Below are positions 1 to 64,000 of a DNA stretch of 64,000 nucleotides, in pieces. This DNA comes from Mytilus edulis. Taxonomy: Eukaryota. The translations under genes and the position numbers were made by a program. Location of the stretch: NCBI RefSeq assembly GCF_963676685.1, contig NC_092355.1, forward strand, positions 51,398,001-51,462,000. Reading direction: 5' to 3'. Every line of letters begins with the position of its first letter. Positions within the stretch are counted from its first letter, which is position 1. The notes beneath the pieces are model-generated. The model was not told where the DNA came from. It did no database searches and saw nothing but the letters and a program-made list of their open reading frames with translations.

Positions 1-480
1 AAATAGGCAGGGTGTCAAAAGACTCTTTTATCAATGTCATTTAATAAGCAAACGGTATTGTTAATACACAAACAAAGTCTCACTCAGAGTGCCAACCCTT
101 GGCTTGTAATCGATTATAAAACGCACAATGAATGTTATTTAAAGCACGGTTCCCTATTTTGATGAATTAATAATTTTTTACAATCTTTGATCAGACATTG
201 AAAAATATTGATCTAGAAGAACTCTAGAAGATCAACTTGGATTCAGAATAATTTTGAATGATATAACCCATATCTTTGTGCCATGTTTTCCGTCCCTTCT
301 TATTTTCCAAAGCTCCTGTATATCCACACGATACAGAAAAATATAAAAGTACGCATTACATGCAGATGAAAGCCTTAAGCATGTTAAGTATGAGTCGCTG
401 TGCTATCTTGCCTTTTCCTGGTTTAATTGCACGAACACGAATTCTTGCTGATAAATGGCAACACTTCTATGTTTAATTAG

Positions 481-620
481 TAAATAAGCTCATCATAGAT
501 ACCAGAATTTAATTTTTGTATTTGCGCCAGACGCGCGTTTCGTCTACAAAGGACGCACCACTGACGCTCAAATCAAAAGAAGTTAAAAGGCCAAAAGAAT
601 GTACCAAGTTGAAGAGCATT
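481..620 (-). mobile_element. Retrozyme fragment with degenerate type I hammerhead ribozyme (525-566)
   Basis: Reverse complement reads GAGCGTCAGTGGTGCGTCCTTTGTAGACGAAACGCGCGTCTGGCG followed by the family 3' end CTGGTATCTATGATGAGCTTATTT; the CUGAUGA core is mutated. Confidence 0.8.
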
Positions 621-1175
621 GATTGAGACCTGTATGTCTCCAAAGGGTTGTAGAATTGTTTTGGAATTTATATTTTAGTTTGGTTGCTGTCTCTTTGAGT
701 AATTATTCATATATCGGCCTTTTATGTAGTACTAAAAATATTACTATAATAGTATACAATTAGACAATATCGTTTTCCTCAATTCTGATTAGTTCCTCGT
801 GGAATTATATTGTGTTTCTTGTGAGCAGGAACAATAAAAGCTAGACCCGAAAAAGTATCAGAGTTCTTAGTACTATATAATTATTGGTTTTTGGATGTTG
901 CTCAATTTTGTTTTTTTTTTAGTTCTGGTGCTTCTCTTTTCTCTTTAGGTTTTGGTTTTTAGCAATCGGCAATTCTCGGGTGACTCCGCTTCTCTCCATG
1001 AGGTACGGAAACTGCCGAGTTGTGACGATTAGGTTTTTGGAGTATAGGAAGATGCGTTATGAGTGCTAAGAGACAATTCAAGTCACAATTTATAAAAGTA
1101 AAACATTATAAGTCCATGTACGGTCTTCAACACGGAGCCTGGGCTTTGTCTGTTTTGTCTTTAGGTTTTAATGTA

Positions 1176-1957
1176 TCTATAATACTAAAATTACGAGGTC
1201 CAATTTGTCAGCCGTCATCACGTAAAAACGACGAATCAAAGAATTCAACTTTATATATAACTAATATACATGTAGTACAAAGGTGTAGATTAAAAATTAC
1301 ACCACTCCAGGCCCTTTTGTTTTCCACGTAATTAATATTGCCAATAATTAAGAAGTTCCGGGTCGAGTCCGATACCGATACCAATAGTATATTCACCTGT
1401 TACCGATTACCTTATCTGTACGTTCCGCATCTGACAGGCGCACCACCAAACGGTGTATTCAGGATTAATATGCTATATAGTATTACACGGGTCATAATCA
1501 CAGGGTTGACACTACTTACATGTAATTGTCAAATTGTTACCTATTGTAGTATTTTAATCAGTTAGACTTTCTAAGATAACAATACGAATATTAAAAATCT
1601 GGACTTAAATAAGGCGTACATGTATAGGTACAGTTTTCAATTTGTTAGCGGGCATGACGTAAAACAGCGAATCAAAGAATTCAATATTTATAACTAATAT
1701 AGGACATGTAGGACAATGCTGTTGATTAAAAAATACTCCATTCCAGGACCTTTTGTTTTCCAAATAATTAATATTATCAATAATTGATAAGTTCCAGTTC
1801 GACGGGTTCAAACAGAAAGATTTGAAAGCAGAGAAAACTGTGTATCTTAGAATCAGCATGACTTTATCAGATGACAATACTAATACTAAAATAAGACTTG
1901 TGCATAGTTATATACTTTAATTCAGTCACGGACCCGCGATATACGGGTGTGTTCTAG
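1176..1957 (+). mobile_element. Non-autonomous Helitron
   Basis: 5' A|TCTATAATACTAAAA; 3' hairpin ACCCG-cgatata-CGGGT followed by GTGTT-CTAG|T; inserted between A and T with no TSD; internal duplication ~1195-1360 / ~1633-1805; related copy at 29654. Confidence 0.8.
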
Positions 1958-2723
1958 TAACATGTATAATTGACCGATGTGTATATATTGACTCATGATA
2001 TCCGATACACTTCTTTTCTATAGAGGGATCGGGGAAGTACCTGACAATATTTTCATGATAAGAAAACTTCGTATTTTTAGAGAAGACGGATGACTTCTGT
2101 AATGATGGTACATTGTACATTTAAATATACCATTGTCGCTAAATCTAAATGAAAAATGACTTAGTCTAATTTCAAATCTGAAAAATGCATGTGAAAAAAT
2201 CCTTAGACAATTCTATAAAAGCAGGGTCATCTCTTGAACATAAATACAAACTTCCTGAAAATATCAAAGATTTGCAACCAACATGGATATGTTAAAACAA
2301 AAAGCAATACGTTTTTATCGACCTTAGACGTGCATGTATACCACATGTTTAAAGATAGCAATGATCGAAGCAATTTGCCGTCTGAGACTATCTGCCATTA
2401 ATTTGAATCACATGAGATGTAAAGGTAACGGTAATGAACTAGCAACCCAGCAGCACAAAAACACAATATGATAATTTTGTGTTCTCTCTCTTCTCGAAAA
2501 CAACAACAAGGTAACAAAGAGTTGATTGCTATGCGATGGTGTAAATCAATGGTCCGTACAGTCAACGAAATGCAACTTTTGACATTGCTGATCTCTATCC
2601 CACCATTGATAGGAGAATGCTACACTTCAAAATTGTTCGTTTTGAAAGAGGACATTTTGTATCCGAATGATAATATACTATTAACTTACACACAATTAAG
2701 AATGAGGAAATTTGTAACTGGAT

Positions 2724-3359
2724 GATAATAAAATTGAGAATGGAAATAGGGAATGTGCCAAAGAGACAACAACCCGACCATAGAAAAAAAAACAACAGCA
2801 GAAGGTCACCAACAGGTCTTCATTGTTATTTTAGCGAGAAATTCCCGCACCCGGAGGCGTCCTTCAGCTGGCCCCTAAACAAATATATGACTAGTTCAGT
2901 GATAATGAACGCCATACTAATTTCCAAATTGTCATGATTGTACACAAGAAACTAAAATTAAAATAATACAAGACTAACAAAGGCCAGAGGCTCCTGACTT
3001 GGGACAGGCGCAAAATGCGGCGGGGTTAAACATTTTTGTGATCTCAACCCTCCCCCTATACCTCTAGCCAATGTAGAAAAGTAAACGCATAATAATACGC
3101 ACATTAAAATTCAGTCCAAGAGAAGTCCGAGTCTGATGTCAGAAGATGTAACCAAAGAAAATAAACAAAATGACAATAATACATAAATAACAACAGACTA
3201 CTAGCAGTTAACTGACATGCCAGCTCCAGACTTCAATTAAACTGACTGAAAGATTATGATTTCATCATATGAACATCAGGCACAATCCTTCCCATTAGGG
3301 GTTTAGTATCATACCATCATAACATATATGAGAAGAACATAACCCGTGTCATGCCAACA
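2724..3359 (-). mobile_element. 5'-truncated 3'-UTR copy of Penelope-like family 1
   Basis: Near-identical reverse complement of ~31027-31642, which directly follows the RT C-terminal ORF at 30516-31004. Confidence 0.85.
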
Positions 3360-3781
3360 TGCCAATACACTCTTATTGTACACAAAATTAAGAAAGAGAT
3401 GTTTTGTCTCTGAATGACAGTATACTCTAAACGTACACCAAAGCAAATATGTACTTGAGGCTGCTTTCAACTCTTTGGTCGGGATACTTTCTCTTTTAAC
3501 ACATTCCCCGTTTCCTTTCTCTTTTCTATTTAAGATTGCTCATTAACTGCTCATCTTGTGTGTGCATCATGTGACATATATAAACTCAAACAAATAAACA
3601 TATTTATATATAAATTTATTTCGATGGAACAATAAATTGAGATCGAAGGAAATATCAAATAAAATGTCAAAATGGCCATTTATAAATTAAGGAACACAAC
3701 CTTCGGTGGTTTAAATCGTATGTTTTGATCCCGGTGACAATGAACTACGACGTCATGTAAGTTTAATGATCTTATACAGTG

Positions 3782-3787
3782 TTTATT
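3782..3787 (-). terminator. Candidate polyadenylation signal AATAAA of the GNAT gene
   Basis: TTTATT on the plus strand ~260 nt downstream of the stop codon; an alternative signal lies near 3616. Confidence 0.45.
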
Positions 3788-4047
3788 CAAACATGATCTG
3801 TTTTGCCGACCTCTGAGATATTAAAAGTTCGCTCACATATCAGTTCAATAGGCTACGGATAATACAGTCAGTACTAACAATTAAATGTTCAAATGTCTAA
3901 TTGTTACGTCATACAAATGTTGCATGTTTTTCGGTTTCACCGCATCGTCCGTTTTAACAATGCCATTTGTTTCACGCCAGATAATGTCTGAAGACTTTAG
4001 ATTTTTCAAACTTCGTGGGATGAAGTTCTCAAAAATGTTACTTTTCA

Positions 4048-4621
4048 TCAGCTTCCTTCAATAGGTTTCAAATACTTTATAAATATGATAGAACTCACTA
4101 TCTGTCCATTTTGTAATTTCCCGCCAACCGGTAGAATACCGACTTTCTGGAATCCCCCTATTTTTTCAATAATCCTCAACATGCCCTTGTTACTTGAAAA
4201 CGTATCGATGTACATCCCAAAATATCCCAGACAAGTTGCAAATTTGACAGCTGTACTCAGAGCAAATTCTCCCAAGTATTGTTTCCTTTCGGTTCGCTTG
4301 ACAATTACAAATGGGTCTGCCATAGCACCGTGTCCTCTATAAAATTTGCTAACTGCAATAATAAATCCAGCCAAAAGGAGTCCCGATTCTTTACATGTGA
4401 TTGCAAAGCAGTCACTGTCTTTGATTTCCATTCGGAACTCTTCTTTTGATTCGAATTCATCTATGCCATAGCCTTCGCCACATTGAGCTGCTTCTTGAAT
4501 CATGCAGTAGGTTTCGGATATTTGGGTTTCCGTCATGTAGTTAACAATTATTGACCGTCCATTTTTCAACTGTGCTACCATAGGAATTTGTGGAATTTTG
4601 CCATCAAATACATTTTTTATC
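4048..4621 (-). CDS. GNAT-family N-acetyltransferase, main coding exon (193 aa protein with exon 1)
   Basis: Stop-free ORF; polypyrimidine tract ending TTGCAG|G at 4621; GNAT motif A-like FVIVKRTERKQYLG and motif B-like DTFSSNKGMLRIIEKIGGFQKVG; layout resembles Mpr1/AZC-acetyltransferase-type GNATs. Confidence 0.85.
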
Positions 4622-5263
4622 CTGCAAGTATAAAAAAGAGAAAACATTAAGCATGTATTATTGACAAATAGTTTTTATCATCATGATCATGTAAATAATT
4701 ATCAGAATTAATATGCACGGTCAGATTCGTACATGTACACCTTCTTGGCTTGACTTGATTTGTATGCATAACCCTGTACCACCAAGTTTTATTTTTGTTG
4801 TAAACAATTATTGTTGATCAACAATTGTTATATAAAAATAAATATTAAATCAACACCGGATATTTTCAACCGCAACTATTTTTGCAGTCACACGTGTAGG
4901 CATCGAGAGTCAGAAAATGATAAAAGTGTGTGTTTTAATCGATTGAAATTGAAAATGTATTAATGCAGTATATATTACAAAAACAAAAAACTGACACGAG
5001 TTAATAGATATAAATAAAAAGGTGGTCAAACCCCAGACCTCCCCCCTTTTCTGAATCAGCCGCTACGCACTATGCATCTGAGCTATGCATATAGCATACA
5101 ATAATTAGACAAGAATAAACTTATAGAATAGTTAACAGAATACAACATGTACAAACATAAATAATGTAATGGTAAATAATAATCAATTTCTAAAAGAAAT
5201 TATAACCGTTTATTGCCACAAAAACATATGTAAATAATCATCAATAAAATACGAAATACTTAC

Positions 5264-5271
5264 AGTTCCAT
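5264..5271 (-). CDS. GNAT gene first coding exon (ATG GAA CT)
   Basis: ATGGAACT|GTAAGT consensus donor; CT + G from exon 2 gives CTG and keeps the frame (MELIKNVFDGK...). Confidence 0.75.
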
Positions 5272-5382
5272 TTCACAATAAGCCAAATCCAAGCAAGGCA
5301 TTTTCTCTACACAGATACAGTGATGTATCTTATTACAGCCGGCAAGTAAATGAATAAGACGACTGTCAGAAGGATCAAAACA

Positions 5383-5416
5383 CACTGGTAGCTTGATTAA
5401 AGCAAAGCTGTTTATA
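5383..5416 (-). promoter_or_regulatory. TATA box plus Inr-like core promoter of the GNAT gene
   Basis: TATAAA at 5416-5411 on the minus strand, exactly 30 nt upstream of the A (5386) in Inr-like CCAGTG; 115 nt before the ATG. Confidence 0.6.
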
Positions 5417-5984
5417 TTTCAACCGACCGCTGTTGATTGACGGAGATTACCGAGAAGTACCGGAATCTAAAATTAGAAGTCAAGGTCGTTAGCTCATGTG
5501 TAAACTATTGATTTTCAACAGTTCGCCGCACTATAGGTAAACAATAACATATAGTTAAAGGTACTAAAATGTGTTTGGTATGATAGGAGTACGCTGTCAA
5601 CAACCAATGTAACATGCTTTGTTTATAATATTTGTATGACTCATAAACAAATTTAGTATAGGTATAATAAGTCAATAACTCATACCGGAGTGGTGATATT
5701 CTTTAATCGGAAGTACTTTCACATATATGTTAATACTAAAATAAATTTTATAAATGGACACACATGTCATGTTTTGTTTGTGATTCATAACATTTTAGTA
5801 CTTATTTTGTTATATATCTATATATACGAAAAAGTTTTAAATCGGCCAGTACAATTGTCCTTAAAGTTTGACCATTTTACAAAAACAGGATATGAGCTAT
5901 ATCGGGGTATCATGCAGAATGGATTAACTGATTTGTGTTACTTGTTATTGTAACAAACATGCAGAAAATTGTATAATGGGGTGG

Positions 5985-7260
5985 AAAAGAGGGACGAAAG
6001 ATACCAAAGGGACAGTCAAACTCATAAATCTAAAACAAACTGACAACGCCATGGCTAAAAATAAAAAAGACAAACAGAAAAACAATAGCACACACGACAC
6101 AACATAGAAAACTAAAGAATAAACAACACGAACCCCACCAAAAACTAGGGGTGATCTCAGGTGCTCCGGAAGGGTAAGCAGATCCTGCTCCACATGTGGC
6201 ACCCGTCGTGTTGCTTATGTGATTACAAATCCGGTAAATAGTCTAATTCGGTAGGTCACATTCATGAAAGGGAAGGGGATTGTAGTTACGACGTAAGGAA
6301 CATATCCGATATCATTTGTGAAACGGTTATTCCAGAACGGTCAACCAACTCGTGATGGCGTCCGTAAAATTTACGAAGGGATGATTTCAACTTCACCATT
6401 TGGAACTCTTGGTTTAATAGCTTCCTTGTGAGCAGTAACCCTCTATCAAGAAAATCATGATAGGAAATGCAAGCACGGGAATATCGTATCAATTGGGAGA
6501 TATATACTCCGTATGCAGTTGCTGCTGGAATGTTGCTACTTAGAAATGGAAAGTTCACAATTGGAAAGCTGAAATCATCTCTTTTGTCGTAAAGTTTTGT
6601 TTTCAACCGACCCTCATTGTCAATTTCTAGATGTAAGTCAAGATATGAAGCCGACTTAACTGTATCTGTAGTATCCTTTATCTCCAATTCGATGGGATAG
6701 ATGCGTTCCACATAGTCACCAAATTTTGAATGGTTTAGTGAAAGAACGTCATCTATATAGCGGAAAGTAGAGTTAAAGGATATTGCTAACTTCTTATCTT
6801 TCTTCCTAAGAAGTTCCTGCATGAAGTCAGCCTCATAATAATAAAGAAACAAGTCGGCAAGTAGAGGGGCACAGTTTGTTCCCATTGGGATGCCGACAGT
6901 CTGTTGAAAAACACGTCCTCCGAACGTTACAAATATGTTGTCAATCAAGAAATCAAGCATCTTGATAATATCGGTTTCAGAGAATTTTTTGTTTGAATCA
7001 GAGTGATTCTTTACAAAGTATGATTTATCCCTCCCTAAGACAAGATACTTGTATCTACGTTGGCCATTCTTTTTTATGAAGCAAAGTAATACCAACTCTT
7101 TCAATTTGTCTTTTAGTTTGGAATGTGGAATACTTGTGTACAGAGTAGAAAAGTCAAATGTTTTAATACTGTTACAAGATGAAAGAGAGTTAGATTGTAT
7201 GTACTCTAAAAGATCTTTGGAATTTTTAAGTATCCACATCTGATTCACGCCACCTCTAGA
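5985..7260 (-). mobile_element. Penelope-like retroelement (Naiad-type), family 2, 5'-truncated; RT ORF 6286-7260 plus ~300 nt 3' UTR
   Basis: Uninterrupted RT with motifs TFDFSTLYT, GIPMGTNCAPLLADLFL, FRYIDD, LYDKRDDFSFPIVNFPFL; ORF ends after the thumb with no C-terminal endonuclease; 3'-UTR fragments recur at ~28565-28750, ~28890-28985 and ~49265-49410. Confidence 0.85.
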
Positions 7261-7637
7261 ACTTAGTCATGTTATAAATGCTAAAAAAAAACCACACACA
7301 CAAAAAAAACCAAAAAGCCAAAGAAAAAAAAGAATCATGATAGTTCATCAATTAAATACGGAAAACTTGTACAATACAAAACTTTTTACCGAATTTGTAC
7401 AAACAAAAATGAACTATTTGTTACTGAACGTGACATGTTCATGCATCAATCAATCAATAAACTTGAAGTATTAATTGATTATAAATCGGTAAAAGTAGAA
7501 AACATAAATTATTTATAATATTTTATACTCAAAAGTAAATTTACGATGAAATAAATCCCAATTTGAATTAAATTTGTAATGTTCATACATGTATTTGATC
7601 GTCTTCGTTCGCATAATACAATTTATTACTGTCATAC

Positions 7638-8031
7638 CATAGATGTAATACCCATGTTAAAATCAATCGGGTCCAGGACCAATCCAGTATATCTTATCAT
7701 AATCCTTCGTTTTTAATTCAATTTTCTATGTGCATACATTTAGAGTAATTAAGAGTTGGTAAACTCAGTGGTTGATTCTATGATTGTATGATAAATATCT
7801 CCGGTTATGGAATACATTCTTCTGCATTTATTTCCATATTTTTCTAGAAATTTACAATTGCATGTTTGTAGTATAATTCTTGTGTGTGTACTAAAAAAGG
7901 GTGTTTCGATTATGGTCATGTAGACCTAGGCTTATCCTGATCAGGTATCCCTAGCCTATATGTTTCCTCCTTTGTAATATGTAGAATACTAGTAGATCTA
8001 ATTCAATTTTCTTATGGGTATTACATCTATG
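7638..8031. mobile_element. MITE with 18-bp TIRs and 7-bp TSD (P-element-like)
   Basis: TIR CATAGATGTAATACCCAT ... ATGGGTATTACATCTATG, flanked by direct repeat GTCATAC. Confidence 0.85.
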
Positions 8032-8196
8032 GTCATACATATCTTTTTGAGTTAAACGTATTTAACCAACTTTTGTCTTTATCGTAAATGAACATGAGTT
8101 AATAGCGCTGTTTGTTTCTAACTCTCACCATTGCTTATTGAATAATTTCAGAATCATAATTATGCATGTCTCCGGAAATGATTTTCAAGCAAGTAA

Positions 8197-8272
8197 AGCA
8201 GTCTCGAACGTTAATGCAGTGACGTTGTATTATAGCAGTCTCGAACGTTAATGCAGTGACGTTGTATAGCAG
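8197..8272. repeat. 37-bp tandem duplication
   Basis: AGCAGTCTCGAACGTTAATGCAGTGACGTTGTAT present twice. Confidence 0.9.
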
Positions 8273-10374
8273 AACATGCTTATTGCATAATTTGTTTGTC
8301 AACAAGTATTAATTTTAGACCGCCTAGCTATTTTTATCCTGTTCTATATATTCATTGCTACTCTTTTCATTCATTCTGGATCCTACGATGTAATAGATAA
8401 TAATACTACCATCAACAATGGGGACAATGATAGTAAACCAATTATGACGTCAGAATCGTATTACGAGTCTTAATTGAGCGTGATAATAACATGATACTTC
8501 TAATTGAAAGCTGCTATTCCCAATATTAGTTAATTGCATTGTAGTTTATCTGAGTTATTCTTGATGCAGGAAGATTACAGAATGTTCAAAATGTATCATT
8601 CGTTCGGTAGTTGGTGTTTTTGTACTGACATGACTAACATGCATAATAAATACAGAAAAAGTAAATTAACAAAAACACCGAACTGAAACGAATATTCAAA
8701 TCGGAAAGTCCTTTAACAAATGGTAATATCAAAAGCTCAAGCACATTAAATGTATGGAAAACAACTGTCACATTCCTGACTTCGTACAGGCATTTTCTTG
8801 GAGAAAAATGGTGGATTAATTAGATATAGGAAGATGTGGTATGAGTGCCAATGGGGCAACTCTCCATGCATCCAAATAAAAATCTATAAACGTAAACCAT
8901 TATAGGTCATGAAGCACCTAAAGTTTTTAGTATCTATGCATTTTTAGCTTTTGAATGTTTAAGTATGAGCGTTCCTAAGGAGAATGAATTCAGAAAAAGC
9001 ACTTTCGACTAACGAAAATTTTAATGTAATGTGTACTTTTCATACGAATCAGATATAGTCAGCATTCACAACAGTCGGCAAGTCTTAAAAGAGGCACAGC
9101 AAATGGTCAATATCTGAAAAAGTGTTAAAATTTGTGCAATGCGCAAATCATTTATAGATGTTAATATGATATTTACGCCAAATTTAGCAAACATGGTTTT
9201 GTCCTATTCTTGTCGCGATGAATCGTTTCTTGTATGACGAAATTTAAAAGCATACATCTTGTTGGATTAAGATTTCAATAAACTAGATATGAAACTTTTA
9301 AAACAAGACAAATAAAGAAGTGTACTAGGATCTATGGAAAAAAAACTGCCTATGCCTACATGAGATGCAGATTCATGATATTGAAGGAAAAATGATGAGG
9401 GGGGGGGGGGGGGAACTATGCAGCGTTTGGAGATGGACATGTCAAAATTTTACAGCCATATATGAACCTTTTAAAGAATGGAAGGACCCCCTGCTCCCTA
9501 AATTCATCTTTATACAATATATACGATCAAATAAATGCAGTCGTAAGATAAACAATTAGTTACCCTAAAGAACCAGGACTATTTCATTCATATATAGTAA
9601 CTTAATTGTTAGCTTATAGAGTTACATTGCTTTGTGACAATTTATCGAAAGCTAAACACCGAGACCATACATGTATGTGTTCCATAAAAAGATGAAAAGC
9701 TTAGCTATTTTATACTTCGTCAGCCAATTTTATTGCAAGCTTTCATAAAGATAAAACCATTTGTTTGTGTAAATTTTAATTGTTTAATTTTGTTCGTTTA
9801 GTTGTACTATTGACATTAATGTTTAAAGTGAAGTGGCTTATCGGCCGAACATGCCGGGTGTGAATGTATTAGAAAATATTGATAATGTATTATAACCTAT
9901 TTGTTAAAACACAGGTCACTATAACAAATATGTTATTCGTTAGTTAATCTAGAGATATTACAACAATATTTATTTTATTAAAGTGCTTATCGATATCTTG
10001 AACTCTAAAAGGAAATTTGAAATATAACGTCATTGATTGTACTAGCTACCTTAGAAAAGTTGAAATATGAGCAAATACTATGCTGTCAGGTGACAAGAGC
10101 AATTATTGATTTCATTTTGTATTATTTCTTTCGGATATACAAATAAATAGCACATTTAACATGGGTAGCTACATTACAATATATTGGTAATGAAATTTAA
10201 TTCCACTTTTATTCACCCGATCGATATTTGTGACGTCAATATTGAGTTTGGAAAATATCAAAACAACGCCTTTTCAATTTTGAAGGACGACCAGTAGTTT
10301 AGAAGATACAACTTTTAAACAAACACTTGAAGTCGCGTGTAATCTTCTCGTTGAAGGACAAGTTAATAAGTTTG

Positions 10375-10423
10375 TAAAGCCATTGAAGTATTAGCGATAA
10401 AGCCATTGAAGTATTAGCGATAA
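10375..10423. repeat. 23-bp tandem duplication
   Basis: TAAAGCCATTGAAGTATTAGCGA present twice. Confidence 0.9.
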
Positions 10424-12194
10424 TGTAGATTGACCATTTAAGGAAACGATTTCTAAAGATTTTTGTTTACTCTATTGATCTGTTTATTCGGCGGTTACTT
10501 TCTTCTTAAAACGCAGAATTAAAAAATAAATAAAAAACAACTACAAAACGAACATACATCTTTGTACCTAGATAACCAACCTCAAGAGCAAACACAAAAA
10601 AGACAGTTGCTGGACTTCTCAACACAAACACTTTTATAATTATTATGGTAAATCTTTCAAAATTTAAGTTTGTTTTGATTATAAGCCACCAACTTAATCA
10701 CATATTTATGAATAACCTCATACTGATGCTAGAACCACAGCACACACGTATGAAGATATGATACTATCCACTGTTGTAAAGATTGAAACTCATTCTGAAA
10801 ATGCAGGGGAGATTGATTCTCACTTTTTATCAGGCTACAAATCAACTTTATTATAAAAACAAAGATTCGGAATATACTATATGTAAAATCGGAACTCAAA
10901 TGTCAGACCAAAAATAATGACAAAAAATTATCAAATTTGGCGGGAAGACAAACAACAATCTACAAAATACTACATACCATATATAGATAACTGAAAATGT
11001 AGCAACACAAACAGCCCCCAAATCCTGGGTTTGATATCAATAAGTTGATAAATTATAAAATATACCACAATCCTTAAAACAAGATTGCTGTCTTCCGTAA
11101 GGTTTTCGTTGTTGCGATTACCATATACATGTATAAGACCAAGAGAGGTAAGTACAACATGTATAATATAAAAAAATAGAGAATGGAAATGGGGAATGTG
11201 TCAAAGAGACAACAACCCGATCAAAGAGTTAAAACAGCAGAAGGACTACAATGTGTGTCTTCAACACAGCGAGAGGCGGACTTAGATTTTCAGTTCTTGT
11301 CTTTGTCAATTATATATTAGAAGTCGTGCTGACCCTATTTAAAGTACAATAATAAAATTTGGTTACTTTGTTTGTTATTGAAGTGATCATATTAACCTGA
11401 AAAAATGTACTTCTCAAGAAATCAGTCACGAACAATTTATTTACAAGTGCTTAATAATTTCTTATCTGAAAAGAATCTTTGGCATCATCAATTGTCTGTA
11501 CAAAGCAAACATGAAATGACCTCTGTGGGCAGCGGTCAATACATAATGACGTCAGAAACATGATTCATGTATTAACTAGATTAATTAGCAATATAAAAAT
11601 ATATCAGTCGACAAATGAAGTGTGTTTGAATCTTCCGAAGCCAAACCTTTAACATCTATAACAGTGTCACACAGGGAAAAAATGTTTAAAGAATAATTTA
11701 TAATTTTTTCAACGACACCGATCAAAGATAAAATAAAGGAACAAGATGAAATGAAATTGTGTCGACAGATATTATATGACCTTCATCAGTGTCAGTCCAT
11801 TTATGCATGTTCTTTGTGTTTTTAAAGCCCACTTCAGATAATCTTGTTCTTTATCTAATTTCTCTTTCAATTTTGACAAATCTCGCTTATTTGTTTTGCG
11901 CGACTTTGCTGTGTGAAAACTGCGCAAAAAATATTTTCGCTTTGTACACGTTATAACCTGTTATATTTTTTTTTGTATTTGTTTGGAAGAAAATATAATG
12001 TCCATTATTTTGTTTTGTGCACGATTACTTCTATGAGATATCAACTGTCCGGAAAATAAAAAATATTCCTACCACCCCTTGCCATAGTGCCCTTAAAAAT
12101 TTGTTCCAGAAAAATGTATTGTAATTGTACATGCATATTGATTTGTTTTACAAACTTCAATCTGCTGTCTCAGTTTTTTTTAAGTTCTTTTTTT

Positions 12195-12420
12195 TCGATT
12201 GATTGATTGATTGTAGGTTGCTTAACGTCTAGTGGCAAATATTTCATGCATATTCAGGAGGAGAACAAGTTCACAATTAATACAATATGTAGGTCTTGCC
12301 ATAATAGAGGCCATAAGGAATGATGGTCGGGGAAATTTCGACTGCCACTGGAAAATGAGGGAATATTGGATAGGGACAGAAATTTGGCCTTACAACAGGC
12401 CACCTACGGGCCCTCAAAGA
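12195..12420 (-). mobile_element. SINE-like retroposon 3' portion with (CAAT)n tail
   Basis: GATTGATTGATT...GGTTGCTTAACGTCTAGTGGCAAATATTTCATG; shorter related pieces at ~19376-19425, ~35870 and ~38383-38440. Confidence 0.5.
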
Positions 12421-14129
12421 GTTCTTTTTTCGAAGCCAAAGATTTTGTGCAACTGTATTAATTTTATGTTCAGTAAAGTCTATTTTCTAATAAAACATTT
12501 TTCTTTTTTTCAATATTAAAATTGATAAATAAAGTAAGAAAGACCTTCTGCGTTGACAAACATGTTAGAATGACATGGTAAACAGTTTGTATTTAATATT
12601 TGATTAGGTTTGGGTATACCCTTGTCGGCAAACAATATTGACGTCATTATGCAGATTGTCAATTCTGTCAAATTTATTTTGTTATGTATAATTATCTAAA
12701 TTATTAACACAAGATCACAACAAGATCAAATAGTAGCTTTGTTAAAAACTTAATTATCCACAATTATTGATATGAACAAAAATTAATCAAATGTATCAAT
12801 AACGTGTAATTATTAGAAGAAAAACTTAGTGTGTTACTAATATGTTACTAATTTGTTTTTCAAATTAAAATTTTGATAACATGTTTTGCTAAAAAAAAAA
12901 ATTGTACTATTTGATAGTTTTTTAATGGTTTATTCCTTACATTAAAATAATGTTAAATGAAAGAGTTTTAATATGATTGCAATGGCCATGCAGTCGGATA
13001 ACTCACAAGTTGGGATTCACAAGAGACCAAAGGATGATAAGATGTTAACAAAACAACAATTGTTTGACGCACGGCCGTCAATAATGAGCAAATACCATAT
13101 ACATAATCTTTTTATTTAGTTGTCATTTGGATTATGTTGGACAAATATCAATGATGCCACAACGTAACAACCCCAAATTGTAATATTTGTGCATGGCATT
13201 ATATCAGAAAAAACTAAGGCCAACAATGGTTCTAAAACGCAACTCGGAAATTCAAAACCTGAAGGTGGGCTTTAGCTAGACGTATGCTAGTTACATGTTA
13301 AACGTGGATACACACATATTTGTATTTATTTTACGTGTTCTTCCTTTAAGTTAGTATGATTTAAGTCCATTTTATGAATTCAAACTAGTTCAGCTTGTAG
13401 AATACAGAAAGCATCCACAGCAACAACAAAAAAAGCAAGAAAGAAGATACCCGATCGGAATTCTACGACAGATTCCGTGAACCTAGATCTGCCCGGTGAA
13501 AAAACGAGAGGATACAAAGCATAATATTAACGAAAACCCTTAGTTGAAAGATAATGACAGCACAATGAATCATAGGAAAATAATAATAAAAAAAAAAACA
13601 ACAACACAACAACAAAAAAAAAAAATAAAAAAAAAAAAACTTCACTTCACAAACAACTTACATATAAGAGAACTTTCAACCATTGTGATCATGCAGCAAC
13701 TCGTGCCACATACATAACCGTGGATGAACTCAATTGATCGACATTACTGTATTCATCTTATTACACGTGAATCTCCTAATCGTTCAGGGAAAAGAAATTT
13801 ATCAAATGTAACGGAAATTAAAATTTACAAACGATAGGACATATTTGAAATCGTCCAAATACATACATGATCATACATAAACACTACAAACTTTAAGACA
13901 TAACCATTACGATATTAAAGTAACTGGAAACAACAACCGACGAGGTTCCGGACATTGACGTATTTCAGATACATAGAAAAACGATAAACTTAGTTGTTGT
14001 TTATCTATATTATTGGTTTTAACCAACCATACATTTTATTATGCACTTCTATTGCTCATTAAAGCTTAATTAAAAGGACATTAATTGACGTTGGTCACGT
14101 GTGATCGACGAACAAATAGAAGATTGCCC

Positions 14130-15010
14130 GAAAAACATGACCAAATACAATGACAACTCTGTGACCAAACATGGACAGAAGGACAGACAACACCGTGGCT
14201 AAACATATGGGTATAAGACAGACATTACCCTTGCCAAAACATCCTTAGAAGAACAGACATCTCCGTGGCCGACACTTGGACAAAGGACACACATCATCAT
14301 GCCTAAAACATTGACGGAAAGACAGACATCACCGTGGCTAAAACATGGGTAGAAGACAGACATTACTCTTGCTATACATTGACAGAAGGACAGACATCCC
14401 CGTGGTCAAAACATTGACACGACAGAAAGTGACTAAAACATGGAAAGAAGGATAGGAGATTGACCCAAAACAGGGATGAATTTTTGACAACACTGTGACC
14501 AAAAACAGGGACAGAATGATAGACATTACCCTGGTAAAACATAGATAGAATAACAGACATTACCCTTGCCAAAACATCGACAGAAGAACAGACATCACCG
14601 TGGCCGACACTTGGACAAAAGGACACACAATATCATGCCTAAGACATCACCGTGGCTAAAATATAGACAGAAGGACAGACATCAGCGTGGCTAAAAATGT
14701 ACATGCAGAAGGAAAGACAGCAACGTGGCTAAAACGTTCACAGTAGGACAGACATCACCGTGGCTAAAACATGAACAGAGGGACAGATATTACCGTGACT
14801 AAAAGGATAGAAGGACAGACATCCCTGTGGTCACAACATGGACAGCAACACAGACATTATCCTGGCTAAAATATTGACAGAAGAACAGACATCACCGTGG
14901 AAAAGAAATGAATAGAAGGACAGACATGTCCATGGTTAAATTATAGACAGAAGGACCGACATCACCGTGGCGAAAACATTGACAGAAGGACAGAACAGTC
15001 CTTGGCGGAA
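14130..15010. repeat. 35-bp minisatellite with a higher-order ~335-bp duplication
   Basis: Consensus unit AAAACATTGACAGAAGGACAGACATCACCGTGGCT, more than 20 degenerate units; block ~14150-14310 recurs at ~14485-14645. Confidence 0.9.
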
Positions 15011-15872
15011 ACTTAGACGGACGAACTAGCATTAACGTGTCAACATTGAAATATTGACAGACAACACTAGCCAAAATCACACATTTTTGTGTATTTTATT
15101 CTTATTTTTTGCTGTGCCTGTATTGATTTTGAGTCATGTATGGATATCCCCATGTCGTTTGTTTTTTTCTATTACGAATATACAAACATCAATGTGACGA
15201 AAGGGTGACAAGACGGACATGCACGTGATTGATAAATCAACAGAAAGTCGGGGGAAACCACGAAAAAACATGTACAGAAAGGATCAGAAAAACAGTTGGG
15301 ATTACGTACGACTGAAGCGTAATCATCCTGCCCTCGCTCCAAGCATGGAATCATTCGTGTTGGACATGTATTAAAAACCATAATATGGTGGTAATCTGCA
15401 TTTGATGATTATCATGATAATGTAAATGAATTTATTAGATTACTCATGTGAAGAAATCGTAATTTCGTAATGTTATTGTCTATTTTACTAAATTTTAATT
15501 TACAGAGTACACATGTATATATAAATATTTACTACAAGGAAACATGATCAATACTTTACTGACGTAATCTTTTATCTCATTGGTAATACAATATTAGCAA
15601 ATCAATTTACCAGGTGTCAATTAAACAATCAATATAAAAAGTTCTAATGATTTTCTAGTGCAGGCCAATTCGTAATCGGGAAAATGTATACTAATTTTGA
15701 CGCATTTGTTTTGAAAAATACATCGCATATTATTCGCTGCTCTACATTATAATTAAAGCATAGTTTTCTGTCTTTGTCGTTAATTTTTATGCAGTTTTTC
15801 ACATTATGTCATGTCGAAACCTTTTATATATATATATATATATATATAAGAAGATGCATGGGGTACATGAAC

Positions 15873-16032
15873 GCATGGCGGATCCAGGGGGGGGGGGGGG
15901 AGGCGGTTCCGGGGGTTGGAACCCCCCCTTTTTTTGGGCCGATCAATGCATTTGAATGTGAGCATATAGTTGGAACCCCCACTTTACTCTGGGTTCGGAA
16001 CCCTCCTTTTTAAAATGGCTGGATCAAACACG
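15873..16032 (+). mobile_element. Short non-autonomous DNA element (GGCGGATCCAG-type termini, possibly hAT)
   Basis: CATGGCGGATCCAG-polyG ... GGCTGGATC; related copy on the minus strand at ~26390-26520 shares GATCAATGCATTTGAA. Confidence 0.55.
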
Positions 16033-16393
16033 GATGCTTGGCTCACACCGAATAACAAGCTGTAAAGGGCCTAAAATATTACTAGTGTAAAACCATTCAA
16101 ATAGGAAAATTAACGATATAATCTATATAAAAACGAGGAACGAGAATCACATTTGAACCACATCAACAAACGTTAACCACTGAACAACAGATTAATGAAT
16201 TGGGAAAGGTTCAGCGGGTTTAAACGTTTTGACAGGCGCCAATCTCCACCCAAACCTGAAGTAATAATGTACATGTAACATCACAACATAGAAAGACACA
16301 AATGGTATGGGTTTACTCATTATTGAAGACCGGCCTATCATGATGGTTGCTTCCGTCTATTCCATGTACTGGACAGGTGTATAGTGGTCTCAT

Positions 16394-16527
16394 GTCAACT
16401 TCGTACTTTATTTGACCTTTTTAACTTTTTTGGATCGAACGTCACTGATGAGTCTTTTGTAGACGAAACGCGGGTCTGTAGGCGTATATACAAAATTTGG
16501 TCCTGGTATCTGTGATGAGTTTATTTT
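16394..16527 (+). mobile_element. Retrozyme fragment with type I hammerhead (16440-16484)
   Basis: CGTCA-CTGATGA-GTCT-tttgt-AGAC-GAAA-CGCGG-GTC; core intact, 3' strand of stem I disrupted; ends at family terminus CTGGTATCTGTGATGAGTTTATTT. Confidence 0.85.
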
Positions 16528-17977
16528 CAAATGATTTTCTTATATAATTTTTTTTTCATTTACATATTCAAAATTGTTTCAGTAGAATATTATGCCAAAA
16601 CCACATAAAACTATAATTGTTTTATTTTTTGACATTCCGCCTATCAGTTATAAAATTATTCCTCAACGTGGTTATTATTTTCATACAATAATCCTTGGTT
16701 CCTCGGTGCCATTTATTTGTTTCTTTATATATCAAAAGCAAACAAAATGTAACTTCTTCTTCTTCTTCTTGTTTGTATAAGCTTCCTATGGACAGGAACA
16801 CCTCTAATAATATTAGAGTATATATAAGGGTAATTTTGTGGATAATTTTTTATTTGTTTTTTTATGACTATGTACAGCGCACTATGTGTATGGTTGTTAA
16901 TATATGTACGTTTTTTTTGTTGTTGTGACTTTTATTGTAACTTGAATTATTGGCATATAATATCTTTATTGTAGTAACACGGAAACGTATTAAGGACATA
17001 CATGTAGTTAAAATCAATTTGACATTGACTTTTTTCAAAGTCAAAATTTGACATTTAAAATCTTAAAATTTCACAAACTTGAAATATTTACTTCGTACTT
17101 TAACTTAAAACTAGGACTTTTAAAAGGCAATATTTCGAGATTTTAAAAGTTAAAACTTAAATGTAAAGTCAAAATATCGAGATAAGAAAAGTTGATTTTC
17201 AAGTCTTAAGTTGAAATTTTAAGATTTTGAAAGTCTTTTAATTAGTGTCATTAAGAAATATGAAAATACATAATTTTACAGTCTTTAAAGGAGAGGCACC
17301 AATCTCCGTCATCGTTTATAGAGCAACACAGAGCAAGTTCGTTGGACAATCTTGATTACAGGCAATATGCCGTTTAAATACCTCTTGCTATATCAATAAT
17401 TGGTATAAGTTTCGCGCTTCATTGAAGAACTATTGGTGACCTTCTGTTGTTGTCGGTTTCCCCATTTACATTCTCAATTTTACATATAGATAAAAATATG
17501 TGGTATGGTAGCCACGGAGATTACTCTTAATCTAAGTCACAATTTGCAAAAGTAAACCATTATAGGTTTGCTCACTACAAACATGAAAGCCGACAGTCTC
17601 ATCTACGTAAAAATGAGAAAACGAGAAACACTAGTCGTACGAACTACACCAGCAAACAACAACCACTGAACATCATGACTTACGACAGGTTCAAACAAAT
17701 GCAGCGGTTTTAAACGTTTCAATAGGTACCAATAGTGTAAGAACACAACATAGTAAACGAAACAACATAATGACAAAAAATACCTCATCCCCATCTTTTT
17801 ATGAAACCCATGTAAGAAAAAAAAGGACAACTGGACCTAAACATGGTGATTAACTTGTTAAAAACAATACGCTTTTCAGCGTCTGAGTTCATTAAAAGAA
17901 CAACAACTACGTGGATGTGGTAGAGAGCACCTTTTGTTTAATTGTACTTGGTTAATGATAAATACATTATCTTACTA

Positions 17978-18830
17978 AAACATGTTTTATTTGACTGCAT
18001 GGCTATGTTTATTGACAAGGAAGATAGCAAGACATTTACCTAGATGTTGATTTGAAAATGTATTGTCGGTACAAATAATGAACGTAAGCTTCGATGTAAA
18101 AAGGGGAAAGACTTTAAAACGTAATAACCAGTTTATCTTACTAATAAAATTGAGAATGGAAATGGGGAATGTGTCAAAGAGACAACAACCCGACCATAGA
18201 AAAAAAGACAACAGCAGAAGGTCACAAACAGGTCTTCAATGCTGCGAAGAATTCCCGCATCCGGAGGCGTCCTTCAGCTGGCCCCTGAACAATATATACT
18301 AGTTCAGTGATAATGAAACATGTTTAATTTATTTGACTGCATGGCTATGTTTATTGACAAGGAAGATAGCAAGAAATTTACCTAGATGTTGATTTGAAAA
18401 TGTATTGTCGGTACAAATAATGAACGTAAGCTTCGATGTAAAAAGGGGAAAGACTTTAAAACGTAATAACCAGTTTATCTTACTAATAAAATTGAGAGTG
18501 GAAATAGGGAATGTGTCAAAAAGACAACAACCCGACCACAGAAGAAAAGACAACAGCAGAAGGTCACCAACAGGTCTTCAATGCAGCGAAGAATTCCCGC
18601 ACCCGGAGGCGTCCTTCAGCTGGCCCCTTAACAATATATACTAGTTCAGTGATAATGAAACATGTTAAATTTATTTGACTGCATGGCTATGTTTATTGAC
18701 AAGGAAGATAGCAAGACATTATATAGAGGGTGATTTAAAAATGTGTTGTCGGTACAAATAATGAACGTAGGCTTTCAAGTGAAAATGGGAAGGACTTTAA
18801 AACATAATAACCAGTTTTTGATTACTAATA
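17978..18830. repeat. 342-bp composite tandem repeat (flank - PLE end - flank - PLE end - flank)
   Basis: A ~165-bp segment occurs three times (17978, 18317, 18659); the first two are followed by the terminal ~175 bp of PLE family 1 in minus orientation. Confidence 0.9.
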
Positions 18831-20506
18831 GTCGAAGAAAACGAAATTCAATACGATGTTTTATGTCGTATCAAACTATTAGTGACTTTTCCAATCGCGT
18901 TTAAACAGGGAATCCTACTTTTAACTTTTAGACAACTGTATTCCTTGGTTAGAATAAATGTTTAAGTTTAAAACATAGTATTTGTAAAAGATTCAAAGAA
19001 GTGGGTGCAATAGTTGTACTTGAACCGTACCAATGTTGACGGCACCATCAGCAAAACTATATGTCTTAAACGATTTAAACAATGTAAAAATGTAGGAACA
19101 CATTACATTGTATATCTAAATCACTTAAATGTAACTTGTACATATAATACATTGAAACTTTACGGTAAAAATAAAAACAAATACAACTGCTCAGACAAAA
19201 CTTTGTACAAATAATTTTATTCGACATTAATTTCACCTGTAGTGATTCATAATCTATCATAAACCGTATTTACTCATTGATGCAAACTTTTGTCTTTTTC
19301 TCATTGATCTTATTTTGTGTGTTACATTAATGTACTGAAGCCGTCGACATAACTAAAGTAATTTACAACTACTAATTGGTCGATTGTTGGTTGCTTAACG
19401 TCCAGTGGCAAATATTCCAGGAACTCGTTGTTCAGTAGTTGTCGTGTGTTATTTTTAAGGGCCCTTTGTAGCTTGCTGTTCATAGAGAGCAAATGATTCG
19501 ATCCGTATTGAAGGTCGTACTTTGACCTATAATGGTGTACTTTTTACAAATTGTGACTTGGATGGAGAGCTGTCTCGTTTGCACTCATACCACATCTTCT
19601 AATATATATGTTCAAGACGATACTGCTATTGACAATCTACCGAAACCGATGTTAAAATGTTTGATATAAATGTAATTTCCATCGATTTCATTTCCTTTTT
19701 AACTCGTCGTTAATCGATGTAGATAGGCAAAATTTTGATTTTCAATATTATTTCATAAATGCATATATTTGCCTTTCGCTTTATATCGTTATTTTTTTTC
19801 TTTTTTCCCCGGGACATTCGATTGATGATGCTATTATAATCCATATCATTCTCGCTTCTTATTGTTTCTAAGATAATTAATTAAACAAAGTAGCAGCGAA
19901 AATGGAAAGCTTAATAAATTAAGTTCTATTTTAGAATATTTAGTTCCGGTTTTGATAGTTACATTGACGTAAGCTGTAACAAACTATGAATGAGATGAAC
20001 TATTAACTGCCATTTAAAATTCGATGCAACACGTCATCGAACCTTTTTTGATATCGTTAATTGTTCATCTTTTTTGATGACATATAATCTAACATTTATA
20101 TTAACCCAATATAACCTTTAATAAATATTCTTCAGTATAAACTGTATGCTTCAAGGGAATGCATGGCGTTTTCTCTAATAACCTTTCTTGTGCGTGTTTG
20201 TGTTGGATTTCTGTCACGTAGTGTTTTAGCGATATATTTTTTAACATTCAATTTGTCATAGCCGGGAGGTTTGGCATGCCATTAAACCTGGTTCAACCCA
20301 CCGTTTGTTCTTAAAATGTCCGGTACCAAGTCAGGAATATGGCAGTTGTTATCAAATAGTTGATTTCTACGTCTGCTAGCGTTTGTTTTTGTTGCACTTT
20401 GGTGTTCCTGTTGTTCCTTTGTTTTCCTTTTATAGTTGATGTGTTTCCCTCGGTTTTAGTTTGTAATCGTGATTTGTTTTCTCTCAATTTATTTTTAACT
20501 TCATAA

Positions 20507-20791
20507 GGGAGCTACCATTTGATTTTTATGGGGAGGGGGGCTAGGATGAAAAATTTTGTCCTGCATTTTTTTTTAGCTGTAATCTCTGTCCTGCCTTTTT
20601 ATTTTTCACTCTGTTCGGTCCTGCATTTTTTTTTTAGTTTATCCAGACTTTTTAACCTAAATTGTCGTCCTGACTTTTTTTTTGCAAGTGTCTCATCCTG
20701 CCTTTTTTTTTTAACTCAAAACTCCTGTCCTAACTATTTTTTTTTCAAATTTCATCCTAGCCCCCCCAATAAAAATCAAATGGTAGCTCCC
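20507..20791. mobile_element. PIF/Harbinger-like MITE nested in another repeat
   Basis: TAA|GGGAGCTACCATTTGATTTTTAT ... ATAAAAATCAAATGGTAGCTCCC|TAA; ~45-bp imperfect TIRs, 3-bp TAA TSD, internal GTCCTG-polyT subrepeats. Confidence 0.85.
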
Positions 20792-21415
20792 TAACACCGG
20801 TACACTTCTGTTGCCTTTGATTTTCTCTGATAACTTTTATGTCAGCACTCTAAATATATATAGAAAACGTAAGAAAAATCCTTTATCAATTTCAAAATTT
20901 GTGCAAGAAACCTAATCTTCTTATTTGAATATCATATGTTTTTAAGGTTTTTCAGGTTTTTAGTCTGTTGATACCTTTATCATAAAGCTATGGACAAATC
21001 TGACTTCAACAAAATAATAACAAATGAAGTGTTATCTCTTTCTGGTTACTTCAATCCTTAAATTTCAAAAACTTAAAGCAGCTAGATAAGGATATGGTTG
21101 TGCAAAACCTATATTTAGTATAGTTGAACATACGGTTAATGGTGCTCACATTCAACACAATGTTAAATACAGGTGTCAGACCACCTATTCAAAACCTCTT
21201 TCAACCAAATTTTGCAATTTTCACAGCTTTCTAATATTATACCGGAAGTTCATAAAATACCTTACAAGTAAAAACGCTAGTAGCATCATAGAAACCATTG
21301 TTCATTGTTCACCTTTCTACATGCCAAATTTCAAGTTATGTTAGAAAAAGTCTTATACTAAATCCCTTACCGTTACGGGAGGGATTATTCTTGATATTTC
21401 TATGATGAAGACATG

Positions 21416-21916
21416 TTTAATTGAGGTCTGGAGCTGGCATGTCAGTTAACTGCTAGTAGTCGTTGTTATTTATGTTTTTTGTCATTTTATTTATTTTTCT
21501 TAAATTTTGTTACATCTTCTGACATCGGACTCGGACTTCTCTTGAACTGAATTTTAATGTGGGTATTGTTATGCGTTTACTTTTCTACATTGGCTAGAGG
21601 TAAAGGGGGAGGTTTGAGATCTCATAAATATGTTTAACCGGGCTGCATTTTTGCGCCTGTCCCAAGTCAGGAGCCTCTGGCCTTTTTTTAGTCTTGTATG
21701 ATTTTTAATTTTAGTTTCTTGTGTATAATTCAGAGTTTAGCATGACGTCCGTTATCACTGTACTAGTATACATATTTTTAAGGGGCCAGTTGAAGGACGC
21801 CTCCGGGTGCGGGAGTTTCTCGCTACATTGAAGACCCATTGGTGGACTTCGGCTCTTGTCTACTCTATTCTTTGGTTGTTGTCGCTTTTGATAATATTTC
21901 CCTCTTAATTTCATTA
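21416..21916 (+). mobile_element. 3'-UTR copy of Penelope-like family 1
   Basis: Colinear with ~31145-31642. Confidence 0.85.
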
Positions 21917-22422
21917 TAAAAAAAAATAGCCTGTGAAAAACAAGCACTATTAAAAATAATCCCTGTTTTTCTGGAAATACTATGGAGCGTATTAATCCTT
22001 AATTAAGTCATAGACAATGTAGTTTTGAAACAATCCTGCAACTTTGGTTAAGTTTAAGTAACCAAATACATCAAAAGCACTATTTTGTGTCAAAGAAGGG
22101 CTACTTTTACGTTCTAAATTGGAGTGAGTGAATTGGTTGTATGACATCTACAGACTTGGTACATGTATAGTCATTACATTGAACAACGGTTCTAATGTGT
22201 TTCCTGTGTTAATATTTACGTCTGAATAATATGAGACGTGCAATAACGGAAAATCCATAAAGTCGTTTTAACCTATGATAGCCCTATATTAAAAATTTTA
22301 GGACCTAACGGAAACAATTGTTGCATCTATTCAATCGACATTCAAACGATTTTGAATATGAGTAATCAAGTTTGTTATACAGTTGAATACTTTGGGCTGC
22401 CTTTTTAAGAATCACATGATCG

Positions 22423-22780
22423 ATACCACTGTTGGTATGTCACTGCTGGTGGAGTTTTGATTCTCCGAGGTTATCATCAGCCAAATATTCAGCACTTCAC
22501 TTCTGTGCTGACATGAATTATACTTGAAATGGTCTTATTTATAAATTAACTGTTTACAAAACATTTGAATTTTTGTAATACTAAGGCTTTTCTGCCTCTG
22601 GAATAGATTACCTTAGCTATATTTTGCAAAGCATTCAGGACCAAAATCTTCAACTTCGTACTTTTTTGGGCCTTTTTAACTTTTTTGGATTCGAGCGTCA
22701 CTGATGAGTCTTTTGTAGACGAGACGCGCGTCTGCCGTAAACACAAAATTTTATCCTTGTATCTATGATAAGTTTATTTA
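22423..22780 (+). mobile_element. Nearly full retrozyme monomer with type I hammerhead (22696-22737)
   Basis: Colinear with 42700-43068; ribozyme has GAGA in place of GAAA. Confidence 0.85.
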
Positions 22781-25700
22781 AATATATACTTATCACGATT
22801 TCGCTATAAAAAAGAATATTTTGATAGTGAATTCCCGTGCATCGATTGTCGTTTGATGTTTTAAAATTATTTTTGTTTAGCAAATAGCTATTCATTATAC
22901 ACTCGATTCTTGAAAACCTTTTGATTAATGCAGTCTTTGGGCTCACAGAAAGACGATACATGCAATTGGCATAGAACAAAGTTTAAATATACTGCGTTTG
23001 AATTATCAATTTGTATAATTTTCATTTATTCTCAATGAAACTACAATAAAATAAGATTATTGAATATGTAGTTATCCGCCGAAGATGTTAAAAATATCCG
23101 GTTTACACTATTTTAAGAAAATGAATAAATAATCTTTATTTGAAGAGAATATTAATCCCATTTGTTAAACATTTAACTTATCTTCATGAGACCCCTTAAA
23201 ATAAAAATAACATGTAAACACATACAATATTCTGTCGTTAAATATTCTATATTTGAGAACCAGAATATATAGATTTTTAATTTGAAAAAAAGATGGCTAA
23301 AGAATCTAGATTTGAAAAATAGTTTTCCATCAGCTGAACGTAAATTATAACAGGAGAAAAGTTTCGTAACCAAATCTTATACTGATTAAAATACAAGCAT
23401 TGCCTTTTGATATTGAAAACAATGGACTCAGATAATTAGTGCTTCATGTATCTACTGTTAGCTAGCTATTTTAGGCTTACCGAAGAACCTGTTCGTTATT
23501 GCAACCGTAAAATAAAATTCTGATCATATCTGTCCAGACTGCTAATAATTATGATCGATTTGTTTATGTGACAATATTGATGCTTTCTCAGAAAAGTCAT
23601 CGATGGTCACACAAGCCCTATTCAGGGGAGATATGTATTTATCACGCGAAGATGACGTTGGTTTGTTGTTGCTTTTATTTTACATATTAGGTTGATGCTG
23701 AAATTTTCACGTTTGTGCTTTTTAAAATATGTTAGTTTGATATTGTTAGGCGAGAATCTTTCTGTTGAAAGTTAAATGTTAAATCCGAAAGTCATCATCC
23801 TTATCTTCAAAATCTACCCTTTTTAAATTTTGGTTGATTCTATTTCTAAGCAGGATTTTGGTTTCACATTTTTTGACTAATATAATTTCCAAAGTTAGGT
23901 TTAAAGACCCACGGGCTTTGTTCGTATAAGGCTGAGAGACATAAAAAACTTATATAAAAGAACAAAAATAAAAATAAACATAAATAAAAAAAAAAAAACG
24001 GAATAAAAAAGACATGAGAGTGCAAACAGTCAGATTTCTATTACCCCAAGATGGATGTTATACATACCGATATCAACATGGTCTATCGTCGGGAAAGATA
24101 ACAAAATCTAAAATGGCAAGTGTAACAAGGAGCATAACTCAATACTGCAAGCATTGGTTTCAATGAAAACATCGCGACTTATAAAACAAAAGCTGTTCAC
24201 ACAAACCTTAGTACAAACGTTTAGTACACTATTGCCGCCTACAAAAAGACCCATCATTGATGCTTAAATAAATACGTTATTTTAAGGATGTACTTTGTTG
24301 AAATTGAAAAATCAAGAATTTAAAATAGATACTATAACTAGTAAAAATATGAGAGGTTAAATGCTATAATACCATGTTCAATTCACCATTTTCTACATTT
24401 GACATGCCTATACACTGTACCTAGTCAGGAATATGACAGTTGTTCATTCGTTTGATGTTTTTTTATCATTTGATTTTGCCATTTGATTGGGAGCTTTCCG
24501 TTTTGAATGTTCCTAGGAGTTCAGTGATTTTACTTTTTAGAAACAAGATAATAAGCTAAAAATATTGATAGGCTATTGAGCTTTTTTCGAGATGTTTGAT
24601 TTTTAAAAGATGACAGGAAAAGGCTTACTCTGACTTTTAACTTACAATTGCATTGGAATTGTTTGGGTCACCAATTATAAGAAAAGAAATCTAGAACCTG
24701 CTTAAATTTTAGTAAAAGACCTTTTTTGAATTATTGAATTATTATAAGAAAGAAAAATGGGTGTTACGGGACAAATTTGTTATCTTTTATCGTAGGAAAA
24801 AACCGAACATCTGACACAAATTACTAAACCTCACCTTAGTACATTCTGAAGGCCAAATCAAATTCAAACTTTTGTATCTGGCCGTCACTAGTAAGTCTTA
24901 TGTGTACAAAACGCACTTCTGGCTCATAAATTTCAAACCTGGTGCCTTTTGTTAGCTATTATTCGTGTGTTTCTTTGTCAATTGTATTCTCCTATTTATT
25001 TGTATTGTAGTCCTGTAATGTTGTGTTGTCATTTTAATGTTATATCTAACATGGCCATAAAAGAGGGAGGTTTTGCATGCCATAAAACCAGGTTCAACCC
25101 ACCATTTTTTCTTTAAAAAATAACTTGTACCAAGTCAAGAATATGGTCATTGTTATATTATAGATAGTTTCTATGTGTGTTACATTTTAACGTTTTGTTT
25201 CTTTTGTGTCGTTTGTTTCCTCTTAAATTTGAGTGTGAATTCACATTATTATAAGACGTGTAAAGGTATTTTTCTATCCCAAATTCATGTATTTAGTTTT
25301 GATATTCTCATCGGATTTTGTCTAATGCTTAGTTAAGAACTGTGTGTGTTACATTTTAATGTTGTGTTGTCATTCTCTTATATTTAATGCGTTTCCCTCG
25401 GTTTTGGTTTGTGACCCGGATTTGTGTTTTTTTCTATCGATTTATGAGTTTTGAACATCGGTATGCTACTGTTGCCTTTATTTAAGGTAATGTGTCGTTC
25501 GGCTAGTTAATGAATACTTTAATTCGAACACCCTATGTAAGGCCTTAAATGTCTTTTGAAATCATTCCGTATATAATAATTTGTCGTTAGCTAATTGTCT
25601 TATTGACATTTTACAGATGAACCGACTCATTATCATTAGATATATATGTATACCCTTATTAGACGCTTAGGCATATAAAATCACGAAAAATAACTATTTT

Positions 25701-27829
25701 CAAAATGAAAATTCTGTAAATATCACGTCGATGTTTTAAATCATCAATTGAAATTTCTCTGAGGAGAATGATCAACATAAATCTTTCAAATTAGTTCTAA
25801 TAATAGCGATATCACAGTGTTCATATTTCTATTGAAGATATCTTTTATACTGACGTCAAAAGTTCAATTATAAAAGTATTTCTAGACATATATGAACATT
25901 AATGGATATACCAGTTCTATTTTAGCATTTACAATATACGCTTTTGTTTAAATTTGGCATTGATGGGTTCAATTTATTTCCTATTATATGTTAACTTTTC
26001 ACACTGACTGTATGGCTCGTAGACTAAAAGGATATAATGCACATTGTTTGGCAAAATGTCATCTTATTGTATATTATAGAAGACTCCATTAATCAAGGAT
26101 ATTATAATTGAAATTTTAAAGATATCAGCACGACATGTATCATTTTATATCTATTTATACTTAAAACACTGACCACACATAATTTGAAAACACCTATTAA
26201 TTTAGCAAATCTTTCGCCGTCACAGTGTCTCATAATTAACAAAAATGAGCAGAAAGTAATGATATTCCAATAAAAAACTTTAGGCTAGAGGATTTTTGTC
26301 CAGTTCGAATTAAAAAAAAACACATTGGCTTATCATAATCCATGGGTTTGTGGCTACTCCAATAGAATGTATTATCTGTTATATAAATCCCCAGCAATGG
26401 ACCATGCAACCTGGATAAAGAAAGGGTGGATTACAACTATATGTCCCCTTTCAAATGCATTGATCGTAAAACAAAAGAGGGTTCCAACCCATAAACCGCC
26501 ACCTCCTGGATCCGCCACTGTGGTGTTTACATCTCCAGCGCTTGCCTTTATAGCTATAGCGTTTAAATTTACATTTGTATTGCAAGACTTAAAAAACAAC
26601 AACACTTTGTCTGAGTGAGACCAACAGGACTCCGCAATTTTGTCCGGCTATAAAAATGTGATCTCAATATTTCTAATTAAAATCTATCTCTAAAGACAGG
26701 CTGCAATGCGCAAATCCGGAGCCTTCTTGTTGTTATACTATCTTATTACACATACAAGTATCAACATCAACTGAGAAGTATGCACTCCATAAATTAAGGA
26801 CGGGAAGTTATTTATAGAAATATATAGATAATATCATGTTTAAAATTAAACGATTATTTTTTAGTAGATTTTAGTTTTGAATGCACATGTTTAAGCAGAT
26901 ATCTCTTTGCTGCAGCAAGAAAAAAAGTGGCTGAAGATGAATTCAGCATATATTTGACGGTGGATGATTTTTTTTTGTTATTTCAGTAAAACCCCATATA
27001 CTAGTGGTCGCTGACATTGTTGAGGTCTTCACTTATATCAAAATTACCACAACGATTATATATAAACCTCGAACTTATACTGTGAGCTTTTAAACTATTA
27101 CACGAGTAGAACAGTGTGCACATGCAACCAAAGACACATTCAACCGAATAATGAAGTGGTTGACACAAATCAATATCGTGCCTGTTCATTTAACTCTTTC
27201 TTCTTAGCTGTGACTTGACATTAAAGCTTGCATTCACAAGCAAACTGAACTATTTTGCTTTCTTTGATAGACATTAAAGGCTGCATTCACCCATGGGCTG
27301 ATTGTTTTTGTTTTCTTACTAGTATCATAATGTGCATTGTAAGTACTTATGTTATACTTAACCTAAAGGTAAATTGGTCAGCGAACCTTAGATCATGATT
27401 GAATTATTTTTCTAAATACGGATGTATCTGCTCGTTAAAGTAACAAAAGGATCAATACTAAAAACTTAATTAGGAAGAATTACTAACCAAACAGGACACA
27501 AATATAACCTTATCTTTAAGAAATAGTTCTATTTATAGATACACAGATTGACCGATAAACTTCTAAGGTATTTGTTTTGTCGTTCAAGATCTATTATACG
27601 TTATTATCCTACTATAATATGAGCATTAATGAAGTCTTCAATATCTAATACGGCTTTTGATGAAAAACAACAGCCTTTTCTTTTCTTATTAATGAAAGGT
27701 TGTTTGAGACTAGAATCAAATTAAATAAAGAATTTCGTAGGGCTTTATCCTTGTTGTGTACTGGTATATTTGCCTTTTTTATTTGTTTGTGTTAGTTTTA
27801 ACATACATTGTGGTTTTTTTTTATAGTGG

Positions 27830-28147
27830 ATTGGGAAAAAAATAATTACAACTTATATTAATCCCTTTCCACTTTGTTGGGGCGAGTGCTGCCTTGTAGT
27901 GGCATAGGTCTGCTTTTTTCCGAAATCTACAAGGGTGTCTTTTACATGCAAGTGACCCTCTATTAATACGGGTCAGCCATCAATCGTCCCCTTCAACGGA
28001 CTATTATCGTTTCTCAAGATCATACTCGAAAATGGCGTCAAGGGAGAGCCGAAAAGCCAGTCCCTGACATTTGCCCCAAGGAACAGTGAGCGAACCATGA
28101 ACCTTTTTGTTTATAGTCCGATGCGTTAACTACTGCACCACGGTTCT
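27830..28147 (-). mobile_element. tRNA-derived SINE (Deu/Nin-like central domain), older copy
   Basis: Colinear with 46203-46563; degenerate A/B boxes at the 5' end. Confidence 0.7.
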
Positions 28148-29653
28148 CTCAATTTGGTAGTGTTGTTTGTTTGTGCTCGAATGTTTTTGTTTGTCTGTTA
28201 GTTTATTTTATTAGTGACTATTGAACCTTCATGATATGTATTTGTACCATATTGCATATTATCTAATCACAATTTAAAAGTTAAAAAAAAACTGTAGATA
28301 AGAAACTTTGGATCCTTTTTAGTTTATCTCGATTTGCGCCTATTTTTTTTATAGACCGGACGGGGACATGTGCATGGTTGGTTTTCACTTTTTCCTGAAG
28401 ACTTAATCTTTTAAGGGAAAACATATTCTTTTTTTATATCACATCTCCACATTAATGTGAGTCCACAGTCTTTTGTTAGTCGAGTACACTGTATTCATAT
28501 CCCAAATTTAGATTGCATAATCGAGTAGTGTTACACAATATACGTAACTAACTTGGTTTTGTATTTCTGAAGCACCTGGGATCATCCTCGTTTTTTTGTT
28601 AGGGATTGTATTGTTCAGGTTTAATGTGCTTTGTTCTTTTGTATACAATGACTGTTTTTCGTATTTTCGTCACTGTCATTTATTGTTTCCACCCATATTG
28701 TTTGCATTTATGAGTTTGAATATTCCTTTGGGAACGTCGGCCTCTCTTTGGAGTCTAATGTTTTCCTTATTCATGTATTCTTCATAGATTTTTGTTCATC
28801 TTATTGTTATTCTATTCAATACTAAATTAATGTATATATTATGTATGTTTGTTCTTTCCAATTTTGTTTATATTGTTTATTTTTTTACTATTTTGGTCGT
28901 TTTTCGATTTTGTACCATGGCATTGCCATTGTTGTTTTAAGACTGACGAGTTTGAATTTCCCTTTGGTATTATATATTTTTCTCTTGCTTGTATAACTTT
29001 AATATAAATAACTAAACAGTATTCTAACAAGCATGAATACAAACAAGACATAATCAAAACAAGATTATAAACTTTGTGTCTCATAGGATTTAGTTATGGT
29101 GATAGTTCAGATACTATTCCACGAGATAAAGCGTTAAACCACGTCAGTGAAGCATTCGTCATGTCAGTTCGAGTACTAGATTGTCATCATTTTAATTAAA
29201 ATAATCGGCAAATTCCACGAAAATAAAGAAAAACATTCAAACATGGTTTAAGTATACATTAGTTAGATCGTTTGATCCACATCATTTCCATTACCACACA
29301 TACTCTTTTACTATTCTATGAAATCTAACGTTATTTAACCTGGATCCCTTCATATCTAAGCTGAAAAAATAATTGTGTAGTCATTAGGAATTTATCCCCA
29401 TTATCATATTCATTCCTTCGCCAAACAAACTAACGACATTTCATGCACAACAAACGCACACATGACGTCAAATAACATCACCTAAAACCAAAGTTTTGTC
29501 TGAAACATAACGATTGAAATCAAGCGTATTCATAAAATGTATATATAACATTTCCTCGGCGTACTGTTATCATACAAAAATGACAAATGAAACTGTTGAT
29601 AAGGACCCTCTTTGACCCAATTACCAAGTCTATTATTTCAAATTAATAGTGCA

Positions 29654-30144
29654 TCTATAATTGTAAAAAAAACGAGATTCAATTTGATAGCCAGCATGAC
29701 GTAAAAAAATATCAAAAAATCAACTTGATATTTAACTGCTATAAAACGATGGTATTGATTGCAAATAACACCATTTCAGCCCCCACTTTCCCCTCTACCC
29801 ACATATATGTTATCAATATAACCAATAATTAACAAGTTGATGGTCAAATGTGATACCGATTCGAATAGTATGTCACATATTTTCTTTAATCTAACATTCC
29901 TCATCTGTCAGGCGTACCACCAAATCCGACTTCCGTAATTATACAGTGATTAGTTCCGGTTGAATTAGGATAACCAGGACGGATTTAAACAGAAATATTT
30001 TGAAAGCAGATACAACTATGCACCTAATTATCAGCATGCCTTTATGAAATGACATTAAGAAAACTAAAATTCCAGACTGCAAATATAGAATATAGCGTAG
30101 ATGACTTCAGTCACGGTTTTCTCGATTTCACGGGTGTATTCAAA
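29654..30144 (+). mobile_element. Degenerate copy of the non-autonomous Helitron
   Basis: A|TCTATAAT start, colinear blocks with 1176-1957, decayed 3' end TTCAGTCACGG...CACGGGTGTATTC. Confidence 0.7.
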
Positions 30145-30515
30145 GGAATAAGACAGTTGGTGCCCATTCGTTTGTGTTTGAAATATTTATTTTGTCATTT
30201 GATAAGAGACTTTTCGTTTTTAATTTTCTTCGGTGTTCACTATTTTTGTGATTTTACTTTTTTTCTTATATATTAAAATAAAATAAAAACATATGACTGT
30301 GAGTTTAACCAGCACTGCCTGTTGTCTAGCCTTACTTACAAAGTGTTGACATTTTGACCCAGATAGACAAAACATATATACCGAAATCCAAATGAAAACT
30401 TAACGAAATGATCTGTATTTTAATTGAGTCAAAGAAAAAGAGGAAAGTATTGTTCGACAAACTAAGTCATAATGATAAATTAACTGTTTACACAACTTTG
30501 AATTTGTTTATTTGA

Positions 30516-31642
30516 ATTTATGATAAAAGGGATGATTTTTCATTTCCTATCGTTAATTATCCGTTTTTAGATGGTGACGTTCCCTTGTCACCATCTTACG
30601 GTGTTTATATATCTCAACTTGTACGATTCGCTCGTGTATGTAATAATGTTTTCGATTTTAACGAGAGAAATTTATGTATTACTGAAAAATTATTACACCA
30701 GGGTTTTCGATATCACAAACTAGTCAAAACATTTACTAAATTTCATCATCGGTATAAAGACATCATTCGTAAATATAGCTCAACATGCAGACTTCTAATA
30801 CGTTCAGGTATTTCACATCCAATTTTTTATGGTAATATTCTTTATAAAGCACAAAGGTGTCAGTATTCACCTCAGAAACTTACAAAACCCTTGAATAGAC
30901 TTATTAAGAAGGGATATAATTACGATACTGTTGTCAAGTCATTAAAGATTGCATATTTTGGCGTTACTATTGAGTCACTGATAAGGTCTTTGCATCGGAA
31001 CTAAACACATTTATTCTAAAAACAGTTGTTGGCATGACACGGGTTATGTTCTTCTCATATATGTTATGATGGTATGATACTAAACCCCTAACGGGAAGGA
31101 TTGTGCCTGATGTTCATATGATGAAATCATAATCTTTCAGTCAGTTTAATTGAAGTCTGGAGCTGGCATGTCAGTTAACTGCTAGTAGTCTGTTGTTATT
31201 TATGTATTATTGTCATTTTGTTTATTTTCTTTGGTTACATCTTCTGACATCAGACTCGGATTTCTCTTGAACTGAATTTTAATGTGCGTATTGTTATGCG
31301 TTTACTTTACTACATTGGTTAGAGGTATAGGGGGAGGGTTGAGATCTCATAAACATGTTTAACCCCGCCGCATTTTTGCGCCTGTCCCAAGTCAGGAGCC
31401 TCTGGCCTTTGTTAGTCTTGTATTATTTTAATTTTAGTTTCTTGTGTACAATTTGGAAATTAGTATGGCGTTCATTATCACTGGACTAGTATATATTTGT
31501 TTAGGGGCCAGCTGAAGGACGCCTCCGGGTGCGGGAATTTCTCGCTACATTGAAGACCTGTTGGTGACCCTCTGCTGTTGTTTTTTATTTGGTCGGGTTG
31601 TTGTCTCTTTGACACATTCCCCATTTCCATTCTCAATTTTAT
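30516..31642 (+). mobile_element. Penelope-like retroelement (Naiad-type), family 1, 5'-truncated; RT C-terminus 30516-31004 plus ~640 nt 3' UTR
   Basis: In-frame IYDKRDDFSFPIVNYPFLDGDVPLSPSYGVYISQLVRFARVC, homologous to the RT at 6286-7260; ends CCCCATTTCCATTCTCAATTTTATT. Confidence 0.85.
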
Positions 31643-31856
31643 TTGAAAAAACAAGTTTTTTTTCTACCCCATAAATAGATTACATGTACCACAGCTTGAT
31701 ATAATTAAAACCTTTCGAAATTGAGGGTCCTCCATTCTGTCCAAATGCTATCTTTATTTGGTCTTAATTAACTTTTTTATTTTTATGTCACAGATGACAC
31801 TTTTGTAGACGAAACGTGCGTCTGGGGTACAAAATATTCTCCTGGTATCTATGACT
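31643..31856 (+). mobile_element. 3' half of an old retrozyme monomer (5' part at ~30465-30510), split by the PLE insertion
   Basis: Both PLE flanks join to match the retrozyme consensus; decayed hammerhead at 31786-31827. Confidence 0.7.
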
Positions 31857-32360
31857 ATTATATATAAGTCAGATAAGTATCTTAGACGGCATAAGCGTTA
31901 TACATTTTAAACTGGTCATAAAACAATATAAATAAATTTGGTTGGAATTGAAGCAGAAAATTGAAAACAAATCGTTTGATTTATTGAAGTTTAACGCTAC
32001 TGTAGGAGCTGTTGGCTAGTTCAAATTGACTAGATTTCATTTTTGAGGAAGTTGTAGTTCTACAGAGATCACCACCGATTATTGGCATTAAAACTGTTAA
32101 TGTCTGAGTTGATCGCACCTTACAAGGATTAGGGTTTGAACAAACATCATCATTGTTGTCATCCCCGAGGAAGAACTTTTCAGACCACTCCGCTACTGAT
32201 GCCTCTAAATGTGTTTTTTTCTGTCTTGATTTAACACTGATACATAAAGGCCTAATTAAATTTAAAATTTAAAAAGATCATATTGCATTCAGACATGATC
32301 AAACTTACTATTTCATACAATTCATGAATAAATCAGGGACTGGATGTAAGATTTTTTCAT

Positions 32361-33408
32361 TTTAAATTGTTAACAAGCACTCACCAAAACATCAGATTTT
32401 CAAATCTTATACGTCATATGAATATATATATATATAACGATTCTAACACAGGGTATTTTTTGAGATAGTAACAAATAAAGTAAATGATATAAACACCTTC
32501 ATAATTTAAAAAGGGTGTTTCATTTCATGAAATATGGCATGCAAAATATTTAAGAGTAAACAATTATTGTCAGTAATTTTAAATGTTTTCATTAAAGAAA
32601 TAATGTGGCAGACATTCACGAAAAGGATAAGGCATACATTTAAAAGAAAAAAAAAATACAACCCAATTTGGAGAACATCAGGTAAGGGCTAATTTTGACC
32701 AAAGATTTGAGGTGCAACCAATGAACATTTTTTGACATTTTTTAAACACTTCAGTGTCTACTTTTGTCGATTCAATTAGTTTGTGTAAAATAATTTTAAT
32801 TCCAAAATCCGTCTGAAATTAGTGCAAATGCTACAATTGTACAGAATTCGCTGGAGATGAAAGTCTAGCACTGGACTTTTTTTTTATTTTTTAGTACACT
32901 ATTGTCTTCTATTATATTCTATTTTTGTTTGTTTATTTTTTTTTATCATAATGATACAATTTTTATATTCTCTTTCCTATCACGTAAAGCTCTACGTAAA
33001 AGACTACTATAATTGACGTATAAATTAAATTTCAGTGCTGACAATACCTTTATGTAACGTTATTTAGTCCCAACACACTGGCCTTATAATAACATTTAAA
33101 TTAACAATTATACAATGTGCCATTTGAATTAATCCCTAGGTTTAAAATTGGTAGCATTCTTTTTTTAAGGAATATATATTTTCACGATTATCGCTTATTT
33201 TGTCACTGCATTTGTAAGTTATTAAGAAAATTGTGACTATAAATATAAAACATATTTAAATTGTTAACAAGCACTCACCAAAACATCAGATTTTCAAATC
33301 TTATACGTAATATGAAAATATATGTATATAACGATTCTAACACAGGGTATTTTTTGAGATAGTAACACATAAATCAAAGGATATAGACAACTTCCTAATT
33401 TAAAAAGG
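32361..33408. repeat. Pair of ~153-bp direct repeats 894 bp apart (32361-32513 and 33255-33408)
   Basis: TTTAAATTGTTAACAAGCACTCACCAAAACATCAGATTTTC... near-identical in both copies. Confidence 0.85.
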
Positions 33409-35939
33409 TCGTACCATTTCAAGAGAGAGGCAATTTTGTAGCCCCATACCCTTAAAAGCAAAAAAATAAATTGTTTTCCAATATCTCTCTTTACTTTTAT
33501 AATTACTTATGTGCACGGAGAATCGGTTGGGTCTGAAGAAGTATACAGCCAGTAGAAAATAAGGTACGCAAGGATTTGTTAGCAAAGTTTCAGACCTATT
33601 CTACACACAAATCCAAAAACCAGCTGTCTTTATCACTCGCTGCATGCACATCAAATGAGAAATATAACACGAGTCTGTTTATTTTAGTTTGATTCTAACT
33701 GTTTAATTCACTTCTCATTATCGTGAACTTATAATAACTTTACTTTTGGGTGGCTGAAAGAATAAATCAATTTTCGGCTTGATGAAAACTAAGACATGTT
33801 TCTTTGTGGTATGTGCTTTGTTTATTGTTGAAGACCGTACAGTGACCTATAGATGACATTTTATGTGTCATAGGTCTCTTGGGGAGAGTTGACACATTAT
33901 TGTCAGACATCCGGCAGAGAATTCCGACTTTGGGATGTGGAACAGCTATGGTATTACTTACCTTTGTTTTTTTCTGTCATTTTTGGTGATACAAATTTAT
34001 CTTATTCGCTATATTTACTGATTTTTATAGAAGAATAACCACTGACTTCAAATATAAACGTTTGCGAAACTACCTTTCTATTACTAAAGTATTCCTTATC
34101 TATTTACAGTTACAGTAAAATATCCGGTAGATAACTCCTATTTGAGATGAGGAGCAGCTATGATACATGTATCATTTACTTTTATTTTTCGGTAATTTGT
34201 GGTAATACACATATGTATTTGTAGCTCTTCGAGTGTTTACGTGTAGATAGTCAAAAGTAACCTATACCAATGTACATACATTCAGATTTAAACGAACATT
34301 TCGAATGAGGTTTTGTTAATTAACAATATCATGGAATTATTGATAGCAGAAAAATCACAATTTATTCGAATTGGCTTTTCTTTCACTCTCACGCCTGATA
34401 ATGCCTTTCATTAAAATATTGTTAGATGCAAACTACAATTTAGTAATGTGATTGTTTTCACTATATCTACTTTGATTCTTACTTTTCATTTTGCAATTGA
34501 CTTGACCGTGTTCTCTATTATATTCTTTTGTTTACATGTACTTTGGTTCGCATGTTGCTCTTTTGATATTGTTTTGATTACATGTACAAATGATATACCT
34601 ATATAAGGATACAATCTTCAATAACATGCATTCATCACGCGATTACTCTACCATGAATAAGCCTTCATTAAATCTCAAGACCTTCACCTGGGTATGTTTG
34701 TTCTAATCTAATTCATAAAATAGTATAAAACAGGAACCTTGATCTGCTTTTGTTTATTCTAGAATGGAAACGTATTATTTGGAATAATAAACACCTCTTT
34801 AGAATAATGTAGCACGAGTCAGCATGATTTTCTAAAAAAACAGAGTAGTATAAGAATATCGGGTTGATCATCGCTTGATTTCTTAAATTTGTTACTTTCT
34901 GCCGTCCTAAAAGGCATGCAAAATTTGACACTGAACGTTGTTGAATATTTTCTATCATCTTAAACTTGCATGAAATATTTTACACTGTACGTTTTTTTTA
35001 TTATTATTTCCTATGGTCCTGAACTTGCAAGAATTATTTGAGCGATGATTTAGTATTTTTTCTTTGAAAATGTGGTGATCTAACTATATTTCCCTTTTCC
35101 ATCTGTCATTTCATATACTCAGTACTACAAAAAATGTCACGGTATTTTAATTTCAAATGGAGAAAAAAGTACCTGAATTCACCCTGATATTTGAAAACAA
35201 GATATGGGGTATAATCCATTGAACACAAACAGTACAACAAAAAGCAAAGAAACAGCGCTTTTATAGTCAACAACAATAGTCTGAAAATTAGTCTGACATC
35301 TTACCTTTTAAAATTTTATTTCTATACTATTTTTGCCGAACAACGGGAGTAGGGTACGTTCCTCCGGCTCTAATATTCAAGACACAAGACAAAACGTACC
35401 GATATAGAGTACTCGCATACTAAAAGCTAATCATATGTCGAAAAAACAAAACAAATACATGTATAGACTGTATTGTTAATTTTATTGTAGAACATGAGGT
35501 TCCACACAGTTTGAATTGCCTTGTTTACATGGTACGCAGCTGTCTCCTGCTAATTCATGTCTGGACGATAATTATTCCTATATTAAATATACATCGTGTA
35601 TATGATCGGATCACGTGGAACCGTCATTCACCTTTATTAAAAAAATATAATGTTAACTTTAAGCACTACTACCCTGTTGACTAACGTATTATTACAATTT
35701 TTGCAGATAATAAATATAATTAAAAACGAGAATATTAAATCATATAAAATGCACAGGAACCCACAACCCTCCACTTAACGAAAATAAAATAAATAACAAC
35801 ATTCGGACAAACAAAATTAAAAACAAACAAACAAAGTCATATACTGTAACGCATACTGTGTGACATATTTGCGATTGCTTAGCGTCCAGCGATTATTATT
35901 TAAACAATTCAAGTAGGTCCATAAATATTAAATATAAAA

Positions 35940-36080
35940 AAGAAGATGTGGAATTATTGCCAATCAGACTACTCTACACAAGAGACCAAATGACACAGAA
36001 AATACAACAATAGGTCACCGCACTACCTTTAAACAATGAACAAAGTCCATACCGCATAGTCAGCTATAAAAAGACCCGAA
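35940..36080 (-). mobile_element. Representative of an abundant short retroposed family (AAGATGTGG...GCCAATGAGAC end)
   Basis: Related copies at ~1048-1140, 8830-8910, 17495-17740, 19425-19600, 33815-33895, 41535-41990, 53720-54075, 56970-57130; one shared end and variable other end; strand is inferred. Confidence 0.65.
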
Positions 36081-36602
36081 AACTGTTCTGTGCGATTAAG
36101 ATTAATTGTAATTTAAAAAAAACATTTACTGCCTAAAAATGCCATTTTGGTGCAAAGTAACATTTTTGAAGTTAAAGATGCACAATTTTAACTGTACTGA
36201 GACAAAATGAGAGAAATATGAAAAGTCAAGTTGTCTCTGACTAGAGTGTTAATTATACATGTAGCAGGTTTGCTTGTATTTCATATCTATTTTATATCAG
36301 TTATTTCTGTATTGCTGATATTTTAATGCTTTTGTTTCTAAATCTCGGACTCCCATATCAAGTTCGAGTTTAATTTAGAAAATAACACTCAAACGGGTGG
36401 AACACTTTATCAAAATAGGGAAAATATTTGAAATGTTGTAGCATCTTCATTCTCTAAAAAAACTAAAGATTTCGATAAATTCTTTTTCCAACAATTACAT
36501 TTCTCCTTTTAACTGTAGTTCCAATGTAATTCCAATTTTGTGTTTGTTTATACATAATATTTTACACATGTGGTCAGCTAAATATTAACATTGTAAAAGA
36601 AA

Positions 36603-36830
36603 GGGGTCTCGGTGGCCGAATAGTCTAAGTAGTTTTACAACATTACATGTACCATTAGCCGATAAACACATTGGTTGTGGGTTCTAATCTCGCAGTTAGA
36701 CTCTAATCTTTACGAGGGTTGTCAGTTTTCAAGCATAAAGTCGGTGGTTCTCTTTGGGCACTCCGGCATCCGTAAACAATTACTACTGACCGGCACGAAT
36801 CAGACAACAGTGTTGAAAGTGGCACCAATA
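36603..36830 (+). mobile_element. tRNA-derived V-domain SINE
   Basis: Head GGGGTCTCGGTGGCCGAATAGTC (A-box-like), GGTTCTAATC (B-box-like), V-domain-like GTCGGTGGTTCTCTTTGGGCACTCCGG; further heads at ~55040-55090 and ~51025-51098 (minus). Confidence 0.6.
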
Positions 36831-39247
36831 GCCTCTAATTTATCGCGAAAAAAAGAAAGCATAACTAAATAATTTCGTGCACCTGATTTTAGAATGCATC
36901 TTCATTCTTTGGCGATTTATTTACACTACTGTCGTATGTTGAAAGATAAAGCGAATATAAACTATCGTAAATATATAGCTCTGACCTAACCTTGCTTGAA
37001 GTTAACAACAAATGTGTAAAACTGTGATAATGATCGTAGTGGAATCGACTAAAAAGGACAAATTCGGAGTAAAAAGAGATGTAAAGGATATATAAAGTAA
37101 TTTTAAGATTTTTTTAATTATGATTTTATAAATTTATAATATATAATGATCTTCCAATGTTTGCCATGACATTTAAATAAATGCACTGTTGTTTTTATTC
37201 CAGTGCTTCCTTAATATTTGTTTGTGTTGACTAAATTATTATTTGTATACCATGTATCTCTTTTCCCGCCCACTTCATCCACACTCATCTTTCTCAACAT
37301 TTGACATTTAATAGGATAGGTCAGACGAAAACATATCAGAATTCTAAGAATCTATTATAGTGTCTTTATTCGTTATATTAGTAGAGGCTATTGTAACAGT
37401 TATGAAAAACACACAAATGCTGAAAAAGCTTATAAATCGTATCTTTTCATAAAACTTTTTCATTAAAATTAAGTCTTGTTGAGGTTGTTTAGCATCTTTA
37501 TCGGTACTATACTGATTCATGTGACTGATTAAAGGCATTACTGGTAATTAAGATAAACTACATGAATAAAAGTGAATGAAGTTGATTCAATACCCTATCA
37601 TTCTGACGGATGCCATTCGATTCTGAACTTTAGTTCAATATTGTTGGTAAGATTTTATTATAATGTAAAACGATATATAACTTCTACATCGTTATGGAAC
37701 TGAAATACATTCTAGTATCTTCTACGTAATAAAACATAGTGCTTTAAGGTTAATAATTACACAATCACGCAACGAAAACATTTATAAACTATCAGACCGA
37801 TAACATTACCAATTAACTTGAATTGGAACTTCTCTTCTCCAGCTTTTATTTATATATTTAACATTAACAAGCATGCATCAATATACTATTAAAAATGTCA
37901 ACTATTAACAGTAGCGGCTATAGCTACCTTGACCTTTCGTAAAATATGTCGGGTTTAGTTTTAATGTTGTAGACCTTACATTACTTTTTAATGTGTTGAA
38001 TAATTAATTGTGGATGCATATTTTCATTTTTACCAGTGCCAAAACTTTGTATGTCTTATATTGGACCACTATTGACACTAGTCATGCTAGTGTTAAAAAA
38101 CTAAATCGGAAAATGAACAATGAATTAAATTTCTTGAAGAAGTGTTAAATAAACGCATTTATCACCAAATTCTATTTTCTATAGAAACTTCTCAAGTAGA
38201 AAGAAAATAAGTGAACACATCCTTCATTTTCCTTCTTTAAAAGCTGAAAAAATATGACAGACTTTTGATGGGGATATTATATTGTGACAATAAACCTTGC
38301 TTTGTATATATTGTAATATCGGTTTGAATTATAATGAATAAAAATGCACCATCCGCAAACTGTAAAAAACTACAACCACTCAGATTGATTGATGGTTGTT
38401 TGCAGTTCGTCTTGTGGCAAATATCGAATGTATGTTAAGAACGACCAACCACAGAGATGACAGCATCATAGATACATGTAACCTGATTGATTCACACGCA
38501 AACACGATGGGTTTAAATAGGTTGAATTATCCCTTACTTTCTCCTCGTATGACTTCAGGGTAAACTAAAACAGTCACGGTTGCAATCAAGTACGTCGAAT
38601 GTTTAATAAGCTTTTTGTATATCAGTTAATGGTATATTTATGTCATTTTTTGTTATTGTGATTAACAATTACTTTGCAGACTAATATAACGTATACATTA
38701 GGTAAGATTCATTATGGTACGATCACATGAAAAAATAATTAAAAATATGCATTTTGCGCTGCATTAAAAAAAGAAACAGTCGAATATAGTCATATTTCAT
38801 ATTAACCGAGACATAAACATGGATCTATGATCATCCATAACAGTGAATAGTGATACAGGTCATATTGGCGATAAAGAGAAATCAAATCCGGGTTTCAAAC
38901 TGAAAGAAAAACATCAACTATAATAGAAACATTGAACTGCAACAAAACTAACGGCAACTTTTATAGAAACGAACTATTTGATAACGACTTCTGTAAGAAA
39001 ATCTCGATGGTTGAACTTGGTTTTATGACTAGCCAAACCACCCGCTGATGTGACAGTGCTTTTAAACATAACGCTGAATTTACAGAATATATAGGAATAC
39101 TGTACACGTGATATCGAGAACAATCATGATCAGCCAATAGAAATACGGATAAAAATAATATAATGGTACGCTACAACATGTAAACCTCAGATTTACAACG
39201 GACATCTCCAATGAATTAATAAAATGATCTGTGCGTCACATGAATTA

Positions 39248-39423
39248 GGAGATAACCATGATAACTGTATTGCATTTTAAGCTTGGCCTTCGTACAACGT
39301 AGATTTTACTGTAGCAAATTGAGTTTACCTAGCGACGCGGAGCAGAGATAGGTAAACAGATATTTGCGACAATATAATCGAGTTTCAAGAAGGCCAAGCT
39401 TTGAATACAATACAGTTATCTCC
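39248..39423. mobile_element. Palindromic (fold-back) short element
   Basis: GATAACTGTATTGCATTTTAAGCTTGGCCTTC ... GAAGGCCAAGCTTTGAATACAATACAGTTATC with inner arms GTTTACCTA / TAGGTAAAC. Confidence 0.8.
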
Positions 39424-40764
39424 ATTTTAATGCTGCATACTAAAATAAATGTCATTCGATAAATATTTTAGCTTACGAATGGCATAAATGAGAAAGTCCG
39501 CGAAACTGTTGCATCTTCTTTAGCATCTAAACAATCTGACAACATATGTATACTGTGGATGTCAAACATTTAACACTTAACTTATTTGTACTTTTCGTAC
39601 GCATCAGAATGGTTTAAATACAGACAAAAAGAAGATTTTGATGTTCAAAATGTGACTATCTTGTTTATTTTATTTTTTAGAAATTACATACCCCATAAAA
39701 AATCCGTATTCAACATGATGGCTTTCTATAAGTTACGGACTGGTAGAACGAGGAATATAACCCCTTAAAATATTTGTGGTCAACGTCCAATGAAAATTAT
39801 TATTACAAACGAATTGCATTAGAATGGATTATCTAATTGTTGAGATCGATTTAACAATTAACCATAAGGAAACAGAAATACAAATGAATGATGAAAATAA
39901 AGGACGAAATCTGGAATAACACATATCTATGTGAAAAGAGAAATATCTGCATTCAGTATACAGTATTAGTCTCAGTTAAGTAATCAAATGATGGCAAGTC
40001 AATCAAAAATGTGTAGACAGTGTTGTGTAGTCCATTCATCGTAAAACAATTACACATCCTATAAGATGCATTTGCATGTTCTTTTGAACTGTTTGCAAAC
40101 ATATTATTCGATTTTTTTTAAAAGTGCTTCTTCTTAAAACCATCTACTTGAATGGTATAGTTGAGATTGAAAATCGATTAGTATATACTTAATCTATCGA
40201 ACACTAATGGACAGTAAAACAGTAACTGAATTTGTTTTTGTTTTCAGAAATATACAATTCTTAGAAACGTATCCAGGGTATCAATTGCAGTGTTGTCAAT
40301 AAAATAAACATTAAGATTTTGTTTTTTAAAAGCTATGACGTATATTATTTATTACCATATAAACAATAATGTCCTGCTTGAAAACATTAACAGTCCCAGG
40401 ATGATCAACTTCCGAGGAAAGACAAGTTATTAAAATTTGATCTACTCGAGCGATCGACTAACAAGCAACGTCCAAGCGTCCACAGCATCATGCACTGGAT
40501 TAACGGAAGTAACATTATAAAGGAATGTAAAAATCATTTTAATAAAAATATTGAAAGAAACAAATTACTGTTGTACCTATTTATGACATGTTTACCTATT
40601 ATGTCTGTCTGTGTTGTTGAAACATCTTTGTCAATATAATGAGATTGTATGCGACTGTCATACAAGTGAAAGATTAAGCTAGCTGTTTACCAGGTTAAAT
40701 CCACCATTTTTGTTGTAAGAAAATGTCGGTTCCAAGTCAAATATTTGACAGAAGATAGCAATTC

Positions 40765-41412
40765 TGTCTGTGTTGACAAGAGTTATCATTGATTTGGTCA
40801 TAATCATGAATTAACTGTTTACAAAACTTTGATGTTTTTCAATACTCAGGCTTTTCCACCTCCAGAATAGATTATCTAAGCTGTATTTTAGCAAATTTTG
40901 GGGGACTCTTTGGTCCTCGGTGCTCTTTAGCTTCGTATCCCATTTGAATTTTTTTTATATGAGCGTCACTGATGAGTTTTTTGAAGACAAAACGCTCGTC
41001 TGGTGAAAATAAAATATTTTAGTCCTGGTATCTATGATGAGTTTATTTACATCCACTAGGTCGATGTCACTGCTGATGGAGTTTTTTCCCCCAAGGATAT
41101 CACCAGCTCAGTTATCACTATTTCTGTGTTGACATGAGTCATCATTGATATGGTCATACATTGTAATTATAAATTAACTGTTTACAAAACTTTGTGTTTT
41201 TTCAGTACTAACTTTTCTCCCTTTTGAATAGATTACCTTAATTTAGCATTATTTGGCAAATCCTTTGGGAATTTCGATATTCCTCAGCTTCGTACTTTAT
41301 AATATCTTTTTATCTTTTTCTAATCGAGCGGAACTGATGAGTCTTTTTTACAAAGAAATGTGCGTCTGGCGCAAAATTAACTTTTAGTCCTTGTATATAT
41401 GAATAGTTTATT
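40765..41412 (+). mobile_element. Tandem retrozyme (~1.8 monomers) with two decayed hammerheads
   Basis: Hammerhead relics at 40964-41005 and 41329-41372; GUC cleavage positions 41000 and 41366 give a 366-nt period. Confidence 0.85.
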
Positions 41413-42580
41413 GTTATACATTCGTTTGATGTGTTTGATGTTTATATTTTGCAATTTTATTATAGAATATCCGTTATGAATCTCGATCGGATTTCGTTAT
41501 TTTTCTATATTTACTTTGATTCATTTGACAATGAAGATGTGATATGATTGCCAATACGACAGCTTTCCACAAGAGACCAATTGACACAGAAATTATCAAC
41601 TATAGGTCAGTATACGGCTTTCAACAAAACCCATACCGAATAGTTAGCTATGAAAGGCCCTAAAAAATAAATGTAAATCAATTCGTACGAATAATTTAAC
41701 AGCCTAATTTGTGTACAAAAAATGAACGAAAAACAAATATGTAAATAAGATTATCATTGTCTATAAAAGCTTCATCAGTGACGCTCGAATAAAAAAATAA
41801 TATGAAAAGGCCAAATAAAGTACGAATAAATAACACATCAATAAACGACAACCACTGAATTACAGGCTCCTGAGTTGGGACAGCCACATACATACCGATC
41901 CGAATCATCCCCCTTACCAGGGACAATGGTGTAAAAGTACAACATAAGAACGAACTATAACGTCAGTTGATAAAGGCTTAACTCATCAGATTGAAATACA
42001 TCTGACAAAAATAACGATTGCAATATCATACTTTGTTTGATATTGCAATTGATTAGACTGTGTAATTGTTTTTTGTTTATATTTGGTTCTTTGCATGTAC
42101 TTTGATTTGAATGTTGTATCTTTGATATTCGTTTGATTATATTTACAAATAATATATCTATGTAAGGATTCAATATTCAATAGCTTTCAGTCATCACGCG
42201 AATGTTCTCCATAAAAAAGATTCCATTTAATCACCAGACCTTCACCTGCGTATTTCTTTTTGTTTGTTTTAAATATTTAATCCATATGACATTACAACAA
42301 CAGGAACAATGAGCTTAACTTGTGTATTCTAGAATGGAAACATATTATCTGAAACAGAAAAATCCATTCAGATTTATTTATCATGAATATCCTTTCTTTA
42401 AACTATATCGTATTACTCGAATGCTTCCTGTGGTACAAATCCTTATTATATTCTATTGTCCTGAAAATGCAGCAAATATTAGGCACTGGACGTTGTTTTA
42501 TATTTTTCATCGTATTGAAAATGCAAAAAATATTTGTAACTGTACAGTTGTTTATTTTTTTTAACATGCAAGAATTATTG

Positions 42581-43068
42581 ACGCGTCTGGCGTTTATACA
42601 AAATTTAGCCCTGGTATCTTTGATGAGTTTATTTACAACCACTGGGACGATGCCACTGCTGGTGGAGATTTATTTCCCCGAGTTTGATGAGTTTATTTAC
42701 AACCACTGGGACGATGCCACTGCTGGTGGAGATTTATTTCCCCGAGGGTATCACCAGCACAGTAGTAAGCACTTTTGTGCTGACATGAATTATCATTGAT
42801 ATGGTTACATGTACATTTATAAATCAACTGTTTATCAAATATTGATTGTTTTAAATACTAAGGCTTTTCTACCTCAGGCATAGATTACCTTAGCTGAATT
42901 TAGCAAAACTTTTTTGAATTTTGGTCCTCAATGCTCTTCAACTTCGTGCTTTATTTGGTCTTATTAACTTTTTTGGATTCGAGCGTCACTGATTAGTCTT
43001 TTGTAGACGAAACGCGCGTCTGGCGTATATACAAAATTTAGTCCTGGTATCTATGATCAGTTTATTTA
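42581..43068 (+). mobile_element. Greater-than-unit-length retrozyme insertion
   Basis: Begins ACGCGTC|TGGCG, contains a 64-bp tandem duplication (42619-42746), hammerhead at 42984-43025 (CUGAUUA variant); absent from paralogous module A copies. Confidence 0.85.
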
Positions 43069-44454
43069 GCAAAGTTCATTCAAACGGTAAAAAGGAACCA
43101 GTTGCCTCTAAATGAGCAGGAATAATAATACCCGTCCCGGGCAAAAAATTCCACCCTGATATTTGAAGACAGTATGAAGGGTCTATGAAGGATCTATAGC
43201 ACACAGTTAATAAAAATACAAAAAGCAAAGGGACAGTTCTTTTATAGTCAAGAAGAATAGTCTAAAAATTAGTCTGACATTTGACCTTTTCATATTTTAT
43301 TATCATTATTTCATTTCGTCACACAAAAGGAGGACACTTTCCCTCGGCTCATATTCTCCTGAAAAAAATACAAAAAGTACCGATATAGAGTACTCACATA
43401 CTAAAAGCTAATTCATATGCCGATAAGAACAAAACAAATACATTTACAGACTGTATTGTTCATTTTATTGTAGACAATGAGGTCATAAGCAGTTAGAATT
43501 TCCTTGTAAACACGGTACTCAGCTGTCTTTTGCTAACTTGTGTCTAGAATTGGTAATTTGCATCAAGAAGATAATCAGTCATATACTAAACATACGTCGT
43601 CCGTATGATCGAAACACGTGGTGCCGTCCTTCACCCTTATCACAAGTAATATAATGTTAACTGTAAGCACTACTGCGCTGTTCAAGCTAATTTCCTAATG
43701 CATGTAGATTATCCTTTGGTTACGTATCTCGCTTGCTTTGTTTGTATATTTTATAATTGTATGTAGGATGACGTCTTATTAAATTGAAAGTCAATGTATA
43801 CAAGTTGAACTGCGAAAATGATTCTAAGATTTATTGTTTTATGACAAATGCAACCTTGCTTGCTTTGTTTGTACTAACAAGATCTTCTAATGTTTATGAT
43901 GAAAATTCAACCAATGTAATATTATTTTTTTTCAATGATGAACTCATAATTGTATCTTTGCGTTCACTCAATTATTGTTTGTACACCATGTTTCTTTTTC
44001 CCGTACAATTAATCTACACTCATCATATATCTTAACATTTTTGTAGGCTAGATAAAAAAAAAATCAGATTTCTAAGAAAACTTTATCACATGTACACCTT
44101 TTTCATTATATTTGTAGAGGCTATTGTCACAGTAATGCAAAAAATACAAAGGTGGAAAAAGCTGTAAAAGAACGTAGCTTTCGATATACTTGTTTCGTAG
44201 CAATTATGTCTTCTCGAGGATGAATATCATATTTATCGACTTGATACTGATTCATATGACCGTTTAATCGCATTACTGATCATTAAGATGTAGCATTTGA
44301 ATAAAAGTGACAGCAGTAGATGCACTTCCCCGTCCTACTGACGGATGCCATTCGATTCCGAATGTGTTTTTCAATATTTTGGGTAAGATTTTATTATAAT
44401 GAAAAAAAAGATACATTACTTATGCATCGTTATGCGACTGAGATATATATGATG

Positions 44455-44750
44455 ATGACTGATGTACCCATATTTTGACTACTATATTTATTGTGTCTGT
44501 TTATTTAACGCATCAATGTAAAAATATCGGAAATTGATGAGACTGTCATTAAAGTGAGAGGGTTAGCGCTATAGAACCAGGTTTAATCCACCATTTTCTA
44601 CATTTGAAAATGCCTGTACCAAGTCAGGAATATGACAGTTTTTGTCCATTCGTTTTTGATGCGTTTTGTTATTTGATTTTGCCATGTGATTATGGACTTT
44701 CCCAATTGATCTTCCTCTAAGTTCAGTATTTTTGTGATTTTACTTTTTAG
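44455..44750 (+). mobile_element. Short retroposed element inserted in module C copy 2
   Basis: Absent from the other C copies; related copies at ~24350-24540, ~40590-40750 and, on the minus strand, ~8655-8820 and ~60000-60230. Confidence 0.7.
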
Positions 44751-45939
44751 TATCTCCAAAAAATAATGCTTTAAGGTTTAAAGTTACACAATCATGCAAC
44801 GAAAACATTGATAAACTATTAGACCGTTAATATTACCAATTAACGTGTATTGGAACTTCGCATCTCTAGCTTTTATTGATATATGTAACATTAACAAAGA
44901 TAAATCAATATAACCTTCAAAGCATCAACAAATAACGGTAACGGTTATGGCTACCAAGACCTTTTATAGAACCTGTTGGGATTTGTTTTATATGTTATTT
45001 TGTAGACCTTATATAGGTGCTATAATGTGTTACATGTAAATAAGGAATTCCAGTGCAAAAATGTCCCTTTTCTAAAATCTGAATACCCTAATTGTCTAAC
45101 AATGGGGCACGATTGATACTACTGAATAACAATGTTATGTGATTACTGAATACTATAAATACTTTAATGACAAAACCGAAGTAAGAATACTAAAATCATT
45201 AAGGAACGAAACAATAAATAAGGACCAAGAAAAGAAATATTAACATCGGTACCAATTGTACTGCACCAGATATGCAGTTTTAAAATAAATGTCTCTCTTT
45301 TGATGCTCGAAGTAAAGAGGCTGTATTTCTGTCACGCAGTGTTGTCATTTTAGCAATACTTGTTAACAATTCCATGTCAGTGGGAGGTTTGGCTAGCCAT
45401 TAGACAAGGTTCAACCCACGAGTTTTTCTTTAAATGTTCCTCAACAAGTAAGGAATATGGCAGCTGTTATCAAATAATTCGTTTCTATGTATGTTGGTGT
45501 TTGTTTTTGTTGCACGTCAGTGTTTCTGTTGTTCCGTTGTTTTCTTATGACTTTTGACCAGCGGTATACTACTGTTGCATTTGTAAATGAATATATAGCA
45601 TCTTGAAATTATAACAATTAAATGGAACGCGATTAAAAAAAATCACAATTATTGTTACTTTTAAAATACTTCAAATGATTATCATAATTATGACGGTTTT
45701 AAAAGGTTATTCTAAATCAATGCTGTGACGACATCATATTCATTTAAACTAACACAATACTTTATGCATTGAAAATGAAAATTATCTTGACTATACTGAC
45801 AAATAAAACATACGTGAAATGTACCGAAAATACAAAATTTAAACCACAAACGATAATACAGAATTCAATATCCAGCCGTATTTACTAAAGAAACATTATA
45901 TATTACAAGGTGTTCAACTATATATAAATATATATACAT

Positions 45940-46069
45940 ATATACAACTCGTCTAAACATCAACCCAACAATGTTAGATCTGTAAATTTGCTTTCGCAAA
46001 TTTTTGGTTCTTCCCTCGCCGTGATTCGAACCCATGCTACTGTGATATCGTGACACCAAATCGCCAGCA

Positions 46070-46146
<77 letters not shown>
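45940..46146 (-). repeat. Short element with Pol III B-box embedded in a (TA)n microsatellite (46073-46146)
   Basis: Minus strand GGGTTCGAATCACGGC; TA-rich runs on both sides. Confidence 0.55.
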
Positions 46147-46147
<1 letters not shown>

Positions 46148-46202
46148 ATATGCAGAGTCAATGTGTAAAGTTTTAGGAATGTGGGTTGATAGCTGAAGTA
46201 GT

Positions 46203-46563
46203 TCAGTTTAAACATATTCATTTATAGTGAATTGGGAAACAAGTTTTGCAACTTGTATTAATCCCTGTCCACTTTTCCGGTGCGAGTGCTGCCTTGTAGC
46301 GGCATTAGCCTACTGGTTTTCGAAATCTACAAGGGTGTATTGTACGTGCAAGAGATATGACTCTCTCTTAACGCGGGTCAGCCATTTATCGTCCCCTTTC
46401 GACGGACTATCATCGTTTCCTTAAAACCATACTCGAAAATGGTGTCAAGGGAGAGCCGAAAATTCAGTCCCTGAAATGTTCATCCCGGAACGTGAATCGA
46501 ACCAGGAACCTTTGTGCAAGTAGTCCGATGCACTAACAACTACACCACGGCTCTTTAAGCCGA
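46203..46563 (-). mobile_element. tRNA-derived SINE (Deu/Nin-like), probably full length
   Basis: A-box-like GTGGTGTAGTTGTT, B box GGTTCGATTC, central GACGATAAA...TTGCACGTA; flanking direct repeat ATAGCTGAAGTAGT at 46189-46202 and 46564-46577. Confidence 0.75.
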
Positions 46564-46946
46564 ATAGCTGAAGTAGTAACTTAGTACAGTCCTTTTTAAG
46601 ATTTATGAAGTTTGAGTCCCTTAGTTAGGAAAAGATGGAGAACAGAATGGAAGGGCATACTTTTGTAAGTGACAGGCACACAACCTTCTGTAGTATCAAC
46701 ATGACACAATATCAGTACGTATATAGCAAAAATAATAATAAACGAAAGAAACGCAGTGCCTCCGTCAACGAGGATAAACATTATCTAACCTCACTGCAAG
46801 TTTAAAACAGCCCATAGCTCCGGTTTGAGCGTAATCCTTTACATACTGACAATCAAACCACAACTATTTGTGAGGTACAAGCGTCAAGTTTGACCTCTTT
46901 AATTTTCACATATATAATATTTTACTATAATAACCAAACATGGTCA

Positions 46947-48000
46947 AATGTGCTTAAACATGCTGAAACTGAACCAAGACAAAACGGAACTGATCTTATT
47001 TTCACCAAAAAATCGTGTAAAGGAATTTTCGAATTGTCATCTGTTATTTGATGAATCAATAGTAAGCAATGCATCTGTGGTAAAAAAATCTTGGTGTTTA
47101 TTTTGATAGAACATTAAGCATGGAAAAGCAGGTCAATGGCATCACGAAGTCGTGCTTCTTCCAAATTAGGAACATTGGTAGAATTCGGCAATATATCACT
47201 GAGGATGCCTGTAAAACTTTAGTCTGCTCGCTCGTCACGTCACGTCTAGACTACGGAAACGCTCTGCTTTATGGAGTAAATACCAGCTTAGTCAATAAGT
47301 TACAGCGAGTACAAAATACGGCAGCCAGGCTCGTTACACGTACCAAGAAACATGATCATATAACACCAGTTCTTGTGTCTCTTCATTGGATTCCGGTGCA
47401 GTACCGAATACAATATAAACTTCTTTTGTATACTTTCAAAATCCTGCATGGTCTAGCGCCCGTCTATCTTGAGGAACTCATTAGTGCCTATCAACCATCA
47501 AGATCTCTAAGATCGGAAAATGCCATGCAGCTTATACAACCTCGTGTACGCACCAAAATCTATGGAGAAAGACGTTTCGACAAAGGTACTGCGAGTCTCT
47601 GGAACAATCTTCCTAGCCATCTAAGACATGAACACTCAATCGAACTTTTTAAGAAAAATTTGAAAACCCATTATTTTAGACTCGCTTTCAGTGATTACAT
47701 GTAACTTTTTATACTGACAATGGCTTTCTAACTTTGTTCTTTTCGTTGTAGTATAATATGCCTTTTAATTATGATTATTTATTTTTTTAACTTTTCTGTT
47801 CCTTTTTGGTTTTTTTTTTGGTTTTTTTTTTATATTATGTGTTTCAAAATTTTATTTTATTCTTATTGCATTGATTGTTTTAATGTTTAACACCTTTTTT
47901 TTTAACTGCATTGATTGTTTTATGTTAAGCGCTTAGGGTAATTTTAATTAGATAATGCGCTATATAAATATTGTAAATAATAGTAAATAATAATAATAAA
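46947..48000 (+). mobile_element. L2/CR1-group LINE 3' fragment (ORF2 C-terminus, 3' UTR, (AAT)n tail)
   Basis: NMLKLNQDKTELILF, +1 frameshift in A-run near 47082, SRLDYGNALLYG, LQRVQNTAARLV, HITPVLVSLHW; 3' AAGCGCT...TGCGCTATATAAAT followed by AATAATAATAAA. Confidence 0.9.
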
Positions 48001-51000
48001 TGCTCCTTGCTCCTATACTTCAATACTTTTGACAGAAGACAACAAAATACCGATCTCAAGTAAAGAAATCAAACCGTTAATATGGTGTAACTCTGTATAT
48101 TGATTAACATGCTTCTGTTAGCATCACATACAGTGATTATTATTTCAACAGTTCATTTAATATGATAGCAAGGTTTATTAGTATAAAAATTGTTCTGTGT
48201 GATTCAGATTGATATTGTAGTTCAAGTTAAGTGTTTGGAAATGCCATCTTGGTGCAAAGTTACATTTCGGCAATTCATTTAATAATGATAACCTCTATAT
48301 CAAGGTCAACATCGAGACGACCAAAAAGAACTCAATTGAGTGCGTTTAAGTTCCAAAGTGCAAAGGTTTTACTGGACCGGGACACGAGGAAAGTATTTTT
48401 GACAAGTTATGTTGTCACTGACTAGAGTGACCTTTATTCATATATACATGGTACAGGTTTGAATTCATGCTATATCTATTTAATGCCAGATATTTCTAAA
48501 TCGCTAATGTTTGAACTATTGTTTTTGTTTCTGAGTCTCCCAAATAAAGTTCAAGTTTAATAAAGAAAACAACACTCGAACGATACAAATTCTAGCCTTC
48601 TATTATATCTGTGTACAAGCTTTGTAACCATGCATATAACCACAAGTTTCAAAATATTGTATAGAAACTTTGCATAAAACATAATGGTGCCTAGATTTTT
48701 TTTAATGCAATGAGATGTAGGATTTATTTTCTACAACTGTCAAATTAAAATTGTCGACCCTTTTTCATATGCAAACTGATTTGACGTACTATGATTTAGT
48801 AGAATTACACCCTATATGTACTTTGGTTCGAATGTTCTATTTTTGATATTCTTTTTAGGTACCTATATTAGGATTCAAAATTTAATAGCATGCAGTTATC
48901 ACGAGATAACTCCACCATAAATAAGCATTCATTATATCACCAGACCTTCACCTGGGTATATTTTGTTTGTTCTTAATATCAAATCTATAAAACAGTATAA
49001 AGCAGGAACCTCGAGCTGCTATTGTTTACTCTGGAACGGAAACATATTATTTTGAATAATAATCATCTCTTCAGATTTATGAAGCACGAGTCAGCATGAT
49101 GTTCGAGTATTAGAATACCGTATTACTCGATCTATTTCTTTAATAAAATTGTTTTATTGTTTATTACTTTCGTCCGTACTAAAATACATGAAATATTTGC
49201 CATTGTACATTTTTAATAATTTCCTAACGTTCTGAACATGCAATAATTATTTGAGCGATGTTTGAGGTTCGTGTTGTTTATTCGTTAGTTTTCTATGTTG
49301 TGTCGTGTGTGCTGTTGTTTGTTTGTCTTTTTCATTTTTAGCATGGCGTTGTCAGTTTGTTTTAGATTTATGAGTTTGAATGTCCCTTTGGTATCTGTCG
49401 TAATTCTTTTAACATTGTTTTGGGAAAATCTGGTGATCTAATTTTATTTCCTTTTTCCATTTGTCATATCATATACACAGTACTACAAACAATGTCACGG
49501 TAATGGGAAGTTTAATTTTAAATGGAAAAAAGGGTACCATAATTTATACTGATATTTGAAGACAAAATATGGGTTGTAATTCGATGGAACACAGCTATCA
49601 ACAAATATATAAAATGGTGACAATGACCGTCGTTAAATAGACTGGAAAGGACAAATGCGATGCAAAAAGTAATTTTAAGATTTTTTTTCCTGCGATATAA
49701 CAGTATATACATGTAATGATCACCCAATGTTTACCGTGACATTTCAATCAATGCAGTATTGTTTTTTTGTGCTTAATTAATATTTGTTTGTATACCATGT
49801 ATATCTTTTCCCGCCCACTTAATCTTAATCATCATATATCTAAACAGTCAAAAATTTTTACAATGAAAGGCCATAACAAATCAGAGCTCTAGAATTTTAT
49901 TATCACGTCTTTATATATATTCATCATATACGTGAAGGTTACTGTAAGAGAAATGCAAACAAACAAATAAAAACATTTTTTTATTTTTCAATATTCATGT
50001 TTTTTATGATGAGGTTTCAGTCTTGTAATTGACTGCTCCATAGGCTTAGATGCAAAACAACTGATCTGTGAAAATATATCCTTCTACTTTCCTGGTTTAT
50101 TATCTTCAAAAAAGATGCAATTAAAAAAAATATTCTATATGTTCCAATTCAGCAGGAACATTTATTCGTACTATTCCAGTTCTTTTGACCTTTTAAAGGC
50201 ATAACGGATCAATATGAAGTATAACTTGAATAAAAGTTGATGATTTGTGGTGGAAGATGATACGCAACCCTGTAATTTTGACGAATTCAATTCAATTCCT
50301 CATGTTCAATATATTGAATAAGATTTCTTTTTATCATCTGCACAGATATCTTACATGAACTTCTGCATCATTATTCAACTAAAATAAATACTAGTACTTT
50401 CTACTTATAAAACACATAATGCTTTTAAGGTTTAAAGTTACCAACTCACGCAAAGAAAACATTTATAAACTACGTGACCGATAACATGACCAATTAACTT
50501 GCATTTGGAACTTCTCTTCTACAGCTTTAAAACCTTATTGATATATCGAACATTAATAAGCATGAATCAATATACTATTGAAAAAAATCAACAATTAGCA
50601 GTAATGGTTATAGCTACTTAGACCTTTCTTAAAATCTAGGTTTTGTTTTAATGGTGTTCACCTTACATAATGTTTTTATATGTTGAATAATTAATTATTG
50701 ATGCAATGTCCCTTTGTTTATACTGCCAATACCCTTAATATGTTACAATGGGATACGGAAGCCTGACAGTAGTGTTCTATGGCTAATCTGACAATAAACC
50801 ATGAGCTACAATTTTTGAAAAAGTGTTACATAAGTGCATCATATTTCAATGTTATTTTCTTTTATATCAATACAAAGTTATACTGGTGGACATTTGGTGG
50901 AAACATTGTAAATAATATTTAAACAAAGTATATAAATCACAAATTGTGAAAACAGCAAACACAATCATTGCTTGATTGATTGATAATTGTTTACCGTTCG

Positions 51001-52857
51001 TCCATTTAGCCAAACATATCTGCCAAGGGCTGGATTCAAACCCACAATCCAGTGTCGACTACTAGTAAAAATGTAGAATACTCGGCTACCGAGACCCTTT
51101 TCTCTTACAATGAAAATAAAAAGCTGACCTATTTAATATTGTGTATACGTATACATAGCTTCAAAATTGCACTACAGATAAATAACTTGAAGTGTAAATT
51201 TCCCATCTTTAGTTTTGTAGAATAATGACGCTTCTATTTTTTAAATAGTTTCCCTGTCCTCTGAAGTGTTTGAAGCAAAGGATTGTTGTTTTATTTATTA
51301 AACATGAACTTAATTTTGGGATATTCAGAAACAAAAACAAAATGTTGAAACATCAGTCAAAATTGAATACATGTATGTTTAAATGTCATTCTAGTCAGCG
51401 ACAACTTGTCTTAAACTCTTGACCTAAAAGTTAATGGTTCCCTCTAGGAACTCCAACTATATGTAAATTCAACTAATTCAGTAATGTGTTTTTTTTCAGT
51501 GATTAATTAATTTTGTTTGTGTTGACTCAACTATTGTTTGTATACCAAGTTTCTTTTTTTCCCCGCCCACTTTATCCACACTCATAACTATCTGTACGGA
51601 CAACATGTTTAACAACATTAGGATTGGTTAGACAAACACATAGCAGAGTTCTTAGACTCTATTATCACGTCTTTCTTCATTATATTTGTAGAGAATATTG
51701 GAATAGTAATGCATAACACACGAATGTTAAAAGAAAATAAAAACCCTAGTGTTAAATAAACTTGTATCATTAGAATTTATGTATTCTTTAGAATAAATAT
51801 CATATTTATTGGTACCATACTGGTTTATGTGACTTCAAGATGCAGTACTTGAATAAAAGTGAGAGTAATTTATTCGGTGCCCTGTCATACTGCTGGATGC
51901 CTTTCGATTCCCAATGTGTATTCAATATTTTGGGTAAGAATTTATTATAATGTAAAACGATATCTAACTTCTACATTTTTTTTAACTGAAATACATTCTA
52001 AAATCTTCTATGCATAAAACATAGTGCTCTAAGGTTAAAAATAACACAATAACGCAAAGAAAACATTGATAAACTACCAGACCGATAACATTACGAATTA
52101 ACTTGAATTGGAATTCTCTTCTCCAGCTTTTATTGATACATGCATCAATATATTATTGAAATCTTCAAAGTTTCAACAATTAACAGTACCATCTATGATT
52201 ACCTTGACCTTAGGTAAAATCTATCAGATTTCGTTTCAATATTGTAGATCTTAGACCTTTTTCAATGTGTTGAATAATTAATTCTTGATGGAAATTTCAT
52301 GTACATAGATGGCAGGAAGCTAAGATTGAAAATCGATCACTTAATTTATAGAACATTAGTGGACAGTAAAACAGTAATTACATCTTTATGTTTTTGTGTA
52401 GAGAAACATACAATTCTTAGAATCGTACCAATGGCAGTTTAGTCAATAAAATAGACTTTAAGATGTTGTTTTCTAGAAACTACGACAGAAATTATATATT
52501 TTCCTATAAATATGAAAGTTCAGCTTGAAAACTTAAACTGTACCAGGCCGATAATCTTGATAAGAAAAAGAAGTTATACAAATTCGATAAACAGGTATCT
52601 ATTCGTGCGACCGTCAGGGCAAATATGAATTTCTTGCAAAAGCAATATCAAAGCACCATGATCATATAAATAAATTTTGTGCTTTTACTGTCTTCTGATT
52701 GGTTAAAATTATTAGTTTTATTTTCAATGTTGTCAATTTTGATGGCGACACGCCCACTTTGACGTTGTGTATTCATACGCCAACATGTGTGTACGTAAAT
52801 AATATAAAAAGTTCTTTGAGCCTTAGTTTTGATGGAAATTTATTTATAATGAATAAT

Positions 52858-52982
52858 TTATTTTGATTTTATTGAACCATAAAACTAATTTTTGACTCTT
52901 CACATTTTACATAATCCGCTTCAATGATTATTCAATGTTAAGAGTCAAAAATTAGTTTTATGGTTCAATAAATTCAAAATAG
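52858..52982. repeat. Long inverted repeat (~43-bp arms), probably a non-autonomous DNA element
   Basis: TTTATTGAACCATAAAACTAATTTTTGACTCTT ... AAGAGTCAAAAATTAGTTTTATGGTTCAATAAA. Confidence 0.85.
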
Positions 52983-53182
52983 ATAATAGCCATTCATTAA
53001 ATGAATTTCTGCAAATGCATGGTTTTAGCATCATAAACATGATGAAGGAAATACAATAAGACATGTAAGACAAACGATAAAACAAAATCAAACGAAAATC
53101 TACAAATTAAGGCATATAAAGCTACACATCTATCCATAATCTAGTAAATAGTTATCAAAGGTTCCAAGATTATAATTTATTA

Positions 53183-53224
53183 CGCCAGACGCACGTTTCG
53201 TCTACATAAGACTCATCAGTGACG
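53183..53224 (-). ncRNA. Intact minimal type I hammerhead ribozyme (within retrozyme fragment ~53144-53365)
   Basis: CGUCA-CUGAUGA-GUCU-uaugu-AGAC-GAAA-CGUGC-GUC^UGGCG: stems I and II pair, the catalytic core is complete, stem III is minimal. Confidence 0.85.
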
Positions 53225-56200
53225 CTCAGATCAAAATAGTTGTAAAGCCAAACAAGTACAAAGTTGAAGAGCACTGAGGACCCAAAATTCCAAAAAGTAA
53301 GAGAATCGTTAGTTTTTTCGAAAAATTCAAATTTTTGTAACAGAAAATTTATAAAAATGATCACATAAGGTGAGGTGCTACGTCTAAGCAGATCCTAATC
53401 AACATTTGAAACCCGTGGTTTCGCTTGCGTAAGTACATGTGATGTGACATTATTGAAATAGCTTTTATAATTTATAATTGTTCCTACGGAATTGGATCAT
53501 CTCATTCGTCATCTATGAATAATGGGAGTCTTGATAATTAAACTAGTTGTTAATTTAAAAAAAGTTAATTACATTTTTAAATACCAGACGAAAGGTTTTG
53601 AGAAAAGGTTAATGTAAACATAAAACAAACATATAAAACGATCTCGGGCTTTTGGATTCATTTGCAATTATCCGGGATTGAATAAATACATGTTCCTAAA
53701 AATAATCAATTGATATCTTATAGTGTGTCTTTCTATGTTATGATGTTACACTATTGTTTCATGAAAGTGTGAAGGTTGGTACCTATTTAAACGTTTAAAC
53801 CCGCTGCATTTGTTTGCGACTGTCCTTAGTCGGGTACCTGATGTTTCGTAGGTTTTTGATGTGATTCAAAAGTGTTTCTCTTTTTTTTTATATATAAATT
53901 AGTTTGTTAGTTTCCCCGTTTGAGGGATTTTACACTAGTAATTTCGGGGCCTTGTATATCTTGTTGCCAAGACACCGTATTGAAGACCGTACTGTGACAT
54001 ACATATAATGGTTTACTTTTACAAATTGTGACTTGGATAGAGAGTTTGCATTGGCACTCATATCACATCTTCTTAAATCTATTTTTATTAAAAAGAAAGT
54101 TGTAATCCCGAGAGGAAAAGTAAGGAAAATACATTTTTTGTTGTTATTATGTCTCCTTAGTATCAAACACCTTTCATATGAATGACTTTTTAAATTTCTT
54201 ATTCCAGAATGATGATTTTTATCCACGGTAATCGACATATTTCTTTTATAGGATAAATAAGGCTATAGACCTCTTATGTATGTTAACGTCGATTTCAAAA
54301 TGGCCATCGACCTTAACACGTAAAGTGACAGCAATAACCATATTTCTAACCACAATATGTACATGTCTCCTATACATGATTTCTACGTGTCACTTGCGTG
54401 GATTATAAACATCATGCAAGCAAAGTCAAGCAATTATGTCGTTTGGGAGAAAATAACATGATATCTATAAACATTAGATAAGGCGATATGTTAAGAGCTA
54501 TTGTAAATTTCCAAGAGATTCCAAAATAGTCATATTCTTCAATCCTTTCAAAATCATGTCATTTAAGATGATAAATAAATAGGACGATGTGATCTTTAAT
54601 CTTGGATACAAATGTGAAGACAGATGTCATAATTTCATAAACATGCTATATTAGCTACATTGGAAAACATTGTTAATTCTATTTGATATAATACTTTAAC
54701 CATAATCTTTACTATGTTTTCTAATCATTAATTTCTTAGAATAAAATATGTGTAGAAAACAATCTGTTTCGGTTAGGCCTTAGCTAACATATAAGTGTTA
54801 TCCAAATCAGATCTGAAAATATCGCAATGTCACTTCTGTTTTGACGGTTTGCTATAAACACAAATATCTAAAAAATAATTGAAAACTGCATATGCAGAAA
54901 TTGAACCTTTTTATATTCGAATCCATTTGCATTTCATTTTGCAGAGACCTTTAAATGTGTGTGCCACTCTCACTACCCTCAACCCACACACACTTATGTA
55001 TTACTATTTCAATTTCGATTGTATTTTCTATCCAATTGTGGGGTCTCGGTGGCCAAGTGGACTAAGTAGTTTCTACTGAATCACTAGCCAGTAAGTTCAA
55101 AAATGTATGTAATAGAATTTAAATACCGCCATAGACTAATAAGACCTATATATTTTGAGTTGTTTGATATAAGCTATAGATATATTTTCTAACGCTATCA
55201 GTTTAAACTTTAGTGCATGAAGAAATTTTTCCAAGAACACTTTTCATAGGCAAATATTTGTATCATAATTTTCTTGTTAAAAAAAGGTTTTATAGGTATC
55301 GAAATTAAAAAAAAAACCACTTAAATATCGACTCGAGCAAAACTTTGCCACTAAACCCCTTACTATCCACACCATCATTTCGAAATTGACAATTTGTATT
55401 ATATCTAGGCCAATATGTTCGTATTCCGGAGAATTAGAAGAAAGTATGTGCATAGAAAATAATAGTTTGAAATGTTTTTACTGTCTATTCCGTGACTTTA
55501 ACAACATAATTCCATTTGGTATTGATAAATAGGAAAGATTCACAATGTCATATACAAAAATATCTTGAAAACTGAATACATATACCAGTAATCAAAATCC
55601 TGAGTCTTGAATCTAGGACAATATCATTGTCTTTCGTAAAGCTAAAACATAGGATGTACTAAGAAATTGATAATTAAGAATTTTGTTTTATGTTTATATA
55701 GAGAACTTAGTAATAAGATTCCATTAAATATTGATGAATATGAAAGTTTCAAATACAAAGGCAATATCCGGATAGCTATATAATTATCATTGTTTTCCAA
55801 ATCATTAAATTAAAAACAAAATTTCCTGATGCAACTTTTCATTTTTGAAACCATAAAGATATGAATAAAAATTAATTACATGCATGTTTTGCCATAAATT
55901 TTTGATTTCAAAAAGAAAAGCGGTAAAAGATTTCTTAATGTCTTGATTATGCAATTCTAAAAACATTGTCCAATCCAAAATAATTTTGAGGAAAATTGCA
56001 ACGTAGGCGAATTTGTTATTTGGGTGGAACTGCACTGGATAACCACAACTGTTTAAATAGTTTTATTGATGAAAGTTGAAAATGTGTCTGATATCTAGGC
56101 TAATATGTCTTTAGATTTTGTCTTTTAATCATTTCTATTAATCCAATACCTCACTATCTGAAAGGCAAGGTCAAAGAGATTAAAAATAAGCGTTAAACGT

Positions 56201-57881
56201 CATTACTAAATATATTTCATTAAGCAATTATCGACTAATTGCGATGAGGTGAAATCTTAAATCAAAACACAACAAAACATGCTTTGAAAAGATATCACTA
56301 GAGATAAGTTTATATATAGCAAAGTTACGACTGTCTTTATAATATATCTTATCTTTCTCTCAGCAACCTCTACAAGCATCAACACATGTTGCATCAAAAT
56401 AAAGATGAGGCATGCGCGTTTTATAAATTTTATACTTCCACGAGATTATAAAACAATAAAGAGATAATATACGGATTAGTATTGGGTTTACAAAATAAAG
56501 AAACATAACAACCTCCTACGTTAATTGGTCTCTGGTTGAGAGTTGGCGTTTAAAAAAAGGAAAATAACAAAAATACTGAACTGTAAAAAAAATTTAAAAT
56601 GGACGATCTCTCGTCGCATGGCTAAATGAAAAGCTTTAACACGTTAAACAAATAGAAAACTATTAGTTTGAATGAAGGACGAATAATAAATAATTAAAAG
56701 ATTGGAGAATGTAGAGGTACAGAAATATAAAGAATAGAATATGATGGAAATTTAAGACAAAAGGGGCTAAAAAAGTCAGAAAGCTGGCCTTTAAATTAAA
56801 GAATATAAAAAGTGATGGACACCATACAGAACCCCTTAAATATGAATCCAAAGTACCGACCTTAGTGTTCTATGTTGAAACGTTGATCATTATATGCCAC
56901 GCATACACCATGTTTTGCCGTAAAATGTATGCAACAGAAAGGCAGAATGTTAATATGTTTTCTAAAAATAAGACAACGTGGAATCATAGGACAACTCTCA
57001 TACAAAGACCAAATAAAGAAGAGGATAAACAACTGTAAGCCGCCGTATAACCTTCAACAATAATTATAGATAAACCCCTTATCGCACAATATGCTATGAT
57101 AGATCAGAAACAAACTTTAATGAATTCAAACAAGAACTTCTAACAATTTTCTACGTTAATTGGTCTCTTGTGGAGAGTTGTATCATTTGTAATTATACTT
57201 TTTATCTTTTGTATCGGACGTTTGAAAGAAAGAGTCAAGTAACCAAAATACTGAAATCTAGGGAAAATTCAAAACGAACAATCTCTTGTTAAATGTCTAG
57301 ATAAAAATTTCAAACGAATGGTAAACAACTGTCAAATAGAGTTTTCGCAGAAACGAATGTATTACTAATCCCAATGTTTGTAAATATGATCTACAAGTCT
57401 TCGAAACATGATTTCTACGTGGCACTTGCGTGCATTTTATACATTTTGCGATCAAAACTAAGCACTTTATCGTTCCTAAGAAACAACAACAATACTATCT
57501 CTCAACTTTAGAGAAGGCGTTATGTTAAAAGCTGTAATCTTTCCCGAGAGATACCAAATACAATAATATTCTTCCATCTTTTCAAAATCGTGTTAGTTAG
57601 GATGATAGATAAACAAGACGGTGTGATCTTAAAACACTTAGACACAAATGTTAGCACGGATGTCATACTATCAAGATGAACTTCACGTTGTGAGACAGGT
57701 ATTTTGAGCCCTTTTATATTCATTCTGTTAAGCGTCCACTCGATCATTTTGGTACATGAAGACATTTATGGAAAAAAATTACATCGGTGCGAATATTGGT
57801 GTCATACTTTTGTTGGACGAGTTGCAGGTTTTTGTAGATATACAAAACAATCATTTATTCGAATAACATATTGCTTCTTAA

Positions 57882-58152
57882 GGTGGTACCTAACACTACA
57901 GGGAGACAACTCTGTAAAATCAGCTAAACGTTTTAATAACGTTGTGTTGTTAAAGGGATATTAAGCTTCTCAATGATCAAAATGAGTGTTTGTCAAACTG
58001 CTATATAACCAGTGTAATTTTCTGATTAAACGGTTGGTTCAAAATTATAATTTTTTATATATTTTTGTCAAGGGGTCAAAGTAAATACTTTGTCAAAATT
58101 TTAAGAAAATTAAACGAGCCAAATTTATTTTAGTGAAGTGTTGGGTACCACC
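57882..58152. mobile_element. TTAA-targeting MITE (Kolobok-like)
   Basis: TTAA|GGTGGTACCTAACACT ... AGTGTTGGGTACCACC|TTAA; RR..YY termini fit Kolobok rather than piggyBac. Confidence 0.75.
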
Positions 58153-61100
58153 TTAACTATTTAATATCCATACAACCAATTTTGACATTAACAACGAGTC
58201 TTGAAGCTAGGACAATACCATCCTGACCATTGTCTTTCGTAGAGCGGAAATATAGGATGTTTGTAGAAAATGATAATTAAGAATTATTTAATGTCTATGC
58301 AGTGACTTAAGCAATATAATTCCATTTATTATTGATTAATATGAAAGTTTCGCATACAGATGCACAATTATAAACGCTATATGTGATCAAAGTCCTACAG
58401 GCAATATAATTTCCATATCAGAATGTTAAAAAATATCCATACGTAACTATTTTTATTTTGACACGCCCGAAGAAATGAATAAAAACAAACAATTACAACA
58501 TAAAAGTTTTAGTATATAAATTGCAAACAAAAAGATAAATGTTGATGTCAAATTTGCTGAATGCCAAGATTATGTAATGTAGTCAATATTTCTAAAATAC
58601 CTTTTAAAAGAAAAATGCAACGTTAGCGATTTAGTTACTTGTCTGAAACCGCACTGGATAACCAGTACTGTTGTATAGTGTTATAAATCAAAGATCAAGG
58701 TCTTTAGACTAGTCCTTGATATTAACAAAACATCACACTATCGCAAATAAAAGGTTAAATAGATTAAACCAATGTAATGCATTCAAGCGTTACATAGTTA
58801 TTGTTAACTATAGTACCTTAACGGATTATCGACAAACTGAAATTTGATTTAATCTTTATTAGAAAAACAGCAAACATGTTATTATGGTTATAATGCATAA
58901 CTAAGACAATATTACAACTGTCTTGATAATAAATCATATCATCCTCTACAAATTCATGTTCTAATAGCATAGATACGAGTTAAACAAATGTAGCATGAAA
59001 ATTAAGATAAAACTGGACTTAATATATATTGCATGTTGTCAAATAATTTTCTGGATTTACCTACAGCATCCACCATTCCACGAGGATGATAAAATAATAT
59101 TTGGCCTGGAATTAAAGATAGAACACGAAAGAGCACTTCATAAATCGTAGTCTTTCGAAGCACTTTCTTACAAAGATAAAACAATTAAAAAGATAGTACG
59201 TGAGGGTTTGGGTGGGATTTGCAGATTTTAGAAAAACGTGCATAACATTTAGAATAGTGGGCAAAACATACAGAGACACGAGAAAAATGGGCGATACATT
59301 CCACCAACAAGAGTGTTACGAAATTCTGCACTCGAAACAGTTGAAATATTTAAAGCGCGAGGCCTGCAGAGACTTTAAAAAATTAAGATTAAACTGTTGA
59401 AAGTGAAGAAATATCGTAATACACTATCTATCCTACTTTGTCAAATGTTGTTCCAGAAAATCGATTTCGTTCATGATAATCGATATCCCCTTTTTGTGGT
59501 AAATCTATATAGCTCTAATTGATGTAAAATTTGGCTTCTTAATATGCATCGGTCCTTCAAATGTTTTGGGTATACGTGAACGTTCTACCACAATGTTTGT
59601 GAGTATGACCAACCAGTCCTGTATACATTATTTCCACGCGGGACTTGCATGTATTACGCATTCTGCGATGAACCAATTTGAAGCAATTTATGTCGTATCT
59701 AAGCATGCTATCTCTGAACATTAAAGAAGGTGGTATGTAAAGAGCTACTTTCTATTCCAAGAGATTCCTGAAAGATAATATTATTTAATTATTTTTAAAT
59801 CATGTTAGTTCAGTTGTTAAATAAATAGGACGTTATTACATTTAAACTTTTCGAAACAAATGTCAGCACGGATGTCATTAACATAGAAATTTGACATTTA
59901 ATACATTGATTTTGGACAATAGGTTATAATTCAATATCTTTATCATAACGATGTTTTGCCATCACTAACTTCTTTACATAATATTTGTTTTGTAGCAAAA
60001 AGTAAAAGCCCAAAAATACTGAACTCTGAGGAAAATTCAAAACATATAGTCCTTTATCAAATGGCAAAATCAAAAGCTCAAACAAATCAAACGAATAATT
60101 AAGAACTGTCATATTCCTAGCTTGGTATAAGAATTTTCTTATATAGAAAATTGTGGATTAAACCTGGTTTTATGGCTATATAAACCTCTCATTTGTATGA
60201 CAGATGCATAAAATTCCATCTTAATGACAGCTGTGTGAACAAAAAAAAAACATACATAACAGGTCAAAATGTCTAAAACATCATACTATCGTTATGACTA
60301 ACATCTTTATGTTATAATATAATTATCTGAAAATCTGTCTGATATGTTTGGTTTTTGTGATTTTGCTGTTAACACTAATGTTTTAAAAACAGAATTCGAA
60401 ACCATATTTTCTATAATTTACTACACGAATCAAATTGCAGATGGGTTTTTTAACAACCCCACGAACAAACACTGAAGCATTATCAAAACGTATTTTGTCT
60501 TTGACAGGTGAAGATAATTGTTGAATAAACTGTAATTATACTCCTACTAAAATGTCTCCGTCATCAAAGACTTCTTGCTAATATCTAGAATATACTACTT
60601 ACATTCAGATTCTCGTAAATAAATGAACAGTAATACAATCTTCATGTTTTTGTTTTTAGAGTCAAATTGCTCTTGAAATGGTATCAATAACAGTTTATGC
60701 AATAAAGAATCAATTAAGATGTTGTTTACTAGGAAATCAACAGCTATATATTTCAATGGACATGTCAGTTTTCTTCTACCGAAACAAGTTAACAGTGTTG
60801 AGGGTGATTAATTTAAGTTAATCGCAAATGTTTTAGTGGGCATTTTTGTAATTTCCAGTTAATGAATTATGTAGTACTAAGTTTAGTTTAATTTGGTCCC
60901 CGCGACAATTTAACTTAAAGGGTTTGGGCTATTTTATTTAAGCTTTTTAAGATATATTCTCTAAAGCATTTCCTCGACCTTTGGCGTGCATGAAAATTTG
61001 CATAAGCATGCACAAATATTGGTATCATTCTGTTTGTATGACGTAAAAACAAGTTTTTTGTCCATGGATTTATGAGTTCTGAACAGCGGTATAAAACTGT

Positions 61101-63460
61101 TGCCTTTATTTATCTTACTAACAATTTAAAATTTACAAATTTATTCAAAAGGAAAACAATAGATGGTTAAAAAATTGCTGAAAGTAATAATTTGGCAAGA
61201 AAAACATAGTGTTATCCGTTTTCATTGTTTGTCTGTAGACGCACAGGATTAATAAAGCTTTTTTATAAATAGTGTTATTGATCAAATATCAAAGTCTATA
61301 TATAAGTTGTTTGATTGTTAAAATTAACAAAGCATCATCTTATCTCAAAAGGTTAAATAGTTTAAACCAATTTAAATCATTCGGTCTATTGTTAACCGTT
61401 GTTATTACTTATAAAACCTAAAATGATCTTCTACATATTTCACTAAAATCTTCAAAAGAATAACAGCAAACATGTTTTGAAACTGTATTAGGGGTAACTA
61501 GGACCAAAATACAACTGTGCTGATTATCCTCATCGTGTATTATATCTTCGTTATTACAACATCTAAATAATGGTGTATGAATACTTTACGAAATACAGCA
61601 CTTTTCATACGTCCGACACACTTTTCTTAATTTCCTTTCACAATCTAAAAAGATCATACTGAACTTAGTGAGAAATACATTCATTGAAGGTACTAGAAGT
61701 AGCGTAGAATGTTGTTTGCAAGACGCGCGTTCGAATTACAAGACCCAGAATTGACGTTTGAATCAAAACAGCTAAAAAGGCTAAAAACTGTCGAAGGAAA
61801 ATGAAGACACAACGTTACACTCATGGTTTTGACAAACACATATCAGTGTATCTATACCTCGGGTCATTGCCATGCATTCATAGGGCATTCTTTGTTTATT
61901 GATCTTTTTGCAACAGAAAGACAACTTGTAGACCGCTATTTTCGTACTTGCGTGAGTTGTAAAATTGAATCGCTCGAGGAAATTAGTATGTTTACAGAAG
62001 CTGAATAGATTTGATAGGGGAAAACTATCTAGATATGACGTTTAACAATCAGAATCACTTAAAATACTTATAAATGAATGACAAATACCGGAGAAACAAA
62101 TTCCGAACACAATAAATCTATAAAAAAAACTTTTAATTTGTGTAGTTCAACTTAACTCTTAATGTGAGTATTCCTAAACCATATAACAATGGTATGAAAT
62201 AAGAAACAGCTCGGTAAATTAACTTGATGATGATAGGGTGGACACATTTTCAGGACTGTTTTATTCGGTTGTTGAAAAAATAGCTCCACAACAACCCCAA
62301 AATAAGCCATGCACACAGTACATTCATCCCCAAAACATAGCCATAGCCCATCAGATGAGTACGCAGTTTTTTTTAGACTATGTTTTTTCTTTTACAAAAT
62401 ATGGATAAATTGAAATCGATCAATCGTTCATTTACCAACCATGACATCTACATCGATGGTTGTCAGCTGAGATTGAAAATCGATTTCTTAAATGATCGTC
62501 CATTAGTCGACAGAAAAATCATCTTTATGTTTTTGTTTATTTGGGAAGATGTTATTTCTTAGAATGGTATCAATGACATTGTTTTCAACAAAGTATCAAT
62601 TAAGATGTTGTTTACTAGCAGCTGCAAAAGATATGTATTGTCACATAAACATTACATTTCTGCATTTTTGTTAATTACTAGCAGAGGTTTGAAGCGTCAA
62701 CCATGTTTAGATTAAATTTAAACAGTTCCAGGGTGATTGTCTTGCGAATTATTTCACAGACATGCTTTTCTTCATTGACAAACGATCATGGACACATTCC
62801 CACAAAGATGCGATCGACATGTATAGGGAAGTCTGGAGTTCAATAAATACTTTGTTGCCAAAGGTTTATGCAAGTCTTTATGCATATTTCGAAGCATGCA
62901 ACATATGCAACAACGGAATTATACGGCTCGCCAAATACAAGAACATATCTTACACAATACCAGGCTGATATATTTATTATCAATCACGGATTGAACGTCA
63001 AATGATACATTGCTTAAAATTAGTAATTTTAATTTCATGAATGGATGCAACTGTAGTAAAATTTGTGGTTGCTCCCAAAGCCAAGTTGACCTTCACGTTT
63101 TGACCTGTTTTACAAACTGAAATTATGATCTTCAAATTTCATTCTCTACAACATTAACTCGATCTGAAAAAATATTACACACCACCATCTCCGACAGTGA
63201 AAATAAGTCGTACTATTGTCCTAGATACAAGACTCATTTTTAATACCGCATATGATGTTGTGCAATTTTTTAGATCGAGTTTCCGTAGGACGAAAAAAAA
63301 AGGATATTGCTTGGAAGTTAACTGTAATCATGTCTGAGCGCCGACTTAACAAAACTTTTCATTTGATGTTAATAAGTATTCTAAACTTCACATGCAAAAG
63401 AGAATTGAATTTTAACATGCTTTTCCTGCCATAAATTTTAGTTCAAATGCTAGATATAAC

Positions 63461-63492
63461 CATAGATGTAATACCCATGTATTACATCTATG
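63461..63492. mobile_element. 32-bp TIR-only derivative of the MITE at 7638-8031
   Basis: CATAGATGTAATACCCAT-GTATTACATCTATG flanked by 7-bp TSD ATATAAC. Confidence 0.85.
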
Positions 63493-64000
63493 ATATAACT
63501 TTGAGGAGAAAAACACAGCATAATCCGTATTCTATACACTAAATTATTTGTCTTGAACCACGCTGGATAACCAAAACTGCCGTTTAAATAATATAATAGG
63601 CTAAAGATCAATCTACAGATTAATCGTTTAAATCATAATGTTAATAAAACATCAAACTATCGTAAAAGCAAGGTCAATTAGATTAAACTAATTTAAATCA
63701 TTCGGTCTAGTTATTAACCGTTATTATTACCTGAAGTACCATATTAAGATAATTTTAACAAATTGCAATTAATTTAAATCTTAAATAGAAAACAACAACC
63801 ATGTAATGAAACAATACTAGGCGTAACCAGTACCAAATTACGACTGTCATAATAGTCAGATATCATATCTTCTTCTTTATACACGAATTACATAAATGTA
63901 GCGTGAATTTTCAGATAAAAAAAATTAAAACTTTTCAAATTATATATGCATCTTAAGCACTTTTGTATTTACAATGCACCTTAAAGATGGATTATAGATA

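What the first reader, a model, noticed from the sequence alone, without database searches (positions are those of the whole stretch)
481..61757. Dense population of hammerhead-ribozyme retrozymes with a ~365-370 nt monomer
Seen: a minimal type I hammerhead (CGUCA-CUGAUGA-GUCU/AGAC-GAAA-short stem III-GUC^UGGCG) occurs at 525(-), 16440, 22696, 24883, 31786, 40964, 41329, 42984, 53183(-) and 61718(-), plus partial copies at ~41760(-) and 42581. Cleavage-site spacing is 366 nt (41000-41366) and 369 nt (42587-43020 minus a 64-bp duplication). Established: metazoan non-LTR retrozymes are tandem repeats with minimal type I hammerheads that yield small circular RNAs and are thought to borrow PLE RT. 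Inference: this is such a system, with candidate helper RTs in the same window. The class is known, so the interest is the local completeness.
Basis: partly seen in the sequence, partly recalled or inferred. Interest (0 to 1): 0.7.

Follow-up and report, generated by a model that had tools for sequence, protein, structure and literature searches.

The report
Mussel RNA circles mimic Naiad junction
These are mostly broken copies of a known self-cutting, circle-forming mussel repeat, and its copies end just before an RNA hairpin that also opens Naiad jumping genes, which likely names the enzyme that copies the circles into the genome and the signal it would read.

Summary
The 12 sites are real, with the stated spacings, and belong to the published Mytilus non-LTR retrozyme. 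The window is a graveyard, not a complete system: 1 of 12 hammerheads is intact, no insertion has two intact ones, density is about 2.5 times the genome mean (near 100,000 copies genome-wide by extrapolation), and both Penelope-type RT frames are 5'-truncated. The gain lies elsewhere. Insertions have a fixed 3' end and ragged 5' ends, lack target duplications, and run across the cleavage site. That end sits 5-7 nt before a 63-nt hairpin which is the retrozyme's only match to the autonomous Naiad family of the window's RT fragment (82-87% identical). Naiads begin with this hairpin and end at the same offset. It covaries, occurs in four retrozyme families here and one in another host, and stands at the start of at least 16 of 54 published Naiad consensus sequences. 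The C-terminal-endonuclease Penelope loci I sampled lack it. Naiad RT is thus the likely helper, starting inside a circular or tandem RNA; this is untested at the bench. I found no paper with this link; this scan noted it before on other DNA.

The parts
480..622 (-). family 1 fragment, 5'-truncated, fixed 3' end; hammerhead core broken (C3, A6, A9)
16395..16530 (+). family 1 fragment; core intact, stem III mismatch and 3-nt insertion in stem I
22425..22780 (+). family 1, one nearly whole monomer beginning at the hairpin (22418-22492); A14 changed
24870..24961 (+). old fragment closest to family 2; four core changes
31709..31860 (+). old family 1 fragment; U4 changed, stem II broken
40767..41412 (+). 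1.8-unit tandem insertion; cleavage-site C at 41000 and 41366; first hammerhead has G12 changed, second has stems I and II broken; hairpin at 41045-41118
41759..41826 (-). partial hammerhead, 3' half missing
42582..43068 (+). 1.2-unit insertion with 64-bp internal duplication (42619-42746); hairpin at 42695-42769; hammerhead at 42984 has G8 changed
53144..53368 (-). family 2 fragment, 5'-truncated, lacks the hairpin
53182..53225 (-). the only intact type I hammerhead in the window; cleavage predicted after 53188
61677..61796 (-). most decayed fragment; six core changes
42695..42769 (+). best window copy of the 63-nt hairpin shared with the 5' start of Naiad elements
5985..7261 (-). 5'-truncated copy (last 1,277 of 3,370 nt, 98% identical) of the young Naiad family A, the likely helper family; no endonuclease, RT incomplete
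30515..31644 (+). 3' end of Naiad family B with a SECIS-like element at 31056-31120; truncated
44630..44752 (+). 3' end of Naiad family C (the family whose 5' start reads as published Naiad_Mgal)

Best explanation
The window holds ten mostly dead insertions of the mussel non-LTR retrozyme, a protein-free repeat whose copies end at one fixed point just before a Naiad-type RNA hairpin and were likely written into the genome by the reverse transcriptase of Naiad Penelope-like elements. Steps: (1) intact tandem arrays elsewhere are transcribed (shown for family 2 by stranded reads); (2) the hammerhead cuts out monomers that a host ligase would close into circles (published for M. galloprovincialis; not tested here); (3) the circle carries a 63-nt copy of the hairpin that opens Naiad elements, preceded by a T-rich stretch, so it reproduces the 3'|5' junction of a tandem Naiad RNA (shown in sequence); (4) the Naiad protein would bind this hairpin, nick AT-rich DNA and start cDNA 5-7 nt upstream of it, inside the RNA (inferred from insertion ends and from the in vitro behaviour of another PLE); (5) RT runs back over the tail, across the cleavage site and round the unit, usually falling off early, which gives fixed 3' ends, ragged 5' ends, fragments that hold the hammerhead but not the hairpin, and now and then multimers (pattern shown; the cause inferred).
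For: Identity: family 1 reads as the published 375-nt Mytilus retrozyme; two families of 350-390 bp with circRNA by Northern are described in PMC7229834; 11,877 exact 32-nt hammerhead cores in this genome, control 0. Fixed end: 46 of 69 insertions of 60 bp or more in unselected DNA (window, flanks, blind stretches) end within an 8-10-nt span, 27 of 31 among those at least 85% identical; RNA reads show loose ends with unlike flanks at the same places. Continuous template: of 46 tail-anchored copies in 1.30 Mb, 41 run past the cleavage site, 1 stops within 5 nt of it, 4 are shorter. Family 2 reads are strand-biased in 3 of 4 runs, even in depth across the cleavage site, show head-to-tail joints (883 against 45 reads by strand in one run) and no pile of ends. 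Naiad link: the only significant match between monomer and a whole Naiad A unit is the first 63-66 nt of the unit (87%, E 5e-18; 82%, E 4e-13; scores 86 and 68, best of 200 shuffles 34 and 33). Median end relative to the hairpin: -6, -6, -5.5 in retrozyme families 1, 2, 4 (n = 30, 24, 10) and -5, -7 in Naiad A and C (n = 42, 16), while the cleavage site lies 53, 47, 46 or 39 nt from the hairpin. Structure: 7 of 18 pairs change on both sides in 7 sequences, 96.8% of cells pair, 0 of 500 shuffles reach the covariation score. Spread: another host's 343-nt hammerhead repeat and another Naiad carry it; its core stands at or near the start of 16 of 54 published Naiad consensus sequences from corals, bivalves, hemichordates and a fish. 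Naiad A is young, with many whole 1000-residue frames and Naiad marks (N-terminal GIY-YIG, CxC, DKA). PAc starts RT inside its RNA, needs RNA downstream of the start, and does not need hammerhead cleavage (PMC11167929).
Against: No biochemical test: binding, priming and start site are inferred. Reads cannot tell a circle from an uncleaved tandem transcript, and the runs carry only the same species label as the best DNA holders; few reads were 99% identical to the reference copy (27-57 of 3,046-9,588 per run). Family 1 reads were weaker and little strand-biased over most of the unit. The span used for the 46-of-69 count was set after I had seen the ends, and the copies include loci picked by searches. 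Most compensatory changes come from one outside Naiad and one inner pair; with Naiad C, 4 of 12 pairs, 3 of 500 shuffles. Naiad B, also young, gives no hit with the hairpin model although it has a look-alike stem-loop at the same place, so the hairpin is not universal in recognisable form; 38 of 54 published consensus sequences were not seen to carry the exact core. A motif shared by the 3' tails is not significant (P 0.055-0.063). Inverted 5'-truncated partners, common in PLEs, were seen in only 2 of 148 insertions.
Confidence: 0.75

Rival explanations
1. The hairpin was captured from a Naiad 5' end as a promoter or RNA-stability element; the fixed end reflects where transcripts begin or end, not where RT is placed.
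For: It sits where LINE-type internal promoters sit (established knowledge, recalled); all ends lie in T-rich stretches.
Against: Covariation argues for an RNA structure. Sense-strand reads run through the junction with only about a 20% fall in depth and no pile of ends, so the abundant RNA does not end there.
Confidence: 0.12
2. A canonical, hammerhead-bearing PLE (C-terminal endonuclease) or a LINE is the helper, as proposed for vertebrate retrozymes.
For: Such PLEs are present and young, several with their own hammerhead-like motifs; Xenopus retrozymes match PLE pseudo-LTRs (10.64898/2026.07.22.740005).
Against: In 46 loci fetched around GIY-YIG hits, the hairpin profile hit only a Naiad C copy and a locus with separate retrozyme insertions; the covariance model over 16 of them hit only that locus. 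Their hammerhead-like motifs differ in sequence from the retrozyme's. One weak match (E 7.5e-4, 41 nt, AT-rich) joins a third retrozyme family to a 911-residue family. Only the top 150 of 858 candidates were scored, and LINE families were not surveyed.
Confidence: 0.07
3. The copies are satellite-type DNA spread by DNA-level recombination; the hammerhead is a passenger.
For: Long arrays exist (about 18 units in L032); no target duplications (3 of 80 against 17 of 600 control pairs).
Against: Polar copies with one fixed and one ragged end, dispersed on both strands, are the mark of reverse transcription; Naiads also often lack discernible duplications (PMC8557442).
Confidence: 0.03
4. The window is an active local source of circles with its own helper RT.
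For: 12 copies against 4.7 expected, P 0.044; Naiad fragments lie in the window.
Against: 1 of 12 hammerheads intact, none in a pair; copies are 75-97% identical to young arrays, so of mixed age; RT frames truncated.
Confidence: 0.03

Closest known systems
Mytilus galloprovincialis non-LTR retrozyme (PMC7229834; PMC4918200 Additional file 11)
   Same: Family 1 reads as the published 375-nt sequence; two main hammerhead families, 350-390-bp units, low GC, type I hammerhead, tandem and dispersed copies.
   Different: In the sections read, the paper names no helper family, no fixed insertion end and no Naiad hairpin; it counts about 5,000 motifs, against 11,877 exact cores here, and two families, against at least four here.
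Naiad Penelope-like elements (PMC8557442)
   Same: 5' hairpin, end register, heavy 5' truncation, partial tandems, no clear target duplication.
   Different: Naiads encode endonuclease and RT and are reported to lack canonical hammerheads; the retrozyme codes for nothing and has one. The passages read do not mention the 5' hairpin.
Vertebrate retrozymes as PLE derivatives (bioRxiv 10.64898/2026.07.22.740005)
   Same: Retrozymes share terminal sequence with PLEs and are proposed to borrow their proteins.
   Different: The evidence there is Xenopus pseudo-LTR homology; no mollusc is covered (0 hits for Mytilus, mussel, bivalve, mollusc), Naiad appears only in coral, and no start signal is defined.
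PAc Poseidon element, internal RT initiation (PMC11167929)
   Same: RT starts inside the RNA at an AC-rich site, needs RNA downstream of the start, nicks AT-rich DNA, and does not need hammerhead cleavage.
   Different: Different PLE clade, own RNA in cis; sequence likeness of its stem-loop to the Naiad hairpin was not tested.

Membership tests
Metazoan non-LTR retrozyme | 150-450-bp tandem units each with a type I hammerhead | tested here: met
   Arrays with 362-365 and 354-360-nt spacing; Rfam Hammerhead_1 33 bits in all four units of L087, gathering 34. In the window only two insertions are tandem and both are damaged.
Metazoan non-LTR retrozyme | No coding capacity, GC under 45-50% | tested here: met
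   GC 36-37%; the one frame over 120 residues that overlaps a copy (42353-42799) begins outside the repeat and ends inside it.
Metazoan non-LTR retrozyme | Self-cleavage | not testable with these tools
   Published for a M. galloprovincialis copy, about 0.1 per min; predicted lost in 11 of 12 window copies.
Metazoan non-LTR retrozyme | Accumulates as circular RNA | tested here: inconclusive
   Stranded, even coverage with head-to-tail joints and no ends at the cleavage site; short reads cannot separate circle from tandem transcript.
M. galloprovincialis retrozyme | Sequence identity with the published element | tested here: met
   Compared by eye with the text of Additional file 11 against the family 1 monomer; no alignment was run.
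Minimal PLE-type hammerhead | Helix III reduced to its conserved pair | tested here: not met
   Families 1 and 2 keep a 3-bp stem III and a 4-bp stem II.
Naiad PLE (window fragment 6286-7266 and its family) | N-terminal GIY-YIG, CxC, DKA, C-terminal RT, partial tandems, 3.4-4.4-kb body | tested here: met
   GIY-YIG at residues 135-172 (E 0.04, under cut-off) and RT at 645-854; CxC 431, DKA 558; 3,370-nt tandem unit.
Non-autonomous Naiad partner | Terminal sequence and end register shared with the autonomous element | tested here: met
Non-autonomous Naiad partner | Mobilised by the Naiad protein | not testable with these tools
   Needs an in vitro or cell assay.
LINE-driven SINE | Target-site duplication | tested here: not met
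   3 of 80 at 10 nt or more against 17 of 600 in control pairs; 9 of 80 against 39 of 600 at 7 nt.

The most novel reading that the evidence does not exclude
The 63-nt hairpin is the RT-loading and start-site signal of Naiad retroelements, kept from corals to fish, and mussel ribozyme circles parasitise Naiads by wearing it. Any RNA circle that carries it would be reverse-transcribed lap after lap into the genome from a fixed internal point: the first defined helper and cis signal for an animal retrozyme, and an RNA element that sets a template start for a sister enzyme of telomerase.
Probability: 0.5. Interest if true: 0.8.

Novelty: new variant of a known kind. Interest (0 to 1): 0.6.

Why it matters
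The element itself is known and the window's copies are ordinary debris. But which enzyme copies animal retrozyme circles back into the genome, and where it starts on an RNA with no end, is left open in the papers read. The shared hairpin names a helper family with intact young genes, a 63-nt signal and a start site to within about 2 nt, so the question becomes one in vitro experiment. It also points to a structured RNA at the start of Naiad elements that has no Rfam match and ties a hammerhead parasite to the PLE clade reported to lack canonical hammerheads.

Tried and rejected
Rfam at gathering score: nothing in the window; no family for the hairpin in a Naiad tandem, an array or three other loci. 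Folding the isolated hammerheads gave no signal (z -0.2 to 0.4); whole circles folded only modestly (z -1.4 and -2.5 against base shuffles). Target-site duplications: none above control. A shared 3' tail motif: not significant. An autonomous element with the retrozyme as its 3' end: 11 of 148 insertions had Naiad-like coding pieces within 900 nt upstream, at varied distances and on both strands, so no constant parent (only Naiad A was the query). No RNA holder was listed on record for the array; raw-read runs of the same species label were laid instead. End mapping for the other host's family failed (0 of 16 loci gave a downstream tail with my motif). The stem table was misregistered for the inner stem and for Naiad C; one search corrects it, except that it picked the wrong 5' strand for family 4, whose stems are right. 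One search stopped with an error and was rerun. The piece at 47084-47704 has no Pfam match and no match to Naiad A; I did not classify it. HDV-like and twister folds for the hairpin were considered by eye and dropped: the strand order does not fit (recalled consensus). The supplement of PMC7229834 could not be read; its figures S4, S5 and S9 may bear on the hammerhead type and on the proposed priming model, and the preprints' supplements were not seen.
Full report
1. The observation. A profile from seven window copies found 12 hits at E 5e-8 or better, against a best E of 0.21 in 20 shuffled windows. A profile from 92 copies outside the window found the same 12. They form ten insertions. But only 53183(-) is an intact hammerhead; seven sites have core changes, two are partial, two have broken stems. 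The two tandem insertions have no intact pair, so none could release a unit-length RNA by double cleavage (inference from the established core requirements).

2. Density. In 80 stretches of 10 kb taken at round coordinates there were 59 hits at 20 bits or more (4.7 per 64 kb; about 100,000 per genome by extrapolation) and 18 intact hammerheads; in the flanking 200 kb, 18 and 7. The window is 2.5 times the mean in copies and below it in intact ones. The genome holds 11,877 exact 32-nt cores.

3. Identity. The genome has 1.37 Gb and 14 large contigs. Family 1 (362-365 nt) reads as the 375-nt M. galloprovincialis retrozyme printed in Additional file 11 of PMC4918200 (compared by eye; I was led to this file by an earlier scan note). 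Family 2 is 354-360 nt. PMC7229834 describes two hammerhead families in 350-390-bp repeats, self-cleavage and abundant circles in mussel tissues, and names PLEs as candidates only. The element is therefore known.

4. Expression. Raw RNA reads from four runs of two studies were laid on one natural monomer of each family. For family 2, three runs show 2- to 11-fold more pairs with the first mate on the minus strand, which in most stranded libraries means hammerhead-sense RNA; depth is even across the cleavage site, head-to-tail joints are common, and no place collects molecule ends. This fits circles or uncleaved tandem RNA, not linear cleaved monomers. Family 1 gave fewer reads and little strand bias over most of the unit.

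5. Polarity. In unselected DNA, 46 of 69 insertions of 60 bp or more end at +44 to +53 (family 1) or +39 to +46 (family 2) after the cleavage site; 27 of 31 among the younger ones (span chosen after seeing the ends). 5' ends are scattered, and only 13 of the 46 reach one monomer length. Of 46 tail-anchored copies in 1.30 Mb, 41 cross the cleavage site and 1 stops at it. Target duplications do not exceed control. So RT starts at a fixed internal point and reads through the cleavage site: the template is circular or uncleaved (inference).

6. The helper. The RT frame at 6286-7266(-) is the last third of a young family with many whole 1000-residue frames and a 3,370-nt tandem unit, with the Naiad marks of PMC8557442. 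In its tandem copies the 3' end is followed by a stretch that matches the retrozyme just after its fixed end. That 63-66-nt stretch is the only significant match between monomer and Naiad unit. Ends lie a median 5-7 nt before the hairpin in retrozyme families 1, 2, 4 and in Naiad A and C, while the hammerhead-to-hairpin distance varies from 39 to 53 nt: the end tracks the hairpin, not the ribozyme. The hairpin folds alike in retrozyme and Naiad, with 7 of 18 pairs changed on both sides in seven sequences. All 30 loci fetched for one core pattern were Naiad copies or retrozyme-type repeats. A metagenome scan gave 31 loci: 8 GC-rich matches that look like chance, 3 Naiad starts, and 20 AT-rich loci that match the retrozyme arrays, among them a 343-nt hammerhead family in one set of records. 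In the supplement of PMC8557442 an exact-string search showed the core at or near the start of 16 of 54 Naiad consensus sequences (only the first 12-15 places per term were shown). PAc, a PLE of another clade, starts RT inside its RNA, needs the RNA downstream of the start, and inserts without hammerhead cleavage, which is the behaviour inferred here.

7. Against. Nothing here is biochemical. Naiad B gives no hit with the hairpin model. Covariation rests on few independent lineages. The tail motif is not significant. Inverted partners are rare, 2 of 148. Canonical PLEs exist in the genome; 46 loci around GIY-YIG hits showed no hairpin of their own, but the sample is the top of 858 candidates, and LINEs were not surveyed.

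8. Literature. Searches; none listed a paper that links mussel retrozymes to Naiads or describes the hairpin; the library lacks most subscription journals. Seen: PMC7229834, part 2 of 6, sections 3, 14, 17 and passages, supplement unreadable; PMC8557442, section 6, passages, supplement searches and part 1 of 59; 10.64898/2026.07.22.740005, parts 1-3 of 5 and passages; PMC11167929, parts 1-2 of 4; PMC7761336 and 10.1101/721605, passages; PMC4918200, Additional file 11 only. Earlier scan notes reached the same Naiad reading on other DNA; I had it from then on, and their agreement is not independent support. Their report of a permuted hammerhead in Naiad tails was not tested.

9. Verdict. Known element, ordinary and mostly dead copies, no local system. 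The added point, a Naiad hairpin in register with the insertion end, gives a named helper and a testable start signal. Interest 0.6; new variant of a known kind on account of that link, the element alone being already known.

Noticed in passing
window 30515-31644(+), 2727-3359(-), 21355-21888(+); full copies L239, L241, L242, L244, L248, L251: Naiad family B has four in-frame TGA codons at the same places in 6 of 6 full-length copies read, three in the cysteine motifs of the endonuclease region and one just after DKA, and a SECIS-like element after the stop (Rfam 32.3 bits, gathering 35). Likely a selenoprotein Naiad in a mussel; PMC8557442 lists clams and spiders only.
   Followed up: partly
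L225 (G000:C6:3717780-3720809), L280: A third retrozyme family with a hammerhead whose stem II barely pairs, carrying the same hairpin.
   Followed up: partly
L253-L277: A fourth family, 348-352-nt monomer, 67-70% identical to families 1 and 2, own hammerhead with covarying stem II, same hairpin and end; 1,896 exact matches to a 25-nt marker.
   Followed up: yes
window 24870-24961; L027, L075, L106, L130, L159: Old hammerhead-tail fragments are repeatedly followed by the same downstream sequence, which suggests a composite or related repeat family.
   Followed up: no
window 4048-4674(-): 208-residue intronless frame with a weak GNAT acetyltransferase match (E 0.005, under cut-off).
   Followed up: no
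window 34484-38158, 42036-45014, 48813-52588 and 54357-63876: Old degenerate segmental repeats, 65-80% identical, three to four copies; no convincing coding conservation in a translated self-comparison.
   Followed up: partly
window 47084-47704(+): 206-residue frame that looks like the C-terminal part of an L2/CR1-type LINE protein (recalled resemblance; no Pfam hit).
   Followed up: no
window 14151-15026: 35-bp minisatellite arrays, about 70% identical between units.
   Followed up: no
L339, L344, L346, L347, L353: Several C-terminal-endonuclease PLE families with their own hammerhead-like motifs downstream of the frame.
   Followed up: partly

Follow-up and report, generated by a model that had tools for sequence, protein, structure and literature searches.

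The window analysed here is the whole 64,000-nt stretch of Mytilus edulis contig NC_092355.1 (assembly GCF_963676685.1, positions 51,398,001 to 51,462,000 of the forward strand), and it contains copies of a structured motif from several retroelement families. The best-preserved copy (31317..31407, plus strand; fold z = -3.0) belongs to family 1, a selenoprotein Naiad with a SECIS, and appears to contain a whole type-P5 twister fold. It lies within a 5′-truncated family-1 element at 30516..31643 (+), with its fixed 3′ end near 31643, in which the RT C terminus (30516-31004) is followed by the SECIS (31056-31120) and then by the motif. The copy is closed by stem P5 (31317-31325 with 31399-31407). 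On the basis of the Rfam alignment and pair counts, the P2 3′ strand was placed at 31330-31333, the conserved G in the general-base position at 31334, the conserved A next to it at 31335, and the T1 pseudoknot strand at 31336-31338. A 10-nt palindrome with zero loop (palindrome 1, 31340..31349) occupies the slot of the P1 3′ strand, and the last nucleotide of another such 10-nt palindrome (palindrome 2, 31351..31360) lies directly 5′ of the predicted cleavage site U^A (31360..31361), which was located by homology to twister (Rfam alignment; available text of PMC8501958). The P2 5′ strand (31363-31366), the T2 strand (31367-31368), P3 (31369-31380) and P4 (31381-31384 with 31393-31396, enclosing L4 at 31385-31392) follow on the same strand.

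The window holds two further family-1 copies, one decayed by mutations in P2 and palindrome 2 (21589..21685, +) and one with a small deletion within the palindromes (2979..3072, -), accompanied by a SECIS at 3266-3330. Family 2 is represented by a near-intact copy with a single P4 mismatch (20245..20349, +), a partly decayed copy (25047..25153, +) and one with a strongly decayed L4 (45382..45455, +). Family 3 contributes an intact subfamily variant with the third T1 pair mismatched (44538..44642, +; z = -3.2), decayed copies at 24352..24432 (+) and, with approximate bounds, 60110..60200 (-), and a 3′ end truncated around the cut site (8644..8819, -), and a decayed family-3b copy has lost the T1 strand (40667..40740, +). 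The remaining copies are a decayed family-4 copy (53752..53848, +), a family-4 copy without its 5′ part (17660..17745, -), and a family-4-type copy with damaged P3 and P4 (16180..16266, -).

Nine stretches had been cited in an earlier note on this DNA as sharing a pattern, and all were found where the note placed them, with the pattern or a decayed version of it. Sixteen natural copies of the motif were used to build a covariance model, which recovered six of the nine at E≤0.01 (31333, 21606, 20263, 25063, 44556 and 53774) and added three minus-strand copies (2979-3072, 16180-16266 and 17660-17745); the three that it missed (45382, 24352 and 40667) were identified by BLAST as decayed members of the same families, at 70-77% identity. 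Additional partial copies were seen at 8817(-), 41884(-) and 60159(-). Across the species' own genome, exact-pattern matches numbered 4528 for family 1, 2907 for family 2, 2980 for family 3, 132 for family 4 and 1606 for family 4b, whereas the reversed-pattern controls gave 0 matches for each of the five family patterns. The recurrence of the motif is therefore not due to chance. In 400 kb taken as arbitrarily placed 10-kb stretches, there were 29 covariance-model matches, 4 of them training copies; by rough extrapolation, a genome would hold about 10^5 ribozyme-like motifs of a class overlooked by Rfam. A first structural descriptor had given 13 matches in 400 kb, where Markov controls gave 3-8, and was set aside as unspecific in favour of the covariance model.

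The earlier note could assign the motif to no known family. The Rfam alignment and pair counts indicate that it is very probably the fold of a circularly permuted twister ribozyme of type P5 (Rfam RF02684, clan CL00120; reference features from the available text of PMC5408937 and PMC6154101). The Rfam Twister-P5 model aligns to a 231-nt piece over all 58 model positions with 23.1 bits, which is 14 bits short of the gathering cut-off of 37.6. An Rfam scan of the whole window gave no twister match at E≤1, and scans of ten other loci yielded two matches to twister-P1 (E 3.4 and 5.2) and otherwise nothing. The motif resembles type-P5 twisters in strand order, in P2, P3, a 4-bp P4 and a P5 closing stem (here of family-specific sequence), in a three-pair T1 and a two-pair T2, and in the conserved L1/L4 nucleotides, among them the catalytic G and the A that follows the cut, which stand in invariant or near-invariant columns. 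Counting decayed copies, 158 of the 170 that were parsed keep the catalytic G. Unlike type-P5 twisters, the motif resides in an animal Penelope-like element, has G.U or A-U as its first T2 pair, and has a C^A site in family 2.

The P2 and P3 helices and both pseudoknots are backed by compensatory changes. Overall, 98.1% of 270 cells are paired, with 22 two-sided changes compared to 7.1 after shuffling. The T1 pairs alternate between GC/AU and GC/UA; two of the three show two-sided changes, and the third is mismatched (G.A) in one family-3 subfamily. The T2 pairs alternate as AU/GU and are 100% paired in the curated sets and 81% in unselected model matches. When 38 model matches were aligned without pseudoknot information, T1 and T2 together were 84.6% paired, against 26-46% in slid controls, with 14 two-sided changes versus 5.2 shuffled. 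P2 is 96.9% paired with GC/AU/UA changes, although families 2 and 3 have a bulged P2 of 3 bp, and the first P2 pair of one large family-2 subfamily is a C.C mismatch. P4, with an extra G-C pair, is 100% paired yet invariant in the M. edulis genome; by-eye reading of the published Naiad_Scon and Naiad_Mphi consensus sequences adds new P2, T2 and P4 pairs, among them P4 changes in both and a C-G form of T2 in Naiad_Scon.

These results bear on the structure proposed earlier. The CCTG/CAGG pairing that closes a T(A/C)CCAAGT loop was correct and corresponds to P4/L4. The proposed GGGTT/AACCC pairing, in contrast, is an alternative fold incompatible with the catalytic one: in families 1 and 3 it is the fold of lowest energy, and it was rejected for the active structure because it buries the cut site and the T1 strand. 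The suggestion that Naiad-type elements carry a conserved, structured RNA acting in cis, possibly a ribozyme, is supported by the covariation and the twister core. As to the proposed check by covariance model and Rfam, covariation was present, in favour of the note, whereas a described element was matched at the class level, against it. The two covarying palindromes that stand in place of P1 were absent from the note.

In twisters, the 2′-OH at the scissile position attacks with assistance from the G and A. By this established chemistry, cleavage is predicted at U^A, or at C^A in family 2, and we consider it likely that the motif cleaves itself.

Wherever an RT could be traced, the family is a Naiad-type Penelope-like retroelement; the RTs are 40-98% alike. 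The earlier view of the families as unrelated is thus incorrect; their flanks cannot be aligned between families, yet the pseudoknot pairs covary. The motif sits inside the pseudo-LTR, about 160-400 nt before the fixed 3′ end, at a distance that is fixed within each family and differs between families. Family 1 encodes an N-terminal GIY-YIG domain with a CX2-5CxxC finger, CxC, GxKY and DKA motifs, and a C-terminal RT; its copies show 5′ truncation, a fixed 3′ end, inversion, and partial tandems forming pseudo-LTRs, with 182 exact tandem junctions. In families 2, 3, 4b and 5, a Naiad-type RT was found upstream of the motif on the same strand; among these, CxC and DKA were seen for family 3 only, and the N-terminal endonuclease only via Naiad_Mgal. 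The published Naiad_Mgal belongs to the family-3 lineage, and its 3′ end equals family 3b. No RT on the appropriate strand was reached within 1.5 kb at any of 25 family-4 loci, and this family was assigned to Naiads by its likeness to family 4b. In the RT tree, the twister-bearing families form one clade in 44% of bootstrap trees. The elements share N-terminal GIY-YIG, CxC, DKA and partial tandems with the Naiads described in the available text of Craig et al. 2021 (PMC8557442), which were reported to be without a canonical hammerhead; twister is mentioned 0 times in that text and supplement. In four bivalve consensus sequences of that paper (Naiad_Mgal, Bpla, Mphi and Scon), the type-P5 twister fold is nevertheless present, unannotated. 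A mussel or Naiad twister entry may still stand in the supplement of PMC11662667 or in bioRxiv supplements.

Where type-P5 twisters have the P1 hairpin, the mussel motif has two tandem zero-loop palindromes. At P1, 0-2 of 4 canonical pairs can form in 13 sequence types, compared to 4/4 in five phage P5 twisters. The palindromes are 6-12 nt long. A palindrome-1 arm of ≥4 bp is present in 122/170 copies versus 18/1014 flank windows, and the palindromes vary in sequence between families (at least 12 types of palindrome 1) while palindromy is kept. In the first 100 of 1606 family-4b copies, the free centre of the palindrome is AT in 57, TA in 38, GC in 1 and non-palindromic in 4; in the first 100 of 6017 copies, the family-2/3b centre is AT or TA in 99. 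The P1-slot region has a predicted energy of 0 to -1.1 kcal/mol alone and -10 to -19 kcal/mol as a dimer, ranges that leave out families 4 and 4c. Hairpin formation was rejected as the reason for the palindromes, because the loops would then vary freely and predicted stability is about 0. The conserved palindromy points to RNA-RNA dimerisation, as in the hammerheads of Penelope elements, and the palindromes would thus probably drive RNA dimers; that cleavage itself depends on the dimer is a closer call, to which we give slightly less than even weight.

A whole second ribozyme motif was found upstream at 14/30 junction loci, and 13 of the 27 aligned loci had pseudo-LTRs without a whole one. The upstream pseudo-LTR starts are scattered between positions -1231 and +258 relative to the cut site (27/30 loci aligned), and of 30 copies without the U, only 4 begin exactly at the predicted site. 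Therefore, the genome carries no footprint of cutting, unlike that of Perere-3, and for the same reason we rejected a cut that defines the element 5′ end, as in R2 and Perere-3. Four RNA-seq runs (fragmented libraries, 133-nt bins) showed no end pile-up and no clear dip at the site. Sense RNA spans the tandem junction, and solo copies are transcribed on both strands in the tens of thousands.

The explanation that we favour, with somewhat better than even confidence, is a twister fold in the Naiad 3′ tail in which dimer palindromes replace P1 and which serves unit-length RNA processing; the most likely role would be cleavage of tandem transcripts to give RNAs of unit length, which are then circularised and copied. 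A single copy, being without P1, is predicted to favour folds that tie up the T1 guanines. In a transcript with two copies about 4 kb apart, in the upstream pseudo-LTR and the 3′ tail, palindrome 1 would pair with palindrome 1 and palindrome 2 with palindrome 2, freeing both twister cores, and the double cut would release one unit retaining the ORF and the SECIS, to be circularised and then reverse-transcribed. Because the insertion 3′ end lies inside the unit and insertions cross the cut site unbroken, the template would need to be a circle (or uncut). The topology is demanding, since both palindromes of one closed loop have to pair with those of another. More tentatively, this could be the first natural dimerisation-activated twister, with only the transcripts of two-copy, transposition-competent tandem Naiads being cut and circularised, roughly 100,000 solo copies within transcripts of the host remaining silent, and the palindromic dimer module being required throughout Naiads and reused by a second, previously undescribed 3′ RNA motif.

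That second, non-twister 3′ motif, with a copy at 6110-6220 (-) of the window, occurs in a twister-less Naiad lineage and likewise contains a 10-nt palindrome with zero loop, of which four different sequences were seen. Since a palindrome is kept in this different scaffold, it may serve something other than gating a twister. The available text of PMC11662667 and PMC5408937 describes P1 as phylogenetically conserved but dispensable for twister activity, so the absence of P1 does not force a dimer. Both points favour a monomeric twister with the palindromes as a separate RNA-dimerisation or RT-loading signal in a dispensable slot, reminiscent of a retroviral dimer initiation site. We regard this as rather unlikely, given that the tens of thousands of transcribed solo copies show no end pile-up at the site, that predicted monomer folds sequester the T1 strand in most families, and that palindrome 2 ends at the scissile nucleotide.

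The lack of a cleavage footprint in the pseudo-LTR starts and the four RNA-seq runs, together with a spacing from the 3′ end that is constant in any one family, could also mean that a twister-derived fold no longer cuts and is instead bound by the Naiad RT/endonuclease, in line with the RT recognition suggested in the earlier note, or acts as a protective 3′ structure. This is improbable, because the catalytic positions (the A after the cut, the G before the T1 strand, and L4) are kept across families with RTs 40-50% alike and across four bivalve genera, and because the 3′ distance varies between families over the range given above. Least probable is a motif without RNA function, due only to shared descent or to DNA-level dyad sites that a protein binds: the families are indeed related Naiads and palindromes are typical of protein-binding DNA sites, but covarying pseudoknot pairs within unalignable flanks already largely refute it, and a sequence-specific protein would not tolerate so many palindrome-1 sequences.

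The favoured reading of palindrome-driven processing has a parallel in Penelope hammerheads with a palindromic helix III, which act as dimers and for which circular templates were proposed (Cervera and de la Pena 2014, PMC4209133, available text). The two systems share the position in the pseudo-LTR, the 5′ and 3′ copies in tandems, and a palindrome substituting for a missing helix, with dimer action and a circular template proposed; they differ in ribozyme class and in the palindromes, which are two of 6-12 nt in the mussel and one loop of 2-4 nt in the hammerheads. With unrelated ribozyme classes in one position, RNA self-processing is probably part of the Penelope replication cycle. Lunse et al. 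2017 reportedly dealt with minimal and dimeric hammerhead ribozymes of Penelope-like elements. Bivalve genomes are dominated by Naiads. The missing Naiad hammerheads were taken, in the available text of PMC8557442, to hint that these elements may carry ribozymes as dispensable passengers, and a conserved twister in the hammerhead slot would reverse this reading. A young, abundant and transcribed family now allows the circular-template model to be tested directly, and for RNA catalysis the motif provides a natural twister without P1 and a candidate for a dimer-gated switch.

A defective P1 is also known from T-variant twisters of Perere-3, an RTE retrotransposon of Schistosoma mansoni (Liu et al. 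2021, PMC8501958), and the core layout of the mussel motif is as in Table 1 of that paper, as far as its available text goes. The Perere-3 twisters are of type P1 and lie at the element 5′ end, where the cut sets the insertion boundary, whereas the mussel motif is of type P5 and lies in the 3′ tail, with boundaries that do not coincide with the cut.

The motif is real. Each of the nine stretches in which the earlier note had placed it was found to carry it at that position, and self-BLAST sorted them into four sequence families, in line with the claim of at least four; the window holds extra copies on the minus strand. Exact-pattern searches of the species' own genome (1.37 Gb) gave 4528, 2907, 2980, 132 and 1606 matches for families 1, 2, 3, 4 and 4b, respectively, and a loose class pattern gave 14,254, with 0 matches for the reversed-pattern control in every case. 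A covariance model trained on 16 natural copies found 9 matches within the window and 29 in forty 10-kb stretches placed arbitrarily (4 of the 29 being training copies), a density of one per ~14 kb, or, as a rough extrapolation, ~10^5 per genome.

The earlier note could not assign the motif to a known family. However, the Rfam Twister-P5 model aligned over its entire length at 31330-31396 when a 231-nt query was used (23.1 bits, E 0.0058, cut-off 37.6); an Rfam search with the whole window did not detect twister. By the features described in PMC5408937, the available part of PMC6154101 and Table 1 of PMC8501958, the best-preserved copy (family 1, 31317-31407 (+)) has helix P2, the conserved G and A ahead of the strand of pseudoknot T1, the U^AA site (predicted cut at 31360^31361), the dinucleotide of pseudoknot T2, P3, a 4-bp P4 with its loop L4, and the closing P5. 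It departs from the family in P1 and in scoring under the Rfam cut-off. The structural case for a twister assignment is strong, and it is quite probable that the motif works like one; we file it as a P1-less twister variant and not as a plain member.

Across a curated set of 16 copies, pairing held in 98.1% of 270 cells, compared to 28-48% in slid controls, and there were 22 two-sided changes, compared to 7.1 in shuffles. When families 2 and 3 were included (18 copies), two of the three T1 pairs changed on both sides, and T2 switched between A-U and G.U. Because the curated sets were picked in part by a descriptor that demands pairing, the count was repeated on all 38 model matches, decayed copies included, aligned by a pseudoknot-free model: 84.6% of 175 cells were paired, with 14 two-sided changes compared to 5.2. 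Covariation, which the earlier note had proposed as a check, is seen in these counts; because members of one family are not independent observations, the figures are counts and should not be read as probabilities. P4 is invariant in this genome; in the published Naiad_Mphi and Naiad_Scon sequences, read by eye, P4 varies, and P2 and T2 take new complementary forms. Two subfamilies carry mismatches (L072, L073, L086, L089-L091 and L094-L099 cover both): C.C at the first pair of P2 in a large subfamily of family 2, and G.A at the third pair of T1 in a subfamily of family 3. Both have nonetheless amplified, which makes them natural tests of whether a mismatch is tolerated or activity has been lost.

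The main departure lies at P1. Phage type-P5 twisters (n = 5, those of nine database matches with the type-P5 strand order) have a stable P1 hairpin with 4/4 pairs adjoining the cut, whereas only 0-2 of these 4 pairs form in the mussel sequences (13 types, each represented at least twice). The mussel P1 region consists instead of two loop-free palindromes, with a predicted folding energy of 0 to -1.1 kcal/mol alone and -10 to -19 kcal/mol as a dimer. An arm of at least 4 bp was found for palindrome 1 in 122 of 170 parsed copies, compared to 18 of 1014 flank windows, and for palindrome 2 in 149 of 170, compared to 24 of 1014; the count for palindrome 2 is inflated because several of the search patterns included it. 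Palindrome 1 occurs as at least 12 different sequences. When its two central bases were left unconstrained, 1606 family-4b copies matched, and the first 100 of them had AT in 57, TA in 38, GC in 1 and others in 4 (counted by eye); for family 2/3b, with 6017 copies matching, AT or TA stood in 99 of the first 100. Naiad_Bpla, Mphi and Scon, which were not selected for palindromy, carry additional palindromes (6, 10 and 12 nt). Since neighbouring bases of a single strand are unable to pair with each other, this variation amounts to covariation of intermolecular pairs. Dimerisation of the RNA appears well supported by the sequences.

Family 1 is a 3.97-kb Naiad, a Penelope-like retroelement, by the criteria of PMC8557442, with an N-terminal GIY-YIG with finger, CxC, GPKY, DKA and RT. 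It has in-frame UGA at cysteine positions, one of them eight residues past DKA, and a SECIS directly after the stop, and is a selenoprotein Naiad (window 30516-31120 (+) and 3266-3330 (-); L031, L033, L039); the available part of PMC8557442 describes these for clams and spiders only. The 3' end common to its copies lies 286 nt past the predicted cut; the copies are variably truncated at the 5' end and form 182 exact head-to-tail junctions. The description of the families as otherwise unrelated did not hold: families 2, 3, 4b and 5 lie downstream of RTs 40-78% identical to that of family 1, with 3' ends ~390, ~165, ~310 and ~310 nt beyond the cut, respectively. No RT was reached near family-4 copies. 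Family 3b corresponds to the 3' terminus of Naiad_Mgal, a published sequence. An RT tree of 17 rows has two well-supported groups with twisters in both, and the ribozyme is therefore either old in the clade or exchanged. Tandems of the twister region were seen as a 207-bp triplet of family 3b, containing that region only (L306:800-1290 (-)), and a 282-bp pair of family 5 (L224); these are possibly non-autonomous retrozyme-like repeats or local duplications. Metagenome contigs JYMV01 (L242, L250, L258, L265, L275), from another host, hold more diverged, partly decayed copies.

It was also asked whether the predicted cut marks element ends. In the 27 of 30 junction loci that aligned (two locus pairs being the same arrays), the upstream pseudo-LTR, the repeated element tail, starts at least 254 nt before the cut in 14, at -6 in one, at +7 in one and at +130 to +258 in eleven. 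This spread rules out the cut as definer of element ends, the Perere-3 mode, and fits a circular or uncut template. From the 103 copies without the U, 4 of 30 examined begin exactly at the A (~0.3% of copies); with a nearby truncation rate of ~0.13% per base (12 of 30 within 320 nt), the excess of starts at the cut is at most two- to threefold, on four cases. Four RNA-seq runs from two studies, sampled at 6-18% of each run, showed family 1 transcribed from both strands; in one, reads over the 5' ORF were strongly biased to a single strand, the sense strand assuming a library of the usual type. Eighteen reads span the end-to-start junction, compatible with tandem transcripts or circles. These runs listed no end pile-up at the cut, in libraries of a kind that rarely shows ribozyme ends. 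The family-1 tandem junction (L039:2255-2275 (+)), where a run of pyrimidines precedes CAG, resembles a splice acceptor and recalls the Penelope and Chlamys intron spanning the pseudo-LTR boundary; no spliced joint was listed there in the four runs.

The twister motif occupies the slot of the hammerheads of other Penelope-like elements, in which, according to the available part of PMC4209133, a palindromic helix III leads to dimer action; cutting and circularisation have been proposed as the source of tandem insertions (PMC4209133 and PMC7229834, parts available). Cleavage of the mussel motif may likewise depend on a dimer, with chances about even. In favour of such gating, predicted monomer folds occupy the T1 strand in most families; the GGGTT/AACCC pairing of the earlier note is among these folds. 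Against gating, P1 is dispensable for twister activity (PMC11662667 and PMC5408937, parts available), and a second motif, from Naiads lacking the twister, also keeps a palindrome. Craig et al. (PMC8557442, available part) report that Naiads lack canonical hammerheads, and neither their text nor their supplement contains the word 'twister'. Within the available parts of the non-subscription literature, including PMC6765202, PMC10085705 and two preprints, we found neither a twister from a Penelope-like element or a mollusc nor a natural twister that acts as a dimer; the supplement of PMC8501958 gave no match either.

The twister is not universal, as the RT at 7254-6310 (-) belongs to an intact Naiad family that lacks it and whose frame of 1000 residues is unbroken in a tandem of 3370 bp (L302). 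Downstream of this RT, the tail carries the second conserved 3' motif (window 6110-6220 (-); L302, L297-L301): an outer stem and, within the inner stem, a loop-free palindrome of 10 nt, followed by CTGA and a hairpin. It gave 5679 pattern matches and no Rfam match, and its palindrome is different but perfect in a diverged subfamily, in Naiad_Pmar and in the record preceding Naiad_Pmar. This motif is a candidate second ribozyme.

The window also contains type I hammerhead motifs at 42983-43026 (+), 53182-53225 (-) and 40960-40998 (+) in mussel retrozyme-type repeats, a class described in the available part of PMC7229834, with related repeats at 451-622, 16395-16543, 22437-22793 and 31726-31867. 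A 208-codon open frame at 4048-4674 (-), which weakly matches GNAT acetyltransferase (E 0.0047), is probably a host exon. Beside family-1 copies, a gag-like frame of 511 codons that includes a zinc knuckle (L038:5924-7456 (+)) probably belongs to an LTR retrotransposon.
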